The translations under genes and the position numbers were made by a program. Of a DNA stretch of 64,000 bases, positions 1-64,000 are shown piece by piece (within the stretch, counting starts at the first letter, position 1; each line of letters opens with the position of its first letter). The notes beneath the pieces are model-generated. The model saw only the letters and a program-made list of their open reading frames with translations, ran no database searches and was not told the origin of the DNA. Origin of the DNA: Bdellovibrionales bacterium (GTDB lineage Bacteria; Bdellovibrionota; Bdellovibrionia; Bdellovibrionales; UBA1609); contig OZ241329.1 in NCBI GenBank assembly GCA_965199825.1, positions 928,001 through 992,000 of the forward strand. Direction: 5' to 3'.

Positions 1-2
1 GC

Positions 3-824
3 GATCTGATTGAAACTCTTGGCTTAAGAAATCAAGCCAACACTTCAGAAGTGATTGCCCTCAAACAATATCTTGGTCCAAAGAGCGAAGAGTGGAAATT
101 TTTTTTGCAACTGGTGAACCGTTTGATGATTGATAAAATCGGAAGAGAGAGAGTAATCAAACTTCCATTTGTCGGACTACCAATTTTATCTGGCCTTGCC
201 CTTATTCACCTTCTGCCTCCGTACGTAGCCCTCGGTCTGATTCATCTTTCTGTTGGCAAAAACGAAAACAAAATCATTCAAGTCAAACAGCCTGTTTCAG
301 AAATTGCTTCGCAAGTGATTGGTCCTGTTTCCGGGCCGTTTCAGTTTTCAAAAGAAACAAAGGCTATTTTACAAAGACTTCAGGATCGCCAGAATCAGTC
401 TAGTCTTGCAACTGTGGCTGACCACGATTGGAAGAATGAGACATTGCCGGAACCAATTTTTTTAAGAGAAATCAAAGATGCTTTTGACATCCTAGCAACA
501 CCTGAAGCCATAAAGGCTGTGCTGCGGTATCTTGTCGATCAAAAAGAAAAAGCAGTGCGGCTGCAGCACATGAAACACATTCCATTTGATGTCGCCTTGG
601 ATGAGACACTTCATCGCTACGAACTTGCAATTGAAGCTGCACAGATCAAATTTGCAGAACAAATCGCTGCGGTCCATTCTGAGGGTTCATCATCGTTTGT
701 GAGCCTGATTGAACTTGAAACTCCACATAATCCAATCACCCTTCACCTACAGGAATTGGGTTTTAAAATTGAACGGATGGACCCCACGGGCGCTTCCGAC
801 TGCGATACGATTTTAAAAAATTGA
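3..824 (+). CDS. Hypothetical protein, divergent TraB/GumN-like, 5'-truncated by the window edge; paralog of 868-1908
   Basis: Frame is open from position 3 (DLIETLGLRNQ...) and aligns with the downstream ORF (SEEWK, PFxGLPILxGL, PIFLREIKDA, HIPxDxA, FVSL..LE.P.N.IT..L.ELGF). Confidence 0.7.
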   Translation, partial: DLIETLGLRNQANTSEVIALKQYLGPKSEEWKFFLQLVNRLMIDKIGRERVIKLPFVGLPILSGLALIHLLPPYVALGLIHLSVGKNENKIIQVKQPVSEIASQVIGPVSGPFQFSKETKAILQRLQDRQNQSSLATVADHDWKNETLPEPIFLREIKDAFDILATPEAIKAVLRYLVDQKEKAVRLQHMKHIPFDVALDETLHRYELAIEAAQIKFAEQIAAVHSEGSSSFVSLIELETPHNPITLHLQELGFKIERMDPTGASDCDTILKN

Positions 825-867
825 CGATTTTGCACCACAATTCTAAACGAGAGCGCTGTAGCCTCAG

Positions 868-1908
868 ATGGATTTTTTTATGCGAATAGCTTTATTTATT
901 ATTCTGGTTTTTCAAATCCAAACTCACGCAGATCAAAACTCTCCTATTTTTGAACTAAAAAAAGGTGAGTCTGTTTCTTACTTGGTGAATGCGCCACTCG
1001 ATGGATTGAACAAAATGAATTTATCTCAGACGTTGATGGATTCGATTTTGAGGAATCGTATTTATTTGAGTGATACAAATTTATTAGCAAAAAACGTCGA
1101 CATCTTTGAGTCGGGTGGAGTCAAGAATCAGTCCATCCCCTTTAAACCATTTCCGTTGAGAGCCTCCCTTGGAGAACACAGCGAGGAATGGAAACTTTTA
1201 TTAAAAATGAGTAATCGCCATTTTATTGCGCAATTGAGAAATACAAAAATGATTCAGTTCCCGTTTGCTGGATTGCCTATTTTGTTAGGGCTTATAGGTC
1301 TCAAGTATCTGCCCCCAGTTGCTGCTCTTAACCAAATCCAAATATATCTAGAAGCAACAAGACCAGGCGCAGCCTTAATGGATAAGGGACTCGAACAAAT
1401 ACAGTTTGATGTACCTCCATTCGCTATTGTTAAAACAGACGATCTCAACACCCCCGTTCGAATCATAGAACTCACCAATCTGGCTTTAAAAACTTCAGAC
1501 TTAATGTCCAGTCCGGCTTCGAAAGGCGTACCTCAACCTATATTTTTAAGGGAAATAAAAGACGCGTTAGATGTTTTGGTCACTACAGAAACTATCAAGG
1601 CCGTTCTGCAATTTCTTATCGCGCATCAGAAGGATCGGGTCGACTCTTACAGTATTGGACATATCCCTTACGACACCGCCTCGCCCGAGACTCTTGCACT
1701 CTATGCCGAGGCTGTCCAAAATGCAGAGTCGCAATTTGCTGATGAGATCGCGAGTCATCATTCAGATGGCGTGGCCGCATTTGTGAGTCTTGTTCATCTC
1801 GAGTTTCCAAATAATGGGATCACCACTCGACTCGAGGAATTAGGATTTACGGTTCGAAGTATTGAGCCTGATGAATCCACTCCATGTTTGCGACTTTTAG
1901 AAAAATAA
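868..1908 (+). CDS. Secreted hypothetical protein, divergent TraB/GumN-like
   Basis: Signal peptide; N-terminal PIFELKKGESVSYL and C-terminal AFVSLVHL..NGITTRLEELGFTV resemble TraB/GumN terminal motifs; family call tentative. Confidence 0.6.
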   Translation: MDFFMRIALFIILVFQIQTHADQNSPIFELKKGESVSYLVNAPLDGLNKMNLSQTLMDSILRNRIYLSDTNLLAKNVDIFESGGVKNQSIPFKPFPLRASLGEHSEEWKLLLKMSNRHFIAQLRNTKMIQFPFAGLPILLGLIGLKYLPPVAALNQIQIYLEATRPGAALMDKGLEQIQFDVPPFAIVKTDDLNTPVRIIELTNLALKTSDLMSSPASKGVPQPIFLREIKDALDVLVTTETIKAVLQFLIAHQKDRVDSYSIGHIPYDTASPETLALYAEAVQNAESQFADEIASHHSDGVAAFVSLVHLEFPNNGITTRLEELGFTVRSIEPDESTPCLRLLEK

Positions 1909-2021
1909 ATCGAGTCACTACAGATAATCTGTCCTAAAGCCCCCCTTGTTTTGGGCTCTTCCGGACCTTTTTTACTTTAAGTGAACTCTACGAACTCCGA
2001 AGAGGTGTATGCGGAGGAACT

Positions 2022-4436
2022 ATGAGTTTTGACGATAAAGTCATTGAGATACCAGATTCTTTACCTATGCTACCGGTACGCGACATAGTCGTGTTCCCTT
2101 ATATGATTCTTCCACTCTACATTGGTCGAGAGAGTTCGATCAAAGCAGTAGAAGATGCTTTAGCTAAAAATCGATTGATCTTTTTAGCTTCTCAAAAAGA
2201 AATCACCGAAGAAACTCCAACTGAAAAGACAATCTATTCAGTCGGAACAATCGCGATGATTATGAGAATGCGAAAGCTTTCCGATGGTCGAGTTAAAATC
2301 TTGATCCAAGGTGTAGCTAAAGGTCGCATCAAACAATACAAAAACGTTGAGCCTCATTTTGTTGTGGGTGTTGAGCGTATTGATGAAGCTGCAAGCACAG
2401 CCGCACCGGTTGAGTTTGAAGCCATGATTCGCAATGCAAAAGAGCAGCTTGAAAAAATCATCGCTCTCGGTCGCATGCTTTCACCAGATATCTTATTAGT
2501 ATTAGACGATGTCACTGAGCCAGGACGTTTGGCTGATTTGATTGCATCAAATCTCGGGTTAAAAGTTGGAGATGCTCAACGCGTTCTCGAAACTCAAAAT
2601 CCAAAAGAACGTTTACATCTCGTGAATGAGATTTTGGCTAATGAGCTTGAAGTGTTGCAAATGCAAACTCGTATTCGCAATCAAGCCAAAGACGAAATGT
2701 CTAAATCACAGCGCGAGTATTTTCTTCGTGAACAGATGCGCGCAATCAAAAATGAGTTGGGCGAAAATGATTCGAAGTCCGAAGAGGCCGACGAATTACG
2801 CGACAAATTGAACAATGCTGGAATGCCAGAAAATGTAAAAGCCGAAGCGATCAAACAAATGGGTCGACTTGAGCGAATGCATCCTGACGCTTCAGAAGCT
2901 TCAATGGTCCGCACTTATCTTGACTGGTTGGCTGATCTTCCTTGGAATAAAGCGACTACCGATAATTTGGATCTTGTTCGCGCTAAAACAATTCTTGATG
3001 AAGATCATTACGAATTGAATAAAGTTAAAGATCGTATTTTGGAATTTCTTGCGGTTCGCCGTTTGAAAGAAAAAAATATGAAGGGTCCTATCCTTTGTTT
3101 CGTTGGACCTCCTGGAGTTGGTAAAACTTCTTTAGGAAAAAGTATTGCACGCTCAATGGGTCGTGAATATTTCCGCGTCGCACTTGGTGGAGTTAAAGAT
3201 GAAGCTGAGATCCGAGGACATCGCCGCACTTATGTGGGAGCAATGCCAGGAAAAATCGTTCAGGCTTTAAAGACGATCAAAACCAACAATCCGGTTATTG
3301 TTCTCGATGAGATCGATAAATTGGGAAGCGATTTTCGTGGTGATCCTTCAGCAGCAATGCTCGAGGTATTAGATCCCGAACAAAACGCAAATTTCCGAGA
3401 TAATTATCTCAATGTTGATTTTAATTTGAGCAATGTTTTGTTTATCGCAACTGCAAACGTTTATGACAATATTCCTGCAGCTCTACGTGACCGTATGGAG
3501 ATCATTCATCTCTCGGGTTACACAGCGAACGACAAATTGTTAATTGCTAAAAAGCATTTGATCGAGCGACAAATTGAGAGCAACGGAATTACCGATAAGA
3601 ACATCAAGTTTACCGATGAAGGATTAAAATATTTGATCTCTCATTACACTCGCGAAGCTGGACTTCGAAATCTTGAGCGCGAAGTGGGAGCTGTTTGTCG
3701 TAAAGTTGCAAAAGACTTTGTGATGGGCAACACCGAACAAGTGATGATCACGCCGGAAGTTGTTCCAGATATTTTGGGAGCCCCAAGATATCTTAAAGAA
3801 GAGCGCTTAAAAGAAGATCAAGTTGGGATCGTAACCGGTCTTGCTTGGACACAAGCTGGCGGCGAAGTTCTTTATGTTGAAGCTTTGAAAATGAAAGGCA
3901 AAGGCGGACTCTCACTCACAGGCCAACTTGGCGATGTGATGAAAGAATCAGCTCGCGCTGCTTGGTCTTATGCCCGAGCACATTCAGAAGAGATTGGTAT
4001 CGACAGCGAATGGTTTGATCACAACGAAGTGCATATCCATTTACCTGCCGGCGCAACTCCTAAGGATGGACCATCTGCAGGTGTGACACTTGCCACAGCG
4101 CTGACCAGTTTGATGACTGGAATGCCTGTACCAAAAGATTTGGCAATGACGGGTGAGATCACCTTGTCTGGCCGAGTTCTTCCGGTTGGTGGTATCAAAG
4201 AAAAAGCTCTTGCAGCACTGAACCACGGTGTTTCAACAGTGATTATGCCTTTGTCGAACAAAAAAGATGTTCAGGATATTCCTAAAGAATTTAAGGATAA
4301 ACTGACTTTCCACTTTGTTGAAAATTTAGATGAAGTGTTTGCCCTCGTATTCAAAGATAAATCTTTAAAGAAAAAAGGTTTATCTCATGCGAAATCAGGC
4401 AAGCGCAAAATTCCCACCGCAGCGTCTGCTGCCTAA
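2022..4436 (+). CDS. lon: ATP-dependent Lon protease
   Basis: Lon N-domain, Walker A GPPGVGKT, RGHRRTYVGA, catalytic PKDGPSAG; SD GAGGA. Confidence 0.98.
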   Translation: MSFDDKVIEIPDSLPMLPVRDIVVFPYMILPLYIGRESSIKAVEDALAKNRLIFLASQKEITEETPTEKTIYSVGTIAMIMRMRKLSDGRVKILIQGVAKGRIKQYKNVEPHFVVGVERIDEAASTAAPVEFEAMIRNAKEQLEKIIALGRMLSPDILLVLDDVTEPGRLADLIASNLGLKVGDAQRVLETQNPKERLHLVNEILANELEVLQMQTRIRNQAKDEMSKSQREYFLREQMRAIKNELGENDSKSEEADELRDKLNNAGMPENVKAEAIKQMGRLERMHPDASEASMVRTYLDWLADLPWNKATTDNLDLVRAKTILDEDHYELNKVKDRILEFLAVRRLKEKNMKGPILCFVGPPGVGKTSLGKSIARSMGREYFRVALGGVKDEAEIRGHRRTYVGAMPGKIVQALKTIKTNNPVIVLDEIDKLGSDFRGDPSAAMLEVLDPEQNANFRDNYLNVDFNLSNVLFIATANVYDNIPAALRDRMEIIHLSGYTANDKLLIAKKHLIERQIESNGITDKNIKFTDEGLKYLISHYTREAGLRNLEREVGAVCRKVAKDFVMGNTEQVMITPEVVPDILGAPRYLKEERLKEDQVGIVTGLAWTQAGGEVLYVEALKMKGKGGLSLTGQLGDVMKESARAAWSYARAHSEEIGIDSEWFDHNEVHIHLPAGATPKDGPSAGVTLATALTSLMTGMPVPKDLAMTGEITLSGRVLPVGGIKEKALAALNHGVSTVIMPLSNKKDVQDIPKEFKDKLTFHFVENLDEVFALVFKDKSLKKKGLSHAKSGKRKIPTAASAA

Positions 4437-4443
4437 ACAAATC

Positions 4444-4474
4444 AGGTCGACCCTCAAGGTCGGCCTTTTTTTTT
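4444..4474 (+). terminator. Intrinsic terminator of lon
   Basis: Hairpin AGGTCGACC-ctcaa-GGTCGGCCT followed by a T-run. Confidence 0.85.
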
Positions 4475-4489
4475 GCAATAATTTAGTTT

Positions 4490-5065
4490 TTAATTCTGAA
4501 ATTCATGAACGCGATGATTAGGATCGGTCACCTTAGCCATATTATTTTCGAATGTTACCGTGGATGGAACGTCAGCCACAAACACCTCGCCCTGATTGGC
4601 GGCAAATAAACTCGATTCGACGTCGGTAGAATAAAAGGCATAGTAATCAGAGATCTTGGCATCAAATTGGTTTTTTCCTTCGATATCAAAGATCAACTGA
4701 CCATGGGAATCAAAAGCAGTAGCCTTTTTCAAATCCATCTGTGTTTGATGAATCAGTGCAAACTGCGACGAAATCTCGATGGTGCAATAAAAGCAGTCGT
4801 ACAGAGATTCTCCAGTAGAACCGAGCAAGCGGGTCACTCCATCTTGTTTATAAATCACAAAGCTAGAACTTTTTTGTAACAACTCCGCGCCATCGATAAG
4901 CGCAAGAGTTTGTCCACCGCCCATCACCTTGAGTTGATCGCCACTTACCTTTGCATCGAGATTCGCACTGGCTTGCTGTTTGTCTCGGGCTTCAAATGGT
5001 TTCGGATAATCATGACCACGACCGCAGGCGGAGAATAACAAAAACAGAGGGATTAATTTTTTCAT
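4490..5065 (-). CDS. Hypothetical lipoprotein
   Basis: MKKLIPLFLLFSAC lipobox; ORF track start 5080 is an alternative. Confidence 0.7.
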   Translation of the reverse strand: MKKLIPLFLLFSACGRGHDYPKPFEARDKQQASANLDAKVSGDQLKVMGGGQTLALIDGAELLQKSSSFVIYKQDGVTRLLGSTGESLYDCFYCTIEISSQFALIHQTQMDLKKATAFDSHGQLIFDIEGKNQFDAKISDYYAFYSTDVESSLFAANQGEVFVADVPSTVTFENNMAKVTDPNHRVHEFQN

Positions 5066-5244
5066 TCCCTGTTTTCTCATAGATTCAAATCACCTCGCAA
5101 TAAAAAACTCGGTCTAAAACGAGATGCTCCCAATTCAAGTCCAGCGCGACTCGGCTCTTCGATTTTGTGCAGCTTTTTATACAACTCAAAATTTTTTACA
5201 TCTTAATTGTTGCCACGCCCGCTTGGAAATTTGAGCATTGAGAG

Positions 5245-6114
5245 ATGATTCAATTTTTGATCTCACTTATCGGAGTTGCGGCGGCCCATGGTGTGAGTAG
5301 CGAAACGCGCGCGGGTCCATTGTATTTTGAGGAAGCTCTGACTGGCATCTACGAAACTGAGGATTGGACAACAAAGCTTGGAGCATCAATATTAAAAACA
5401 ACCTTGCAGGTTGCAAACTCAGCCGCAATCACGGATCAGACCACCTCTATGACAGGTGAACTGGGCTACATGCCTGAAAAAGGTTTTGGTACCGACTTGC
5501 AGCTCGATGGATCAACAACACCCGCAGAGAATTTAACCAATCTTTCAGTACTACTCAGCCAAAATTATCGATGGAAATATCGCCACCATCGCTCGTTGAA
5601 TTTGACCTTGCGTGGTGGTGTGAGCAACTTTGTCCAAAAGTTTACATCCCAAACCAAAAAGCGAAATGGCAAAACAGTTTCGGCGGCTCAAAGCACCGGA
5701 ATCAACCAAACAAATTTAAGCTTTGAAATGGACTCACGACTTCACAAGGATTTTTCGCTCACAATCGGATTTGATGTTTTTGGATACAATAAAAGTGTGG
5801 GAGTTTTTGAATCGCAACTCGATTCACCAGCTGCCCTCCTCCGAGGGAGCGGCGCACTGGCAAGTACTCTTGGAGGTTTTGCTAAGTATTCGGTCAACCT
5901 AAATTTGATTTATGATTTTTTAGATAAGTGGAGTGCACTTTTAAGTTCCACAATCGGAAAGCTCGCCATCGACGGCTCTCAAAGCACACTGTCTGCGTTT
6001 AAATTTGAAACAACATCGATTGAGAATTGGACGTTGAGTTTGGGTTTTGAGTCGCTTCAATCTAAGATTTATAGTGCTAACTATGCGGTTTTTCGTGTCG
6101 ACTACGACTTCTAA
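5245..6114 (+). CDS. Putative outer-membrane beta-barrel protein
   Basis: Signal peptide, amphipathic beta-strand pattern, C-terminal FRVDYDF beta-signal. Confidence 0.7.
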   Translation: MIQFLISLIGVAAAHGVSSETRAGPLYFEEALTGIYETEDWTTKLGASILKTTLQVANSAAITDQTTSMTGELGYMPEKGFGTDLQLDGSTTPAENLTNLSVLLSQNYRWKYRHHRSLNLTLRGGVSNFVQKFTSQTKKRNGKTVSAAQSTGINQTNLSFEMDSRLHKDFSLTIGFDVFGYNKSVGVFESQLDSPAALLRGSGALASTLGGFAKYSVNLNLIYDFLDKWSALLSSTIGKLAIDGSQSTLSAFKFETTSIENWTLSLGFESLQSKIYSANYAVFRVDYDF

Positions 6115-6188
6115 AAAGATTTGAAGATTTATCCACACCTGCACTTAAAAAAATTAAGATAAACTTATTTTATACAGGGGGTTTTTGG

Positions 6189-6539
6189 ATGAAGAAGAGT
6201 ATGTTGTTAGTTGCCGGTGCGTTACTAATCTCAACGGGTGTAGGTGCGCAAGAGCTTAAAGCCGACCGTGCCGAAATAAAAAAAGATGAAACCAAAATCG
6301 GTGCAGATCGTGAAGTGCGCAACGCCGATGAAAAGCGAGTTGTTCAAGATCGTGCTCAGCTGAAGAGCGATAAAGCAGCTGGTGCCTCAGCCACACAACT
6401 CGCGGCCGACAAAGACACTTTAGTGCAAGATAAAAAAGCCCGTAACGACGAGCAAAAAGATGTGAAAGACGATCGCAAAGATCTCAAACACGACCGTCAT
6501 GAACTACGAAGAGACAAACATCGTTTAGCTAAACACTAA
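6189..6539 (+). CDS. Small secreted charged repeat/helical protein
   Basis: Signal peptide (VGA-QE), repeated DRxEL/I-K/R-xD heptads. Confidence 0.75.
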   Translation: MKKSMLLVAGALLISTGVGAQELKADRAEIKKDETKIGADREVRNADEKRVVQDRAQLKSDKAAGASATQLAADKDTLVQDKKARNDEQKDVKDDRKDLKHDRHELRRDKHRLAKH

Positions 6540-6541
6540 TT

Positions 6542-6570
6542 GTAGGGCGGGGGCTTCTGGCCCTACTTTC
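6542..6570 (+). terminator. Probable terminator hairpin
   Basis: GTAGGGC...GCCCTAC followed by TTT just after the stop codon. Confidence 0.5.
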
Positions 6571-6620
6571 ATTTAATTCGGACATCACCCTTGCCGATAG
6601 GCCTAAAAGGGTGATGGGCC

Positions 6621-7928
6621 GTGCAGAACAATGTTATCACAATAAAACGTTCCGTTTTAATTTTGAGTTTAGCAACGTCCGTTTGTTGTAGCCCATCGCA
6701 ACCAAACCAAAATATCTCGCCACTTAAGGCCGAATCCTCATGGTCCGGACCTGCGGCGTTTATCACCAAAGATATGAAAATCAAAATAGGCGAGCATCTT
6801 TTACCGCCATTTTTTTTGAGCATTAACCCACAAGCTGTCACAAGTGATGCTGACTGGACTACGTTAATTTATCAGGTCGATTTAGCTCTTAAACACAATT
6901 TAGTAATCCTGGACGTCATGTTTTCGAATGAGTCCGAAGAGTTTATGCAGATTTTAAATGCAAAGCTCGGCACCCGGAGAGTTTTTATTTTTGTCCGAAT
7001 TTATTTTGGCGAACCTGCGGACGATGTCACTGATGCTTGGGTTGAGACCTACATAAAAAAACTCCAGTTGTTTATTTCTAAGCTCAATAAAAATATGTCA
7101 GACAAAGTGATAGGAATTCGAGCCATGGGTCTGAATGGCGGCGAATGGTTTCAGATTCCCTCTGACCCCTCGTTTGCCAAAAAAGTCGCAAACGCCCAAT
7201 TGAAAATCAATGCGGCAATTAAAACTTTAAGTTCTGGGAGGTTACTCACAATTGTAAACTCTGGCTATTTACTCGCCATGTCTGCGGTCCAAGGAGGATC
7301 TCATGTTTACTTCGAAGAAATCTTAAACTCTCCTGATATTGATATCATCAGCTCGCCTTATGAATATGGAATCTCGAGACAGGTCGATCAGCCATTTTTA
7401 CAACAGGTTCCATTTGATAGCGTGCCCTTACATGGGAAATTATTTTTGACCGAAGATGACACTCGCACAAGCCGCGCACAAATCGATCCATGGAAATCCT
7501 GTTTTACCGCGGAATGCGATATCACGATGGTTAATCGCAATGTGCAGGCCGCTCTTGATCACAACACCGGACTTTATTTTTTAGATCTGACCGCAAAAGG
7601 ATGGTTTGGAAGTCCATCAGCACCTGTGGATTCAGAAAATCTGTGGAATGCCATCGACACAGCGATTCACAAAACACCCAACCTCAAGGTTCCACAAATT
7701 GGTTTTTTTGCCGACGAAGGCTCGATGCGTGGACTTAAACCCCTCACACAGAGCACTGAGGCTGCGACCAAAATCGATTTTATCGGAATGGATAATTTGA
7801 ATTATGAGTATCAAAGTTGTGAAAACCAAATTTTGAGTCTTGAGAAAAATAACATGGGTGTTCGATATTTTATTTTAGCCGATAAACAAAGGGCCCCTAG
7901 ATTTAATCAAGAGGCTTTTTTAAAATAG
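6621..7928 (+). CDS. Putative exported glycoside-hydrolase-like (beta-galactosidase-like) protein
   Basis: Motifs GEWF, DIISSPYEY..R, SVPLHGKLFLTEDDTRT; N-terminal signal/lipoprotein-like segment. Confidence 0.55.
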   Translation: MQNNVITIKRSVLILSLATSVCCSPSQPNQNISPLKAESSWSGPAAFITKDMKIKIGEHLLPPFFLSINPQAVTSDADWTTLIYQVDLALKHNLVILDVMFSNESEEFMQILNAKLGTRRVFIFVRIYFGEPADDVTDAWVETYIKKLQLFISKLNKNMSDKVIGIRAMGLNGGEWFQIPSDPSFAKKVANAQLKINAAIKTLSSGRLLTIVNSGYLLAMSAVQGGSHVYFEEILNSPDIDIISSPYEYGISRQVDQPFLQQVPFDSVPLHGKLFLTEDDTRTSRAQIDPWKSCFTAECDITMVNRNVQAALDHNTGLYFLDLTAKGWFGSPSAPVDSENLWNAIDTAIHKTPNLKVPQIGFFADEGSMRGLKPLTQSTEAATKIDFIGMDNLNYEYQSCENQILSLEKNNMGVRYFILADKQRAPRFNQEAFLK

Positions 7929-7932
7929 CTGC

Positions 7933-8445
7933 CTACTTTGCAACGTCAAGCTCAGCCAAAACCTTTTCGATTCGGTATAAATTCGAAACCCAATCGGTAA
8001 ACAAAAGTTTATTTTTGAATGGAACCATCTCGCCATCTTTGGAAGACAAGATTCGGATCTTTGAATTGATTTCGTCGCTGGTCACATGCTTAAGAGTTCG
8101 CACATAGGTCAGCATGCGTTCGGGCTGGGCCGAGGGCAAAGTGGTTACAACATCAATTGAACTTCGCTCGGCATCGCGCGCCGAAATCACACTGAGTTCA
8201 CCGGTACCTGGATGCTCAACAATCGCAAAACCTAATTTTGATAAGGCTTGTGAGAGATCGTTAAAGGCCTCTTCCACAGATACTGAATTGGGATTCAAAA
8301 TGGTGATTTTGCCCCTTACCTCAGAGCCAAAAATAATTTTCTTTTTCGACATCTCCGAATATTGCGCAATCACTTCTGTCACATCTGCATTTTTAAATTT
8401 AAATGTTGCCGCCATCGCAAAAGAACAAATCAGACTTAAGAACAT
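7933..8445 (-). CDS. Stand-alone secretin (GspD-like) N0/N1 domain protein
   Basis: FKNADVTEVI...VRGKITILNP..V...EA...L...GFAIV (N0) and LKHVTS..I......LSSKDG...NKLLFTD...NL.RI..VLAELD (N1); no barrel domain; start uncertain (8445 or 8493). Confidence 0.8.
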   Translation of the reverse strand: MFLSLICSFAMAATFKFKNADVTEVIAQYSEMSKKKIIFGSEVRGKITILNPNSVSVEEAFNDLSQALSKLGFAIVEHPGTGELSVISARDAERSSIDVVTTLPSAQPERMLTYVRTLKHVTSDEINSKIRILSSKDGEMVPFKNKLLFTDWVSNLYRIEKVLAELDVAK

Positions 8446-8517
8446 GGGCACCGCCTTTTTATCAAACCTAAGCGCGCGCCGATGCAGTTGCAAAAAAATG
8501 TTTATGGAGTTTTCTTG

Positions 8518-9012
8518 TTACTTTAAGCCCGCATCCAGTGGAGTGGGCGCCTTTAGCCATTGATCCAAAGAGCAGGAATCCTTGATCACGTTTTTAAGAC
8601 GTTCATTTTCTTCCTCTAACACGCGCGCAAGAGTCTGAAGATCGGTCACCTCATCACGCAGTTGCAAGATCTGTTGATCCTTTTCTTGCAGAATTGTTGA
8701 GTAGGCCTTTTTTAGTTCACCAACCAGAAGTTGAACCTCCCCCCGATCAGAGGGCTGAACGGGAGAAGGCATTTGTGTTGGGGGGACAATGGGCACCTTT
8801 TGTTCGGCTAAAGCACTTGCCACCTTTTGCACAGGTGGTGGCGCCTCAGCCAATTTGCGTGACGCTTCAAAAGGAGTATCGCGAAGCAGGTATTTTCCTT
8901 CTTCGATTTTATACTCCACATCCTGGTTTTTGATCCTTCGCCTTAGTGTCGAAATACTCACTTTATATTTTAGCGAATAATCTGCTAAGGCGATCCAAGC
9001 TTTGTCGGTCAC
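8518..9012 (-). CDS. Winged-HTH (MerR/excisionase-like) DNA-binding protein with Pro-rich linker and C-terminal coiled coil
   Basis: LADYSLKYKVSISTLRRRIK...GKYLL HTH plus wing; heptads LQEKDQQILQLRDEVTDLQTLARVLEEENERLK; SD AAGGAG 7 nt before GTG. Confidence 0.8.
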   Translation of the reverse strand: MTDKAWIALADYSLKYKVSISTLRRRIKNQDVEYKIEEGKYLLRDTPFEASRKLAEAPPPVQKVASALAEQKVPIVPPTQMPSPVQPSDRGEVQLLVGELKKAYSTILQEKDQQILQLRDEVTDLQTLARVLEEENERLKNVIKDSCSLDQWLKAPTPLDAGLK

Positions 9013-9028
9013 GCGTCAACTCCTTCGA

Positions 9029-9135
9029 TGACTACCCAAATCTACCTATTCACCTTGTCAGGTGAGTAGTCTTGAATAGTCAAACTAGACTAATTCAGGA
9101 CTGATCACTTGATTTTGACTATTCATGACTACTCA
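9029..9135. promoter_or_regulatory. Cluster A of TGRRTAGTCA motif in a divergent intergenic region
   Basis: Exact copies at 9029-9038, 9073-9082, 9116-9125, 9126-9135; 1-mismatch copy at 9063-9072. Confidence 0.75.
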
Positions 9136-9156
9136 AAATGTCATAGACTATCTAGC

Positions 9157-10362
9157 GTGAAACTATCAGATAAAAAAAACCTAGCCCTTGTTCTTTCCGG
9201 TGGTGGAATCAAAGCCGCCGCTTTTCATATTGGTGTTTGTTTAGCTTTGCGCGAAAAAGGATTTCGCTTTGCTGGTGGAACTCCGGATGCGGTGATGCAA
9301 AAGTTTGAGAGTTCAAAACTCACCTTTAAACTCTACGTCGGTTCAAGCGCTGGCGCGGTGATCAGCACTTTTCTGGCTGCAGGCTACTCCATTGATGCGG
9401 TGATTGATGCATTCACTCAGGGCGCTGGTATTGGATCATTTGCCAAACAAGAAAATAGCGAAGGTTATCTCAAGCCCATAACCTATCGAGATATTTTTGC
9501 TTTAAATATTGGTGCGAGTAGCCCAACAAAAATAATTTCTAATCTGTTTAAAAAAAGACCAGCAATTGCGGGAGGTCTCGAAGTTTTTTTAAAACGCGGG
9601 ATTAAAGTAAATGGTTTATTTTCTACCAAAAATCTCGAACGCTATTTGAGAGAAACAGTTTTTCCTCAAAATAAATTTGAAGCTCTAGGCGTTGGTCTAT
9701 ATATCGTTGCCACTCAATTGAACCATTCGCGCAAAGTCGTGTTCGGCCCCTATGCCGAAAACACCAAGACCCCTCATGTGGGAACCGCAAATTATGCTCA
9801 TATCAGCGATGCGGTTGCTGCCTCAGCGGCACTGCCTCCATTTTTTTCGCCCTATGCAATAGAAAATCAAAGCGGTCGTAAGGTCCATTTTTTTGATGGC
9901 GAAATTCGCGATACGTTATCGACCCATGTGGCGGCCGAACAGGGAGCAGATCTTGTAATCTCGAGTTATTCGATCCAACCTTATCACTATCATCGCGAAA
10001 TGGGTTCGCTCCATGAGTACGGTATGCCCCTGATTTTTAATCAGGCTCTCTACCAAGCGGTCCAACAAAAAATCGAGAGTCATATTCGAAATCAAAACGA
10101 TGCCCGCAGCTTGATCGAAACTGTGGAGAAATATATGACCGACGCCAAAATACCAAAAGAACATCGTGAAAATTTACGTCAAATTATTATGAGCAAAACC
10201 CGGTTTAATCCGGCTGTGGATTATATTTATATTCATCCCAGTCCAAAAGATTACGAAATGTTTTTTTACGATCACTTTTCGCTCAACCCAAAAATTTTGG
10301 GACGGATCGTTCGCACAGGATTTAAAGCCGCAATGACCGCTTTAAAACCCTTTGCGATTTAG
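9157..10362 (+). CDS. Patatin-like phospholipase
   Basis: LVLSGGGIK, GSSAG, ASAALPPFF, DGE motifs; GTG 9157 preferred over 9109. Confidence 0.9.
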   Translation: MKLSDKKNLALVLSGGGIKAAAFHIGVCLALREKGFRFAGGTPDAVMQKFESSKLTFKLYVGSSAGAVISTFLAAGYSIDAVIDAFTQGAGIGSFAKQENSEGYLKPITYRDIFALNIGASSPTKIISNLFKKRPAIAGGLEVFLKRGIKVNGLFSTKNLERYLRETVFPQNKFEALGVGLYIVATQLNHSRKVVFGPYAENTKTPHVGTANYAHISDAVAASAALPPFFSPYAIENQSGRKVHFFDGEIRDTLSTHVAAEQGADLVISSYSIQPYHYHREMGSLHEYGMPLIFNQALYQAVQQKIESHIRNQNDARSLIETVEKYMTDAKIPKEHRENLRQIIMSKTRFNPAVDYIYIHPSPKDYEMFFYDHFSLNPKILGRIVRTGFKAAMTALKPFAI

Positions 10363-11834
10363 AACATCGATTGAACAGTGAGCTTCACAAAATCATAAAA
10401 AGGTTGTGAGCAAATTCCAAGAGCAATGGTCAACACAGCGGCCACAGTAACTGCGGCTCGAGTCATCTGTTTTTGATCGTCCACTTGAACTCCGTTTGCA
10501 TCACCCATGTACATCACCACCACAGGGCGCAAATAATAATACACACTGATTGCCGAGCCAATCACTCCCCAGATCGCAAGCCAATAAAGGCCTTGCTGAA
10601 TCAAAGCTGTAAACACAAAGAATTTACCAAAAAATCCGATGGTGGGTGGCAATCCTGCAAGGGACAACATAAAAATAGTCAAAGTAAACGCAATCCAAGG
10701 GCTTCGCTTTGCAAGACCCGAGAGATCATCAATGTCGGTAAATGAATCCTCGTGAGAATCGAGCAGCGACACCACCCCAAAGGCTCCAATGGTCATCACC
10801 GAATAGGAAAATAGATAAAAGATCAAACCGCTCGCGCCCACTTCGGCGGCTCCGCCAATACCTGCAGCAATCAATGCCATCATTGCATAGCCAGAATGTG
10901 CAATGCTCGAATACGCAAGCATGCGTTTAAAACTTGTCTGCATAATTGCGGCAACGTTGCCCACAATCACGGTAAAAACCGCCAGCCATTCAAGCAGATG
11001 AACAAGACTATCCGCCCGCTCCGACAACAAAGCGTCGGTCAAAATCAATCTTAAAAAAAAGGTAAAGCTCACCGCTTTAACCCCTGTTGCCATAAATGCG
11101 GTAATCGGTGTTGGTGCTCCTTGATAGACATCAGGGGCCCAAGCATGAAATGGAAAAATCGCCACCTTAAAGCATATTCCAATCACAGCCATTACAAAAC
11201 CAAACAAAAAGAGTCGGTTGGTTGTCATCAGATCACTGGCTACCGCGGTGATATCTGGAAGATAAGTCGATCCCACTGTTCCGTAGATAAAGGCGACACC
11301 ATAAAGAAAAATGGCCGACGCAAAACTTCCTAATACAAAATATTTGAATGCGGCTTCTTTAGATAACCGGCTCTCACCGCTCATTGCGATCAGCATGTAA
11401 AGACAAAGCGACATCAACTCGATACCAACAAAGGTGACGATCAAATCATTGGACCATGCGATGATCAACATTCCGATTGCCGAATTCATTACCAAAAAAA
11501 TAAATTCTGAAAACTGTTTGGTCATGGTGGTCAAATTTTCGCGCGCATAAAGGAGCGACCACGATGTGATAAGCAAAATCAAAACTGTGGTCCAGGTCGA
11601 AAGGCCATCAAAAATAAGCGCTCGACTAAAAGCCATTTTGTTTACACCAAAATTTGCCACCGCTAAGCCTGAGGCCGTCACACATCCGATGAGTCCATAA
11701 AGCAGACTCGCAAAAGAATTTTGCTCTTGATTCCCATGAGTGATTTTTACGGTAAGTGGAATAAGACTAGTAAAGAAAAGTGCCAAAAGTGGTGAAACAA
11801 GAAGAAGATCCAACCATTCAAAATGCTGTTCCAT
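10359..11834 (-). CDS. nuoN: NADH-quinone oxidoreductase subunit N
   Basis: EAAFKYFVLGS, FKVAIFPFHAWAPDVYQGAP, KRMLAYSSIAH. Confidence 0.97.
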   Translation of the reverse strand: MEQHFEWLDLLLVSPLLALFFTSLIPLTVKITHGNQEQNSFASLLYGLIGCVTASGLAVANFGVNKMAFSRALIFDGLSTWTTVLILLITSWSLLYARENLTTMTKQFSEFIFLVMNSAIGMLIIAWSNDLIVTFVGIELMSLCLYMLIAMSGESRLSKEAAFKYFVLGSFASAIFLYGVAFIYGTVGSTYLPDITAVASDLMTTNRLFLFGFVMAVIGICFKVAIFPFHAWAPDVYQGAPTPITAFMATGVKAVSFTFFLRLILTDALLSERADSLVHLLEWLAVFTVIVGNVAAIMQTSFKRMLAYSSIAHSGYAMMALIAAGIGGAAEVGASGLIFYLFSYSVMTIGAFGVVSLLDSHEDSFTDIDDLSGLAKRSPWIAFTLTIFMLSLAGLPPTIGFFGKFFVFTALIQQGLYWLAIWGVIGSAISVYYYLRPVVVMYMGDANGVQVDDQKQMTRAAVTVAAVLTIALGICSQPFYDFVKLTVQSMF

Positions 11835-11837
11835 ATT

Positions 11838-13364
11838 CTACCTTTTTACTTCGAGCTGATATTGATAACGAGCGTCTTGAAGATGTTCGAGACTGGCTTT
11901 GGAAAAATTCAAAAAATGCTGCGGAAAAATTCCCATCCAAAATATCAGCAAAATCAGCGGAGCTAAAACCAAACGCTCTCTTAATCCAATATCGAGACCT
12001 GGATTTTTTTCGTCGTCGTGCCCAATAACCACACCAGCCGCGGGTCCAAAGAACACTCGCTTGATCATCCACAGCATATAGGCTGCACCGAGCACCACAC
12101 CCAACACTGCAATTGAAGCAATCAACTTTTTCGCCCCAAAAGCTCCAAGTAAAATCAAAAACTCTCCGACAAATCCATTGGTCAACGGAACCGCAATGCT
12201 CGAAAGTGTCACAATCAAAAATGCGATTGTGAAAATGGGTGCGGCTTTGGCAAGGCCCCCATACTGACTGATTTCTCGAGTGTGGGTTCGCTCATAAATC
12301 ATCCCAACAAGCAAAAACAAAGCGCCTGTGCTCACACCATGATTGAGCATTTGATAAAGAGCGCCGGTTGATCCGTAAATATTGTAAGCAAAAAGTCCAA
12401 GCATCACATATCCCATATGTGAAACAGACGAGTAGGCCACAAGTTTTTTGATATCGGGCTGAACCATTGCGACCAAGGCACCATAAATAATTCCAAAAGC
12501 GGCAACACCCATCATAAATCCAGAAAAGTATTCTGCCGCCTGCGGAAAAAGAGGTAAACAAATTCGCATGAATCCATAGGTTCCCATTTTCAAAAGCACA
12601 CCCGCAAGGATCACCGACCCTGGAGTGGGTGCCTCAACGTGAGCATCGGGCAACCAAGTATGAAATGGAAATATTGGCACTTTGATCGCAAATGCCAGAG
12701 CAAACGCAAAAAATAACAGGGTTTGGGTATTTAAAAATCCGCCACCCACAAAAGGTAAATCTAATTTGTAAAAGTCTAAAAGACTTGCACTGATATGACC
12801 GCCCTCAAGCGATTTGGTCATAAACATCAATGTGATAATTCCAAGGAGCATAAACAGAGAGCCAAACATGGTGTAAATAAAAAATTTCACCGTGGCATAG
12901 ATGCGACGCTTGCCACCCCAAATCCCAATCATAAAATACATCGGGATTAAAGACGCCTCGAAGAAGGCATAAAATAAGATGGCATCAAACGATAAAAAAG
13001 TCCCAAGCATCGTGGTGCCCAAACAAAATAAGCAGGCATGAAATCCGCGCACTTGTTTATCGATCGCGGTCCAACTCCCTAAGATGGTCAGCGGAAGTAA
13101 AAATGTGGTGAGCAGCACAAGCCAAATCGAAATTCCATCGACACCCACAAAATAGGAAATCCCGAGCGAGCGCACCCAAGGGGTTTGCTCTACAAATTGA
13201 AGTTGGGCGGTGCTCTGGTCGAACTGGAATAACAAAAACAAACTTAAAATAAAAAGCGCTGTGGAACTGACAAGTGCAAAAGGTCTTACCCACTGCTCTT
13301 GCGGCATCAGCGCACAGACCAGCCCAAAAATAAGAGGTAAAAAAATGATTGAAGTTAAGATCAT
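11838..13364 (-). CDS. nuoM: NADH-quinone oxidoreductase subunit M
   Basis: AIKVPIFPFHTWLPDAHVEAPT, KKLVAYSSVSHMG. Confidence 0.97.
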   Translation of the reverse strand: MILTSIIFLPLIFGLVCALMPQEQWVRPFALVSSTALFILSLFLLFQFDQSTAQLQFVEQTPWVRSLGISYFVGVDGISIWLVLLTTFLLPLTILGSWTAIDKQVRGFHACLFCLGTTMLGTFLSFDAILFYAFFEASLIPMYFMIGIWGGKRRIYATVKFFIYTMFGSLFMLLGIITLMFMTKSLEGGHISASLLDFYKLDLPFVGGGFLNTQTLLFFAFALAFAIKVPIFPFHTWLPDAHVEAPTPGSVILAGVLLKMGTYGFMRICLPLFPQAAEYFSGFMMGVAAFGIIYGALVAMVQPDIKKLVAYSSVSHMGYVMLGLFAYNIYGSTGALYQMLNHGVSTGALFLLVGMIYERTHTREISQYGGLAKAAPIFTIAFLIVTLSSIAVPLTNGFVGEFLILLGAFGAKKLIASIAVLGVVLGAAYMLWMIKRVFFGPAAGVVIGHDDEKNPGLDIGLRERLVLAPLILLIFWMGIFPQHFLNFSKASLEHLQDARYQYQLEVKR

Positions 13365-13367
13365 GAG

Positions 13368-15299
13368 TTAGCCCACCAATACATAGGTCATTGTGACGAT
13401 CACACCGAGTGCAATATAGAGCGCATAGTATTGCATATTTCCATTTTGCACCGATCGCAACATTCGCCCCACACCTTGAACAAGATCTGCCGCAACATAG
13501 GTCGCGCGATCAACAAAATTGACATCGATATAGAGCCACAAGCCTTGGCTCAATTTCACCAGAGGTTGAATAATTCGTGCGGTGTAAAATTCATCGACAT
13601 AAAATTTGTTGTAGGTGGCCCGGTAAACAAAACCTATTTTCTGAGAAAAAGCCGCAATCTTTTGAGGATGAAAAATATAAAGGTTATAAGCAAAAAGTGC
13701 TGATACCGCCGCACCAACAACCGACACGATCATCAGAGTCCACTCCATCGAGTGCGAGGCTGTCCCCTCAGGAATTTTGGCAAGAACAGGCTCAAGCCAT
13801 TCTTCCAAAAAATTTCCGGGATGACCCGGAATCATATGACTTAAAATTTCAGGAATTCCCACCCAGCCACCAATCACCGATAAAACTCCTAAAACGATCA
13901 ATGGAATTGTCATCGTAAAGGGTGACTCGTGAGGGTGAATTTCGTGAGGCACACGCGATTTGCCCCAAAAGGTCAGGCACATTAAGCGTGTCATATAAAA
14001 TGCGGTCCCAAGGGCGCCAACAAATCCGACTACCCACAACAAAGGATGACCAAATGAAGAAGAGTACGCGCGCCACAAGATTTCATCCTTACTAAAAAAT
14101 CCGGCAAAAGGTGGCAGTCCAATAATCGCAAGCCAACCGAGCACAAAAGTAAAATGGGTGATGGGCAAGTATTTTTTAAGTCCACCCATTTTGCGAATGT
14201 CTTGCTCTTCGTGCATCCCATGAATGACCGAGCCTGAACCTAAGAACATCAAAGCTTTAAAAAATGCATGAGTCATAAGATGAAACATCGCGGGCCCAAA
14301 GGCACCAACGCCCACACCTAAAAACATATAACCGAGCTGCGAAACGGTTGAATACGCCAAAACTTTTTTAATATCGAACTGGGTAAACCCGATCAGCGCT
14401 CCCATCAGCGCCGTCAATGCACCTATCACAGCAATGATATTCATCACGTGAGGCGCTAAAATAAAAACCCCACTCATTCGAACGATCATATAAATTCCGG
14501 CAGTGACCATTGTTGCGGCGTGGATCAATGCCGACACAGGAGTGGGTCCCGCCATCGCATCGGGGAGCCAAACATAAAGAGGAATCTGCGCCGACTTTCC
14601 GGTGGCCCCAATAAAAAGCATAAGGCAGGCAAAGGTGATTGGACCACTCCAACCCAACTCCGCAACTTGAGGAACCCGAGTTAAAAGTTCGGTAAAATTC
14701 AACGTATTAAAATTGTAAAACAAAGTAAAAATGCCGAGCAAAAATGCGGCATCACCGATTCGGTTGGTAACAAAGGCTTTCATCCCAGCCGCCGCTTTGG
14801 CAGGATCGGAAAACCAAAATCCGATTAAGAGATAAGAGCAAAGCCCCACACCTTCCCATCCCACAAACATCACCAAGAGATTGTCGCCAAGAACAAGAAT
14901 CAACATGTTCATCAAAAACAGATTGAGATAAGCAAAAAACTTGGCAGGCCGTGGATCGTGAGACATGTAACCCACGCTGAATAAATGAATTAAAGATCCA
15001 ACACCGGTGATGATCAAAATCATCATCGCATTCAATGGATCAAGCAAAAAAGCAAAGTTGACATGAAAGTCGCCGGCCGAAATCCACGAAAAAAATTGGG
15101 CCGACAAAACCCGGTGCTCCTCGGGCAAACTTTTAAGCTGCAAAAATAATGTGACCGAGATGATAAAACAAATGACCGAAGCTAACGTTGCGATGCCGCC
15201 TGCAACCACCGCATTGTGCGATCGAAACCGAAATCCATTGATCAAAAATCCAACAAAAGGCACCAAAACCAGTGCTGCAAATAAAAACGGCGTGCCCAT
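13368..15299 (-). CDS. nuoL: NADH-quinone oxidoreductase subunit L
   Basis: GWEGVGLCSYLLIGF, GKSAQIPLYVWLPDAMAGPTPVSALIHAATMV. Confidence 0.97.
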   Translation of the reverse strand: MGTPFLFAALVLVPFVGFLINGFRFRSHNAVVAGGIATLASVICFIISVTLFLQLKSLPEEHRVLSAQFFSWISAGDFHVNFAFLLDPLNAMMILIITGVGSLIHLFSVGYMSHDPRPAKFFAYLNLFLMNMLILVLGDNLLVMFVGWEGVGLCSYLLIGFWFSDPAKAAAGMKAFVTNRIGDAAFLLGIFTLFYNFNTLNFTELLTRVPQVAELGWSGPITFACLMLFIGATGKSAQIPLYVWLPDAMAGPTPVSALIHAATMVTAGIYMIVRMSGVFILAPHVMNIIAVIGALTALMGALIGFTQFDIKKVLAYSTVSQLGYMFLGVGVGAFGPAMFHLMTHAFFKALMFLGSGSVIHGMHEEQDIRKMGGLKKYLPITHFTFVLGWLAIIGLPPFAGFFSKDEILWRAYSSSFGHPLLWVVGFVGALGTAFYMTRLMCLTFWGKSRVPHEIHPHESPFTMTIPLIVLGVLSVIGGWVGIPEILSHMIPGHPGNFLEEWLEPVLAKIPEGTASHSMEWTLMIVSVVGAAVSALFAYNLYIFHPQKIAAFSQKIGFVYRATYNKFYVDEFYTARIIQPLVKLSQGLWLYIDVNFVDRATYVAADLVQGVGRMLRSVQNGNMQYYALYIALGVIVTMTYVLVG

Positions 15300-15300
15300 A

Positions 15301-15627
15301 CTACCCTCTTAAATTTTCGAAGAATCGAATATTTACTTCTTTAAATTTTTTGTAAACCGTAACAGCAAGGGCAAGTCCCACACCCGCTTCGGCTGCGGCT
15401 ATGGTCATCACAAAAAACACCATAATTTGACCATTGAGATTGTGTGAATAATGGCTAAATGCCACAAATGTTAAATTGACCGCATTGAGCATGATCTCAA
15501 TACCCATCAACATCACCAAAACGTTTTTTCGCAAAAGTACCGCAATCATTCCAAAAGAAAATAAAATCGCCGATAAGATGAGGTAATGCTCAAGCCCTAC
15601 CGTCATCATATTTTCAACCGCGAGCAT
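15301..15627 (-). CDS. nuoK: NADH-quinone oxidoreductase subunit K
   Basis: IEIMLNAVN, AAAEAGVGLA; SD AAGGAGG before ATG 15627. Confidence 0.95.
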   Translation of the reverse strand: MLAVENMMTVGLEHYLILSAILFSFGMIAVLLRKNVLVMLMGIEIMLNAVNLTFVAFSHYSHNLNGQIMVFFVMTIAAAEAGVGLALAVTVYKKFKEVNIRFFENLRG

Positions 15628-16138
15628 GAGTGCCTCCTTTAATACGTGATACGGCAACCACTCCAACTGCTACGACCAAAAGTAAAACGCCCAACGCTTC
15701 AAACGAAAACACGTACTGATTGAACAACACGTTCGCAAGATCCTTGGTCGAAGTTTCAACCAAGGGTTGCTTTTCGCCAGGTTGAACTAATGATGTCGAC
15801 AGAGGGACTGCACCAATGATCAAACCCGCCAAACAAGCCGAAGCCGCAATTTTTAAAACATTGCTCGCCTCACCTCGAGTGTAAGCTTTGAGCTCGGTGC
15901 GCAAATCAAACAGCATCACCACCATCACAAATAATACCATCACCGCACCGGCATAGACGATCAACTGCACGCCGGCGATAAATGGAGCACCTAATTGAAA
16001 AAACAAAAGGGCCAATGTCACCATCGCAACTGCTAAATGGAGAGCCGAAAAAATTGGATTCACGGAACTCACCACTTTATAAGTGGCATACAAAAGAATA
16101 ATCGCCAGAATATAAAAGAGCGCTGAATTGACGTCCAT
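15614..16138 (-). CDS. nuoJ: NADH-quinone oxidoreductase subunit J
   Basis: NPIFSALHL, QLIVYAGAVMVLF, FE..GVLLL. Confidence 0.95.
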   Translation of the reverse strand: MDVNSALFYILAIILLYATYKVVSSVNPIFSALHLAVAMVTLALLFFQLGAPFIAGVQLIVYAGAVMVLFVMVVMLFDLRTELKAYTRGEASNVLKIAASACLAGLIIGAVPLSTSLVQPGEKQPLVETSTKDLANVLFNQYVFSFEALGVLLLVVAVGVVAVSRIKGGTHARG

Positions 16139-17301
16139 TACGCCCCCCAATTCGTGCGTAAAACAAAAACCAAAAGTGCGGTCGCAACAACGTTAAACAG
16201 GGCCCAAGGCAACATCGATTTCCAACCCAAATCCATCAGCTGATCATAACGAAGGCGAGGCAATGTCCAACGCACCCAAATAAAAATCCATAAAAATACC
16301 AAAATTTTTAAAAGTAAAACCACGTGAAGCATGACAGCTGTGATCACACTTGCGGCTGTTGCTCCATAGCCATGAGCCGCAATCCAGGTGTTGATCTGTT
16401 GTGGAGATATAAACGGCAAATTGTATCCACCAAAATAAAATGTCGCCATCAGTGCCGAGGCCACAAGCATATGGCCGTACTCACCGATATAAAACATGTT
16501 CATTTTAATTCCGCCGTACTCGGTATGATAACCCGCAACGAGCTCACCCTCAGCTTCAGACAAATCAAAAGGTAAGCGGTTGGTTTCGGCAAACACCGAA
16601 CTAAAAAAGAGCAAGGCTCCAAGGGGTTGATAAAAGATGCCCCAATTAGGCAAAAATCCAATACTGATGGGCTTCCCCATCCAGTGAATGGTCAAAGGTC
16701 CCACTTGATGATTGATCATCTCGCTAAAACTAAATGTGTTGTAAACGATCAAGACACCAACAAGTGCAAGACCCATCGCAAGTTCATAACTGATCATTTG
16801 GGCCGAAGCTCTGAGCGCACCTAGAAGCGAAAATTTATTGGCTGATCCCCAACCCGCCATCAAAAGTGAATATGCAGCAAGTGATGAAACGCCGAGGACA
16901 AAAACAATTCCCACCCCGATTTCGTATCCTTGAAATGCAAAATGATAAGGGCCCCATGTGCGACCCAACCATTCAAAGGGGACCACATCAATGGGTGCAG
17001 AAAGAGGAATCGCATTGAACGCTAAGGCTGCTGGAATCAGCGCGACAACAGGGGCTGCATAAAAAATAAAGCGATAACTGCTTGCGGGTACAAACTCTTC
17101 TTTTGTTAAAAACTTCACCGCGTCAGCCAAAAGCTGGGTTAAACCCAGTGGACCAATTCGGTTGGGTCCCAAACGATTTTGGATAAACGCCGAACCTCTG
17201 CGTTCCACCCACACGAGTGCTGGCACCAACTGCACCATCATCAAAAAGATGGCGACCATCTTGATAAAATTTATTCCGATTTCAAAGACGTCGGTTCCCA
17301 T
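16138..17301 (-). CDS. nuoH: NADH-quinone oxidoreductase subunit H
   Basis: QNRLGPNRIGP, AETNRLPFDLSEAEGELVAGYHTEY, PRLRYDQLM. Confidence 0.97.
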   Translation of the reverse strand: MGTDVFEIGINFIKMVAIFLMMVQLVPALVWVERRGSAFIQNRLGPNRIGPLGLTQLLADAVKFLTKEEFVPASSYRFIFYAAPVVALIPAALAFNAIPLSAPIDVVPFEWLGRTWGPYHFAFQGYEIGVGIVFVLGVSSLAAYSLLMAGWGSANKFSLLGALRASAQMISYELAMGLALVGVLIVYNTFSFSEMINHQVGPLTIHWMGKPISIGFLPNWGIFYQPLGALLFFSSVFAETNRLPFDLSEAEGELVAGYHTEYGGIKMNMFYIGEYGHMLVASALMATFYFGGYNLPFISPQQINTWIAAHGYGATAASVITAVMLHVVLLLKILVFLWIFIWVRWTLPRLRYDQLMDLGWKSMLPWALFNVVATALLVFVLRTNWGA

Positions 17302-17670
17302 TTATTCCCACTCCAAGGCTCGGGATTTAATTTCCCAAAAAAGACCAAAAACAAAAATTCCCACAAACATCGACATCACGAGCAACGCATAAGCCCCACG
17401 GCCCGCATCGATATTTTCGGAATATGTGATTGCCCAAGGGTACATAAAAATAATTTCGATATCGAACAGGATAAACAAAATCGCTGTAAGATAAAATTTA
17501 ACCGGAACTTTTGTGGTCTCTGATCCCTCACCCGCAAGTCCGGACTCGTAGGCTTCCATTTTGGATTTTGAATATTTCCCTTTGGCGCCGCATAAACTTG
17601 CGACAACGACGATTGCAATGCCAAAGACAGTGACGAATAAAGTGAGGACAAGAACCGATAGAAGACTCAA
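17302..17670 (-). CDS. nuoA: NADH-quinone oxidoreductase subunit A
   Basis: YESG, FYLTAILFILFDIE..F.YPWA, ALEWE; TTG start at 17670 after SD GGAG. Confidence 0.93.
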   Translation of the reverse strand: MSLLSVLVLTLFVTVFGIAIVVVASLCGAKGKYSKSKMEAYESGLAGEGSETTKVPVKFYLTAILFILFDIEIIFMYPWAITYSENIDAGRGAYALLVMSMFVGIFVFGLFWEIKSRALEWE

Positions 17671-17801
17671 GCGGTGGCTCCAGGGCTGATGACTTTCATG
17701 GGTGGAAACCATTACCTTATACAAATTCACAAATGTAAATCCAAGGCTCACACAAAATGTGGCTCTTTGCGTCGAGCAATGTTACAAACTTTTGATCACG
17801 C

Positions 17802-20800
17802 ATGAACAATTTTGAAGTCGAACCATTTCCATTAAGAACAATCGAAACTCTCGAAAGATTTTTGAGCCGTCCACCTTTGATAAAAGAAATGGTTGGCTCA
17901 ACCAATCTCTCTTTTTTGTCGCATCTCCTGAGTCAACGCCGCCTCAATCTCGAAAGACCAGTGGTGCTCGTGGTCGCAACCGACAAAGAGGCCGAATCAT
18001 TAGTCACCAACCTCAAATTTTTTGATCCCACCATCGCACCAATTATTTTGCCGGGATTTGATGTTTCGCCCTACTCGCAACTTTATCCCAATCGAAAAGT
18101 CGTGGCAGATCGCCTCCACTGGCTCTACCGCGCTCAGCACGCCAAGCCTCCAGATATTTTTATCGCCACCATCTCAGGACTACTGCAAAAAACTTTGCCC
18201 TTTGAGGTGCTCTCGCAAAACGAACTCGCCTTTCGGGTCTCCGAAAATCTTCCAGATGATCTTGCAAAAACACTGCTTCATTTAGGATATCAAGCCGAAC
18301 CCTTGGTCGAAGATGTCGGAACCTTTTCGATTCGCGGCTCGATCGTCGATATCTTTTCGCCAGCCCATCGGCGGGCTCTCCGGTTTGAACTTTTTGGCGA
18401 CACGATTGAGAGCATCAAAGAATTTGACCCCGCTACCCAACGCAGCATCGGTAACCTAAAGATCGCTCACATCATTCCCGCCCACGAAGTTTTGTTGCGC
18501 GATGACAGTTTGCAAAGTGCGGCTCAAGCCCTTCGTCAGAGTTGCGCTTCACGCGGAGTTCTCAACGAGGATGCAAAAACAATTTTAAGTTCGCTCACCA
18601 AAGGGCAGTACTTTTACGGAATCGAATTTTTACTTCAAAATTTTTATCCAAAGCCTGCGCAGCCCTTGGAGCATTTTAGTTTACCCATCGAAATGTGGTG
18701 GATCGATTCGATCGCAATCGTAACAGCTGCCGACAAGATTCATGCGCAACTCAAAACCGAATTTGAAGAGTCTGTGGGAGCTATTATCCGCCCCGAACCC
18801 CAAGATCTGTATGTCACGGTCGAGCAGCTTGAAGCTCCACCCGAAAGTTTTGAAACAAAGCTCAGTGGAATTCAAATCGGCGATACCGATGAAGGTATTT
18901 ATTCGGTTCAAGTCAAAGATCTCAACGAGATCACTCAGCAAACCAAAGCTCTTCATGGAAAGCCCCAGGAGCTTCAGACCTATCTTACCGAACGCATCAA
19001 AAATTTTAAATCTCAAGGTCAGCGTGTTTTTGTCGCAACAAGTACTCTGACTCAAGGCCAAAGACTTTATGCATTTTTGGAGCGCTGTGGGTTTCATCCG
19101 CAGTTGGTGAACGAAGAAAAATATGCTTGGACCCAATGGGTAAACGATCAGCAAGATGATATCGACCGCATCACATTGATCCCCCATTTTTTAAATGAAA
19201 GTTTTCGTTGGGTCGAAGAAGACATTGTCTTTTTGCGCGACGAAGATTTTTTTGGCCAAAAACGGGCGCGGCGCGAATACAAAGAAACCGGCACCCTTGA
19301 AGCCCGCACCGGCACTCTCAGTTTTGGTGATTTAAAAACCGGTGATTTTATTGTTCACAAACTTCATGGCATTGGAATCTACGAAGGCCTCAAAGTGATG
19401 CCCATTGGTGGAGTCGACGCCGAATTTATTCAGCTGTCTTACAAAGACAAAGATCGATTGTACCTTCCTGTTTATCGAATCGCTCAAATTCAAAAATACA
19501 CCGGCCCCACTTCGCCGGGTTTATTAGATAAATTGGGTGGGCTTGGTTGGGAAAAAACAAAAACCAAAGTTCGAAGTCATCTGCGTGATGTGGCCTCCGA
19601 TTTACTAAAACTTTATGCCACCCGCGCCCAAACTCAGCGCCCGCCATTTTTGGCAAACGACGACGAGTTTTATTCTTTCGAAGCCGCATTTCCCTATGAC
19701 GAAACACCCGATCAAATGCGCGCCATCGGCGACATCGTAAAAGATATGACGAGCGATAAGCCCATGGATCGTTTGATTTGTGGCGATGTGGGTTTTGGTA
19801 AAACAGAGATTGCGATGCGAGCCATCTTTAAAGCCACACAAAGTGGCAAACAAGTGGGGGTGATTGCACCCACCACCGTTTTGACCTTTCAACATTTCGA
19901 AACTTTTCAAAAACGATTTAAAAAATGGCCCCTCAATATTCGAAGCCTCAACCGCTTCGTCAGTAAAAAAGAACAGACCGAAACTTTAAAAGGATTAAAA
20001 TCAGGCCAAGTCGATATCTTGATCGGCACCCACCGTCTGTTGAGTAAAGATGTTCAGTTTAAAGATTTAGGTTTGCTCGTTATCGACGAAGAACAAAAAT
20101 TTGGGGTGCGCCACAAAGAGCGCCTACGACAAATGAAGCACAGCGTGGACACTCTTGCGATGTCTGCAACACCCATTCCCCGCACTCTCAATATGTCGCT
20201 GATGGGAATTCGCGATTTGAGTATTATCAACACCGCACCTGTTGATCGTTTGCCCACACGCACCTTTGTTTGCAAGTTTGATAAGGATACCATTCGCAAA
20301 GCGGTGATGGGCGAAGTGGCGCGCGGAGGACAGGTTTATTTTATTCATAACCGAGTCCAAAGTATTTACGGCCTTGCTGATGAATTGCGTGCCCTTTTGC
20401 CAGAAGTAAAAATGCGAGTGGCCCACGGCCAGATGGACGAAGGGACACTCGAAGAAACCATGCTCGCCTTTTTCCATCACGAGATCGATATGCTTGTGTG
20501 CACTGCCATTGTCGAAAGCGGAATGGATGTGTCGATTGCCAACACCATGTTTATCGATAACGCCCAACAATTTGGATTGAGTCAGCTGTATCAATTGCGT
20601 GGACGCGTGGGCCGATCGAAAGAGCGCGCCTATTGTTATTTGTTGATTCCCCCTCACGGCCGCATCGAAAAAGATGCGCAAGAGCGTCTCAAAGTTTTAC
20701 AAGAAAACACAGCCCTCGGCAGTGGGATTCGGATTGCGCATTATGATCTTGAACTTCGCGGAGCAGGCGATTTATTAGGCGAAACTCAGTCCGGTCATAT

Positions 20801-21314
20801 TCAAGCGGTGGGTTACGAATTGTATTTAGAACTTTTAGAAGATGCAGTTGCCGATTTGCGTGGTGACGTCGACGTCAAAGAAGATCTCGAACCCGAGATC
20901 AATGTGCGGATCGCAGCTCTCATTCCTGATTCTTATATTCCAGATATTCGCATGCGCTTATCTTACTACAAAGCTCTCTCACAAATCGATGGGCCCGAAG
21001 ATTTGGAGCGCATCGAAGATGAACTGCGCGATCAGTTTGGCAAACCACCAGAGCAAGTGATGAATCTGATGGGGCTCATGCTGATTCGCAAGATGTGCAA
21101 AAATTTAAGCATTCGCGATTTGAGTTCGGGCAAAGCCCAGATCTCTTTGTCGTTTACCGAACACACCAAACTGGGTGCAAAAACCGTCATCGAGCTCGCT
21201 TCAAGACAAAACAAAAAATATGCTCTGACTCCGGATAACCGTTTGAACATTCGGATGAATGAAATCACCTGGCCGCGAATTTATGACGAGCTCAATTATT
21301 TGGATGGGCTTTGA
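17802..21314 (+). CDS. mfd: Transcription-repair coupling factor
   Basis: UvrB-homology N-terminus, CarD/RID domain, GDVGFGKT, DEEQKFGV, QLRGRVGR, TRCF domain. Confidence 0.98.
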   Translation: MNNFEVEPFPLRTIETLERFLSRPPLIKEMVGSTNLSFLSHLLSQRRLNLERPVVLVVATDKEAESLVTNLKFFDPTIAPIILPGFDVSPYSQLYPNRKVVADRLHWLYRAQHAKPPDIFIATISGLLQKTLPFEVLSQNELAFRVSENLPDDLAKTLLHLGYQAEPLVEDVGTFSIRGSIVDIFSPAHRRALRFELFGDTIESIKEFDPATQRSIGNLKIAHIIPAHEVLLRDDSLQSAAQALRQSCASRGVLNEDAKTILSSLTKGQYFYGIEFLLQNFYPKPAQPLEHFSLPIEMWWIDSIAIVTAADKIHAQLKTEFEESVGAIIRPEPQDLYVTVEQLEAPPESFETKLSGIQIGDTDEGIYSVQVKDLNEITQQTKALHGKPQELQTYLTERIKNFKSQGQRVFVATSTLTQGQRLYAFLERCGFHPQLVNEEKYAWTQWVNDQQDDIDRITLIPHFLNESFRWVEEDIVFLRDEDFFGQKRARREYKETGTLEARTGTLSFGDLKTGDFIVHKLHGIGIYEGLKVMPIGGVDAEFIQLSYKDKDRLYLPVYRIAQIQKYTGPTSPGLLDKLGGLGWEKTKTKVRSHLRDVASDLLKLYATRAQTQRPPFLANDDEFYSFEAAFPYDETPDQMRAIGDIVKDMTSDKPMDRLICGDVGFGKTEIAMRAIFKATQSGKQVGVIAPTTVLTFQHFETFQKRFKKWPLNIRSLNRFVSKKEQTETLKGLKSGQVDILIGTHRLLSKDVQFKDLGLLVIDEEQKFGVRHKERLRQMKHSVDTLAMSATPIPRTLNMSLMGIRDLSIINTAPVDRLPTRTFVCKFDKDTIRKAVMGEVARGGQVYFIHNRVQSIYGLADELRALLPEVKMRVAHGQMDEGTLEETMLAFFHHEIDMLVCTAIVESGMDVSIANTMFIDNAQQFGLSQLYQLRGRVGRSKERAYCYLLIPPHGRIEKDAQERLKVLQENTALGSGIRIAHYDLELRGAGDLLGETQSGHIQAVGYELYLELLEDAVADLRGDVDVKEDLEPEINVRIAALIPDSYIPDIRMRLSYYKALSQIDGPEDLERIEDELRDQFGKPPEQVMNLMGLMLIRKMCKNLSIRDLSSGKAQISLSFTEHTKLGAKTVIELASRQNKKYALTPDNRLNIRMNEITWPRIYDELNYLDGL

Positions 21315-21561
21315 GGTGAGCGCTGATCGATTAGGGTTTCTAAATGATTGAGTTTTGAAATCTTTTGGCTCTTTTTAGCATTGAGCTTAAAGGCTTCTCA
21401 TACCCAGCTCCCTCGATGTGAACGAAGGTAAAAATCAATCTGTTCGACCTCTATTTAAGAGCTCACGGCGGCTCAAACCCCGCGCTCATCGCCAAACCTT
21501 TAAAGACTAACCTAAAATTTCCTTAGCGCGCAGTCCGTATGTCGGCTACCGTGACCACGAG

Positions 21562-22557
21562 GTGATTATGATATTGGGTGTACTGTTCGGTTTTATACTT
21601 TTTTTGTTTATACGATTTATTGCCACATCCTTTTATACGGTCGACCAAAACGAGCGCGCGATCAAAACCAGATTTGGGCGGGCTGAACGATTAAACGAGC
21701 TCACAACACTCACAGATCCAATTTCAGATTCGCTCGATCAGGAAGATAAACAGCGCTACATTTATCCGCAAGTTCGGGTGATCAATCCGGGCGGTCCATT
21801 TTTCAAATGGCCGTGGGAAAAGATTTATAAAGTCAGCATCGCCACCCAAACTTTGAACATGGCTTATGATCCGATGGAACCGCTCGCAAACGAGGCGGGC
21901 ACGGTGCTCGCTGCGGTGACGAAAGATCAATTGAACACCGGGCTGAGTGGACAAATTCGTTATAAAGTTTGTGAGCGCAATCTTTATGCTTATTTTTTTG
22001 GTGTGAAGCGACCCATTGCGCATGTGATGGGATATTTTGTTTCGATCTTGCGTGAGCGCATCGCAAACTTTGATGCAAACTCAATTAAGACCACTCAGCC
22101 GCCTACCGATCTGCTCACCGAATCGGCTTCGGTGATTGGTGTTTCGATCAACGATTTGCGAAAAAATTTGCGCGACCTCAACAATCATATGGAGCTTGAG
22201 TGTTTGAGTTCTGGAGCACGCTACGGCATGACCTTGGAATCCTCACTCATCACCGGCATTGATCCACCTCCCGAAGTCGAGTCGGCACTGGCCGCGATCA
22301 ACACTGCTCACAACCAAGTGTCCTCCGATATCAGCCTGGCTCAAGCCAGTGCCGATCAAAAAATTGTGCAGTCACGAAGGGCGGTCGAGATCGAAACCTT
22401 GAAAGCCCAAGCCGAAGTCGAACCTCTGATTCGACTAGCTTCGCAGCTGGCAGATTTAAAAAAATCAGGTCTTGGCGCTCTTGCCGCCTATCAAAGAGAT
22501 ATTCGCTTGAGTTTGCTCACCCAGGCCGCCCAAGTATTTTTAGGGATTAAAAAATGA
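21562..22557 (+). CDS. SPFH/Band 7 family membrane protein
   Basis: N-terminal TM, YTVDQNERAIKTRFG, FKWPW, TKD, ITGIDPP, AE-rich coiled coil. Confidence 0.85.
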   Translation: MIMILGVLFGFILFLFIRFIATSFYTVDQNERAIKTRFGRAERLNELTTLTDPISDSLDQEDKQRYIYPQVRVINPGGPFFKWPWEKIYKVSIATQTLNMAYDPMEPLANEAGTVLAAVTKDQLNTGLSGQIRYKVCERNLYAYFFGVKRPIAHVMGYFVSILRERIANFDANSIKTTQPPTDLLTESASVIGVSINDLRKNLRDLNNHMELECLSSGARYGMTLESSLITGIDPPPEVESALAAINTAHNQVSSDISLAQASADQKIVQSRRAVEIETLKAQAEVEPLIRLASQLADLKKSGLGALAAYQRDIRLSLLTQAAQVFLGIKK

Positions 22558-23456
22558 TCATCTCTTTTTTCACAACTGTAGCTCTCAGCTTTTTTTGTTT
22601 TATGATTTTAACCCCATTGATTTTGGGAATGGGCCGCTTGCTCGGCCTTTACACAATCGTCAACGAACGCGAATGTCAGGTGTATGTTTTGTTTGGAAAA
22701 GTGGTTGGGGTGATCAATCAACCCGGACTTTATTTTCCTTTTGCAAAATTTGGATCCAGAGCTTTGATTATGAATTGGCTCGGAAAACAATACCGTCTCG
22801 ATTTGCGTTTGGATCAAGAATATTTAAGAAGCCTACCCGTAAACTCTGAAGAGGGCGCGCCAATGGGAATTGGCATTTGGTACGAAATGGTTGTGAGCGA
22901 TCCGGTGGCCTATCTTTTTAAAAACGCCGATCCGCGCGGATCTCTGAGTGCAAACGTGAGCAACTCGGTGGTGCGTTGCCTCAGCAATCTTCCTCTGGCC
23001 GAAATGCTCGCAAACCGTCATGCGATGAGTCGCACGGTACGCGCCGAGGTTTCACCAAAATCGGAAGAATGGGGCTATCAATTGGGCTCGGCCTATGTTC
23101 GCAAAGTTCATTTTCGCGATACAGGCATGATCACCCAAATTGAAAGTAAAGTTGTAAACCGACTTCGTCAGGTGACCTCGGCCATCAAACAAGACGGCGC
23201 AAACCAAGTGAGCATTATTGCAAGCACTGCCGATCGCCAAGCCGCGGTTGAGTTTGCAAAAGCAGGAGCCATTCGTCCTTCGATTGTGGGCGAGGCCTTA
23301 CAAAAAATTTCTCAAGACCAAGAAGTGGCATCGGCCATGTTTGATGTTTTAGAAAATCAAAATATTTTATCGAGCAAAGCTCGGCTGACCTTTGTTCCCG
23401 AAGATGCAAGTGCACTCACCGCTCTACTTGCGAGTCGAGCGCCAGGAGTTATTTAA
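22554..23456 (+). CDS. SPFH/Band 7 family membrane protein, second of a coupled pair
   Basis: TM, YTIVNERE...LFGKVVGVINQPGLYF; ATGA overlap with the upstream gene. Confidence 0.85.
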   Translation: MIISFFTTVALSFFCFMILTPLILGMGRLLGLYTIVNERECQVYVLFGKVVGVINQPGLYFPFAKFGSRALIMNWLGKQYRLDLRLDQEYLRSLPVNSEEGAPMGIGIWYEMVVSDPVAYLFKNADPRGSLSANVSNSVVRCLSNLPLAEMLANRHAMSRTVRAEVSPKSEEWGYQLGSAYVRKVHFRDTGMITQIESKVVNRLRQVTSAIKQDGANQVSIIASTADRQAAVEFAKAGAIRPSIVGEALQKISQDQEVASAMFDVLENQNILSSKARLTFVPEDASALTALLASRAPGVI

Positions 23457-24453
23457 TGGCCCGCTCGAGTGCGTGTTTATAAAGTGGATCGTAGTACCAC
23501 ATCAAAAGTTTACGAATCCAATTTCGATTGGATTCAAGGCCATGACCTGCCGAAAACTCTTGCTCGCTTATAGTCAGATCTTTAACAATTTCTTGAGTTC
23601 GTACACCACCCAATCGACGAGAGATGGCTTGGACGGATACGCGAAATTCAATGAATCTCTGCATATCCTGATTTCTGCCAAGACTTGAATTCACCACATA
23701 GTCTTCAAAAATATTTTCAACCCGAGTTTCGAGTGGAACATCTAAAAAAATTCTTTCACTCGATTGCATTTTGGAAAACAAAACCGAAGGGATTAATCGA
23801 TGTCCGATCTGTGGACTTTCATCTTCAATAAGAATTGTTTGATTCTTTAATCTTAAAAGATCAACGATCAGAGCATTTTCAAAATTAGCCTGAGTGGGTT
23901 GAGGCTCAGACATGGCTCCAAAAGCAGAGCCGCGATGTTTTGCTAACTTTTCTAAATCCAAAGCCGGTCGATTTGCTAAATATTTTGTTTTGCCTGACCC
24001 TGTAGGCCCACTCACCACTCGAAATTGGATCGAGTCGACCACCGGCTTGAGGGCCGCGAGCAAAAAATTTCTGAGCGCTTTGTAACCACCTGAAATAATC
24101 GGAACTTCTACGCCTTGGTTGGCCAACCAATTTTGGACCGTCTGACTGCGAAGACCACCGCGAAAACAATAAAGCACAGAGTCAGGCTGCGACCTCACAG
24201 TCGCCATCCACCGTGAAAGACGATCTTCACGAACTTCACCGCTCACAAGTCGATGACCCAATTCGATTGCGGCGGGTTGCCCTTGAGTTTTATATGTTAG
24301 CCCCACATCATGCCGTTCGCTGTTCATGAGCAAAGGTAAATTGATGGCCTGTGGTATTGCCCCTTCACCAAATTCGATGGGAGCCCGAACATCGATCCAT
24401 TGGGTTCGATTTAAAAAAAGTTTTTCAAATTGATCAGGTAGAATCTCGTTCAC
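23449..24453 (-). CDS. selU: tRNA 2-selenouridine synthase
   Basis: Rhodanese IDVRAPIEF, YCFRGGLRS, GPTGSGKT, DLEKLAKHRGSAFG, YYDPLY. Confidence 0.95.
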   Translation of the reverse strand: MNEILPDQFEKLFLNRTQWIDVRAPIEFGEGAIPQAINLPLLMNSERHDVGLTYKTQGQPAAIELGHRLVSGEVREDRLSRWMATVRSQPDSVLYCFRGGLRSQTVQNWLANQGVEVPIISGGYKALRNFLLAALKPVVDSIQFRVVSGPTGSGKTKYLANRPALDLEKLAKHRGSAFGAMSEPQPTQANFENALIVDLLRLKNQTILIEDESPQIGHRLIPSVLFSKMQSSERIFLDVPLETRVENIFEDYVVNSSLGRNQDMQRFIEFRVSVQAISRRLGGVRTQEIVKDLTISEQEFSAGHGLESNRNWIRKLLMWYYDPLYKHALERAIK

Positions 24454-25499
24454 AATAGATTAAGAGCATATTGTTTTAGAGGTTGAACAGATCCAATAAT
24501 TTCTGCAAATAAAAATCGTTTGCGAATCTGGGCAAGAATTTGCGGAGCAGACTGAGAGTCCACCGCGAGCAACAAGCCCCCACTGGTTTGCGGATCAAAA
24601 ACCAATTGCTGAAGTTCAGCACTCTGAGATTCTAGCGCAATCTGCCCTTCAACATATTCTCGATTAGTTCGATGCGCTTTGGTCAAAAAACCTTTTTTTA
24701 TAAATTCGAGCGCTCTTTCAAACCGTGGCAGAGCAGCCGTTTTGATATGTAAACTCACCCCACTTGCCCGAGCCATATTGAGAGCGTGGCCACATAAACC
24801 AAAACCGGTGATATCTGTTGCGGCGTGGATATTATTTTGGAGCTCAGGCGAGATCGCTGTCGCGACATCGTTGAGTAAACACATGCTGTCGAGAGCATCC
24901 TGAATTTCAGCCTCACTCACTTCGCCGCGCTTTAATGCCGCTGTGAGTGTTCCCGTGCCTAAAGGCTTTGTTAAAATGAGTGTATCACCCGCTTTTGCGC
25001 AGGCGTTGGACCACACATGATCGGGATGCACAAAGCCCGTGACCGAGAGTCCAAACTTCATTGTGTCATCGTCGATGGTATGTCCACCCACAAGAGCCGC
25101 GCCGGATTGAGCAATGGTATCACTCGCTCCTTGCAAAACATCCACCGCGATTGATGTGTCCAAGGTTGCCAATGGAAACGCAAAAATCGCCATCGCCGTT
25201 TTTGGAATTGCACCCATCGCATAGACATCACTCAAGGCATTCGCACTGGCGATGCGACCAAACAAAAAAGGTGTATCTACAATAGGAGTAAAAAAATCGA
25301 GAGTCTGCACCAATGCCAAGTCTTTTGAGTCAGCAGGCATACGATAAACCGCAGCATCATCAAAAGTCCCCGCACCTATGATAAGCTCTGGTGGCGCCTT
25401 TGGAAACGTCACTTGAGCGAGGATTTTTCGAAGCTCCGTCGCTGCAACTTTAGCAGCGCATCCGCCTTTTTGAACTGTCTGAGTTAATCTTATTTTCAT
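24450..25499 (-). CDS. selD: Selenide, water dikinase (Cys form)
   Basis: RLTQ....GGCAAK, DDAAVY, TLDFFTPIVD, NALSDVYAMG, DPQTSGGLL. Confidence 0.96.
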   Translation of the reverse strand: MKIRLTQTVQKGGCAAKVAATELRKILAQVTFPKAPPELIIGAGTFDDAAVYRMPADSKDLALVQTLDFFTPIVDTPFLFGRIASANALSDVYAMGAIPKTAMAIFAFPLATLDTSIAVDVLQGASDTIAQSGAALVGGHTIDDDTMKFGLSVTGFVHPDHVWSNACAKAGDTLILTKPLGTGTLTAALKRGEVSEAEIQDALDSMCLLNDVATAISPELQNNIHAATDITGFGLCGHALNMARASGVSLHIKTAALPRFERALEFIKKGFLTKAHRTNREYVEGQIALESQSAELQQLVFDPQTSGGLLLAVDSQSAPQILAQIRKRFLFAEIIGSVQPLKQYALNLL

Positions 25500-25711
25500 G
25501 GGCGAACACTCGCATAAGGATTTGCAAAAAGCACTTGGCGATTTGGACACCGGTTGTGAGCTGCTCAGCGCATTTTTTTAGTGGGAATAGCTGTGGTTGG
25601 GACCGGCGAAGCCTGGGCCGCTCGGGATTATTGAAGGCAGGTTTGGTACTAGTTTATATGAAATCGTAGAGCCATTGATGTTCTTAAATATGCGATGCGA
25701 ACGATGGTACA

Positions 25712-25907
25712 AGCGGGCACGACATTCAGAGCGGGCACGACATTCAGAGCGGGCACGACATTCAGAGCGGGCACGACATTCAGAGCGGGCACGACATTCA
25801 GAGCGGGCACGACATTCAGAGCGGGCACGACATTCAGAGCGGGCACGACATTCAGAGCGGGCACGACATTCAGAGCGGGCACGACATTCAGAGCGGGCAC
25901 GACATTC
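25712..25907. repeat. Perfect 18-bp tandem repeat AGCGGGCACGACATTCAG (10 full copies plus a 16-nt partial)
   Basis: Read directly; no spacers. Confidence 0.97.
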
Positions 25908-25992
25908 GTGTTATCGGAACTTACAAATCTGTAATATCTGCCAAACAGTATTGCTAAATGTAATTGGCGATTAAGGAGTGTTAAAATAGTTT

Positions 25993-26616
25993 ATGTTTAT
26001 CGTTTTTAGTTTTTTAATTTCATATTTTAGTTTGGCTCAGGCTTCTGTCATCTCCCACTCTTGTGAACAATCATTGCACGGCTTTCCTGCAAATTGGGGA
26101 TTGACCATAAAACTTTTTACTCAGATGAGCAGATCGCCAAAATTTGGGGAGCAGTTCGCAGATCTGATTGAGTTTGTGAGGTTGTGTGAGGAGTCATCCA
26201 AGCAGGAATTAAATCTGATATTATGGTCAACTTGGAAGCCAGGAATGACCCATGTGCAGCTTGAACATCTTGTTCAAAAAACATTGGATTTTTATCGATC
26301 TCCGGTCATTAATCAAAACGTAACATTGAAAACACTATTAGCCGTTCGAACCGAACTTAAAGAACTTAATAAATATAAAGGTACCAATATAATTCCATTG
26401 GAGGAATCTAGAACGTTGGACATGAAAGCCGTAATCCAATCTATAAAGGAGACCGCGAATTTTGCTGAAGAGTCACACACGTATGAATTAGTGAGAGACA
26501 TTACCGATGTGTCAAAAATCTTATTTAACAACGATTACCAGGCTATCTTAAACTCACTACGTGAGCACGTTCGGTCGCAGATACAAAAGAAAACCTTGGA
26601 ATTTCAATTATTTTAA
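25993..26616 (+). CDS. Secreted hypothetical protein
   Basis: SD AAGGAG, signal peptide (AQA), AT-rich; no family recognised. Confidence 0.7.
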   Translation: MFIVFSFLISYFSLAQASVISHSCEQSLHGFPANWGLTIKLFTQMSRSPKFGEQFADLIEFVRLCEESSKQELNLILWSTWKPGMTHVQLEHLVQKTLDFYRSPVINQNVTLKTLLAVRTELKELNKYKGTNIIPLEESRTLDMKAVIQSIKETANFAEESHTYELVRDITDVSKILFNNDYQAILNSLREHVRSQIQKKTLEFQLF

Positions 26617-26728
26617 ATGCTGCGAACTCACTAACGATCGTGGTGGACATTCATCTTGTGAAATCGAACTTCAATCTAAAATGCCAACGAAGCGGCGAAC
26701 GGCATCTCGCCCGATGTGCAAAAGCCAA

Positions 26729-27469
26729 CTAATTCAGTTTTGAGATAAAATCCCGTAAACGGGTAATAAAAAGACCCGACAGGTGATGCTCTTCACAAAA
26801 TGCTTTTTCTAATTTTTCCATTCCTGGAGAAAGTTTAAATTGTTCAAGTGCTTGTTCTGATCCAGCTTGATTCAAATCAACAAACTGATCGAATAACTTA
26901 GTGTACTCAACACCCCAGTTTTGAATCTCATGTTTGATATCTAGTCGAAGTTGAGCAACATCTGTTGTAAGTGCAGCAGATGAATTCCAGAATTCATGCT
27001 TGATGCCATACTCAACCAACACGCTATCAACACTTGCGTTTACAAACGTTAAATATTTCTCTGCGGTTAGAGATAATCTAATTTCTTTTTCAACTTTTGA
27101 TTTGATATCTGGATTTTTACTGGATGAATTTATGAGAGCCTTTGTGATTGAGTAGCGGCCAGCGGGGCAATCATAACCAGTCCCTTCAATCCATTTCACA
27201 AAGTCGTCAATACATTTTCCATTTTGGGTAGCAGACTTTAAAACTTGTTCGGAAAATTGCCGGATCTCCTGCAGGATTTGAATCGCCCGATCAATTTTAT
27301 CTTCTGCAACTTCATGATCGACGTCATCTTTATCATTGATCCACCAAGTCTTAACTTCATCTGCATAAGCGTTACATTCGAGAATCATCTTTCGTTCGAA
27401 CACTGGTTCAATGCCGTAGGAGTTTAAAGAGAACATCACCAAAGAAACTAAACTTAAAATCTTTGGCAT
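26729..27469 (-). CDS. Secreted hypothetical protein
   Basis: SD GAGGTG before MPKILSLVSLVMFSLNSYG signal peptide. Confidence 0.7.
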   Translation of the reverse strand: MPKILSLVSLVMFSLNSYGIEPVFERKMILECNAYADEVKTWWINDKDDVDHEVAEDKIDRAIQILQEIRQFSEQVLKSATQNGKCIDDFVKWIEGTGYDCPAGRYSITKALINSSSKNPDIKSKVEKEIRLSLTAEKYLTFVNASVDSVLVEYGIKHEFWNSSAALTTDVAQLRLDIKHEIQNWGVEYTKLFDQFVDLNQAGSEQALEQFKLSPGMEKLEKAFCEEHHLSGLFITRLRDFISKLN

Positions 27470-27527
27470 CTCAGACACCTCATAACTCGAGCTCCTTTTC
27501 AATTTTAGTAGAGACCAATACATAGAA

Positions 27528-28262
27528 CTAAAACTCAAGGCGCATCCCCAGATTCCCATGAAAAGGGGAGCTGACATCTTCACCAGAAGGTTCAGAGCCA
27601 TTTAAAAAAGTGCGGGCTTCGAGATAAACAAAAGCACTCTCTAGACCCGAAGAGTTGTAAGCGGCACGCGCCGAATCGCGATCGATCCCGTCCAATTGAA
27701 CCTGTACCCCCGCAGTCATATAAGGCGCGATGCCTGTGTGACCATTTGGCGAGGCGACCGTCTCGCTATTTTCATAGTGAACGATGGTATAAACACCTGC
27801 GCTGACGTACGGAACAACATAAGGTTCAGCAAAGATCGTATCTAAATAAAATGCGCCACCGAGTCGAATTAACGTTGTGGTTAACGATGAGCCTGCATAA
27901 CTGCCTGTGCCCGAATCCTTACGAAAGCCGACGCCCACTTCAGCTCCCAAGGAACCAAAAGCCAAATTTCGTTTTACAACAAAGCTCGATTCAAACATTG
28001 GCATTTTGTTTTGATAAATATCATTATATTGAACTGCGATAGCATTGCCACCGCTGTCGCTGGTGAAGGATTCATAGTTTGACGGTTGATAGGTACTTCC
28101 ACCAAAAGCAATCGTCTTGCCCCAACGCGGACGGCGTTCGCGATAAGAATAAAGATTCAGAGCCGTTGGTAAGACCTCAACCAAATGAGGTTCGGTAAAA
28201 TCGATGATATCAACCGCGGCGAAAGCCTGAAAATAAAAAAGGCAAAACAGAATCCACATCAC
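27528..28262 (-). CDS. Putative outer-membrane beta-barrel protein
   Basis: Signal peptide, VVPYVSAG strand motif, C-terminal LGMRLEF. Confidence 0.75.
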   Translation of the reverse strand: MMWILFCLFYFQAFAAVDIIDFTEPHLVEVLPTALNLYSYRERRPRWGKTIAFGGSTYQPSNYESFTSDSGGNAIAVQYNDIYQNKMPMFESSFVVKRNLAFGSLGAEVGVGFRKDSGTGSYAGSSLTTTLIRLGGAFYLDTIFAEPYVVPYVSAGVYTIVHYENSETVASPNGHTGIAPYMTAGVQVQLDGIDRDSARAAYNSSGLESAFVYLEARTFLNGSEPSGEDVSSPFHGNLGMRLEF

Positions 28263-28327
28263 TTAAGTATAGCTACAAATCTAAAAAAATCGCGACAAAC
28301 AAAAAGCGACTGGTCTTGGGGCCGGAA

Positions 28328-28732
28328 TCAATGAAGTTTGGCAAAGTCCATTCGCGCTCGCGCTCGATCCATCTTGCGGCGGTATTTTTTAATTTGATCG
28401 GGCTCAAGATCGGGCTCGAGCAAACGTTCTTGAGAACGCTTAAAGGACTGCTCGGCACGATCGATATCGATCTGCTCTTTTGTTTCGGCGGTCTCGGCCA
28501 ATATTAAAATGCCTTGAGGATTAACTTCGCAATAACCCCAACTGATCAAGATATCTTCAAAGGCGGTTGTCCCTTTAAGGCGGTAACGCAAAGTTCCCAC
28601 CTGCAGAGTCGTCACCAATGGTGCATGCCCAGGTAAAATATCGAGCTGTCCCGCTTCACCGGGAACAATCAGCTCATCAATTTCTTCGTCGAGAACCATT
28701 CTTTTTTCTGGAGTGACCACGCTCAACAACAT
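28328..28732 (-). CDS. atpC: ATP synthase epsilon subunit
   Basis: VVTPE, GQLDILPGHAPL, IDIDRA. Confidence 0.96.
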   Translation of the reverse strand: MLLSVVTPEKRMVLDEEIDELIVPGEAGQLDILPGHAPLVTTLQVGTLRYRLKGTTAFEDILISWGYCEVNPQGILILAETAETKEQIDIDRAEQSFKRSQERLLEPDLEPDQIKKYRRKMDRARARMDFAKLH

Positions 28733-31014
<2,282 letters not shown>

Positions 31015-32541
31015 TTACGCCTTCGCACCCGGAGTGAAAATCGCGGTAAATTCTAAAACCGCATCCTTTAATGAAGCCTTAATACCATCGTCCACAGCTT
31101 TTTTCTCGGCCAGTTGACCTAAAATTGCTTTGTGTTTGGTGTGCAAAAATTCAAGAAATTCGGTTTCGAATCTTCGAACATCTTCAACCGCAATCACATC
31201 AAAATATCCATTGGTAGCTGCCCAAATAATTGCCACCTGCTCTTCCACTTGAACTGGCTGATAGTTTTTTTGTTTCAAAACTTCGACCAACCTTCGTCCA
31301 CGAGCTAATTGAGCTTGAGTGGCTTTATCAAGATCCGATGCAAACGCTGCAAAGGCTTCCATCGCGCGGTATTGGGCAAGATCAAGTTTTAAAACACCCG
31401 CGACTTGCTTCATCGCTTTAATTTGGGCTGCACCACCCACACGTGAAACAGATTTTCCAACCGAGATTGCGGGCCGCACACCTTTATAAAACAAATCGGT
31501 TTCTAAGAATATTTGTCCATCGGTAATCGAAATTACGTTTGTTGGAATGTAGGCAGAAATATCACCCGCCTGAGTTTCGATAATTGGCAGAGCGGTCAAC
31601 GATCCCGAACCTTTTTCTTTACTCATCTTTGCGGCTCGCTCTAACAATCGTGAGTGAAGATAAAAAACATCCCCAGGATAAGCTTCACGTCCAGGAGGCC
31701 GTCTTAAAAGTAATGATAACTGTCGATAGGCCTGAGCTTGTTTAGTTAGATCATCATAAATAATAAGAGCATGGCGGCCGGTATCGCGAAAATATTCTGC
31801 CATAGTCACGCCTGCATAAGGAGCCAAAAACTGTAAGGGCGCTGGATCAGAGGCAGTAGCCGCAATCACCGTCGTGTATTCCATTGCGCCCTCTTGACGC
31901 AATTTTTCGACCACTTGAGCAACGGTCGATCGCTTTTGGCCAATGGCCACATAAAAACAATAAACCCCTTTGCCTTTTTGATTAATGATCGTGTCGATTG
32001 CAATTGTGGTTTTACCTGTTTGACGATCACCAATGATCAACTCACGCTGACCTCGGCCAATTGGAATCATCGCATCGATCGCTTTAATTCCTGTCTGCAA
32101 TGGCTCATGCACAGATTGACGAGCAATAATTCCAGGAGCTTTTGATTCAACAATACGCATTTCTTTACAATCAATTGGACCGCGCCCATCAATGGGTTGT
32201 CCTAGTACATCCACCACTCGACCTAAAAGAGCCTCGCCCACCGGGACTTGAACAATTTGGCCGGTGCGTTTGACCGTATCGCCCTCTTTGATATCGCGAT
32301 CTTCACCAAAAATAACAATGCCCACCGAATCTTTTTCGAGATTCAAAACCATCCCAGTGACATTCCCTGGAAAGGTCACAAGCTCACCGGCCATTGCGTT
32401 GTCTAAGCCGTAGCATCGAGCAACACCATCGCCGACAGAGAGCACAGATCCTGTCTCGCTCACCTCAACCGTTTTTTTGTAGGATTTGATTTGTTCTTGT
32501 AAGATCCGGCTGATTTCATCGGCGCGAATTGTGACTTCCAT
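31015..32541 (-). CDS. atpA: ATP synthase alpha subunit
   Basis: [29 protein letters not shown]. Confidence 0.99.
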
Positions 32542-33080
32542 TAAATACTCCTCTTCAGGTTCTCTTGCAGTCTTTGTAGATGGGACTGCAGAGTATCGTC
32601 GAATGTAAAACTACCCACATGCGCAATAAGTCCACCGATCACTTCGGGATTTTCGCGGTACGTGAGGATTGCTTGTTTTTGGGTAACTTCAGAAACTTTA
32701 TTTTCAATCTTTTTGCGCTCTTCGGGGGCAAGAGCCACTGCCGAGTGCACTTCGCCTCGCACTATTCCGCCGGCCTCATCTGCACGAGCTTCATAAGCTT
32801 CGACGAGACTTGGAAAAATTCCGATCCGACCTTTACGCGCCAATAATAAAAGTAGATTTTTTATTTGTTCTGACAGGTCTAACTTTTCGATGGTCTTACC
32901 TATGACCGCTTCGCGCTCGTCAGCACTTACCAAGGGAGAAGTCATAAAACTCATCACTTCTTGTTGTGAGGTCAATGCCTCATTCACAACTCGAAGTTCT
33001 TGCGACAACCGCTCCTGTGGCCCTTTGTTAAGATCATAAAGTGCTTTTGCATATCGAACTGCAATTTCGGCGGGCCTCAT
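32541..33080 (-). CDS. atpH: ATP synthase delta subunit
   Basis: [14 protein letters not shown]...VGS..FD; operon position. Confidence 0.95.
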
Positions 33081-33628
33081 GGAACCACCTGAATCTTGCC
33101 TGAAAATTCGTTTTGCAAACGCTGCCGATCTTTTTCTTCAACTTCATTTTTTAATTTTGATGTGGCCGCTTCAACAGCAACATTTAGAAGTTCCCGGCGC
33201 AGTTGTTTTTTTGCTTTGTCGATTTCAAGCTCTGCCGCAAACTGAGCTTCTTGTGTTAACCGCTCGGAAAATAATTTAGCTTCACTCATCAATTTTTGTT
33301 TCAATTGCTCGGCCTCTTGCTGGGCATCGTTCTGCGATTGCTGTGCGCCGTTTTCTAATCTTTTAAGGCGCGCTTCAATTTCATTTTTTTGGGCTTGGGC
33401 CTCAGAACGCGCAGCTTCGGCTCGGCCAACGAGTTCGCGATAAGATGATGCTCGCTGTTTAAAGTAAGCACGAGTTTTATCTTTCAAAAAATAAACCAAA
33501 AGTCCAATCAGAACCAAAAAGTTTCCGGCTTGAACAAGGATCAATTTATATGGAATCCCATGCTCAACAGCTGCATGAGCGGATTCGTTTGCAAAACTGG
33601 ATTGAATCAAGAGATTCAAAAAAATCAT
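33077..33628 (-). CDS. atpF: ATP synthase F0 subunit b
   Basis: QAGNFLVLIGLLVYF TM plus a long coiled coil; operon position. Confidence 0.9.
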   Translation of the reverse strand: MIFLNLLIQSSFANESAHAAVEHGIPYKLILVQAGNFLVLIGLLVYFLKDKTRAYFKQRASSYRELVGRAEAARSEAQAQKNEIEARLKRLENGAQQSQNDAQQEAEQLKQKLMSEAKLFSERLTQEAQFAAELEIDKAKKQLRRELLNVAVEAATSKLKNEVEEKDRQRLQNEFSGKIQVVP

Positions 33629-34071
33629 ACGGCCAAATCCTTACCCAACAATTTTGCAACAATCGATTGGCTAATCACTTGGACTTCATTTTTAATCTGC
33701 GGTTGCACGCGTGCCATTTCGACTTTGATTTTTTCGAGAGTGTTGTCATTTTGAATTTTGGCTTTTGAGCGCGCATCATCAACGATTGTTTGATATTCCA
33801 CTTGTGCCGACTTTCGAGCAGTTTCAAAAAATTCTTTTGAAATTAGATTTTGGGCACGGGCTTTTTCTTGGTAACGTTGCTCAAGATTTTTTGCATCGCT
33901 CAACAGTTTTTCAGCAACATCGGTATTGCCCACGGTACGACGGGTTCGCTCGACAAACGCATTGTAATAGGGCGTAAATACCATTCGCGAAAGTACAAAA
34001 TAAACACAAATGAAAATGATAAATTGCAGGCCAACCGTTTCATTAACGCCCAGAGAAGCCAGTAATTCCAT
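33625..34071 (-). CDS. ATP synthase F0 subunit b'
   Basis: QFIIFI..YFVL..VFTPY.....ER, coiled coil; precedes atpF. Confidence 0.88.
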   Translation of the reverse strand: MELLASLGVNETVGLQFIIFICVYFVLSRMVFTPYYNAFVERTRRTVGNTDVAEKLLSDAKNLEQRYQEKARAQNLISKEFFETARKSAQVEYQTIVDDARSKAKIQNDNTLEKIKVEMARVQPQIKNEVQVISQSIVAKLLGKDLAV

Positions 34072-34140
34072 GAGATCAAATCCTTAAATGTGAGCCGGTG
34101 TTGTGAGCAGTTACCTTGAGATGTCAGAAGTGGTCAAGCT

Positions 34141-34515
34141 TTAGCTCTTTGGCATATAGGAGGCACCTTCGAACACAACACCTTCGTCGATGCGCAAACT
34201 TGGTGTTGTCACGGTCCCTTGAAAAACCGCTGGTGGATGCATCAGCACTCGACGGCGAGCAAAAATATTCCCCTTAACAGTCCCGCTGATAATCACAGTG
34301 TCGGCTTCAATTTGGGCTTCGACAAATGCACCCGGATTTACCACCAATGTGTCGTTGGTAAAAATCTCGCCCCGAAATTGGCCGCCGATGCGGACTGTGC
34401 CTTCAAAAGTCAGCCTCCCATCAAAGGCTGCGCCCATATCTAATAGTGCGGTAACCTGATTCTGCAAGCCGTTGCCCGCACTCTCGATTAAATTTAAACT
34501 TTCGGCTTCTGCCAT
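34141..34515 (-). CDS. Bactofilin (polymer-forming cytoskeletal protein)
   Basis: GAAFDGRLTFEGTVRIGG...VIISGTVKGNI...LRIDEGVVFEG beta-helix repeats. Confidence 0.93.
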   Translation of the reverse strand: MAEAESLNLIESAGNGLQNQVTALLDMGAAFDGRLTFEGTVRIGGQFRGEIFTNDTLVVNPGAFVEAQIEADTVIISGTVKGNIFARRRVLMHPPAVFQGTVTTPSLRIDEGVVFEGASYMPKS

Positions 34516-35432
34516 GATCGCCTCATTCGGTCGGTGATTTCGTTCAACTCGTCATCAGAATAAAAATGCAAAGAGACTCGTCCCTTACCCAAAATGTAAT
34601 CAATGGTGACCTTAGATCCTACAATTTTCTGAAGCTCTTCATTTAAAACTTTAATCGACTGGGCCACAGGTTTGGATTCTTGCTGAGTATCTGGACTTAA
34701 ATGTTTCGCAATTAATTTTTCGGCTGCACGAACCGAAAGTTTTTCGCGAATAATCTTTTGGGCCAGATTTTTTTGAGCCACCACATCGGTCACTCCTAAG
34801 AGGACCTTGGCTTGACCCAGCGAAAGTTCACCCGTGCCGACCCACTCGCGCACATCTGGGCTCAATTGCAAAATACGAAGTGTGTTTGCAATGGTCACTC
34901 GCTCTTTGCCCACTTTTTCGCTCAATTGCTGTTGGGTTAGACTGTATGTTTCCAACAGATGAGAATAAGCGAGAGCTTCCTCCAGCGGATTTAAATCTTG
35001 GCGTTGAATATTTTCGATTAGCGCCAGCTCAAGTGATTTTTGATCGCCAATATTTTGCAAAATAACCGGAACTTCATGAAGACCCGCGATCTGTGCGGCT
35101 CGCCAGCGTCGTTCGCCCGCAATAATTTCGAAATTTTGGGTGCCTTTGCGTCGCGCAACGATGGGCTGAAGTATTCCTTGAGCCTTGATTGATGCGGCCA
35201 ATTCGTTCAGTGTATCGCTCTTAAAAACTTTGCGTGGCTGATTGGGTTGAGGTGACAATTTATCAATCGAGATTTGCCAAATCCGTGCAGTTTCGGGAAT
35301 TTGTGGTGTCGTAATAGAAGGCTTTGTTACAACTGTTGTAGCGTTTGTGCTGGTTGCCGATTGACCTAAGAGGCTACCTAGCCCACGACCGAGCGAATGC
35401 TTGCGAATATGCTTTTCGGGAGCCTCAGACAT
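34494..35432 (-). CDS. parB: Chromosome partitioning protein ParB
   Basis: LGRGLGSLL ParA-binding peptide, QPRK.F, GERRWRA, ENIQRQDLNPLEEA; start at MSEAP. Confidence 0.97.
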   Translation of the reverse strand: MSEAPEKHIRKHSLGRGLGSLLGQSATSTNATTVVTKPSITTPQIPETARIWQISIDKLSPQPNQPRKVFKSDTLNELAASIKAQGILQPIVARRKGTQNFEIIAGERRWRAAQIAGLHEVPVILQNIGDQKSLELALIENIQRQDLNPLEEALAYSHLLETYSLTQQQLSEKVGKERVTIANTLRILQLSPDVREWVGTGELSLGQAKVLLGVTDVVAQKNLAQKIIREKLSVRAAEKLIAKHLSPDTQQESKPVAQSIKVLNEELQKIVGSKVTIDYILGKGRVSLHFYSDDELNEITDRMRRSWQKPKV

Positions 35433-36333
35433 GGATATCCCCATTCTCAGGCTGAGCTGGAGTTGGATAGTCACCTGAGTAGTCACTTGGATAGTCATGA
35501 CTATCCACTTGAGTGGTCACGGGAGCTTCATCATGAGTAGTCACACCAAAAAGTTTTTCGTCCAATTCAGATGCGAGCTCACGGTATTTTCGAGCTCCCA
35601 CCGATTTGGGATCATATTGAATAATCGAGAGGCCGTGACTAGGCGCCTCGCTTAAGCGAACATTCCGTGGAACAATCGCTTTAAAAACTTTGTCGCCAAA
35701 ATGCTCTTGAATTTCGGAAACCACCTGATGACTCAAATTATTTCGAGTATCAAACATGGTTAAAACGATGCCTTCAATTAAAAGATCAGGATTTAAACCT
35801 TTGCGGATGAGACCCGCTGTATTTAAAAGCTGACTCAGTCCTTCTAACGCAAAGTACTCGCACTGTAGGGGAACCAAAAAACTATTTGCAGCAGTTAGCG
35901 AGTTCACTGTGAGCAATCCCAACGATGGAGGACAATCGATGAGAACAAAATCATATTGATCGGCAATGGAGTGTAATGCGCCTTTCAGGCGATATTCTCT
36001 TTCGGGCATGTCGACCAAATCAATCTCTGCTCCTACTAAATCTGGATTTGCCGCAATCACGTCAAGATGCTCAACCGCAGAAGGTGAAATCACTTCTTGA
36101 ATGGGTGTTTCGCCAATTAGAACGGGATAAATGTTTTTGTCTTGATGCTCATGACGCTTCATCCCAAGGCCACTTGACGCGTTGCCCTGAGGATCCATAT
36201 CCACAAGCAAAACTCGTCGTCCTCGCTCCGCCAATGCCGATGCCAGATTCACAGTTGTGGTTGTTTTGCCAACCCCACCCTTTTGGTTTGCGATACAAAT
36301 AATTCGGCCCAAGTTGTTGCTCCTGTTGTTCAT
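35425..36333 (-). CDS. parA: Chromosome partitioning ATPase ParA/Soj with C-terminal low-complexity tail
   Basis: NQKGGVGKTT, DMDPQGNAS, DCPPSLG, PRNVRLSEAPSHG. Confidence 0.98.
   Translation of the reverse strand: MNNRSNNLGRIICIANQKGGVGKTTTTVNLASALAERGRRVLLVDMDPQGNASSGLGMKRHEHQDKNIYPVLIGETPIQEVISPSAVEHLDVIAANPDLVGAEIDLVDMPEREYRLKGALHSIADQYDFVLIDCPPSLGLLTVNSLTAANSFLVPLQCEYFALEGLSQLLNTAGLIRKGLNPDLLIEGIVLTMFDTRNNLSHQVVSEIQEHFGDKVFKAIVPRNVRLSEAPSHGLSIIQYDPKSVGARKYRELASELDEKLFGVTTHDEAPVTTQVDSHDYPSDYSGDYPTPAQPENGDIHV
35464..35543. promoter_or_regulatory. Cluster B of TGRRTAGTCA motif, inside the parA 3' end and upstream of parB
   Basis: Exact copies start at 35464, 35476, 35488, 35498 (inverted) and 35534; 1-mismatch copy at 35510. 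Confidence 0.75.
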
Positions 36334-36354
36334 TTTTATTCCGAAGCTGCCGAT

Positions 36355-36370
36355 TGTTCCACGTGGAACA
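36355..36370. promoter_or_regulatory. parS: parS centromere site
   Basis: Perfect palindrome TGTTCCACGTGGAACA just upstream of parA. Confidence 0.95.
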
Positions 36371-36386
36371 TTGGAAATCTAGACAA

Positions 36387-36890
36387 ATGAAAATCCTTTT
36401 TGCACTGCTCGCCGCTTTTTTAATGAGCGCATGTCAGCGTCGCGAAGCTCAGCCCGAAATGCTCGACAAGATCTATTCCGATCTCAAGGTCACTTTAGCT
36501 GAGGAAGAAAAAGCGGCAGAAGAGGAAAAGAAAAAAATAGAAGAGTCAGAAAAGAAATTTGAACAGTACGAGCCCAACACACTCGAACTCAAACAAGTTC
36601 GAAAAGCAAATTTGGCTGCAAAAGAGTCTTATCAAAAGCATGCTCAGATGGTGGAATTCTATAAAATTAGGGTTGAGAAGCGGCGCCTCGAAGACCGCGT
36701 GACCTATGAACTTGCTTTTCAAAAGAAAGAAGCCTGGCCCGATCCTTCAGAGTACGAAGGTTATCTCCAAAACAAAAAATTGAGGAATGCCGGATTAGAT
36801 TGGAAGGCTCGCGTGCCCTCCATCACAGATAGATACTCAAAAAATCCAGCTCCAGTTAAAAAAACCGAGAAAAAGGCTGAAGCTGAATAG
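36387..36890 (+). CDS. Hypothetical coiled-coil lipoprotein
   Basis: MKILFALLAAFLMSAC lipobox, E/K-rich helices. Confidence 0.8.
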   Translation: MKILFALLAAFLMSACQRREAQPEMLDKIYSDLKVTLAEEEKAAEEEKKKIEESEKKFEQYEPNTLELKQVRKANLAAKESYQKHAQMVEFYKIRVEKRRLEDRVTYELAFQKKEAWPDPSEYEGYLQNKKLRNAGLDWKARVPSITDRYSKNPAPVKKTEKKAEAE

Positions 36891-36952
36891 TCATGACTAT
36901 TCACTGACTACTCAAATTGTTCCACGTGGAACAATTTGGCGTTGAGTAGTCA
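36884..36952. promoter_or_regulatory. Cluster C of TGRRTAGTCA motif, bracketing parS
   Basis: Exact copies at 36884-36893, 36894-36903, 36905-36914, 36943-36952. Confidence 0.75.
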
Positions 36953-37550
36953 CAATGGTGCGACGAATTTTTGAGGCTGGCAGCTCATATTCACCCAAAA
37001 CATCGGTTTTCCAATGGCGAAAGAGCTGGGGCGGCAGATCTGCGGCCTCTTTCGACCACGCCTCGCCCTTCATATGATAAAACATCGCATCTGAAGCAAA
37101 AACCTTCCCCCCGAGGAGCAAAGATTTTGTTAGAGATGCAAATCCGCGCGACACCACGGTGTGCACACTCTGACTTGGCAATTGATCTACAGTCAGACAT
37201 TCAACCTTTACATTGGTGAGCTCGAGCTTTCGACTCGCATACATCATATACTCCGCCTTGCGCTGATCTTTATCGACCAAAACAAATTCCGATTGGGGGC
37301 TCAGTATGGCCATCACCAAACCCGGAAACCCATTGCCCGCCCCAAAATCAAAAATCGAATGCGAATTCGAGATTGAATTCTGGATGATGAACCACGCAAG
37401 GATGGAGTCGGCAAAATGAGTCTCGTCGGCAGTCTCGATGGTTTGAGCCGAAACAAGATTGAGGGTCGAATTAAACCTTAAAAGCTGCTCACGGAGTTCG
37501 CCAAATTTTTTGAGTTCAACCGCAGGAAACCATTCTTTAAGACGCCACAT
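36912..37550 (-). CDS. rsmG: 16S rRNA m7G527 methyltransferase
   Basis: FNSTLNLVS, HFADS, DFGAGNGFPGL, SRGFA; follows mnmG. Confidence 0.93.
   Translation of the reverse strand: MWRLKEWFPAVELKKFGELREQLLRFNSTLNLVSAQTIETADETHFADSILAWFIIQNSISNSHSIFDFGAGNGFPGLVMAILSPQSEFVLVDKDQRKAEYMMYASRKLELTNVKVECLTVDQLPSQSVHTVVSRGFASLTKSLLLGGKVFASDAMFYHMKGEAWSKEAADLPPQLFRHWKTDVLGEYELPASKIRRTIVTTQRQIVPRGTI
36918..36933. promoter_or_regulatory. parS: parS centromere site within the rsmG 3' end
   Basis: Perfect TGTTCCACGTGGAACA; palindrome extends to CAAAT...ATTTG (36913-36938). Confidence 0.95.
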
Positions 37551-37553
37551 ACC

Positions 37554-39437
37554 CTAAACCCGCGCGAGACTGGTTCGCCGGCGCTGCTCACCAATAAAGT
37601 GAACCATCAAGGACTGAATCGCCGAGGGATTCACACCGCTAATTCGCTGGGCCTGGCCCAAAGTCCGAGGCTGAATGCGTTCGAGCTTTTCGACCTCTTC
37701 GGTCGAAAGGCCACGGACAACCTTATAGGTAAAAGCATCTGGAATCGGCATATTTTCAAGCTGTCGGGCTTGGGCAATCATATCTTTTTGGCGTCTGATA
37801 TAACCCTCATACTTGATTCCAATCTCCACAGGTTCTCCTATCCACATAGGATCCACCACTTCAATTCCAAAATCACCCAGCGCTTCGATCCCCACCTCTT
37901 CCCGACGCAACAGTTCTTCGGCTGTGGTCGGCTTAACGATCCCCACTGTGCCTAAACTTTTAAGTTTGGCATTGGTGGAATCATTTGGAACAAGTTGGGT
38001 AGATTTAAGTTTTTGGACCAAGTTATCTTGCTCACTGAGAATCTGATTCATCACCACAGCTCGAGCTTCAGAGACCAAACACTGATCAATTGAAACTTGT
38101 CCTAAACGGTTCAAAGTATTGTCTTCTCTTAAAACTAAACGATGTTCTGCACGTGAGGTCATCATTCGATAAGGCTCTTTTGTGCCTTTGGTGACGAGGT
38201 CATCAATCATCACCCCAATGTAAGCCTCGTCTCTACGCAAAATAAAAGGATCACGTTCTACAATTTGATTTGCCGCATTGATTCCGGCAATAAGACCTTG
38301 AGCCGCAGCCTCTTCGTAACCACTTGTACCATTAATTTGGCCCGCCAAAAATAAACCGGGCACTGTTTTAGTTTCAAGAGTGGCGTGCAGCTGGGTCGGT
38401 TCCATAAAATCATATTCAACCGCATATCCAGGGCGAAGGATCTCAACATTTTCGAGTCCTTCGATCGTGCGCAAAAACTGATACTGAACTTCTTCGGGTA
38501 AGCTTGTCGAAATTCCCTGAAGATAGATCGACTCATCATTGAGTCCTTCGGGTTCTAAAAACGTTTGATGACGATCTTTATCACTAAATCGGGTGATCTT
38601 ATCCTCAACACTTGGGCAGTAGCGCGGGCCTATACCTTCGATCACACCACAAAAAAGCGGCGACTGATGAAGATTGGCGCGAATGATGTCGTGAGTTTGT
38701 GGATTTGTGTATGTGAGATAACATGCAATCTGTTCCAATTTTGGAGCCCGTTGACTCTCGAAGCTAAAAGGAAAAAATAAATCATCGCCCCATTGCGGCT
38801 GAGTTTTTGAAAAATCAATCGTCGAACGTTTTAATCTTGGAGGTGTTCCGGTTTTTAATCGGGTGACCGAAAATCCCAAATCTTTAAGTTGTTTTGAAAG
38901 TCCGAGAGTGGCTTTATCACCCACCCGACCCCCTGCAATTTGCTTCAAACCAATATGCATCACACCATTCATAAATGTCCCGGTGGTGACAATCACAGTG
39001 CGCGCTCGAATGGCGGTTCCATCCACAGTTCGTGCACCCACGCAGCGATGATCTTCGATCATCAACGAATCAATTTCGGCCTCAATAATTTCTACCGAAT
39101 TTTTTAAGAGCTCACCCATGCCCTCACAATAAAGATTTTTATCGCACTGAGCTCTGGAGCCTCGGACCGCTGGGCCTTTGCGCGAATTGAGGCGCTTAAA
39201 CAGAATACAAGTTTCATCCGCCATCTTGCCCATCGCGCCGCCGAGGATATCAATTTCGCGCACCATATGACCCTTGGCCAATCCACCAATCGAAGGATTG
39301 CAACTCATGTAGCCCACACGTTTTAGGTGGGATGTGGCAACCGCGACTTTGAGTCCCCTCCTTGATCCGACCAAGGCGGCTTCGATACCCGCATGTCCTG
39401 CACCAACAACTAATATATCAAATATTTGATTCATCAT
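37554..39437 (-). CDS. mnmG: tRNA uridine-34 modification enzyme MnmG/GidA
   Basis: [47 protein letters not shown]. Confidence 0.98.
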
Positions 39438-40744
39438 TTTCCTAAACAAAATTCTTTAAAGACACGATCCATAATTTGATCATCAAATTTCTTTCCCAAA
39501 ATTTCGTAAATTGCCAAAAGCGCATCCTGCATTTCAAAGGCGACAAGGTCGGGGCTCTTATGAATCTGTGTTTGCGCCCGCACCAAACTCTCTTTTGCCC
39601 GAGTCAAACATTCCAAATGGCGAGACTGAATCGACACACCCGAAAATTCGCCCACTTTTGTATGAGCCAAATTAAGGAGCTGTTCCAAAATCAGGCTGAT
39701 TCCATCACCTGTTTTTGCGCTGACGTTAAGTCCATCCGAAAATTTCTCGGGTGAACAATCCGACTTGTTGTACACCCGAATTCGAGCCTGAGCCTCTTCA
39801 ATTTCTAAGAGGTCGGGTTGGGTCGCATCAATCACTTCGATCACACAATCCACTTCTCTCAGTTTTTTACGTGTGCGCTCAATGCCTTTGACCTCAACCG
39901 GGTCCACCGATTCACGAAGCCCTGCGGTATCCACAATATTAAAGAGCTGGCCTTTAAAGTAAACACGGCCCTCGACCAAATCTCGAGTGGTCCCTGCATA
40001 TTCACTCACGATAGCCCGGTCTTCTTTGAGTAACGCGTTCAACAGCGAAGACTTGCCCACATTTGGCGGGCCAATCAGTGCCACTTGAAATCCTTCGTTT
40101 AAAATCTGGCCGGTCTTATAGGTTTGGAGAAGTTGATCGATGGCGGATTGAGACCGACTCATTCTTGTTTGTATTGATTCGAGAGTTGCAAACTCAAGTC
40201 CCTCTGCCGAAAAATCAATATTGGCCTCGAGTTGTGCAAGCACCCAGCTCACATCATCTTCAATTTTCAAAATTGATTGCGAAAGCTCCCCTTTAAGCTG
40301 TCTTAATGCCCGCTTTGCACCTTCGTCAGATTGGCTATGAATAAGACCGAGAATTCCTTCGGCCTGCACCAAATCCATACGCCCATTTAAAAAAGCACGC
40401 ATGGTAAACTCACCTGGTTTAGCAAGCTCTGCCCCATTTAAAATTAATTGATCAACAATTCTGCGGGGAACGATCGCACCGCCGTGACTTGAAATTTCGA
40501 CGGTCTCTTCGCCAGTAAACGATTTGTCTTGTGCAAAATAGGTCACCACAACTTGGTCGATTGCCGAGTGAGTGGCGGGATCTTTAAATAATCCAAAAGC
40601 CACGGTGTGGCTTTTCATGTCTGATTTTAAAAATGTGCAGCTTTGTTTTGCGATCTCAAAGGCCTGGGGGCCTGAGAGTCGGGTGACCGAGATCCCGCCT
40701 ATTCCCGTCCCACTACAAATGGCACAAATCGTACGCGGGACCAT
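39434..40744 (-). CDS. mnmE: tRNA modification GTPase MnmE/TrmE
   Basis: [35 protein letters not shown]. Confidence 0.97.
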
Positions 40745-40749
40745 AAAAT

Positions 40750-41298
40750 TTAATGAGCTTCGGAAGTTTCGGTCTCGTTGGTAGGACCAGAACTTTTGAC
40801 AGGATAAATTTTAATTTTTTTGTAATGCCCATCACCAATCGATCGGCTTTTTACACGTTCATCTTCGGCCAAGTACTGATGAATCACCTTACGATCTTTG
40901 GGTGGAAGAGCTCTAAAGTAAACTGATTTACCTTTAGCCAAAGCCATCTCGCGCAATTTGTCGGCGAGATCGATAAGAGCAGAGTTGGTCTCCTCACGAA
41001 ATCCACCAACATCAAGTGTGATTTCAATTTTCTCGTCAGACATTTGATGTTGCACCACTCGCTTAACAAAAAGTTGAAGTGAATCTAGCAACTGACCTTC
41101 GCGGGCGCGAAGTAAACCTTCGTCCGCACCTGAGAACTCCACCTTGAGATCATTCGCATCGTGAGAGATTGCATACTGCAAATCAAACTGGCCATACTCA
41201 ATAATCGAAGTTAAAAGACCGTCGACCAAGCCTTCGGGCGTATCTGCTTTGACTTCCTTTTTCTTTGATCCAAATAATCGACTTAAAAATCCCGCCAT
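40750..41298 (-). CDS. jag: Jag/KhpB-like RNA-binding protein (KH + R3H)
   Basis: GQLLDSLQ KH domain, DRKVIHQYL R3H domain; follows yidC. Confidence 0.88.
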   Translation of the reverse strand: MAGFLSRLFGSKKKEVKADTPEGLVDGLLTSIIEYGQFDLQYAISHDANDLKVEFSGADEGLLRAREGQLLDSLQLFVKRVVQHQMSDEKIEITLDVGGFREETNSALIDLADKLREMALAKGKSVYFRALPPKDRKVIHQYLAEDERVKSRSIGDGHYKKIKIYPVKSSGPTNETETSEAH

Positions 41299-41306
41299 TG
41301 TATCTC

Positions 41307-42893
41307 CTACGTGTTAGCCACGCGCTGTTTATCGCGCATAAAATAGAGTTGTTGTGTCACCCCAAAAAGCCCACTGACAAAAATATAAAGAGTGAGGCCG
41401 CTGGGAAGGTTAATCATAAATAAAGAAAATAAAAGGGGCATAAACATCAGCACCTTTTTTTGTGCAGGATCCATTGTATTCGGAGTGATCCGTTGCTGTA
41501 AAAACAATGTTACGCCCATCAAAATAGGCAGCACATAAAATGGATCTTTAAGACTAAGATCTTTAATCCACAATCCAAAAGGGGCTTGATAAAGCTCAAT
41601 GCTCTGGCCCAGCACCTGATACAGCGCCAAGAAAATGGGGAACTGCAGAAGCATGGGCAGACATCCGCCAAGAGGATTCACGCGCTTTGTCTTCATCAAA
41701 TTCATAGTTTCAAGGCTGACGCGTTGTTGATCATTTTTATGTTTCTCGCGAATTTCTTTGATCAGCGGTTGGATGGCCTGCATGCCCTTCATGCTTTTGT
41801 AGGACATCACATTGAATGGCAACACCAGCGCTCGCACAATCAAAGTGAGCAAAATAATGGTAAGTCCCCAATTGCCGACCCAATCATGCAGCACAATCAT
41901 CAACTTCAAAAGATAGTGGGCGATAAAACTAAACATTCCAAAATTAATAATTCCGCCGAGCTCTTCATCAATCCCTTTGAGCAATGTCAGGTTTTTTGGC
42001 CCAATGTAAGCCAAGTACTTCACCTCAAAATCGGAGCTGCGATTTAAAATTGGATACTTGAGTGTTGCGGTGGCCTCTTGCTGAGCGGCTGCCGAATGAA
42101 CCGAAGCATCGGGAAAAGTTTGTGATTTATTTAAAAGAGCTTGGACAAAATATTGCGACCCGAGCGACACCAGCGAGCTTTTTGGGTAGTCTCCCGAAGT
42201 GTCTTTATCCACTGCCAATTGCAAACGCTGAGAATTTGAATCCGACACAAGATAAAATTCATTGTGATCAGTGGCCGGAAGCAAAAAACTTTTCTTCTGA
42301 ACGTTTGGAACCCGATCATTAAAAGTGACAGTAAATCCACGAAAATTTTCTTTTGGATTTATGGCCACAACCTCGGTCCGAATCAGATATTTGTCGGGCT
42401 CGATCGTCATTGTTTTTTGAATATGTGAACCGTTGATTTCGGCCGTTCCACGAAAACTGTTTACATCTAATTGTTTGACCGAAAATGGAATTGCTTTTGA
42501 TCCATCAACCACACCAGTTTCAAACGTCGTATTGTCGCGGCTGGCACCCATCTGTTTGATTGAGCCGTCGCGAGCTTGATACTGGGTCAGTTGAACATTC
42601 TTAATTCCCATCCCTTGCGAGGAAACTTCAAAATTTAAAGTGGGGCTGACATAAGCGATGATTGATTCAGGTTGAGCCTCATTTGTTTTATCAATCGATG
42701 CGGATGAAGTTGGAACACTTAGGGTGGATGTCGCAGGTACATTCGCCGCAGGAGCGGTCTGCACCACCGCAGGTGCTTCTACTGGTTTTGGATATTTTTG
42801 TTGTAAATGCATCTGCCAACCAAACCAACTTACTCCCACGAGGACAATTGCAAGAATGGTTTTGGTGTCTAAAAAATTTTGGTTATCATTCAC
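41307..42893 (-). CDS. yidC: Membrane protein insertase YidC
   Basis: NWGLTIILLT, NPLGGCLPMLLQFPIF, WIKDLS.KDP, PSGLTLY. Confidence 0.97.
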   Translation of the reverse strand: MNDNQNFLDTKTILAIVLVGVSWFGWQMHLQQKYPKPVEAPAVVQTAPAANVPATSTLSVPTSSASIDKTNEAQPESIIAYVSPTLNFEVSSQGMGIKNVQLTQYQARDGSIKQMGASRDNTTFETGVVDGSKAIPFSVKQLDVNSFRGTAEINGSHIQKTMTIEPDKYLIRTEVVAINPKENFRGFTVTFNDRVPNVQKKSFLLPATDHNEFYLVSDSNSQRLQLAVDKDTSGDYPKSSLVSLGSQYFVQALLNKSQTFPDASVHSAAAQQEATATLKYPILNRSSDFEVKYLAYIGPKNLTLLKGIDEELGGIINFGMFSFIAHYLLKLMIVLHDWVGNWGLTIILLTLIVRALVLPFNVMSYKSMKGMQAIQPLIKEIREKHKNDQQRVSLETMNLMKTKRVNPLGGCLPMLLQFPIFLALYQVLGQSIELYQAPFGLWIKDLSLKDPFYVLPILMGVTLFLQQRITPNTMDPAQKKVLMFMPLLFSLFMINLPSGLTLYIFVSGLFGVTQQLYFMRDKQRVANT

Positions 42894-43144
42894 TTTTGAA
42901 CTTCTTTGTTAAATGGAATCGCATCGTCGCCATAAGGCCCAAAGGGACGACACTTCAATAGTCTTTTAAAAACAAGATGAAACGCGGTAAAAAAAGGAAA
43001 TCTCTCAAAACAGCCTTGAGCATAGACCGAACACGAAGGATAAAACCGACAACAATGACTGCCGAAAAAGATTGAAAGCCCACCGCGATAAAGACTGACT
43101 AAGATAAAACTAATTTGGCTGAGCAATTTTTCGCAGCCCTTCAC
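42890..43144 (-). CDS. yidD: Membrane protein insertion efficiency factor YidD
   Basis: CRFYPSCSVYA, RLLKCRPFG..G.D; start inferred (GTG). Confidence 0.9.
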   Translation of the reverse strand: MKGCEKLLSQISFILVSLYRGGLSIFFGSHCCRFYPSCSVYAQGCFERFPFFTAFHLVFKRLLKCRPFGPYGDDAIPFNKEVQK

Positions 43145-43475
43145 TAAGTGCTTTGTCAAAGGATGAATGCTCGAGTGCTTTGTAGAACTCACGATCTTTT
43201 TTGAGAAAAACCACATTGATGTCACAGCTAAAAGACGTGTTTTGAGTTTTGGCCAGGGCCTTAAAAAATTCGCGTCCCCACCGACGAACTCGGTTTCTGA
43301 CCACTGCGATCCCCACATATTTAGGGATGGTAAATCCATATCTGAGAGAATTTTTGTCATTATAGTTATAACTAAATAGCATCCAGTGAGTGACACGCAG
43401 GCGCCGGCCTGTTTCACGAAGGCGTTCGAATTCCTTCGTCGACTTAAGCACCTGAAATGACTTATTACTTTCCAC
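43110..43475 (-). CDS. rnpA: Ribonuclease P protein component
   Basis: [26 protein letters not shown]; start inferred (GTG). Confidence 0.93.
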
Positions 43476-43614
43476 CAACGGCAACTGTAAGACGCTTTCG
43501 TCCTTTGGCTCGCCGACGCGAGAGGACGTCTTGACCGTCTTTCGTAGCCATACGGGCTCTAAATCCATGAGTACGCGCACGACGGCGCCGACTGGGTTGA
43601 TATGTTCTTTTCAT
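43465..43614 (-). CDS. rpmH: 50S ribosomal protein L34 (49 aa; absent from the ORF track)
   Basis: Translated by hand: [56 protein letters not shown]. Confidence 0.98.
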
Positions 43615-43736
43615 CGCTGCTCCTAAAAAAACTAGTACGAAAAATCGTATAAACCATGACGGCTAAAGCTACGTCAAGGTATTGAAACAATTCTAGCGGC
43701 ATGCTACCGACAAACCTCACCGCGCGGAGCCGACTC

Positions 43737-45149
43737 GTGAAAGATCAAATCAAGGACGAAAAAGCCGATTTCTGGAAACAGATAAAGAGCAATCTTAAGC
43801 AAAAAAACGTTCATAACAAGCCTTTACAGATGTGGTTTGAACCCACCGAGCTCATCAAAATTGATGAGCGCGCCACCGGTCATTGTTTTTTGCTGGGCGT
43901 CCCCACCGAACTTCATAAATATTGGATTGCCCAAAATTTGTTGGATCGGTTGTGTGCCGAAATCTCGGCGATTTACCAAAATCCATTTCAAATTGAGCTG
44001 GTTGTTACCGGAAAAGAAGATTCCTCGGTGCGTGAACCCGAAGGCGAACAGCTCATGCTTGAAGAGCAAAAACCCGCCCCACCACCGATTCAAGCTCCCA
44101 TTGTTTCGGGCCAACATCGTGATGTGGTCAATCCAGATTATGTCTTTTCAACCTTTGTTGTGGGACGTAACAATGAGTTTGCTCATGCCGCCTGCTTCAA
44201 TATTGCCGAGCATCCTGGGACCGAAAATTATAATCCTCTTTTTATATGTGGTCCTACCGGAATGGGTAAGACCCATTTGCTCAATGCGGTCGGCAACCAT
44301 ATTAAAAAAACTCATTCGAATTTGCGCATTTGCTATGTGTCGGCCGAGCGGTTCTTAAACGAATGCATCTCGAGCATTCGCCGTAATGAAATGGATAAGT
44401 TTCGCCAACGCTACCGTGAGCGCTGCGATATTTTACTGATGGATGATATCCAAATTTTGGGGCGTGGCGAAGCGGTTCAAGAAGAGTTTTTTCATACCCT
44501 TAATGACTTTTTTGAAAAAGGCCAACAAGTGGTGGTGGCCTCAGACCGGATGCCCAAAGACATCAAAGGATTAGAAGATCGGATTCGGACCCGCCTTGAA
44601 TGGGGGTTGATTGCCGATATCCAGATGCCCGATATCGAGACTCGCGTTGCGATCTTAAAGTATAAGGCCGAAAAAAAACTGATTCGCCTTCCCAACGAGG
44701 TCATCACCTTTATTGGCCGGATTTCTAAGCGATCGATCCGTGAACTTGAAGGCAACCTTAATAAGGTGAAAATGTTTTCGGAGCTTCAAGGGTTAGATAT
44801 CAGCCTCGAATTGGCCAAAAAAGTTTTGTCGACTCATGACGACACCACCAACATTTCGGTGGATGAAATTCAAAAAATTTGCGCCGATCATTTTAAAGTT
44901 CGATTGCCCGACATGAAAAGTAAGGCTCGTACCCGGCCTCTGGTGGTAGCGCGCCAGGTCGCTATGTTTTTAATCAAAAAACATCTCGATAAATCGTTGG
45001 TTGATATTGGTCGAGCTTTTGGGGGTAAAGATCACACAACGGTGATGAATGCACTGCGTCGCATTACTTATTCACAGCATGCCGACTTGGATTTAAAGCG
45101 TGATATTGAGGACTTAGAGAACAGAATCCACAATATCACAGGGGTGTGA
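43737..45149 (+). CDS. dnaA: Chromosomal replication initiator DnaA
   Basis: NPLFICGPTGMGKTHL, QEEFFHTLN, RELEG, IGRAFGGKDHTTV; GTG 43737 after GGAG (alternative ATG 43701). Confidence 0.98.
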   Translation: MKDQIKDEKADFWKQIKSNLKQKNVHNKPLQMWFEPTELIKIDERATGHCFLLGVPTELHKYWIAQNLLDRLCAEISAIYQNPFQIELVVTGKEDSSVREPEGEQLMLEEQKPAPPPIQAPIVSGQHRDVVNPDYVFSTFVVGRNNEFAHAACFNIAEHPGTENYNPLFICGPTGMGKTHLLNAVGNHIKKTHSNLRICYVSAERFLNECISSIRRNEMDKFRQRYRERCDILLMDDIQILGRGEAVQEEFFHTLNDFFEKGQQVVVASDRMPKDIKGLEDRIRTRLEWGLIADIQMPDIETRVAILKYKAEKKLIRLPNEVITFIGRISKRSIRELEGNLNKVKMFSELQGLDISLELAKKVLSTHDDTTNISVDEIQKICADHFKVRLPDMKSKARTRPLVVARQVAMFLIKKHLDKSLVDIGRAFGGKDHTTVMNALRRITYSQHADLDLKRDIEDLENRIHNITGV

Positions 45150-45345
45150 ATAACTGATGTGGATTGCGATGTGGATAACCCGTGGACAACTTTTCATAGA
45201 CTCACTTATCCACATTTCAAGATTGTTATTCGTATAGTTATCAAGATACTTATCCACATCGATAGGTGAAGAAAAACAGGGATTTAGATAGTTAATCGAC
45301 TTATACAGTCCCCTACTACTACTACTGTATTTTTATATTAAGAAG
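45145..45345. other. oriC: Replication origin oriC
   Basis: dnaA-dnaN intergenic; DnaA boxes at 45145 (TGTGAATAA), 45158, 45170 (TGTGGATAA), 45181, 45206 and 45250 (TTATCCACA); GC cluster, DnaA-trios TACTACTACTAC at 45314-45325, then an AT-rich tract. Confidence 0.93.
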
Positions 45346-45372
45346 AAAGTAGATAAGAGGAAAGGCAAAGAC

Positions 45373-46491
45373 ATGAAACTGACAATTGAAAAAAACGATC
45401 TCTTTTCTCTCGTGAGTCGTGCACAGAATATCATCGAGAAGCGCAACACCATGCCGATCCTTGTGAATGTTTTATTTGAAGCGGAAGGCTCGGCACTCAA
45501 AATTTTTGCAACCGATCTTGAAGTGAGCTTAACCGATCAATGCGCGGCTCGAGTTCATGAACCTGGTCGAGTTGCGGTGAATGCAAAAAGTCTTTTTGAA
45601 ATTGTAAAAGAACTTCCTGATGGAGCAATCCACTTAGAAAAAAAAGAAAACAATTGGCTCAAGCTCACCCAGCATCGATCGGTTTTTAATATTGTTGGAA
45701 TGAGCCCCGAAGAATATCCGGTGTTTCCAACATTCAACACACAAGAATTTATGCGGATTGAATCGGACGTGCTCAGCGAGATGATCGAAAAAACAATTTA
45801 CTCTGTTTCGAGTGATCACACCCGCTATCACCTCAACGGAGTTTTTTTTGAAAAACAAAAAGAAGGCGATCGTTCGGTCTATCGCATGGTCGCAACCGAC
45901 GGCCATCGCTTAAGCTTAGTTGATCGCAAAACCGAAGGACAGATTGGCAGCGGTGCAGATCAAGGTGTGATTATCCCTCGCAAAGGTCTCTATGAAATTC
46001 GAAAGTTGTTAGAAACAAGCGAAGGAAATGTGGAAATAGCTGTGGAAGGCTCGCAATTGATCGTGCGCAAAGAATCGTCTGTCCTGATGATTCGGTTGAT
46101 TGAAGGCAAGTATCCTAATTATCAACAGCTTATTCCACAAAATCTCAAAGAGTTGATTTCGGTGAATCGCGAGATTCTTCTGAGTTCGCTCAAACGCGTG
46201 TCGCTGTTGTCGAATCAAAAGTCCAAAGGTGTGACACTTGCGTTGAGCAATAACAAAATGGAAATCACCAGCAACAATCCCGAACTTGGCGATGCAAAAG
46301 AAGAGCTCGAAGTCGAGTACCGCGGTCGCGAAATGAAGATCGGCTTTAATGCGCGCTATATTCTCGATGTGCTCGGCAGCATGAAGGATGAGATGGTGCA
46401 AATTGAACTCAACGATCAGCTCTCACCCGGTTTGGTTCGACCACATAACGACAAGAGCTACACTTGCGTTGTTATGCCCATGCGCATCTAA
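45373..46491 (+). CDS. dnaN: DNA polymerase III beta clamp
   Basis: ATDLE, VATDGHRL, GKYPNYQQ, IGFNARY, VVMPMRI. Confidence 0.98.
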   Translation: MKLTIEKNDLFSLVSRAQNIIEKRNTMPILVNVLFEAEGSALKIFATDLEVSLTDQCAARVHEPGRVAVNAKSLFEIVKELPDGAIHLEKKENNWLKLTQHRSVFNIVGMSPEEYPVFPTFNTQEFMRIESDVLSEMIEKTIYSVSSDHTRYHLNGVFFEKQKEGDRSVYRMVATDGHRLSLVDRKTEGQIGSGADQGVIIPRKGLYEIRKLLETSEGNVEIAVEGSQLIVRKESSVLMIRLIEGKYPNYQQLIPQNLKELISVNREILLSSLKRVSLLSNQKSKGVTLALSNNKMEITSNNPELGDAKEELEVEYRGREMKIGFNARYILDVLGSMKDEMVQIELNDQLSPGLVRPHNDKSYTCVVMPMRI

Positions 46492-50053
<3,562 letters not shown>

Positions 50054-52522
50054 GTGAACACACCCGAAATTTCTCGAGTTACCGACGTCGATATCAATAA
50101 AGAAATGCGCGATGCTTATCTGCAATACTCAATGAGTGTGATTGTGGGACGCGCACTTCCAGATGTGCGAGATGGTTTAAAACCGGTGCATCGCAGAGTC
50201 TTATTTGCGATGAATGATCTCAATAACACCCACGATAAGCCTTATAAAAAATCGGCGCGTGTGGTTGGGGATGTGATCGGTAAATATCACCCGCATGGGG
50301 ATATGGCTGTATACGATACCATCGTTCGCATGGCTCAAGATTTTTCGTTGCGCTACCCGCTTGTGGATGGGCAAGGAAACTTTGGATCGATCGATGGCGA
50401 CTCACCTGCGGCACCTCGATATACCGAAATTCGCATGACCGAACTTGCCGAAGAACTGTTAGCGGATATCGAAAAAGACACGGTCCCCTTTGGTCCTAAC
50501 TACGATGACTCACTCTTAATTCCTTCGGTGCTTCCGGCAAAATTTCCTAATCTTCTTATTAACGGAAGTTCTGGAATTGCGGTGGGTATGGCCACCAATA
50601 TTCCACCCCATAATTTGGGCGAAATCATTGATGCCTGTATGGCCTTGATTGAAAATCCCGATATCACCTTGGACGAATTGATTCCGATGGTGCCCGGCCC
50701 CGATTTTCCCACTGCCGCTTTGATTGTGGGATCTGCCGGAATTCATTCGGCGTATCGCACAGGCCGCGGTGTGATCACCCTAAAAGCGGTGGCTGAGGTT
50801 GTTCCAAGAAAAGATCGCGAAGACATTATCGTTACCGAAATTCCTTATCAGGTAAACAAAGCTCGTTTGATCGAAAGCATTGCCGATCATGTTAAAGAAA
50901 AGCGCATCGAAGGCATCTCAGATATTCGCGATGAATCCTCACGCGAAGGTATGCGCATCGTTATTAATTTAAAGAAAAACGAAAATGCTCAAGTCGTCTT
51001 GAATCGGCTGTTTAAATTTACCCAAATGCAGGTGAGCTACGGCATTATTATGCTTGCTCTGGATGCGCGAACACAGCCGGTTGTTTTTAATCTGAAGCAA
51101 ATGCTTGAGGCGTTTTTAGAGCATCGTAAAGATGTGGTGACCAAACGCTGTATTTTTGATCTTAAAAAAGCCGAAGCCCGTGCTCATATCTTGGATGGAT
51201 TAAGTAAAGCTCTTGATCAAATCGATTTAATTATTGCAGCGATTCGGGCTTCAAAAGAAGCCGAGATTGCAAGGCAAGCCCTGATCAATCAGTTTCATTT
51301 TTCAGAACGTCAAGCCCAAGCCATTCTAGAAATGCGTTTACAAAGATTAACCGGGCTTGAGCGCCAAAAAATTCTTGATGAGCTGACCGAGGTCAATGCT
51401 TCGATCGCGTGGCTCAGAAAAGTTTTGGGCGACGTTAAAGAAATTTTTAAAATCATTGTTACTGAATTGACTGATATTCGAGCTAAATATTCCAATCCCC
51501 GTCGCACAAAAATCGAAGTTTCTGAAGGCGACATGGATGATGAAGACCTAATTGCCGATGTGCCGGTGGTGGTCACCATGACCGAAAGTGGTTACATCAA
51601 GCGATTCGATTCCTCGGAATATCGCCTTCAAAAACGGGGTGGTGTGGGCCTTAAAGGTGGCGAAACCAAAGAAGAAGATTCTTACATTCGAGTTTTTTCA
51701 ACCACAACCAAAACCTCACTCTTGATATTTTCGGATCGTGGAAAATTGTATTGGCTCAAAGTGTTTCGACTTCCAATCGGATCACGAACCTCGCGTGGAA
51801 AAGCAATCAGCGGAGTGGTTCCCCTTTCACAAGGCGAAACCGTACGAGCCATTTTGCCGATTCAAGAATTTATCCCAACAAATTACATTGTGATGCTGAC
51901 CGAAAAAGGTGTGATCAAAAAAACTTCGCTCGCCGCGTTTGCGCGACAGTGGACTAAGGGTCTCCTTGCTCTTCAAACAGATCTTGATGACAAGATGAAA
52001 GAGGCGCGCATCAGCAACGGATCCAATCATATTTTGATTATGACTGCTGAAGGAATGGTGATCCGATTTGACGAATCAGGAGTTCGACCAATGGGCCGTG
52101 GAGCTCGCGGTGTGCGAGGAATTATGATGGGCCCCGAAGACCGTGTTGTGGGAATGGAACTGATCGAAAAGGATTCGAAGCAAAATATTTTGCTGCTCAC
52201 CTCGAAAGGTTATGCCAAACGGGTGTCGGTTGAGGATTTTAGAATTCAAAGTCGAGCGGGTGCGGGATTAATGACTCAGAAGCATCAGGACAAAGTGGGC
52301 AATGTGGTTGCCGCTCTGATTGTGAAGGATGAAGATCAGGCGCTTGTCACTACGGCGAGCGGTCAGGCCATTCGGTTTAATTGCTCCGAAGTTCGACAAT
52401 TATCTCGAGCTGCGGCGGGAGTGCGAATCATTAATCTAAAAGAAAACGATTCGGTTTCGAGTCTTGCCCTTTTGGATAATGACGGCACAGATGTTTTACC
52501 AGTTGAACCGCCACTTCAATAA
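50054..52522 (+). CDS. gyrA: DNA gyrase subunit A
   Basis: DGLKPVHRR, YHPHGD, RYTE, GyrA-box QKRGGVG. Confidence 0.98.
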   Translation: MNTPEISRVTDVDINKEMRDAYLQYSMSVIVGRALPDVRDGLKPVHRRVLFAMNDLNNTHDKPYKKSARVVGDVIGKYHPHGDMAVYDTIVRMAQDFSLRYPLVDGQGNFGSIDGDSPAAPRYTEIRMTELAEELLADIEKDTVPFGPNYDDSLLIPSVLPAKFPNLLINGSSGIAVGMATNIPPHNLGEIIDACMALIENPDITLDELIPMVPGPDFPTAALIVGSAGIHSAYRTGRGVITLKAVAEVVPRKDREDIIVTEIPYQVNKARLIESIADHVKEKRIEGISDIRDESSREGMRIVINLKKNENAQVVLNRLFKFTQMQVSYGIIMLALDARTQPVVFNLKQMLEAFLEHRKDVVTKRCIFDLKKAEARAHILDGLSKALDQIDLIIAAIRASKEAEIARQALINQFHFSERQAQAILEMRLQRLTGLERQKILDELTEVNASIAWLRKVLGDVKEIFKIIVTELTDIRAKYSNPRRTKIEVSEGDMDDEDLIADVPVVVTMTESGYIKRFDSSEYRLQKRGGVGLKGGETKEEDSYIRVFSTTTKTSLLIFSDRGKLYWLKVFRLPIGSRTSRGKAISGVVPLSQGETVRAILPIQEFIPTNYIVMLTEKGVIKKTSLAAFARQWTKGLLALQTDLDDKMKEARISNGSNHILIMTAEGMVIRFDESGVRPMGRGARGVRGIMMGPEDRVVGMELIEKDSKQNILLLTSKGYAKRVSVEDFRIQSRAGAGLMTQKHQDKVGNVVAALIVKDEDQALVTTASGQAIRFNCSEVRQLSRAAAGVRIINLKENDSVSSLALLDNDGTDVLPVEPPLQ

Positions 52523-53297
52523 GGTTTTTATTCTGCTCGCTTTGTCGGGATGCTTTAATCGTCTCGAACTTAAGCGTGGAATTGCGGCCTTGAATCATGG
52601 TCAACTGAGCGAAGGCTTTGCCGATCTCGAGCGAGTGATAAAAAAAAATCCTGAATCTCAAAATGCTTTGATCGCGGCACGCACGGGCTCGCGAGTGGCA
52701 TTATTAGAGGCCAAAAATTATAACCAAGCTCTTTATTTTTATCGCCATCTGGTGCTTTACGCTCCCGATGAGAGCGAGCGACTCCAAGCCGAAGCACAAG
52801 TGGCACACATCGAATTTGAAGACCTCACCCACTACGATGTGGCCATTGCCGAGTACAGCAAACTTTTGCAACTCAAACACACCGATGAAGAGGGTTTTGA
52901 ATATCAATTCAATGTGGCCAAGGCTTATTTTCAGCTCAACAACTTTTATCAGTCGGGTGTTGAGATCGATGAGCTGCTGCAGCGAAAATTAAACGAAGAT
53001 CAAAAATTTGAAGTCCTTTTATTTAAAGCCAACCTAAATTTGACCGAAAAAAAACTCGAGCCGGCTCTAAAAGTTTACAACTCACTTCTTGCCGATTACC
53101 CCGAGCGGGCAAAAAAAGAGAATGTTCCGCTTGCCCTATCGGTTTGTTACGAAGAAAAGGGTGATTTTTTAAAGGCAATCAAGATCTTAAATGAACTTAA
53201 ATCGAGCTACCCTTCACCCGATTTTCTCGAGGTCAAAATCAAGCGCTTAGAAATTCGAGCCGCCAATTTGCCAGGAGCCGAAGGCCTCAAGAAGTGA
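52491..53297 (+). CDS. Tetratricopeptide-repeat lipoprotein
   Basis: LLALSGC lipobox, TPR-like helical repeats; start uncertain. Confidence 0.8.
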   Translation: MFYQLNRHFNKVFILLALSGCFNRLELKRGIAALNHGQLSEGFADLERVIKKNPESQNALIAARTGSRVALLEAKNYNQALYFYRHLVLYAPDESERLQAEAQVAHIEFEDLTHYDVAIAEYSKLLQLKHTDEEGFEYQFNVAKAYFQLNNFYQSGVEIDELLQRKLNEDQKFEVLLFKANLNLTEKKLEPALKVYNSLLADYPERAKKENVPLALSVCYEEKGDFLKAIKILNELKSSYPSPDFLEVKIKRLEIRAANLPGAEGLKK

Positions 53298-53491
53298 AAA
53301 CCGGCTTTATGTTTATGGGTATGGGATTTGAGCTGGTTGGGATCGTTCTCGCTTCTCTTTATTTTGGTGGCGTGATAGATCGAGCCTTCAGCCTTAACGG
53401 CTATGGAGTGGCAATTGTGCTGCTGCCCGGAACCGCTGGCTGGATCGCCCATATGATTTTTATGCTTATCAAAATGCAAAGACAAAAATGA
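53294..53491 (+). CDS. AtpZ/AtpI (ATPase gene 1) family protein
   Basis: MGFEL.......YFGGVIDR.F two-TM pattern upstream of atpB. Confidence 0.8.
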   Translation: MKTGFMFMGMGFELVGIVLASLYFGGVIDRAFSLNGYGVAIVLLPGTAGWIAHMIFMLIKMQRQK

Positions 53492-53835
53492 TTCGGATTG
53501 CCCTGATCTCCCAAGTTTTCTTTTTGATTCTTGGCCAGATTATTTTAACTGGACCAGAACTTTTTTCTTATTCCTGTGGAGTAGGTCTGATTACCCTCCA
53601 GATCGTCGCGATGATTTGGGCTTGGCACCAGATCCTATTTAAAAAATCCGTTGCCCTTGCCGGAAGTGTCATTGTAATCAAATATGCGGTTTTGTTTGTT
53701 TTGACTTACAAACTTATTGTCGGTCATGTGGTTGAACCCCTCTACTTTTTAATTGGAAGCGCGACAATCTTGCCGACAGTTCTGCTTTTTGGTTTCGTTC
53801 ATCGCAATAAGGTTTTAAATCATGGCGCACTTTAA
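53488..53835 (+). CDS. atpI: ATP synthase subunit I-like membrane protein
   Basis: Four hydrophobic segments; lies directly before atpB. Confidence 0.65.
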   Translation: MIRIALISQVFFLILGQIILTGPELFSYSCGVGLITLQIVAMIWAWHQILFKKSVALAGSVIVIKYAVLFVLTYKLIVGHVVEPLYFLIGSATILPTVLLFGFVHRNKVLNHGAL

Positions 53836-54511
53836 TTGGACTCAGCTCATTCCCGGAGTGGCTCACTCACAAATTCATATCGCCACTTTGCTTGTGGCCG
53901 CTGGACTTTTATTTTTAATCGCCTTTATTGGCCGAGTCGCCTTGGGAACAGGCGAAAATTCGATCACTCCCGCATCGAAATTTGGAGTTCGTGCAATATT
54001 TGAGACCATCACCGAGTTTATTGTTGGTTTGATCGACATGGTCGTTGGTGAGCATGGACGAAGGCTCACTCCACTGTTTGCCACATTGTTCTTTTATGTT
54101 TGGATCAATAATCTTTTGGGATTGGTTCCGGGAATGACTCCGGCCACCGATAATCTTAACACCACAATTGCTATCGGTATTTTTACTTTTTTAGCCTACA
54201 ACTATCTAGGACTCAAAGAACACGGGATCAAATATCTTAAACATTTTTTAGGCCCAGTGATTTACATGGCGCCCTTAATGCTTTTGATAGAATTGGTTTC
54301 GCATATTATTCGTCCTTTTAGTTTGGGTCTTCGCCTCCAAGGCAATATGGTAGGCGATCATACGGTACTCTCGATCTTTTTAGATCTTGCGCCTTATGGA
54401 GTGCCAGTTCTTTTTTATGGATTGGGAATATTTGTAAGTACCATGCAAGCCTTCGTCTTTACGATGCTCAGTATGATTTACGTCTCAATGGCAGTTGCAC
54501 ACGATCACTAA
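53822..54511 (+). CDS. atpB: ATP synthase F0 subunit a
   Basis: NNLLGLVPG, RPFSLGLRLQGNM, QAFVFTMLS. Confidence 0.97.
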   Translation: MAHFNWTQLIPGVAHSQIHIATLLVAAGLLFLIAFIGRVALGTGENSITPASKFGVRAIFETITEFIVGLIDMVVGEHGRRLTPLFATLFFYVWINNLLGLVPGMTPATDNLNTTIAIGIFTFLAYNYLGLKEHGIKYLKHFLGPVIYMAPLMLLIELVSHIIRPFSLGLRLQGNMVGDHTVLSIFLDLAPYGVPVLFYGLGIFVSTMQAFVFTMLSMIYVSMAVAHDH

Positions 54512-54539
54512 TGTTCATTTAAAAATAAGGGAGAATCAG

Positions 54540-54845
54540 ATGAAGAAAGCAATGTTATTAACACTATTATCCACACCTGCATTTGCGCAAGAAGCTGTAC
54601 ACTACGCCGGCGGAATGAGCGACAAAGCGTGCTATGCACTCGCAGCAGCAATCGCAATTGGTATTGCAGCACTTGGCGGAGCATTAGCTCAAGGCCGTAT
54701 CGGTGCCACAGCTATGGAAGGGATTGCTCGTAATCCTCAAGCTCAACAAAATATGTTTGTATCGATGATCATCGGACTCGTATTGATCGAATCCCTTGTT
54801 ATTTATTCGCTTGTTATTGCGTTTATGCTCGTAGGCAAAATTTAG
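54540..54845 (+). CDS. atpE: ATP synthase F0 subunit c with N-terminal leader
   Basis: GIARNP, LIESLVIY; SD GGAG. Confidence 0.97.
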   Translation: MKKAMLLTLLSTPAFAQEAVHYAGGMSDKACYALAAAIAIGIAALGGALAQGRIGATAMEGIARNPQAQQNMFVSMIIGLVLIESLVIYSLVIAFMLVGKI

Positions 54846-54854
54846 TAAATAACA

Positions 54855-55398
54855 GTCCTAGAAGCTCGGACATGCGTTTGTCACACTTTTGCATACGCAA
54901 AAATGCGCCAAGCCGAACTCGCTTCTAGGACAGTCATTTCCTTTACGTTTTCGGAATTCCTTTATTCAATTTATTTTGGTGGTCTTGGCGACAACGGGTT
55001 TAACGAGCTCAAACATGCGTTTGTCACGACTTTGCGTTCGCAAAGTCGCGCCAAGCCGAACTCGCTTTTCGGAATCATTACGATCTTAAACTTTTTTAAC
55101 ATCGTGTATTCAAGTTTACCTCTAATACCCACCGCGATCTTGATTTTTAGAAGCTCAAACATACGTTTGTCACACTTTCGCATTCGCAAAAGTGCGCCAA
55201 ACCGAACTCGTTTCTAGGACAGTCATTTCCTTTACGTTTTCGGAAAATTCTGTATTCAAATTTATTTCTAGTTTTCTTGGCGAACATTAATCCTGGTAGC
55301 TTGGACAGTGGGCCGTAGCGATTCCGAAAAGTTCAAACATACGTTTGTCACGCCTTTGCGTCAGCAAAGTCGCGCCAAGCCGAACTCGCTTTTCGGAA
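54855..55398. repeat. Four copies of a ~60-bp-core hairpin repeat (54855-54931, ~55007-55074, ~55145-55220, 55322-55398)
   Basis: Shared core GYTCRRACATRCGTTTGTCAC-[stem-loop]-GCGCCAARCCGAACTCG. Confidence 0.9.
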
Positions 55399-55436
55399 AC
55401 GTTCCAGCTAACCCTTTTTTAGCCTGCTATTATTTA

Positions 55437-56405
55437 TTATTCTTGAGCTTGGGGCGTTTGAGCTATTGGTTCAAATCGTTTGGTAAATTCTTCGCTTAAA
55501 TCTTTTGTTTTGAAATAGCCTTTATTTAAAATAAGTATTTTTTGCGTGGATGAATCGCGTTCAACAGCTTCGCGGATTAACCTTAAAGTTTGTTTAAAAC
55601 GAAGAACCTCCGCAGCCACATCAACATTTAACCCTCGGTGAAAGAGATGTGGAAGCAAAAGTGTTAAATTTGACCTCAACCAAAAAATTTGAAAAAAAAT
55701 TTCTCCAGCTGCTGCAGCCCCAAGATAAATGAGCGTAATCTTTGTCACATCAGAGAAAAAAATATTTGCGACAAATACAACTGAAAGTGGAAAACAATTG
55801 TAAATACCTTGTGCAATTTGTGATGCCTGAAAGAGTAACCTTTTATTAATTGAAAAATCAGGATGGAAATAAACAAAATTTCCATGTTCTGCAATGCTCA
55901 ACAGATCTTTGAACTCTGAGGCTGTCAACTCGGCTTTTCCAATTTTTAAACTAGAATTATCTGAAACGGCACCCGATGGGAGGCGGTCAGAGATACTTAA
56001 AATTTGAGCCTCTGTCAAAAACCCTTGTTGTAATTCTATGTCGTTAACATTGTAGATTGGTTTCCGTTTAATGAAATTCTTCATGTCTTGAGTCAGGAAT
56101 GGATTAAATTTATCCATGAAGTTGCTTACTAATTTAGTCAGGGGATCAGAAAATTTTGAGGGCACTGAATCAGGTAATGTAACTTGAATCGTATAATGGT
56201 GATCTTGTTGAGCTCTAAAATTCAAAAGGTCTTCATCGTTCCGAATCGTCACAATATCCACCTCGACGGCTCGATCTGAAATTTTCAAAATCTGTTTACA
56301 GATATCGATTGGAGAGGCTGTTGCGATTGCGCTTTGAAAAATCAGAAAAATATACAAAATCTGAATTGAAATTATTGTAACTAAATTTTTATAATCGACT
56401 TTCAT
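55437..56405 (-). CDS. AT-rich hypothetical protein with signal peptide and two TM segments
   Basis: 322-aa ORF with SD AAGGAG; no family recognised. Confidence 0.7.
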   Translation of the reverse strand: MKVDYKNLVTIISIQILYIFLIFQSAIATASPIDICKQILKISDRAVEVDIVTIRNDEDLLNFRAQQDHHYTIQVTLPDSVPSKFSDPLTKLVSNFMDKFNPFLTQDMKNFIKRKPIYNVNDIELQQGFLTEAQILSISDRLPSGAVSDNSSLKIGKAELTASEFKDLLSIAEHGNFVYFHPDFSINKRLLFQASQIAQGIYNCFPLSVVFVANIFFSDVTKITLIYLGAAAAGEIFFQIFWLRSNLTLLLPHLFHRGLNVDVAAEVLRFKQTLRLIREAVERDSSTQKILILNKGYFKTKDLSEEFTKRFEPIAQTPQAQE

Positions 56406-56490
56406 CGGGTTAGGCTCCTTAAGAAGTCGTTATGCAACTTCTAGGCCCTAAGCATATCAATCAATATCGGATAGATTAGAAAAATTGAGG

Positions 56491-56594
56491 TTAAGATTCG
56501 CCTCAGATAAAAACGAGTTCGGCTTGGCGCGACTTTGCGGATGTAAAGGCGTGACAAACGCATGTCTGAGCTTTTTATCTGAGGCGTATCTTAA
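56491..56594 (-). repeat. Fifth, inverted copy of the hairpin repeat with 23-bp terminal inverted arms
   Basis: TTAAGATTCGCCTCAGATAAAAA...TTTTTATCTGAGGCGTATCTTAA enclosing the reverse-complemented core. Confidence 0.9.
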
Positions 56595-57955
56595 AGCATG
56601 GGGTGAACGATGGTTTCGAACTCTCGTCGAATTTCATCTAGGGCATTTTGTGAGTTGGCTTCATAGCGTAAACACAAAACGGGTTGGGTGTTGCTGGCTC
56701 GTGCGAGGGCCCAGCCATTCTGGTAACTGATGCGAATGCCATCAATTAAATTTGTTTTTAGTTTTTGGGTTTCAAAATGTGCTTTTAAGGCTGTGACGAT
56801 CGCATGCTTTTTTTCTTCGGTGGTGTCGATGCGAATTTCGGGAGTGCTAAAGGCCTTTGGTAAATCGCCGATGAGCTCGGGCAAAGTTTTTCCCGACTGT
56901 GATAAGATCTCAAGAACTCTGAGGCCCGCGTAGGGGGCGTCGTCGTAACCATAGTTTCTGTCGGCAAAAAACACATGACCGCTGAGCTCTCCTCCGAATG
57001 GAGATTTTGATTCTTTGATTTTTTCTTTCACCAAGCTGTGACCCGATTTCCACATGACAGGGATGCCTTTGTGTTGAGCGATATCGGTAAAAATTCGATC
57101 GGAGCATTTCACATCGGCAATAATCGGTTGATTGGGTTTTTCTTTTAAAATAGCCCGACTGATCAGAGCAATCATCTCATCACCGGGAAGAATTTCTCCG
57201 CGGTGGTCCACTAAACCGATACGGTCGGCATCGCCATCAAAACCTATCCCTAAGACTGCGCCTGTTTGTTTCACGCGTTCAATCAAATGCACCAAATTTT
57301 CGGGGACTGTGGGATCGGGGTGATGATTGGGAAAGCGCCCATCGGGTTCTTCAAACATAATGTCAACGTCGAGACCTAGAGTCTCGCGGTAAAGCTTTCG
57401 CACAATCACGCCGGCTGCACCATTGCCGCAATCAACAACAATTTTTAGCGGCTTTAAATGTTCGAATTCTTTTTTGTATCGTTTGAGATACTGCGGAAAA
57501 ATATCATATTCTTTTGTGCTTCCTGAGCCCTTTACAAAATCTTTGCTCGCAATAATATCTCTGAGCTCCAAAATGTCTGCACCATAAATGGTCGATGTTC
57601 CACAGCTGATTTTAAATCCATTGTAGTTTGCAGGGTTGTGACTGCCTGTCACCATCACTGCGCCGTTCACTCCAGGAATATTAAAGGTCGAAAAATAAGA
57701 CATGGGGGTTGTCACTTGCCCAAGCGTAAGAACATCAATCCCCGAGGCATTGAAGCCATCGGTGAGAGCTTTTGTGAGTGAAGGACTCGACAATCTCGCA
57801 TCATACCCGATGGTCACCGTTTTTTTGCCAGGTCCTTGGCGGCGATTGAGAAATGTCGAAAAAGCTTGAGCCAACAGTGTGGCAAAGTCTTCGTCAAACT
57901 GTTCGCGATAAACGCCTCGAATGTCGTATTCACGGAAAATAACTGGATCCATCAT
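56591..57955 (-). CDS. Phosphomannomutase/phosphoglucomutase (AlgC-like)
   Basis: FREYDIRG, VTGSHNP, FDGDADR, GELSGH, ASNTQP. Confidence 0.95.
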   Translation of the reverse strand: MMDPVIFREYDIRGVYREQFDEDFATLLAQAFSTFLNRRQGPGKKTVTIGYDARLSSPSLTKALTDGFNASGIDVLTLGQVTTPMSYFSTFNIPGVNGAVMVTGSHNPANYNGFKISCGTSTIYGADILELRDIIASKDFVKGSGSTKEYDIFPQYLKRYKKEFEHLKPLKIVVDCGNGAAGVIVRKLYRETLGLDVDIMFEEPDGRFPNHHPDPTVPENLVHLIERVKQTGAVLGIGFDGDADRIGLVDHRGEILPGDEMIALISRAILKEKPNQPIIADVKCSDRIFTDIAQHKGIPVMWKSGHSLVKEKIKESKSPFGGELSGHVFFADRNYGYDDAPYAGLRVLEILSQSGKTLPELIGDLPKAFSTPEIRIDTTEEKKHAIVTALKAHFETQKLKTNLIDGIRISYQNGWALARASNTQPVLCLRYEANSQNALDEIRREFETIVHPML

Positions 57956-58779
57956 GAAAGTGTCCTTGCCCACGCGAGGGCTGAAATCATCGAGCCGGGA
58001 TCGGCTTTGCCAGTATTAAAAATATCTTTTGCAGTTCCATGATCCACGCTCGTGCGCAAAAATGGAATCCCTAAAGTCAGATGAGTACCTTCTGAGAAAG
58101 TATGAAGCGCTTTAAAAGGGATCAAGCCTTGGTCATGGTAAAGAGCAACATAAACACTATAATTAAATTTTTGAAAAGCCACATCAGGAACGAGCGGCCC
58201 TTCAACATTTTTGAATTTTTTAATCCAAGATCGAATATTGAGATCTTCTTTGCCGATATTGCCGTTTTCTCCGGAGTGAGGATTTAAGCCTAAAATTCCC
58301 ACTGGCTTTTTTAGTTTCAAACGGGATCGTAGTTTAAGGGCAAAATCTAAACTGTCGCAAATCAGACTTTCATCAATCGAATTTGAAACCTTTGAGATTG
58401 GAATATGCCCGGTTGCTAAAATCACATGGAAGCGAGTTCCTAAAAAACACATTTGAACCCGACGGCTTTGACTCACCTTTTGCAAAATCTCGGTGTGTCC
58501 TGTGGGATTTTTTGACATGGGCCCTGTGATGAGAGCTCGATACTGTTTTTTAAGACAAAGCTCGGCGGCCTCTTTGACCCATTGAGCGGGAGCATCGGTG
58601 CGGATGAGGAGTTCGACATTTTTGAGTTTCAGCAGTTTTTTTTGCCACGCCGAGCTTTTGTATTCTGATGCATATACAAGATAGCGATCGCCACTAGGCG
58701 CGGCTTCAAGTGCTTTTGTTGTGATCTCAAGTCCAATGCCATCCACATCGCCCGTGGTGATGGCAAATGGGGTTTTCAT
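57952..58779 (-). CDS. pdxA: 4-hydroxythreonine-4-phosphate dehydrogenase
   Basis: GDVDGIGLEI, GHTE, GLNPHSGE, YHDQGLIPFK, RTSVDHGTA. Confidence 0.92.
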   Translation of the reverse strand: MKTPFAITTGDVDGIGLEITTKALEAAPSGDRYLVYASEYKSSAWQKKLLKLKNVELLIRTDAPAQWVKEAAELCLKKQYRALITGPMSKNPTGHTEILQKVSQSRRVQMCFLGTRFHVILATGHIPISKVSNSIDESLICDSLDFALKLRSRLKLKKPVGILGLNPHSGENGNIGKEDLNIRSWIKKFKNVEGPLVPDVAFQKFNYSVYVALYHDQGLIPFKALHTFSEGTHLTLGIPFLRTSVDHGTAKDIFNTGKADPGSMISALAWARTLS

Positions 58780-59723
58780 CCTTCGTTGACCTTGATAAAC
58801 GCATCTCGCCTTTTTTGGGTTAGCCACATTCGAAATTGTTTTTTAAAGGCATCGGTCATCAACGAATTAAAAAGTTGTTCCTTTTCTTTTTCGTACTCAG
58901 GGTTGGCAATCTGATTTTTTGCCACCAGTTTAAAAATATGAAAGCCGGCTTTTGTTTTTACAATCTGCGAGGTCTCACCCACTTTTAAATTGCTGATGGC
59001 GGCATTCATCTCGGGTGTCATCTCGCCAGATCTAAAAGTTCCGAATAATCCATCAGAAGACTCTGAGGTATCGTCAGAGTAATTGGCCACAAGTTTTTCA
59101 AAACTCATTTCACGAGCTTTGATTCTTTTTTGAACTTTTTCGGCACGAGCCTTGGCATCAGCTTCCCCTTTTTTTTGGGGCAAAAACAAAATGTGAGCGA
59201 TGGTATACTCGTTAATTTTTTCTGGTCCTTTTCCCTTTTGGGCCGAATAGGCCGCCCCTAAATCTTCTTCTGAAACTTTGATTTTCCCGCGCACCTCGCG
59301 ATCGATCAACGAATGGCGCTCAAGACTTGTGCGTATAAAATCTTGATACTCTGAGAACACCACCCCGTTCTCCTGCAAAGCTTGCTTGAGTTGGGCACGG
59401 GTTACGTTTTTTTGGGTCGAAATATTTCGAATCTCTTGTTCGACCTGTTCAACTGTGGCTGAGAGGTTTTTTTTCTTCACCTCAGAGTCCATGATTTTTT
59501 CATCAATCATGTAATCGACTAAATTTTTTCGGTCTTTGAGAAGAGCTTTGGGATCATTGAGTCGGAGTAAGGCATCGTCCACCAGCCCGCCGGTCTCTAA
59601 TTTTTTATGCAATTTTTCGACATCGGATTCGGTGACGATCTCTTCGTTTACGATGGCAACCACGTGTTCAATAATTTCGGCCGAGCTTAACGTGGTTAAA
59701 ACAAAAAATAAAAAAGCGGACAT
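58776..59723 (-). CDS. surA: SurA-like peptidyl-prolyl isomerase/chaperone
   Basis: VVAIVNEEIVTESDV SurA N-domain, parvulin domain (AHIL, YSDD, GFHIFK); precedes pdxA. Confidence 0.85.
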   Translation of the reverse strand: MSAFLFFVLTTLSSAEIIEHVVAIVNEEIVTESDVEKLHKKLETGGLVDDALLRLNDPKALLKDRKNLVDYMIDEKIMDSEVKKKNLSATVEQVEQEIRNISTQKNVTRAQLKQALQENGVVFSEYQDFIRTSLERHSLIDREVRGKIKVSEEDLGAAYSAQKGKGPEKINEYTIAHILFLPQKKGEADAKARAEKVQKRIKAREMSFEKLVANYSDDTSESSDGLFGTFRSGEMTPEMNAAISNLKVGETSQIVKTKAGFHIFKLVAKNQIANPEYEKEKEQLFNSLMTDAFKKQFRMWLTQKRRDAFIKVNEG

Positions 59724-60674
59724 CTATTCCTCACTCTTCGTCTCCGCCTTGATTCGTCCAATAAAAACTTCATCGCGAAAGACATGGGCTTTGCGAACTT
59801 GCGACTCGAGCCACTGGGCATAGAGCGCTTGCTCGCGTTTTTCAACCAGTTGGCGCTTGATACGCAACTTTACCTCCTCAAGAGGCATGGCTTGGCTTCG
59901 TCTTTTATCTAATACTTCGAAGATATGGTAGCCAAAGTCGCTTTTTAAGATGGGACTGCGCTGGCCCTTGTCCATTTTGAAGCCTTGGTCAAAAATTTCT
60001 AGGGTGCCACGATCAATCCAGCCGGTATCGCCGCCTTTTTTACCTTCAGGTGTGAGCGAAAATTTTGGGGCAAGTTCTTTGAGCGTTCGCCCTTTTTTGA
60101 TTTCTTCAAGCACCGCTTCGGCATCATTTTCGCTGCTTAAGACCACTTGGCGCAGACGAATTTGTTCAGGAATCAGATAGTCGGCTTTGCTTGCTTTATA
60201 AACCGCAGCGATTTCCTCGCTTGTGGGCTCACTGGTTTTTGCCAAATGCTGCACGATCAATCGATTGAGAAGAGTCATCCGAATCTTTTCGGACCATTCG
60301 TTAAAATTGATATTTTGTTCTGCTAATGATTTTCGAAAACTTTCGTCGTCGGGATAGTTGCTGCGGATCGAATTGATCTCGCTATCAAGATCTTCTTTTT
60401 TTACCAATAAGCCTTCGGTACGGGCGTAATCTTCAGAGATCGCTTGGATAATAAAATCTTTTAAAATTTGATCTTTGATTTGCTCAAGATGTTTTTGATC
60501 TTTGACTGTAAGGGCATCATACAGCCTGAGGTGCCGGGCAAGGCTTTCTGCAAAAACCTTGGCGGTGATTTCGTGATCGTTTACTTTGAGTATGACATGC
60601 TCGCTGGCTTCGTTGCGGTGGCGAGTGCAACCGATCAAGCCAATGAGCGCGAGGCTTAAAAAAAGCTTACTCAA
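59724..60674 (-). CDS. Parvulin-type PPIase lipoprotein
   Basis: LIGC lipobox, GGDTGWI, SDFGYHIF; TTG start inferred. Confidence 0.85.
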   Translation of the reverse strand: MSKLFLSLALIGLIGCTRHRNEASEHVILKVNDHEITAKVFAESLARHLRLYDALTVKDQKHLEQIKDQILKDFIIQAISEDYARTEGLLVKKEDLDSEINSIRSNYPDDESFRKSLAEQNINFNEWSEKIRMTLLNRLIVQHLAKTSEPTSEEIAAVYKASKADYLIPEQIRLRQVVLSSENDAEAVLEEIKKGRTLKELAPKFSLTPEGKKGGDTGWIDRGTLEIFDQGFKMDKGQRSPILKSDFGYHIFEVLDKRRSQAMPLEEVKLRIKRQLVEKREQALYAQWLESQVRKAHVFRDEVFIGRIKAETKSEE

Positions 60675-61482
60675 TGTCCTTAACGGCGGATTTATTGACT
60701 TCAATTTTGTAGCTCTTTTTAAGATTTGCAAAGAAGCCGTCAAAGAGATTTTTTCTTTTATCATCAAAAACGGCTGCTCGAATTTGTCTGCGATTTGCTT
60801 GATCAAAGGTGTGCTTTCCGAGCATTTTGATAATGTGATAACCATAACGAGTTCTTACAAGGCCTGACACCTCACCGGTTCGCATTTTAAGTGCCGCATC
60901 GTAATACTGAGGAACAAGACTCGTACGGGATTGGAATCCGATATCGCCCTTATTATTTTTGCTTAAAACATCATCCGAATAGAGTTTAACGAGCTCTTCA
61001 AATGGACGTTTGCTCTTTTTAACTTCCTCTAGAATTTCTTTGGCGCGCTTTTCAGCAATGGCTGTGTCCTCGACCGAAATATCTTTTTTCATTTCGATTA
61101 AGATATGCTCGGTGTGAACTTCAGGATTTTTTTCGTAAAAGCCGCGCATCTCACCTTCGGTGACTTTGATTTGATTTACTTTTTCGCCAATCGCTTTTTC
61201 GATCAGCAATTTGTACATCGCTTGTCGGGTTTGATCTTTTACAAAAGGGTCATCTTGAAGCTTTTGTTTTTCTGCCTCTTGCACACCGACTTCGTAGCGC
61301 ACGAGATCTTCGATAAAATATTCGGGAGGTGGAGCGTTGATCGCTTGCTTTTTAACTTCATCAAACTTTTGTTTGAATTCTTGGAGGGTGATGGTTTTTT
61401 TTCCCACGACCGCAACTGTCTGGGCAAAGGATGAAACTGCAAAAAAACTGAATAAAATCAAACTTTGAATTCGCATGCTCAA
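60667..61482 (-). CDS. Periplasmic parvulin-type PPIase
   Basis: Signal peptide, EHILI, YSDD, GDIGF, TRYGYHIIK. Confidence 0.9.
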   Translation of the reverse strand: MSMRIQSLILFSFFAVSSFAQTVAVVGKKTITLQEFKQKFDEVKKQAINAPPPEYFIEDLVRYEVGVQEAEKQKLQDDPFVKDQTRQAMYKLLIEKAIGEKVNQIKVTEGEMRGFYEKNPEVHTEHILIEMKKDISVEDTAIAEKRAKEILEEVKKSKRPFEELVKLYSDDVLSKNNKGDIGFQSRTSLVPQYYDAALKMRTGEVSGLVRTRYGYHIIKMLGKHTFDQANRRQIRAAVFDDKRKNLFDGFFANLKKSYKIEVNKSAVKDIE

Positions 61483-61525
61483 GCCCCCGCTATTGACGCT
61501 TAAAAAAAAAGGCTAGCATCGCCAA

Positions 61526-62173
61526 TTAAAATTTAGCAATGGTTTGAGCAGCCTGCTGGCTTGCGTAAAAGATCTGTGAACGAAGGTCTTGAGCGCGCTC
61601 TAAACTCCGCGTTTGATCTTTCGCGGTGATGTATTCCACCGGGGTTGAAAAATTCACCACCACTCGAGCAAAAGGATAAGGGAGCAAAGCTTTATTCCAT
61701 GCCTTATGAAAAACATAACCCGAAGAGACCGCCACACCGACCGGAATGATTGCGGCTCCCGACTTCCAAGCGATTTCAAAAACTCCGGGCTTTACCTGAT
61801 GAATGGGACCCTTGGGTCCGTCAACCGCGATGGAGGCGTGGTAGCCCTCGCGAATCAATCGCAAGAGTCCGATCAATGCACCCACTCCACCACGCGTGGA
61901 GGAACCTCGGCTAGTGGCTCCGCCGAGGCGCTTTAAAACAAAATCGATCAGAGCTCCGTCGGTGCTTGTTGAAGTCATGGTTGCGATTCGATATCGAGTT
62001 GTGAGCGGCACAACGCTCAACTCATCGCCATGCCAATGAGCAAAGATAAATGGTTTGTTGTTTTTTAAAAGTTCAACGAGCTCATCCGACTCGAGCACGT
62101 GCATCCGCCACGTCCAACTCCATGCACGATAAATAAACCAAACAATCCACGGCAAGATATAATGGCGAAACAT
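61526..62173 (-). CDS. DUF374 / lysophospholipid acyltransferase-like protein
   Basis: FAHWHG, S.S.DG, RGSSTRGG, DGPKGP, W....LPYPF. Confidence 0.85.
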   Translation of the reverse strand: MFRHYILPWIVWFIYRAWSWTWRMHVLESDELVELLKNNKPFIFAHWHGDELSVVPLTTRYRIATMTSTSTDGALIDFVLKRLGGATSRGSSTRGGVGALIGLLRLIREGYHASIAVDGPKGPIHQVKPGVFEIAWKSGAAIIPVGVAVSSGYVFHKAWNKALLPYPFARVVVNFSTPVEYITAKDQTRSLERAQDLRSQIFYASQQAAQTIAKF

Positions 62174-63130
62174 CTATTGCAGTTTCTTAACGGCTTCGGT
62201 GAGCTTTGGAATAATTTCGAACAAATCGCCAACGAGACCATAAGTCGCTTTTTGAAAAATCGGCGCATCGGCATCTTTGTTGATTGCCACAATCACCTTA
62301 CTCGAACTCATTCCGGCCATATGTTGAATCGCGCCAGAAATTCCAACCGCCACATAAAGAGTCGGCGCGACCGTTTTACCGGTTTGCCCCACTTGCATTG
62401 TATGTGAAACCCAACCCGCATCTACCACCGCTCGAGATGCGCCCACCGTGGCATGAAGAACTTCGGCTAAATCCTCAAGCAATTTAAAATTGGAGGCCTC
62501 TTTAAGTCCGCGTCCACCAGAAACGATCGTGTTGGCCTCGGTAAGATCGGGTTTGCCCATCTCACCTTTTTCAACAGATTTAGTAATTGTTTTTTGAGCC
62601 TCAGAAAATCCCGACACCACTTTGACTTCAAGTTCTTGGCTGCCCGTAGGCTCTTCGGCAGGAATTTGATTGGGTCTGAGCAACACAATTTGTAAGGGGC
62701 TGTCGACAAATTCGATTTCAGCTGTGCACTTGCCGGAGTAAAAAGGTTTTCGCGCAATCACTTTATCTGCAGTGAGTTCGAGCGTGGTGCAATCACTGGC
62801 AATTCCACTTTTAAATCGCGCCGCCACTCGAGGAAATAAATCTTTTGCCAAAAGACTGGAGGATGCAAGTACGACCTGTGGCTTTGATTCTTCGATAATT
62901 TTTGCGGTCACATTGCTAAACAATTCTGAGTTATAGTCTTTAAGCGCATCTTGAGCCCAATATTCTTTAACTCCATAACCCGACAGTTGATCTTTAAGAG
63001 TGCTTGCACCCTGACCCACAGCAAATGCGGCGATTGGGCGGCCCGATTTTTTTGCCAAGGTCAGGAGTTCTTTTGCACTTTTTTTGAGTTGGCCGTTGAG
63101 GTGCTCACAAAAAATTAAAACTTTCGACAT
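62174..63130 (-). CDS. etfA: Electron transfer flavoprotein alpha
   Basis: VSGGRG, GASRAVVDAGW, QVGQTGK, GISGAIQH. Confidence 0.97.
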   Translation of the reverse strand: MSKVLIFCEHLNGQLKKSAKELLTLAKKSGRPIAAFAVGQGASTLKDQLSGYGVKEYWAQDALKDYNSELFSNVTAKIIEESKPQVVLASSSLLAKDLFPRVAARFKSGIASDCTTLELTADKVIARKPFYSGKCTAEIEFVDSPLQIVLLRPNQIPAEEPTGSQELEVKVVSGFSEAQKTITKSVEKGEMGKPDLTEANTIVSGGRGLKEASNFKLLEDLAEVLHATVGASRAVVDAGWVSHTMQVGQTGKTVAPTLYVAVGISGAIQHMAGMSSSKVIVAINKDADAPIFQKATYGLVGDLFEIIPKLTEAVKKLQ

Positions 63131-63140
63131 AACACGCCTC

Positions 63141-63914
63141 TTATATCACTTTGGCTTCATCACGAAGCAGTTGAACAAGTTGAGATGCAATTTGATCGGG
63201 CTCACCGGTCAAGATTTTTGCGGGCGCTTTATCTGGTGGAAGCTCAAAGTTTTTGTAACGAACTTTGATTCCACCTTGTAAGCCCAAACTCTGAAATCCA
63301 ATTTCACGCAGGGGTTTTTTCTTAGCCTTCATAATACCCGGAAGGCTGGCGTAGCGAGGAGTATTGAGTCCTTTGTTACATGCGATAACACAAGGGAGTT
63401 GAAGCTCAATTTTTTCGCGCGTGCCCCCTTCGACTTCGCGCTCAACTTCGGCCTTTTCGTTTGTCAAAACACATCTACTTACAACGGTGGCGTGGGGAAT
63501 CTGAAGCTCTTCGGCAACCATCTGGCTCACCGCCGACATTGTATCATCAATGGCGGTGCGACCCGAAAACACAACCCGATAGGGACCCTCTTGCGCAATC
63601 ACCTTGGCAACGGCTTGCGCTGTCGTCCAAGAATCAAGAGTCTCATCGGTATCGATAACAATCGCTTCATCGCAGCCCATTGCAAGTGCAGTTCGAAGTG
63701 CGTCTGAAGTTCTCTTTTTAGGACCAAGCGAAAGTGCAACACAAACACTCTCAGGACTGGACTCCTTGGTCTTGATTGCTTCTTCGATTGCAAATTCATC
63801 ATATGGGTTTATCACCCACTTGATATCTGCCTCTTCGATTCCTGATTTGTCTGATTTTAATTTTATTTTTGTTTCGAGGTCTGGCACTTGTTTTAAAAGA
63901 ACGTATATTTTCAT
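63141..63914 (-). CDS. etfB: Electron transfer flavoprotein beta
   Basis: KQVPD, INPYDEFAIEEA, ALAMGCD, PRYASLPGIMKAKKK. Confidence 0.97.
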   Translation of the reverse strand: MKIYVLLKQVPDLETKIKLKSDKSGIEEADIKWVINPYDEFAIEEAIKTKESSPESVCVALSLGPKKRTSDALRTALAMGCDEAIVIDTDETLDSWTTAQAVAKVIAQEGPYRVVFSGRTAIDDTMSAVSQMVAEELQIPHATVVSRCVLTNEKAEVEREVEGGTREKIELQLPCVIACNKGLNTPRYASLPGIMKAKKKPLREIGFQSLGLQGGIKVRYKNFELPPDKAPAKILTGEPDQIASQLVQLLRDEAKVI

Positions 63915-64000
63915 TTGCTAACTCTTGTTGGCGGTTGAATGATGCGTAGACGTCATTTGAATTGTCAGGTAGGATTTTGCTGCACTTAAAATGAATGTCA

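Follow-up and report, generated by a model that had tools for sequence, protein, structure and literature searches.

Par, the sole partition protein of the Staphylococcus aureus plasmid pSK1, has an array of sites ahead of the gene that encodes it, and its fold class is common to RacA of Bacillus subtilis, BldC, and, by prediction, the protein described here, X. Neither BldC nor Xis is known to have a long coiled coil, and the regulon of BldC is large. RacA carries an N-terminal MerR-type winged helix and, after a linker, a coiled coil, and is reported in the available text of the RicO preprint to bind 25 ram sites over ~600 kb. The same text presents RicO (S. aureus) and RocS (Streptococcus pneumoniae) as proteins with a winged helix, a coiled coil, and a C-terminal amphipathic membrane helix that act on the origin region in vegetative growth, in hosts without ParA or with a Par system that is incomplete; ricS, an 18-mer that is not palindromic, occurs at nine sites over 700 kb. 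The preprint's survey covered Firmicutes only.

The window, that is, the whole stretch of DNA analyzed here, comprises 64,000 nt of the forward strand (contig OZ241329.1, 928,001-992,000) from a Bdellovibrionales bacterium (UBA1609; GCA_965199825.1) whose genome measures 2.84 Mb, with a chromosome contig of 2.78 Mb. It holds gene X, identified by synteny and gene lengths as the orthologue of Bd3881 of Bdellovibrio bacteriovorus, as well as the par locus and the likely origin:

8518..9012, minus strand: gene X, 164 aa, Bd3881 orthologue (ORF, structure prediction, synteny, gene lengths)
9029..9135, no strand: cluster 1, five sites (9029, 9063, 9073, 9116, 9126), in the interval separating gene X from its divergent patatin neighbour
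9157..10362, plus strand: patatin-like phospholipase gene, conserved divergent neighbour of gene X (presumed start 9157; ORF tool gives 9109)
34494..35432, minus strand: parB (presumed start 35432, overlapping the parA stop; ORF tool gives 35498)
35425..36333, minus strand: parA, its variable C-terminal tail encoded across cluster 2 (domain search, alignment)
35464..35543, no strand: cluster 2, six sites at spacings of 12, 12, 10, 12, and 24 bp, 30-110 bp ahead of the presumed parB start
36354..36890, plus strand: putative lipoprotein gene, antisense, lying between parS1 and parS2 and probably starting near 36387
36355..36370, no strand: parS1, perfect palindrome (consensus match, one of only two in the genome)
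36884..36952, no strand: cluster 3, four sites split three to one across parS2, at the ends of the lipoprotein gene and rsmG
36918..36933, no strand: parS2, perfect palindrome (consensus match, second of only two in the genome)
45170..45258, no strand: likely oriC, with three DnaA boxes in the dnaA-dnaN interval, where GC skew reaches its minimum

The two parS sites match the parS consensus; the putative lipoprotein gene had no match in a Pfam search.

The predicted structure of X consists of a MerR/Xis-type winged helix (residues ~6-44), a low-confidence Pro-rich linker, a long helix or coiled coil (residues 89-154), and a short acidic-hydrophobic tail; the order of winged helix, linker, and coiled coil is that proposed by an earlier, sequence-only reading of the window. 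The long helix is predicted at pLDDT >90, with hydrophobic a/d positions in 13 of 19 cases. That reading had also considered the protein an orphan, a view that must be abandoned: its family is represented in 227/251 genomes from across Bdellovibrionota, the phylum of predatory bacteria, and in 63/63 genomes of the order in the phylum sample, and the gene is chromosomal, mostly single-copy, and accompanied by a complete parABS. This setting differs from those of plasmid-borne Par and, in the preprint text, of RicO and RocS. Structure comparison gave BldC, Xis, and MerR regulators as top fold matches, and the long predicted coiled coil distinguishes X from the first two. Sequence searches of NCBIfam and PDB returned no RacA match for X, although short, divergent domains can escape such searches; a gene for DivIVA, which RacA binds at the cell pole, is present. 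DUF536, a domain of RocS and pSK1 Par, does not appear among the 25 families listed, of 56, for the X family. By language-model features, the nearest named cluster (0.93) is DUF3972 (PF13118) of Campylobacterota, to which 17 of 71 family members show weak Pfam matches (best E 3.6e-5); the portion of the literature available under that term describes no function for it. Unlike Par and, as the preprint text has it, RicO and RocS, X displays no C-terminal amphipathic membrane helix of their type: in a crude check FF occurred in 0/71 tails, 45/71 tails are net acidic, and many orthologues stop directly after the coiled coil.

The motif TGRRTAGTCA is present in 13 exact copies in the window, as originally reported (starts at 9029, 9073, 9116, 9126, 35464, 35476, 35488, 35498, 35534, 36884, 36894, 36905, and 36943), far above the shuffled expectation (mean 0.28, maximum 2); one-mismatch copies at 9063 and 35510 also lie within clusters, and of 18 exact copies genome-wide 13 are those of the clusters. 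The copies are real, but the motif is a near-palindrome, TGRNTANYCA. A matrix trained only on other genomes, with column-permuted matrices as controls, detects exactly three clusters of at least three matches on the chromosome contig, and these are the three that had been noted. Permuted matrices yielded none in 22/40 trials and 6 at most, and thus the number of clusters is not unique in itself and their positions are decisive. The first site of cluster 1 lies 26 bp ahead of the gene X start codon, a position retained in relatives. The placement of the other two at the parA/parB junction and around parS stands in part: both are present, but cluster 2 is located within the parA coding sequence, in its variable C-terminal tail, and cluster 3 flanks parS2 where two convergent genes finish, which is not a promoter position. 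Between them they enclose parS1, and sites lie to either side of parS2. The origin-wide scatter of sites that the initial comparison with RacA implied finds no counterpart here: instead of the 25 sites over ~600 kb given in the preprint text for RacA, there are three tight clusters within 28 kb, matches rise only in the bins that hold these clusters, and no origin-wide spread was seen in 100-200 kb of three relatives. Unlike for BldC, no genome-wide promoter regulon was seen; none of 29 strong off-cluster matches in this genome is intergenic, and off-cluster matches show no intergenic excess (3.7% at a 12-bit threshold vs 8.8% with permuted matrices), a measure that single degenerate sites could escape.

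Across the phylum, the motif follows the gene. Words of the motif are among the top de novo 8-mers of 57 orthologue upstream regions, and exact copies occur at most 300 bp upstream of 30 of these 57 orthologues and in 0 control stretches. The matrix trained on other genomes matches upstream of 49/50 further named orthologue loci, at a density of 10.3 per kb vs 0.11, ~90 times background. Within codons 10-13 of gene X, a further site leaves a synonymous bias (Ser TCA in 40/51 vs 141/773), and own-gene sites lie on both sides of the start codon; the array is usually origin-proximal. These sequence comparisons support a tie between motif and gene that implies self-regulation, in agreement with the autoregulation suggested at the outset. 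As in pSK1 Par, an array, here of predicted sites, precedes the gene; in contrast to Par, the sites of X are near-palindromes and recur at parAB.

At the parABS locus, paired sites were found in 38/83 genomes with gene X vs 1/18 without (1/15 outside the order, 0/3 inside). Within the order they occur in 28/56 genomes and 8/13 families (permuted mean 1.0), and in distant genomes in 10/30 and 8/17 families (permuted 0.8), within ~1.5 kb of parA. Matches no more than 120 bp from parS number 48 vs 4.7 with permuted matrices, and those at the parA/parB junction 30 vs 2.6; genomes with more sites at gene X also tend to have more at par (rho 0.57, n=47, related genomes not being independent). The expected co-occurrence of gene and clusters is partial, and what the earlier reading named as refuting it, orthologous genomes with the gene but no clusters, is in part the case: par sites recur in many relatives, but Bdellovibrio, as a genus, has retained the gene together with the sites at the gene itself and shows par-locus clusters in just 2/30 genomes. 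Since the motif stands at the start of gene X and, in many of these bacteria, again beside the partition site, X likely binds in both places, and its predicted preferred site is TGAATAGTCA. The reading that we favor, with an even chance of being right as a whole, is that X likely binds this near-palindrome both next to parS and at the gene that encodes it, is likely its own repressor, and probably serves during growth as an accessory origin organizer next to ParABS. That another protein binds the motif, with gene X and parAB merely its co-targets, would accommodate the predicted status of X binding and the growth-phase expression that X and parAB share, but appears very improbable given the scarcity of the motif at par loci where X was not found, the lack of a wider regulon in this genome, and the near-invariance across the phylum of both the motif and the putative recognition helix of X.

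The main rival to an origin organizer is a regulator of parAB. X would be a BldC-like transcription factor whose small regulon comprises its own gene, along with the patatin gene that diverges from it, and the parAB operon; operators ahead of parA and of parB would adjust the ParA:ParB balance, perhaps with the coiled coil looping the DNA. Its fold matches, the own-gene sites straddling the start codon, sites in the 250 bp before parA in 11/30 distant genomes, and junction sites in 14/56 order and 4/30 distant genomes are consistent with this explanation, as is the critical nature of that balance in B. bacteriovorus (PMC10547168). However, the positions of par clusters vary from genome to genome, some within coding DNA and others, like cluster 3, where convergent genes end, which is unlike fixed operators, and the gene is kept in every sampled genome of the order; we thus regard a dedicated regulator as unlikely, if worth serious consideration.

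Alternatively, X bound beside parS could act in growth as a roadblock or clamp lock that limits ParB sliding and shapes the partition complex, an explanation modelled on KorA and KorB. The bracketing described above, the enrichment of sites near parS, and the co-expression of X and ParB point in this direction, and a limit on ParB sliding is the subject of speculation for RicO in the available preprint text. Nevertheless, the preference for parS itself is weak (p=0.04), two-sided bracketing was seen in only 5/57 genomes, and most Bdellovibrio genomes lack par clusters, making such a role rather improbable.

Published expression data from B. bacteriovorus support the link to chromosome segregation that had been anticipated. 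The Bd3881 transcript is 143-fold higher in growth phase and exceeds those of parA and parB, an abundance that argues against a dedicated regulator; the protein belongs to a 20-member cluster with ParA and ParB, and its profile follows that of ParB with r=0.99 over 11 time points. In addition, parAB is 160- to 305-fold growth-specific in a genus mostly devoid of par clusters, and the persistence of co-expression there fits a partner better than a regulator. The same data bear on a further proposal, namely that X is the factor, specific to Bdellovibrio, that prevents ParB from occupying parS in attack phase. ParB focus formation in attack phase is blocked by 242 bp and 330 bp of DNA flanking parS, an effect confined to B. 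bacteriovorus (Kaljevic et al. 2023); X is lineage-specific, and its motif flanks parS in the window. Yet in the corresponding fragments, whose limits were set by the published primers in B. bacteriovorus YOA24 and in a second genome, there is a single weak site (8 bits), at parS1, and nothing at parS2, and Bd3881, as transcript and as protein alike, is scarce in attack phase and abundant at the time of ParB loading. With at most one weak site and little X at that stage, it is highly doubtful that X is the ParB blocker, the gating of ParB loading envisaged earlier finds no support in attack-phase B. bacteriovorus, and the blocker is better sought elsewhere.

As an accessory origin organizer, X could oligomerize via its coiled coil and bind sites ~11 bp apart cooperatively. 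Such oligomers would bridge DNA near the origin, compact it, or tether it via a partner protein as several copies of the chromosome segregate within the filament; sites close on either side of the start codon would cap the level of X. The own-gene array could itself be a centromere-like site, as in pSK1 Par, which would account for the retention of the gene in genomes without par-locus clusters. A more ambitious version, which we hold tentatively and at somewhat less than even chance, is that of a second, phylum-wide centromere system, in which the RacA/Par-like Bd3881, with arrays of its palindromic site at its own origin-proximal gene and next to parS, would organize or tether the many origins of the growing filament. 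If true, X would be the first such protein described outside Firmicutes and working next to complete ParABS, extending origin binders of the RacA/RocS/RicO/Par kind to a Gram-negative phylum with full ParABS; the weaker reading would still leave a protein and its site that are paired across the phylum and linked to parAB. In Bdellovibrio, where many copies of the chromosome are distributed along the filament, the authors of PMC10547168 report no known polar hub and leave the even, beads-on-a-string spacing of the centromeres without explanation; Bd3881 would be a candidate for producing this spacing. As an unstudied gene in a tractable model, with a predicted site and co-expression with ParA and ParB, it makes the question of centromere spacing directly testable.

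The thirteen exact copies of TGRRTAGTCA that the sequence-only reading had located in the window are all in place, where dinucleotide shuffles yield a mean of 0.28 and a maximum of 2, and they make up 13 of the 18 exact copies in the whole genome (2.84 Mb, of which a single contig holds 2.78 Mb). They form three clusters:

9029-9135: cluster 1, between gene X (8518..9012, reverse strand, 164 aa) and a divergent patatin gene
35464-35543: cluster 2, within the 3' end of parA, 30-110 bp ahead of the inferred parB start
36884-36952: cluster 3, around parS2, at the ends of rsmG and an antisense lipoprotein gene

A chromosome scan using a position matrix trained solely on the gene X regions of other genomes recovers exactly these three clusters. 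The window also holds the origin, marked by dnaA, the GC-skew minimum and, near 45,200, three DnaA boxes. The genome has just two perfect parS sites, at 36355 and 36918, and both fall within the window. Cluster 2 DNA encodes a low-complexity tail of ParA. The antisense putative lipoprotein gene (36354-36890), kept in most genomes of the order Bdellovibrionales, lies between rsmG and parA with a parS site at each boundary, and an operon at 10359-17751 encodes, of complex I, just the seven membrane subunits.

That motif and gene belong together, as had been proposed, is borne out by the orthologues of X. In the upstream regions of 57 of these, excluding the window's own genome, motif words rank among the top four 8-mers and the refined motif is a near-palindrome, TGRNTANYCA; the exact 10-mer occurs within 300 bp upstream of X in 30 of the 57, and is absent from control stretches farther upstream. 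Among 50 further loci (those with a full upstream flank out of 80 named loci; a few may overlap the training genomes), 49 have a matrix match upstream of X, at 10.3 per kb versus a background of 0.11. Two positions are fixed, one 21-30 bp ahead of the start (26 matches) and one at about +29 within the gene (35 matches). Ser at the latter is coded by TCA in 40 of 51 cases, versus 141 of 773 elsewhere in X genes (kin are not independent); the internal site, judged by its codons, shows constraint at the DNA level. X very probably binds the motif, and it is highly improbable that the sites belong to another protein. Their presence on either side of the start codon suggests that X represses its own gene. 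The winged helix and coiled coil of X are predicted; DUF3972 proteins of Campylobacterota resemble it (language-model features, weak Pfam hits) and may represent a sister family with its own sites. In one relative (G003), two gene X copies (L012 and L131) each have upstream sites, the match being interrupted by stops in one copy and split across two frames in the other.

At 56 par loci of the order, matches exceed those of permuted matrices within 120 bp of parS (48 versus 4.7), at the parA/parB junction (30 versus 2.6) and in the remainder of the upstream region (81 versus 21), with 13 versus 11.5 in the parB core. The expected co-occurrence of gene and clusters holds in part: paired par-locus sites are found in 28 of 56 genomes of the order, spread over 8 of 13 families, and outside it in 10 of 30 genomes, spread over 8 of 17 families (other orders and classes, picked for family spread and assembly quality), versus one of 15 outside and none of three inside the order where X was not found (ten of these 18 from one family; a second search with an N-terminal profile was also empty in five), but genus Bdellovibrio, which keeps gene X and its own-gene sites, has paired par-locus sites in just 2 of 30 genomes. 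Four genomes from four other families share the window's pattern of sites at the junction as well as upstream. Positions vary from genome to genome. Site spacings show weak 11-bp phasing (p ~0.005, eight periods tried, uncorrected). A roadblock to sliding ParB is an improbable role for X; the sites favour parS itself only slightly (p=0.04). Within the 250 bp ahead of parA, the 30 distant genomes hold 16 matches versus 1.4 expected, and such promoter-proximal sites would fit a regulator of parAB, a conceivable but rather unlikely role. One modest site at parA position +214 is kept in about two thirds of the 30 Bdellovibrio genomes (L327-L356). In one family (f22, L312-L321; X not found), ParA lies in open frames of 338-418 aa, longer than those of relatives.

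In B. bacteriovorus YOA24 (L217), the X orthologue (161 aa) has a 399-aa patatin on one side and a 459-aa gene on the other; Lon follows five genes further along. Published tables list Bd3882 as a patatin (1,200 bp), Bd3881 as a hypothetical gene (486 bp), Bd3880 as an HD-GYP homologue and Bd3876 as Lon; synteny and gene lengths therefore identify gene X as Bd3881. In the literature searched, Bd3881 turned up solely as a table row. Searches of the supplements of PMC11025332 and PMC6561027 gave no match, and the DivIVA library hits listed in the accessible part of PMC7186360, which reports co-transcription of parA, parB and a bactofilin gene, do not include it.

The sequence-only reading had also raised the option that X gates ParB loading. 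Kaljevic et al. 2023 (PMC10547168) describe a Bdellovibrio-specific factor that, in attack-phase cells, acts via flanking sequences of 242 bp and 330 bp to keep ParB off parS; of the equivalent fragments, delimited with that paper's primers in YOA24 and in genome G066, the parS1 fragment contains a single weak site and the parS2 fragment has none. Expression runs opposite to a gate. Bd3881 transcript is 143-fold higher in growth phase (RPKM 42 in attack phase versus 6,291), alongside 160-fold for parB and 305-fold for parA, in the available sheet of PMC3627812, whose columns were interpreted by the title of the sheet and the behaviour of parAB. In the available data of PMC12546842, its protein peaks at 3-4 h, follows ParB (r=0.99 across 11 points) and shares one 20-protein cluster with ParA and ParB. 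X is therefore present while ParB is loaded and not while it is excluded, and is most unlikely to be the attack-phase blocker.

X would act, on the reading favoured at roughly even confidence, as an accessory organiser of the origin region, because X remains co-expressed with parAB even in a genus that lacks clusters at the par locus, the clusters shift in position, falling within coding DNA and at the ends of genes, the X transcript is abundant, and known proteins of this layout organise or anchor DNA (accessible parts of PMC11500499 and bioRxiv 10.64898/2026.03.06.710092). In layout and probable job X is like pSK1 Par, RacA, RocS and RicO, but it departs from each in defining features: it lacks the dispersed sites of RacA and the membrane helix of RocS, RicO and pSK1 Par, is not plasmid-borne like pSK1 Par and, unlike pSK1 Par, RocS and RicO, sits beside a full ParABS system. 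Neither the window's genome nor stretches of 100-200 kb from three relatives show a RacA-like spread of sites about the origin.

Off-cluster matches in the window's genome are not intergenic, which argues against a wider regulon. At least 15 paralogous genes (~270-290 aa, common N-terminus) on contig C1 outside the window (e.g. at 475560, 512861, 534514, 827474, 904266 and 1269526) contribute many of them, along with two of the five exact copies that lie outside the clusters. The distance from X to parA is ~10-85 kb in most genomes with both on one contig and 166-567 kb in seven distant ones. In another relative (G026), an extra four-site cluster (L242:806-1033) lies ~40 kb from dnaA on the opposite side of the origin, at the meeting point of two genes which, from their translations, we take to be transaldolase-like and lipoprotein genes.
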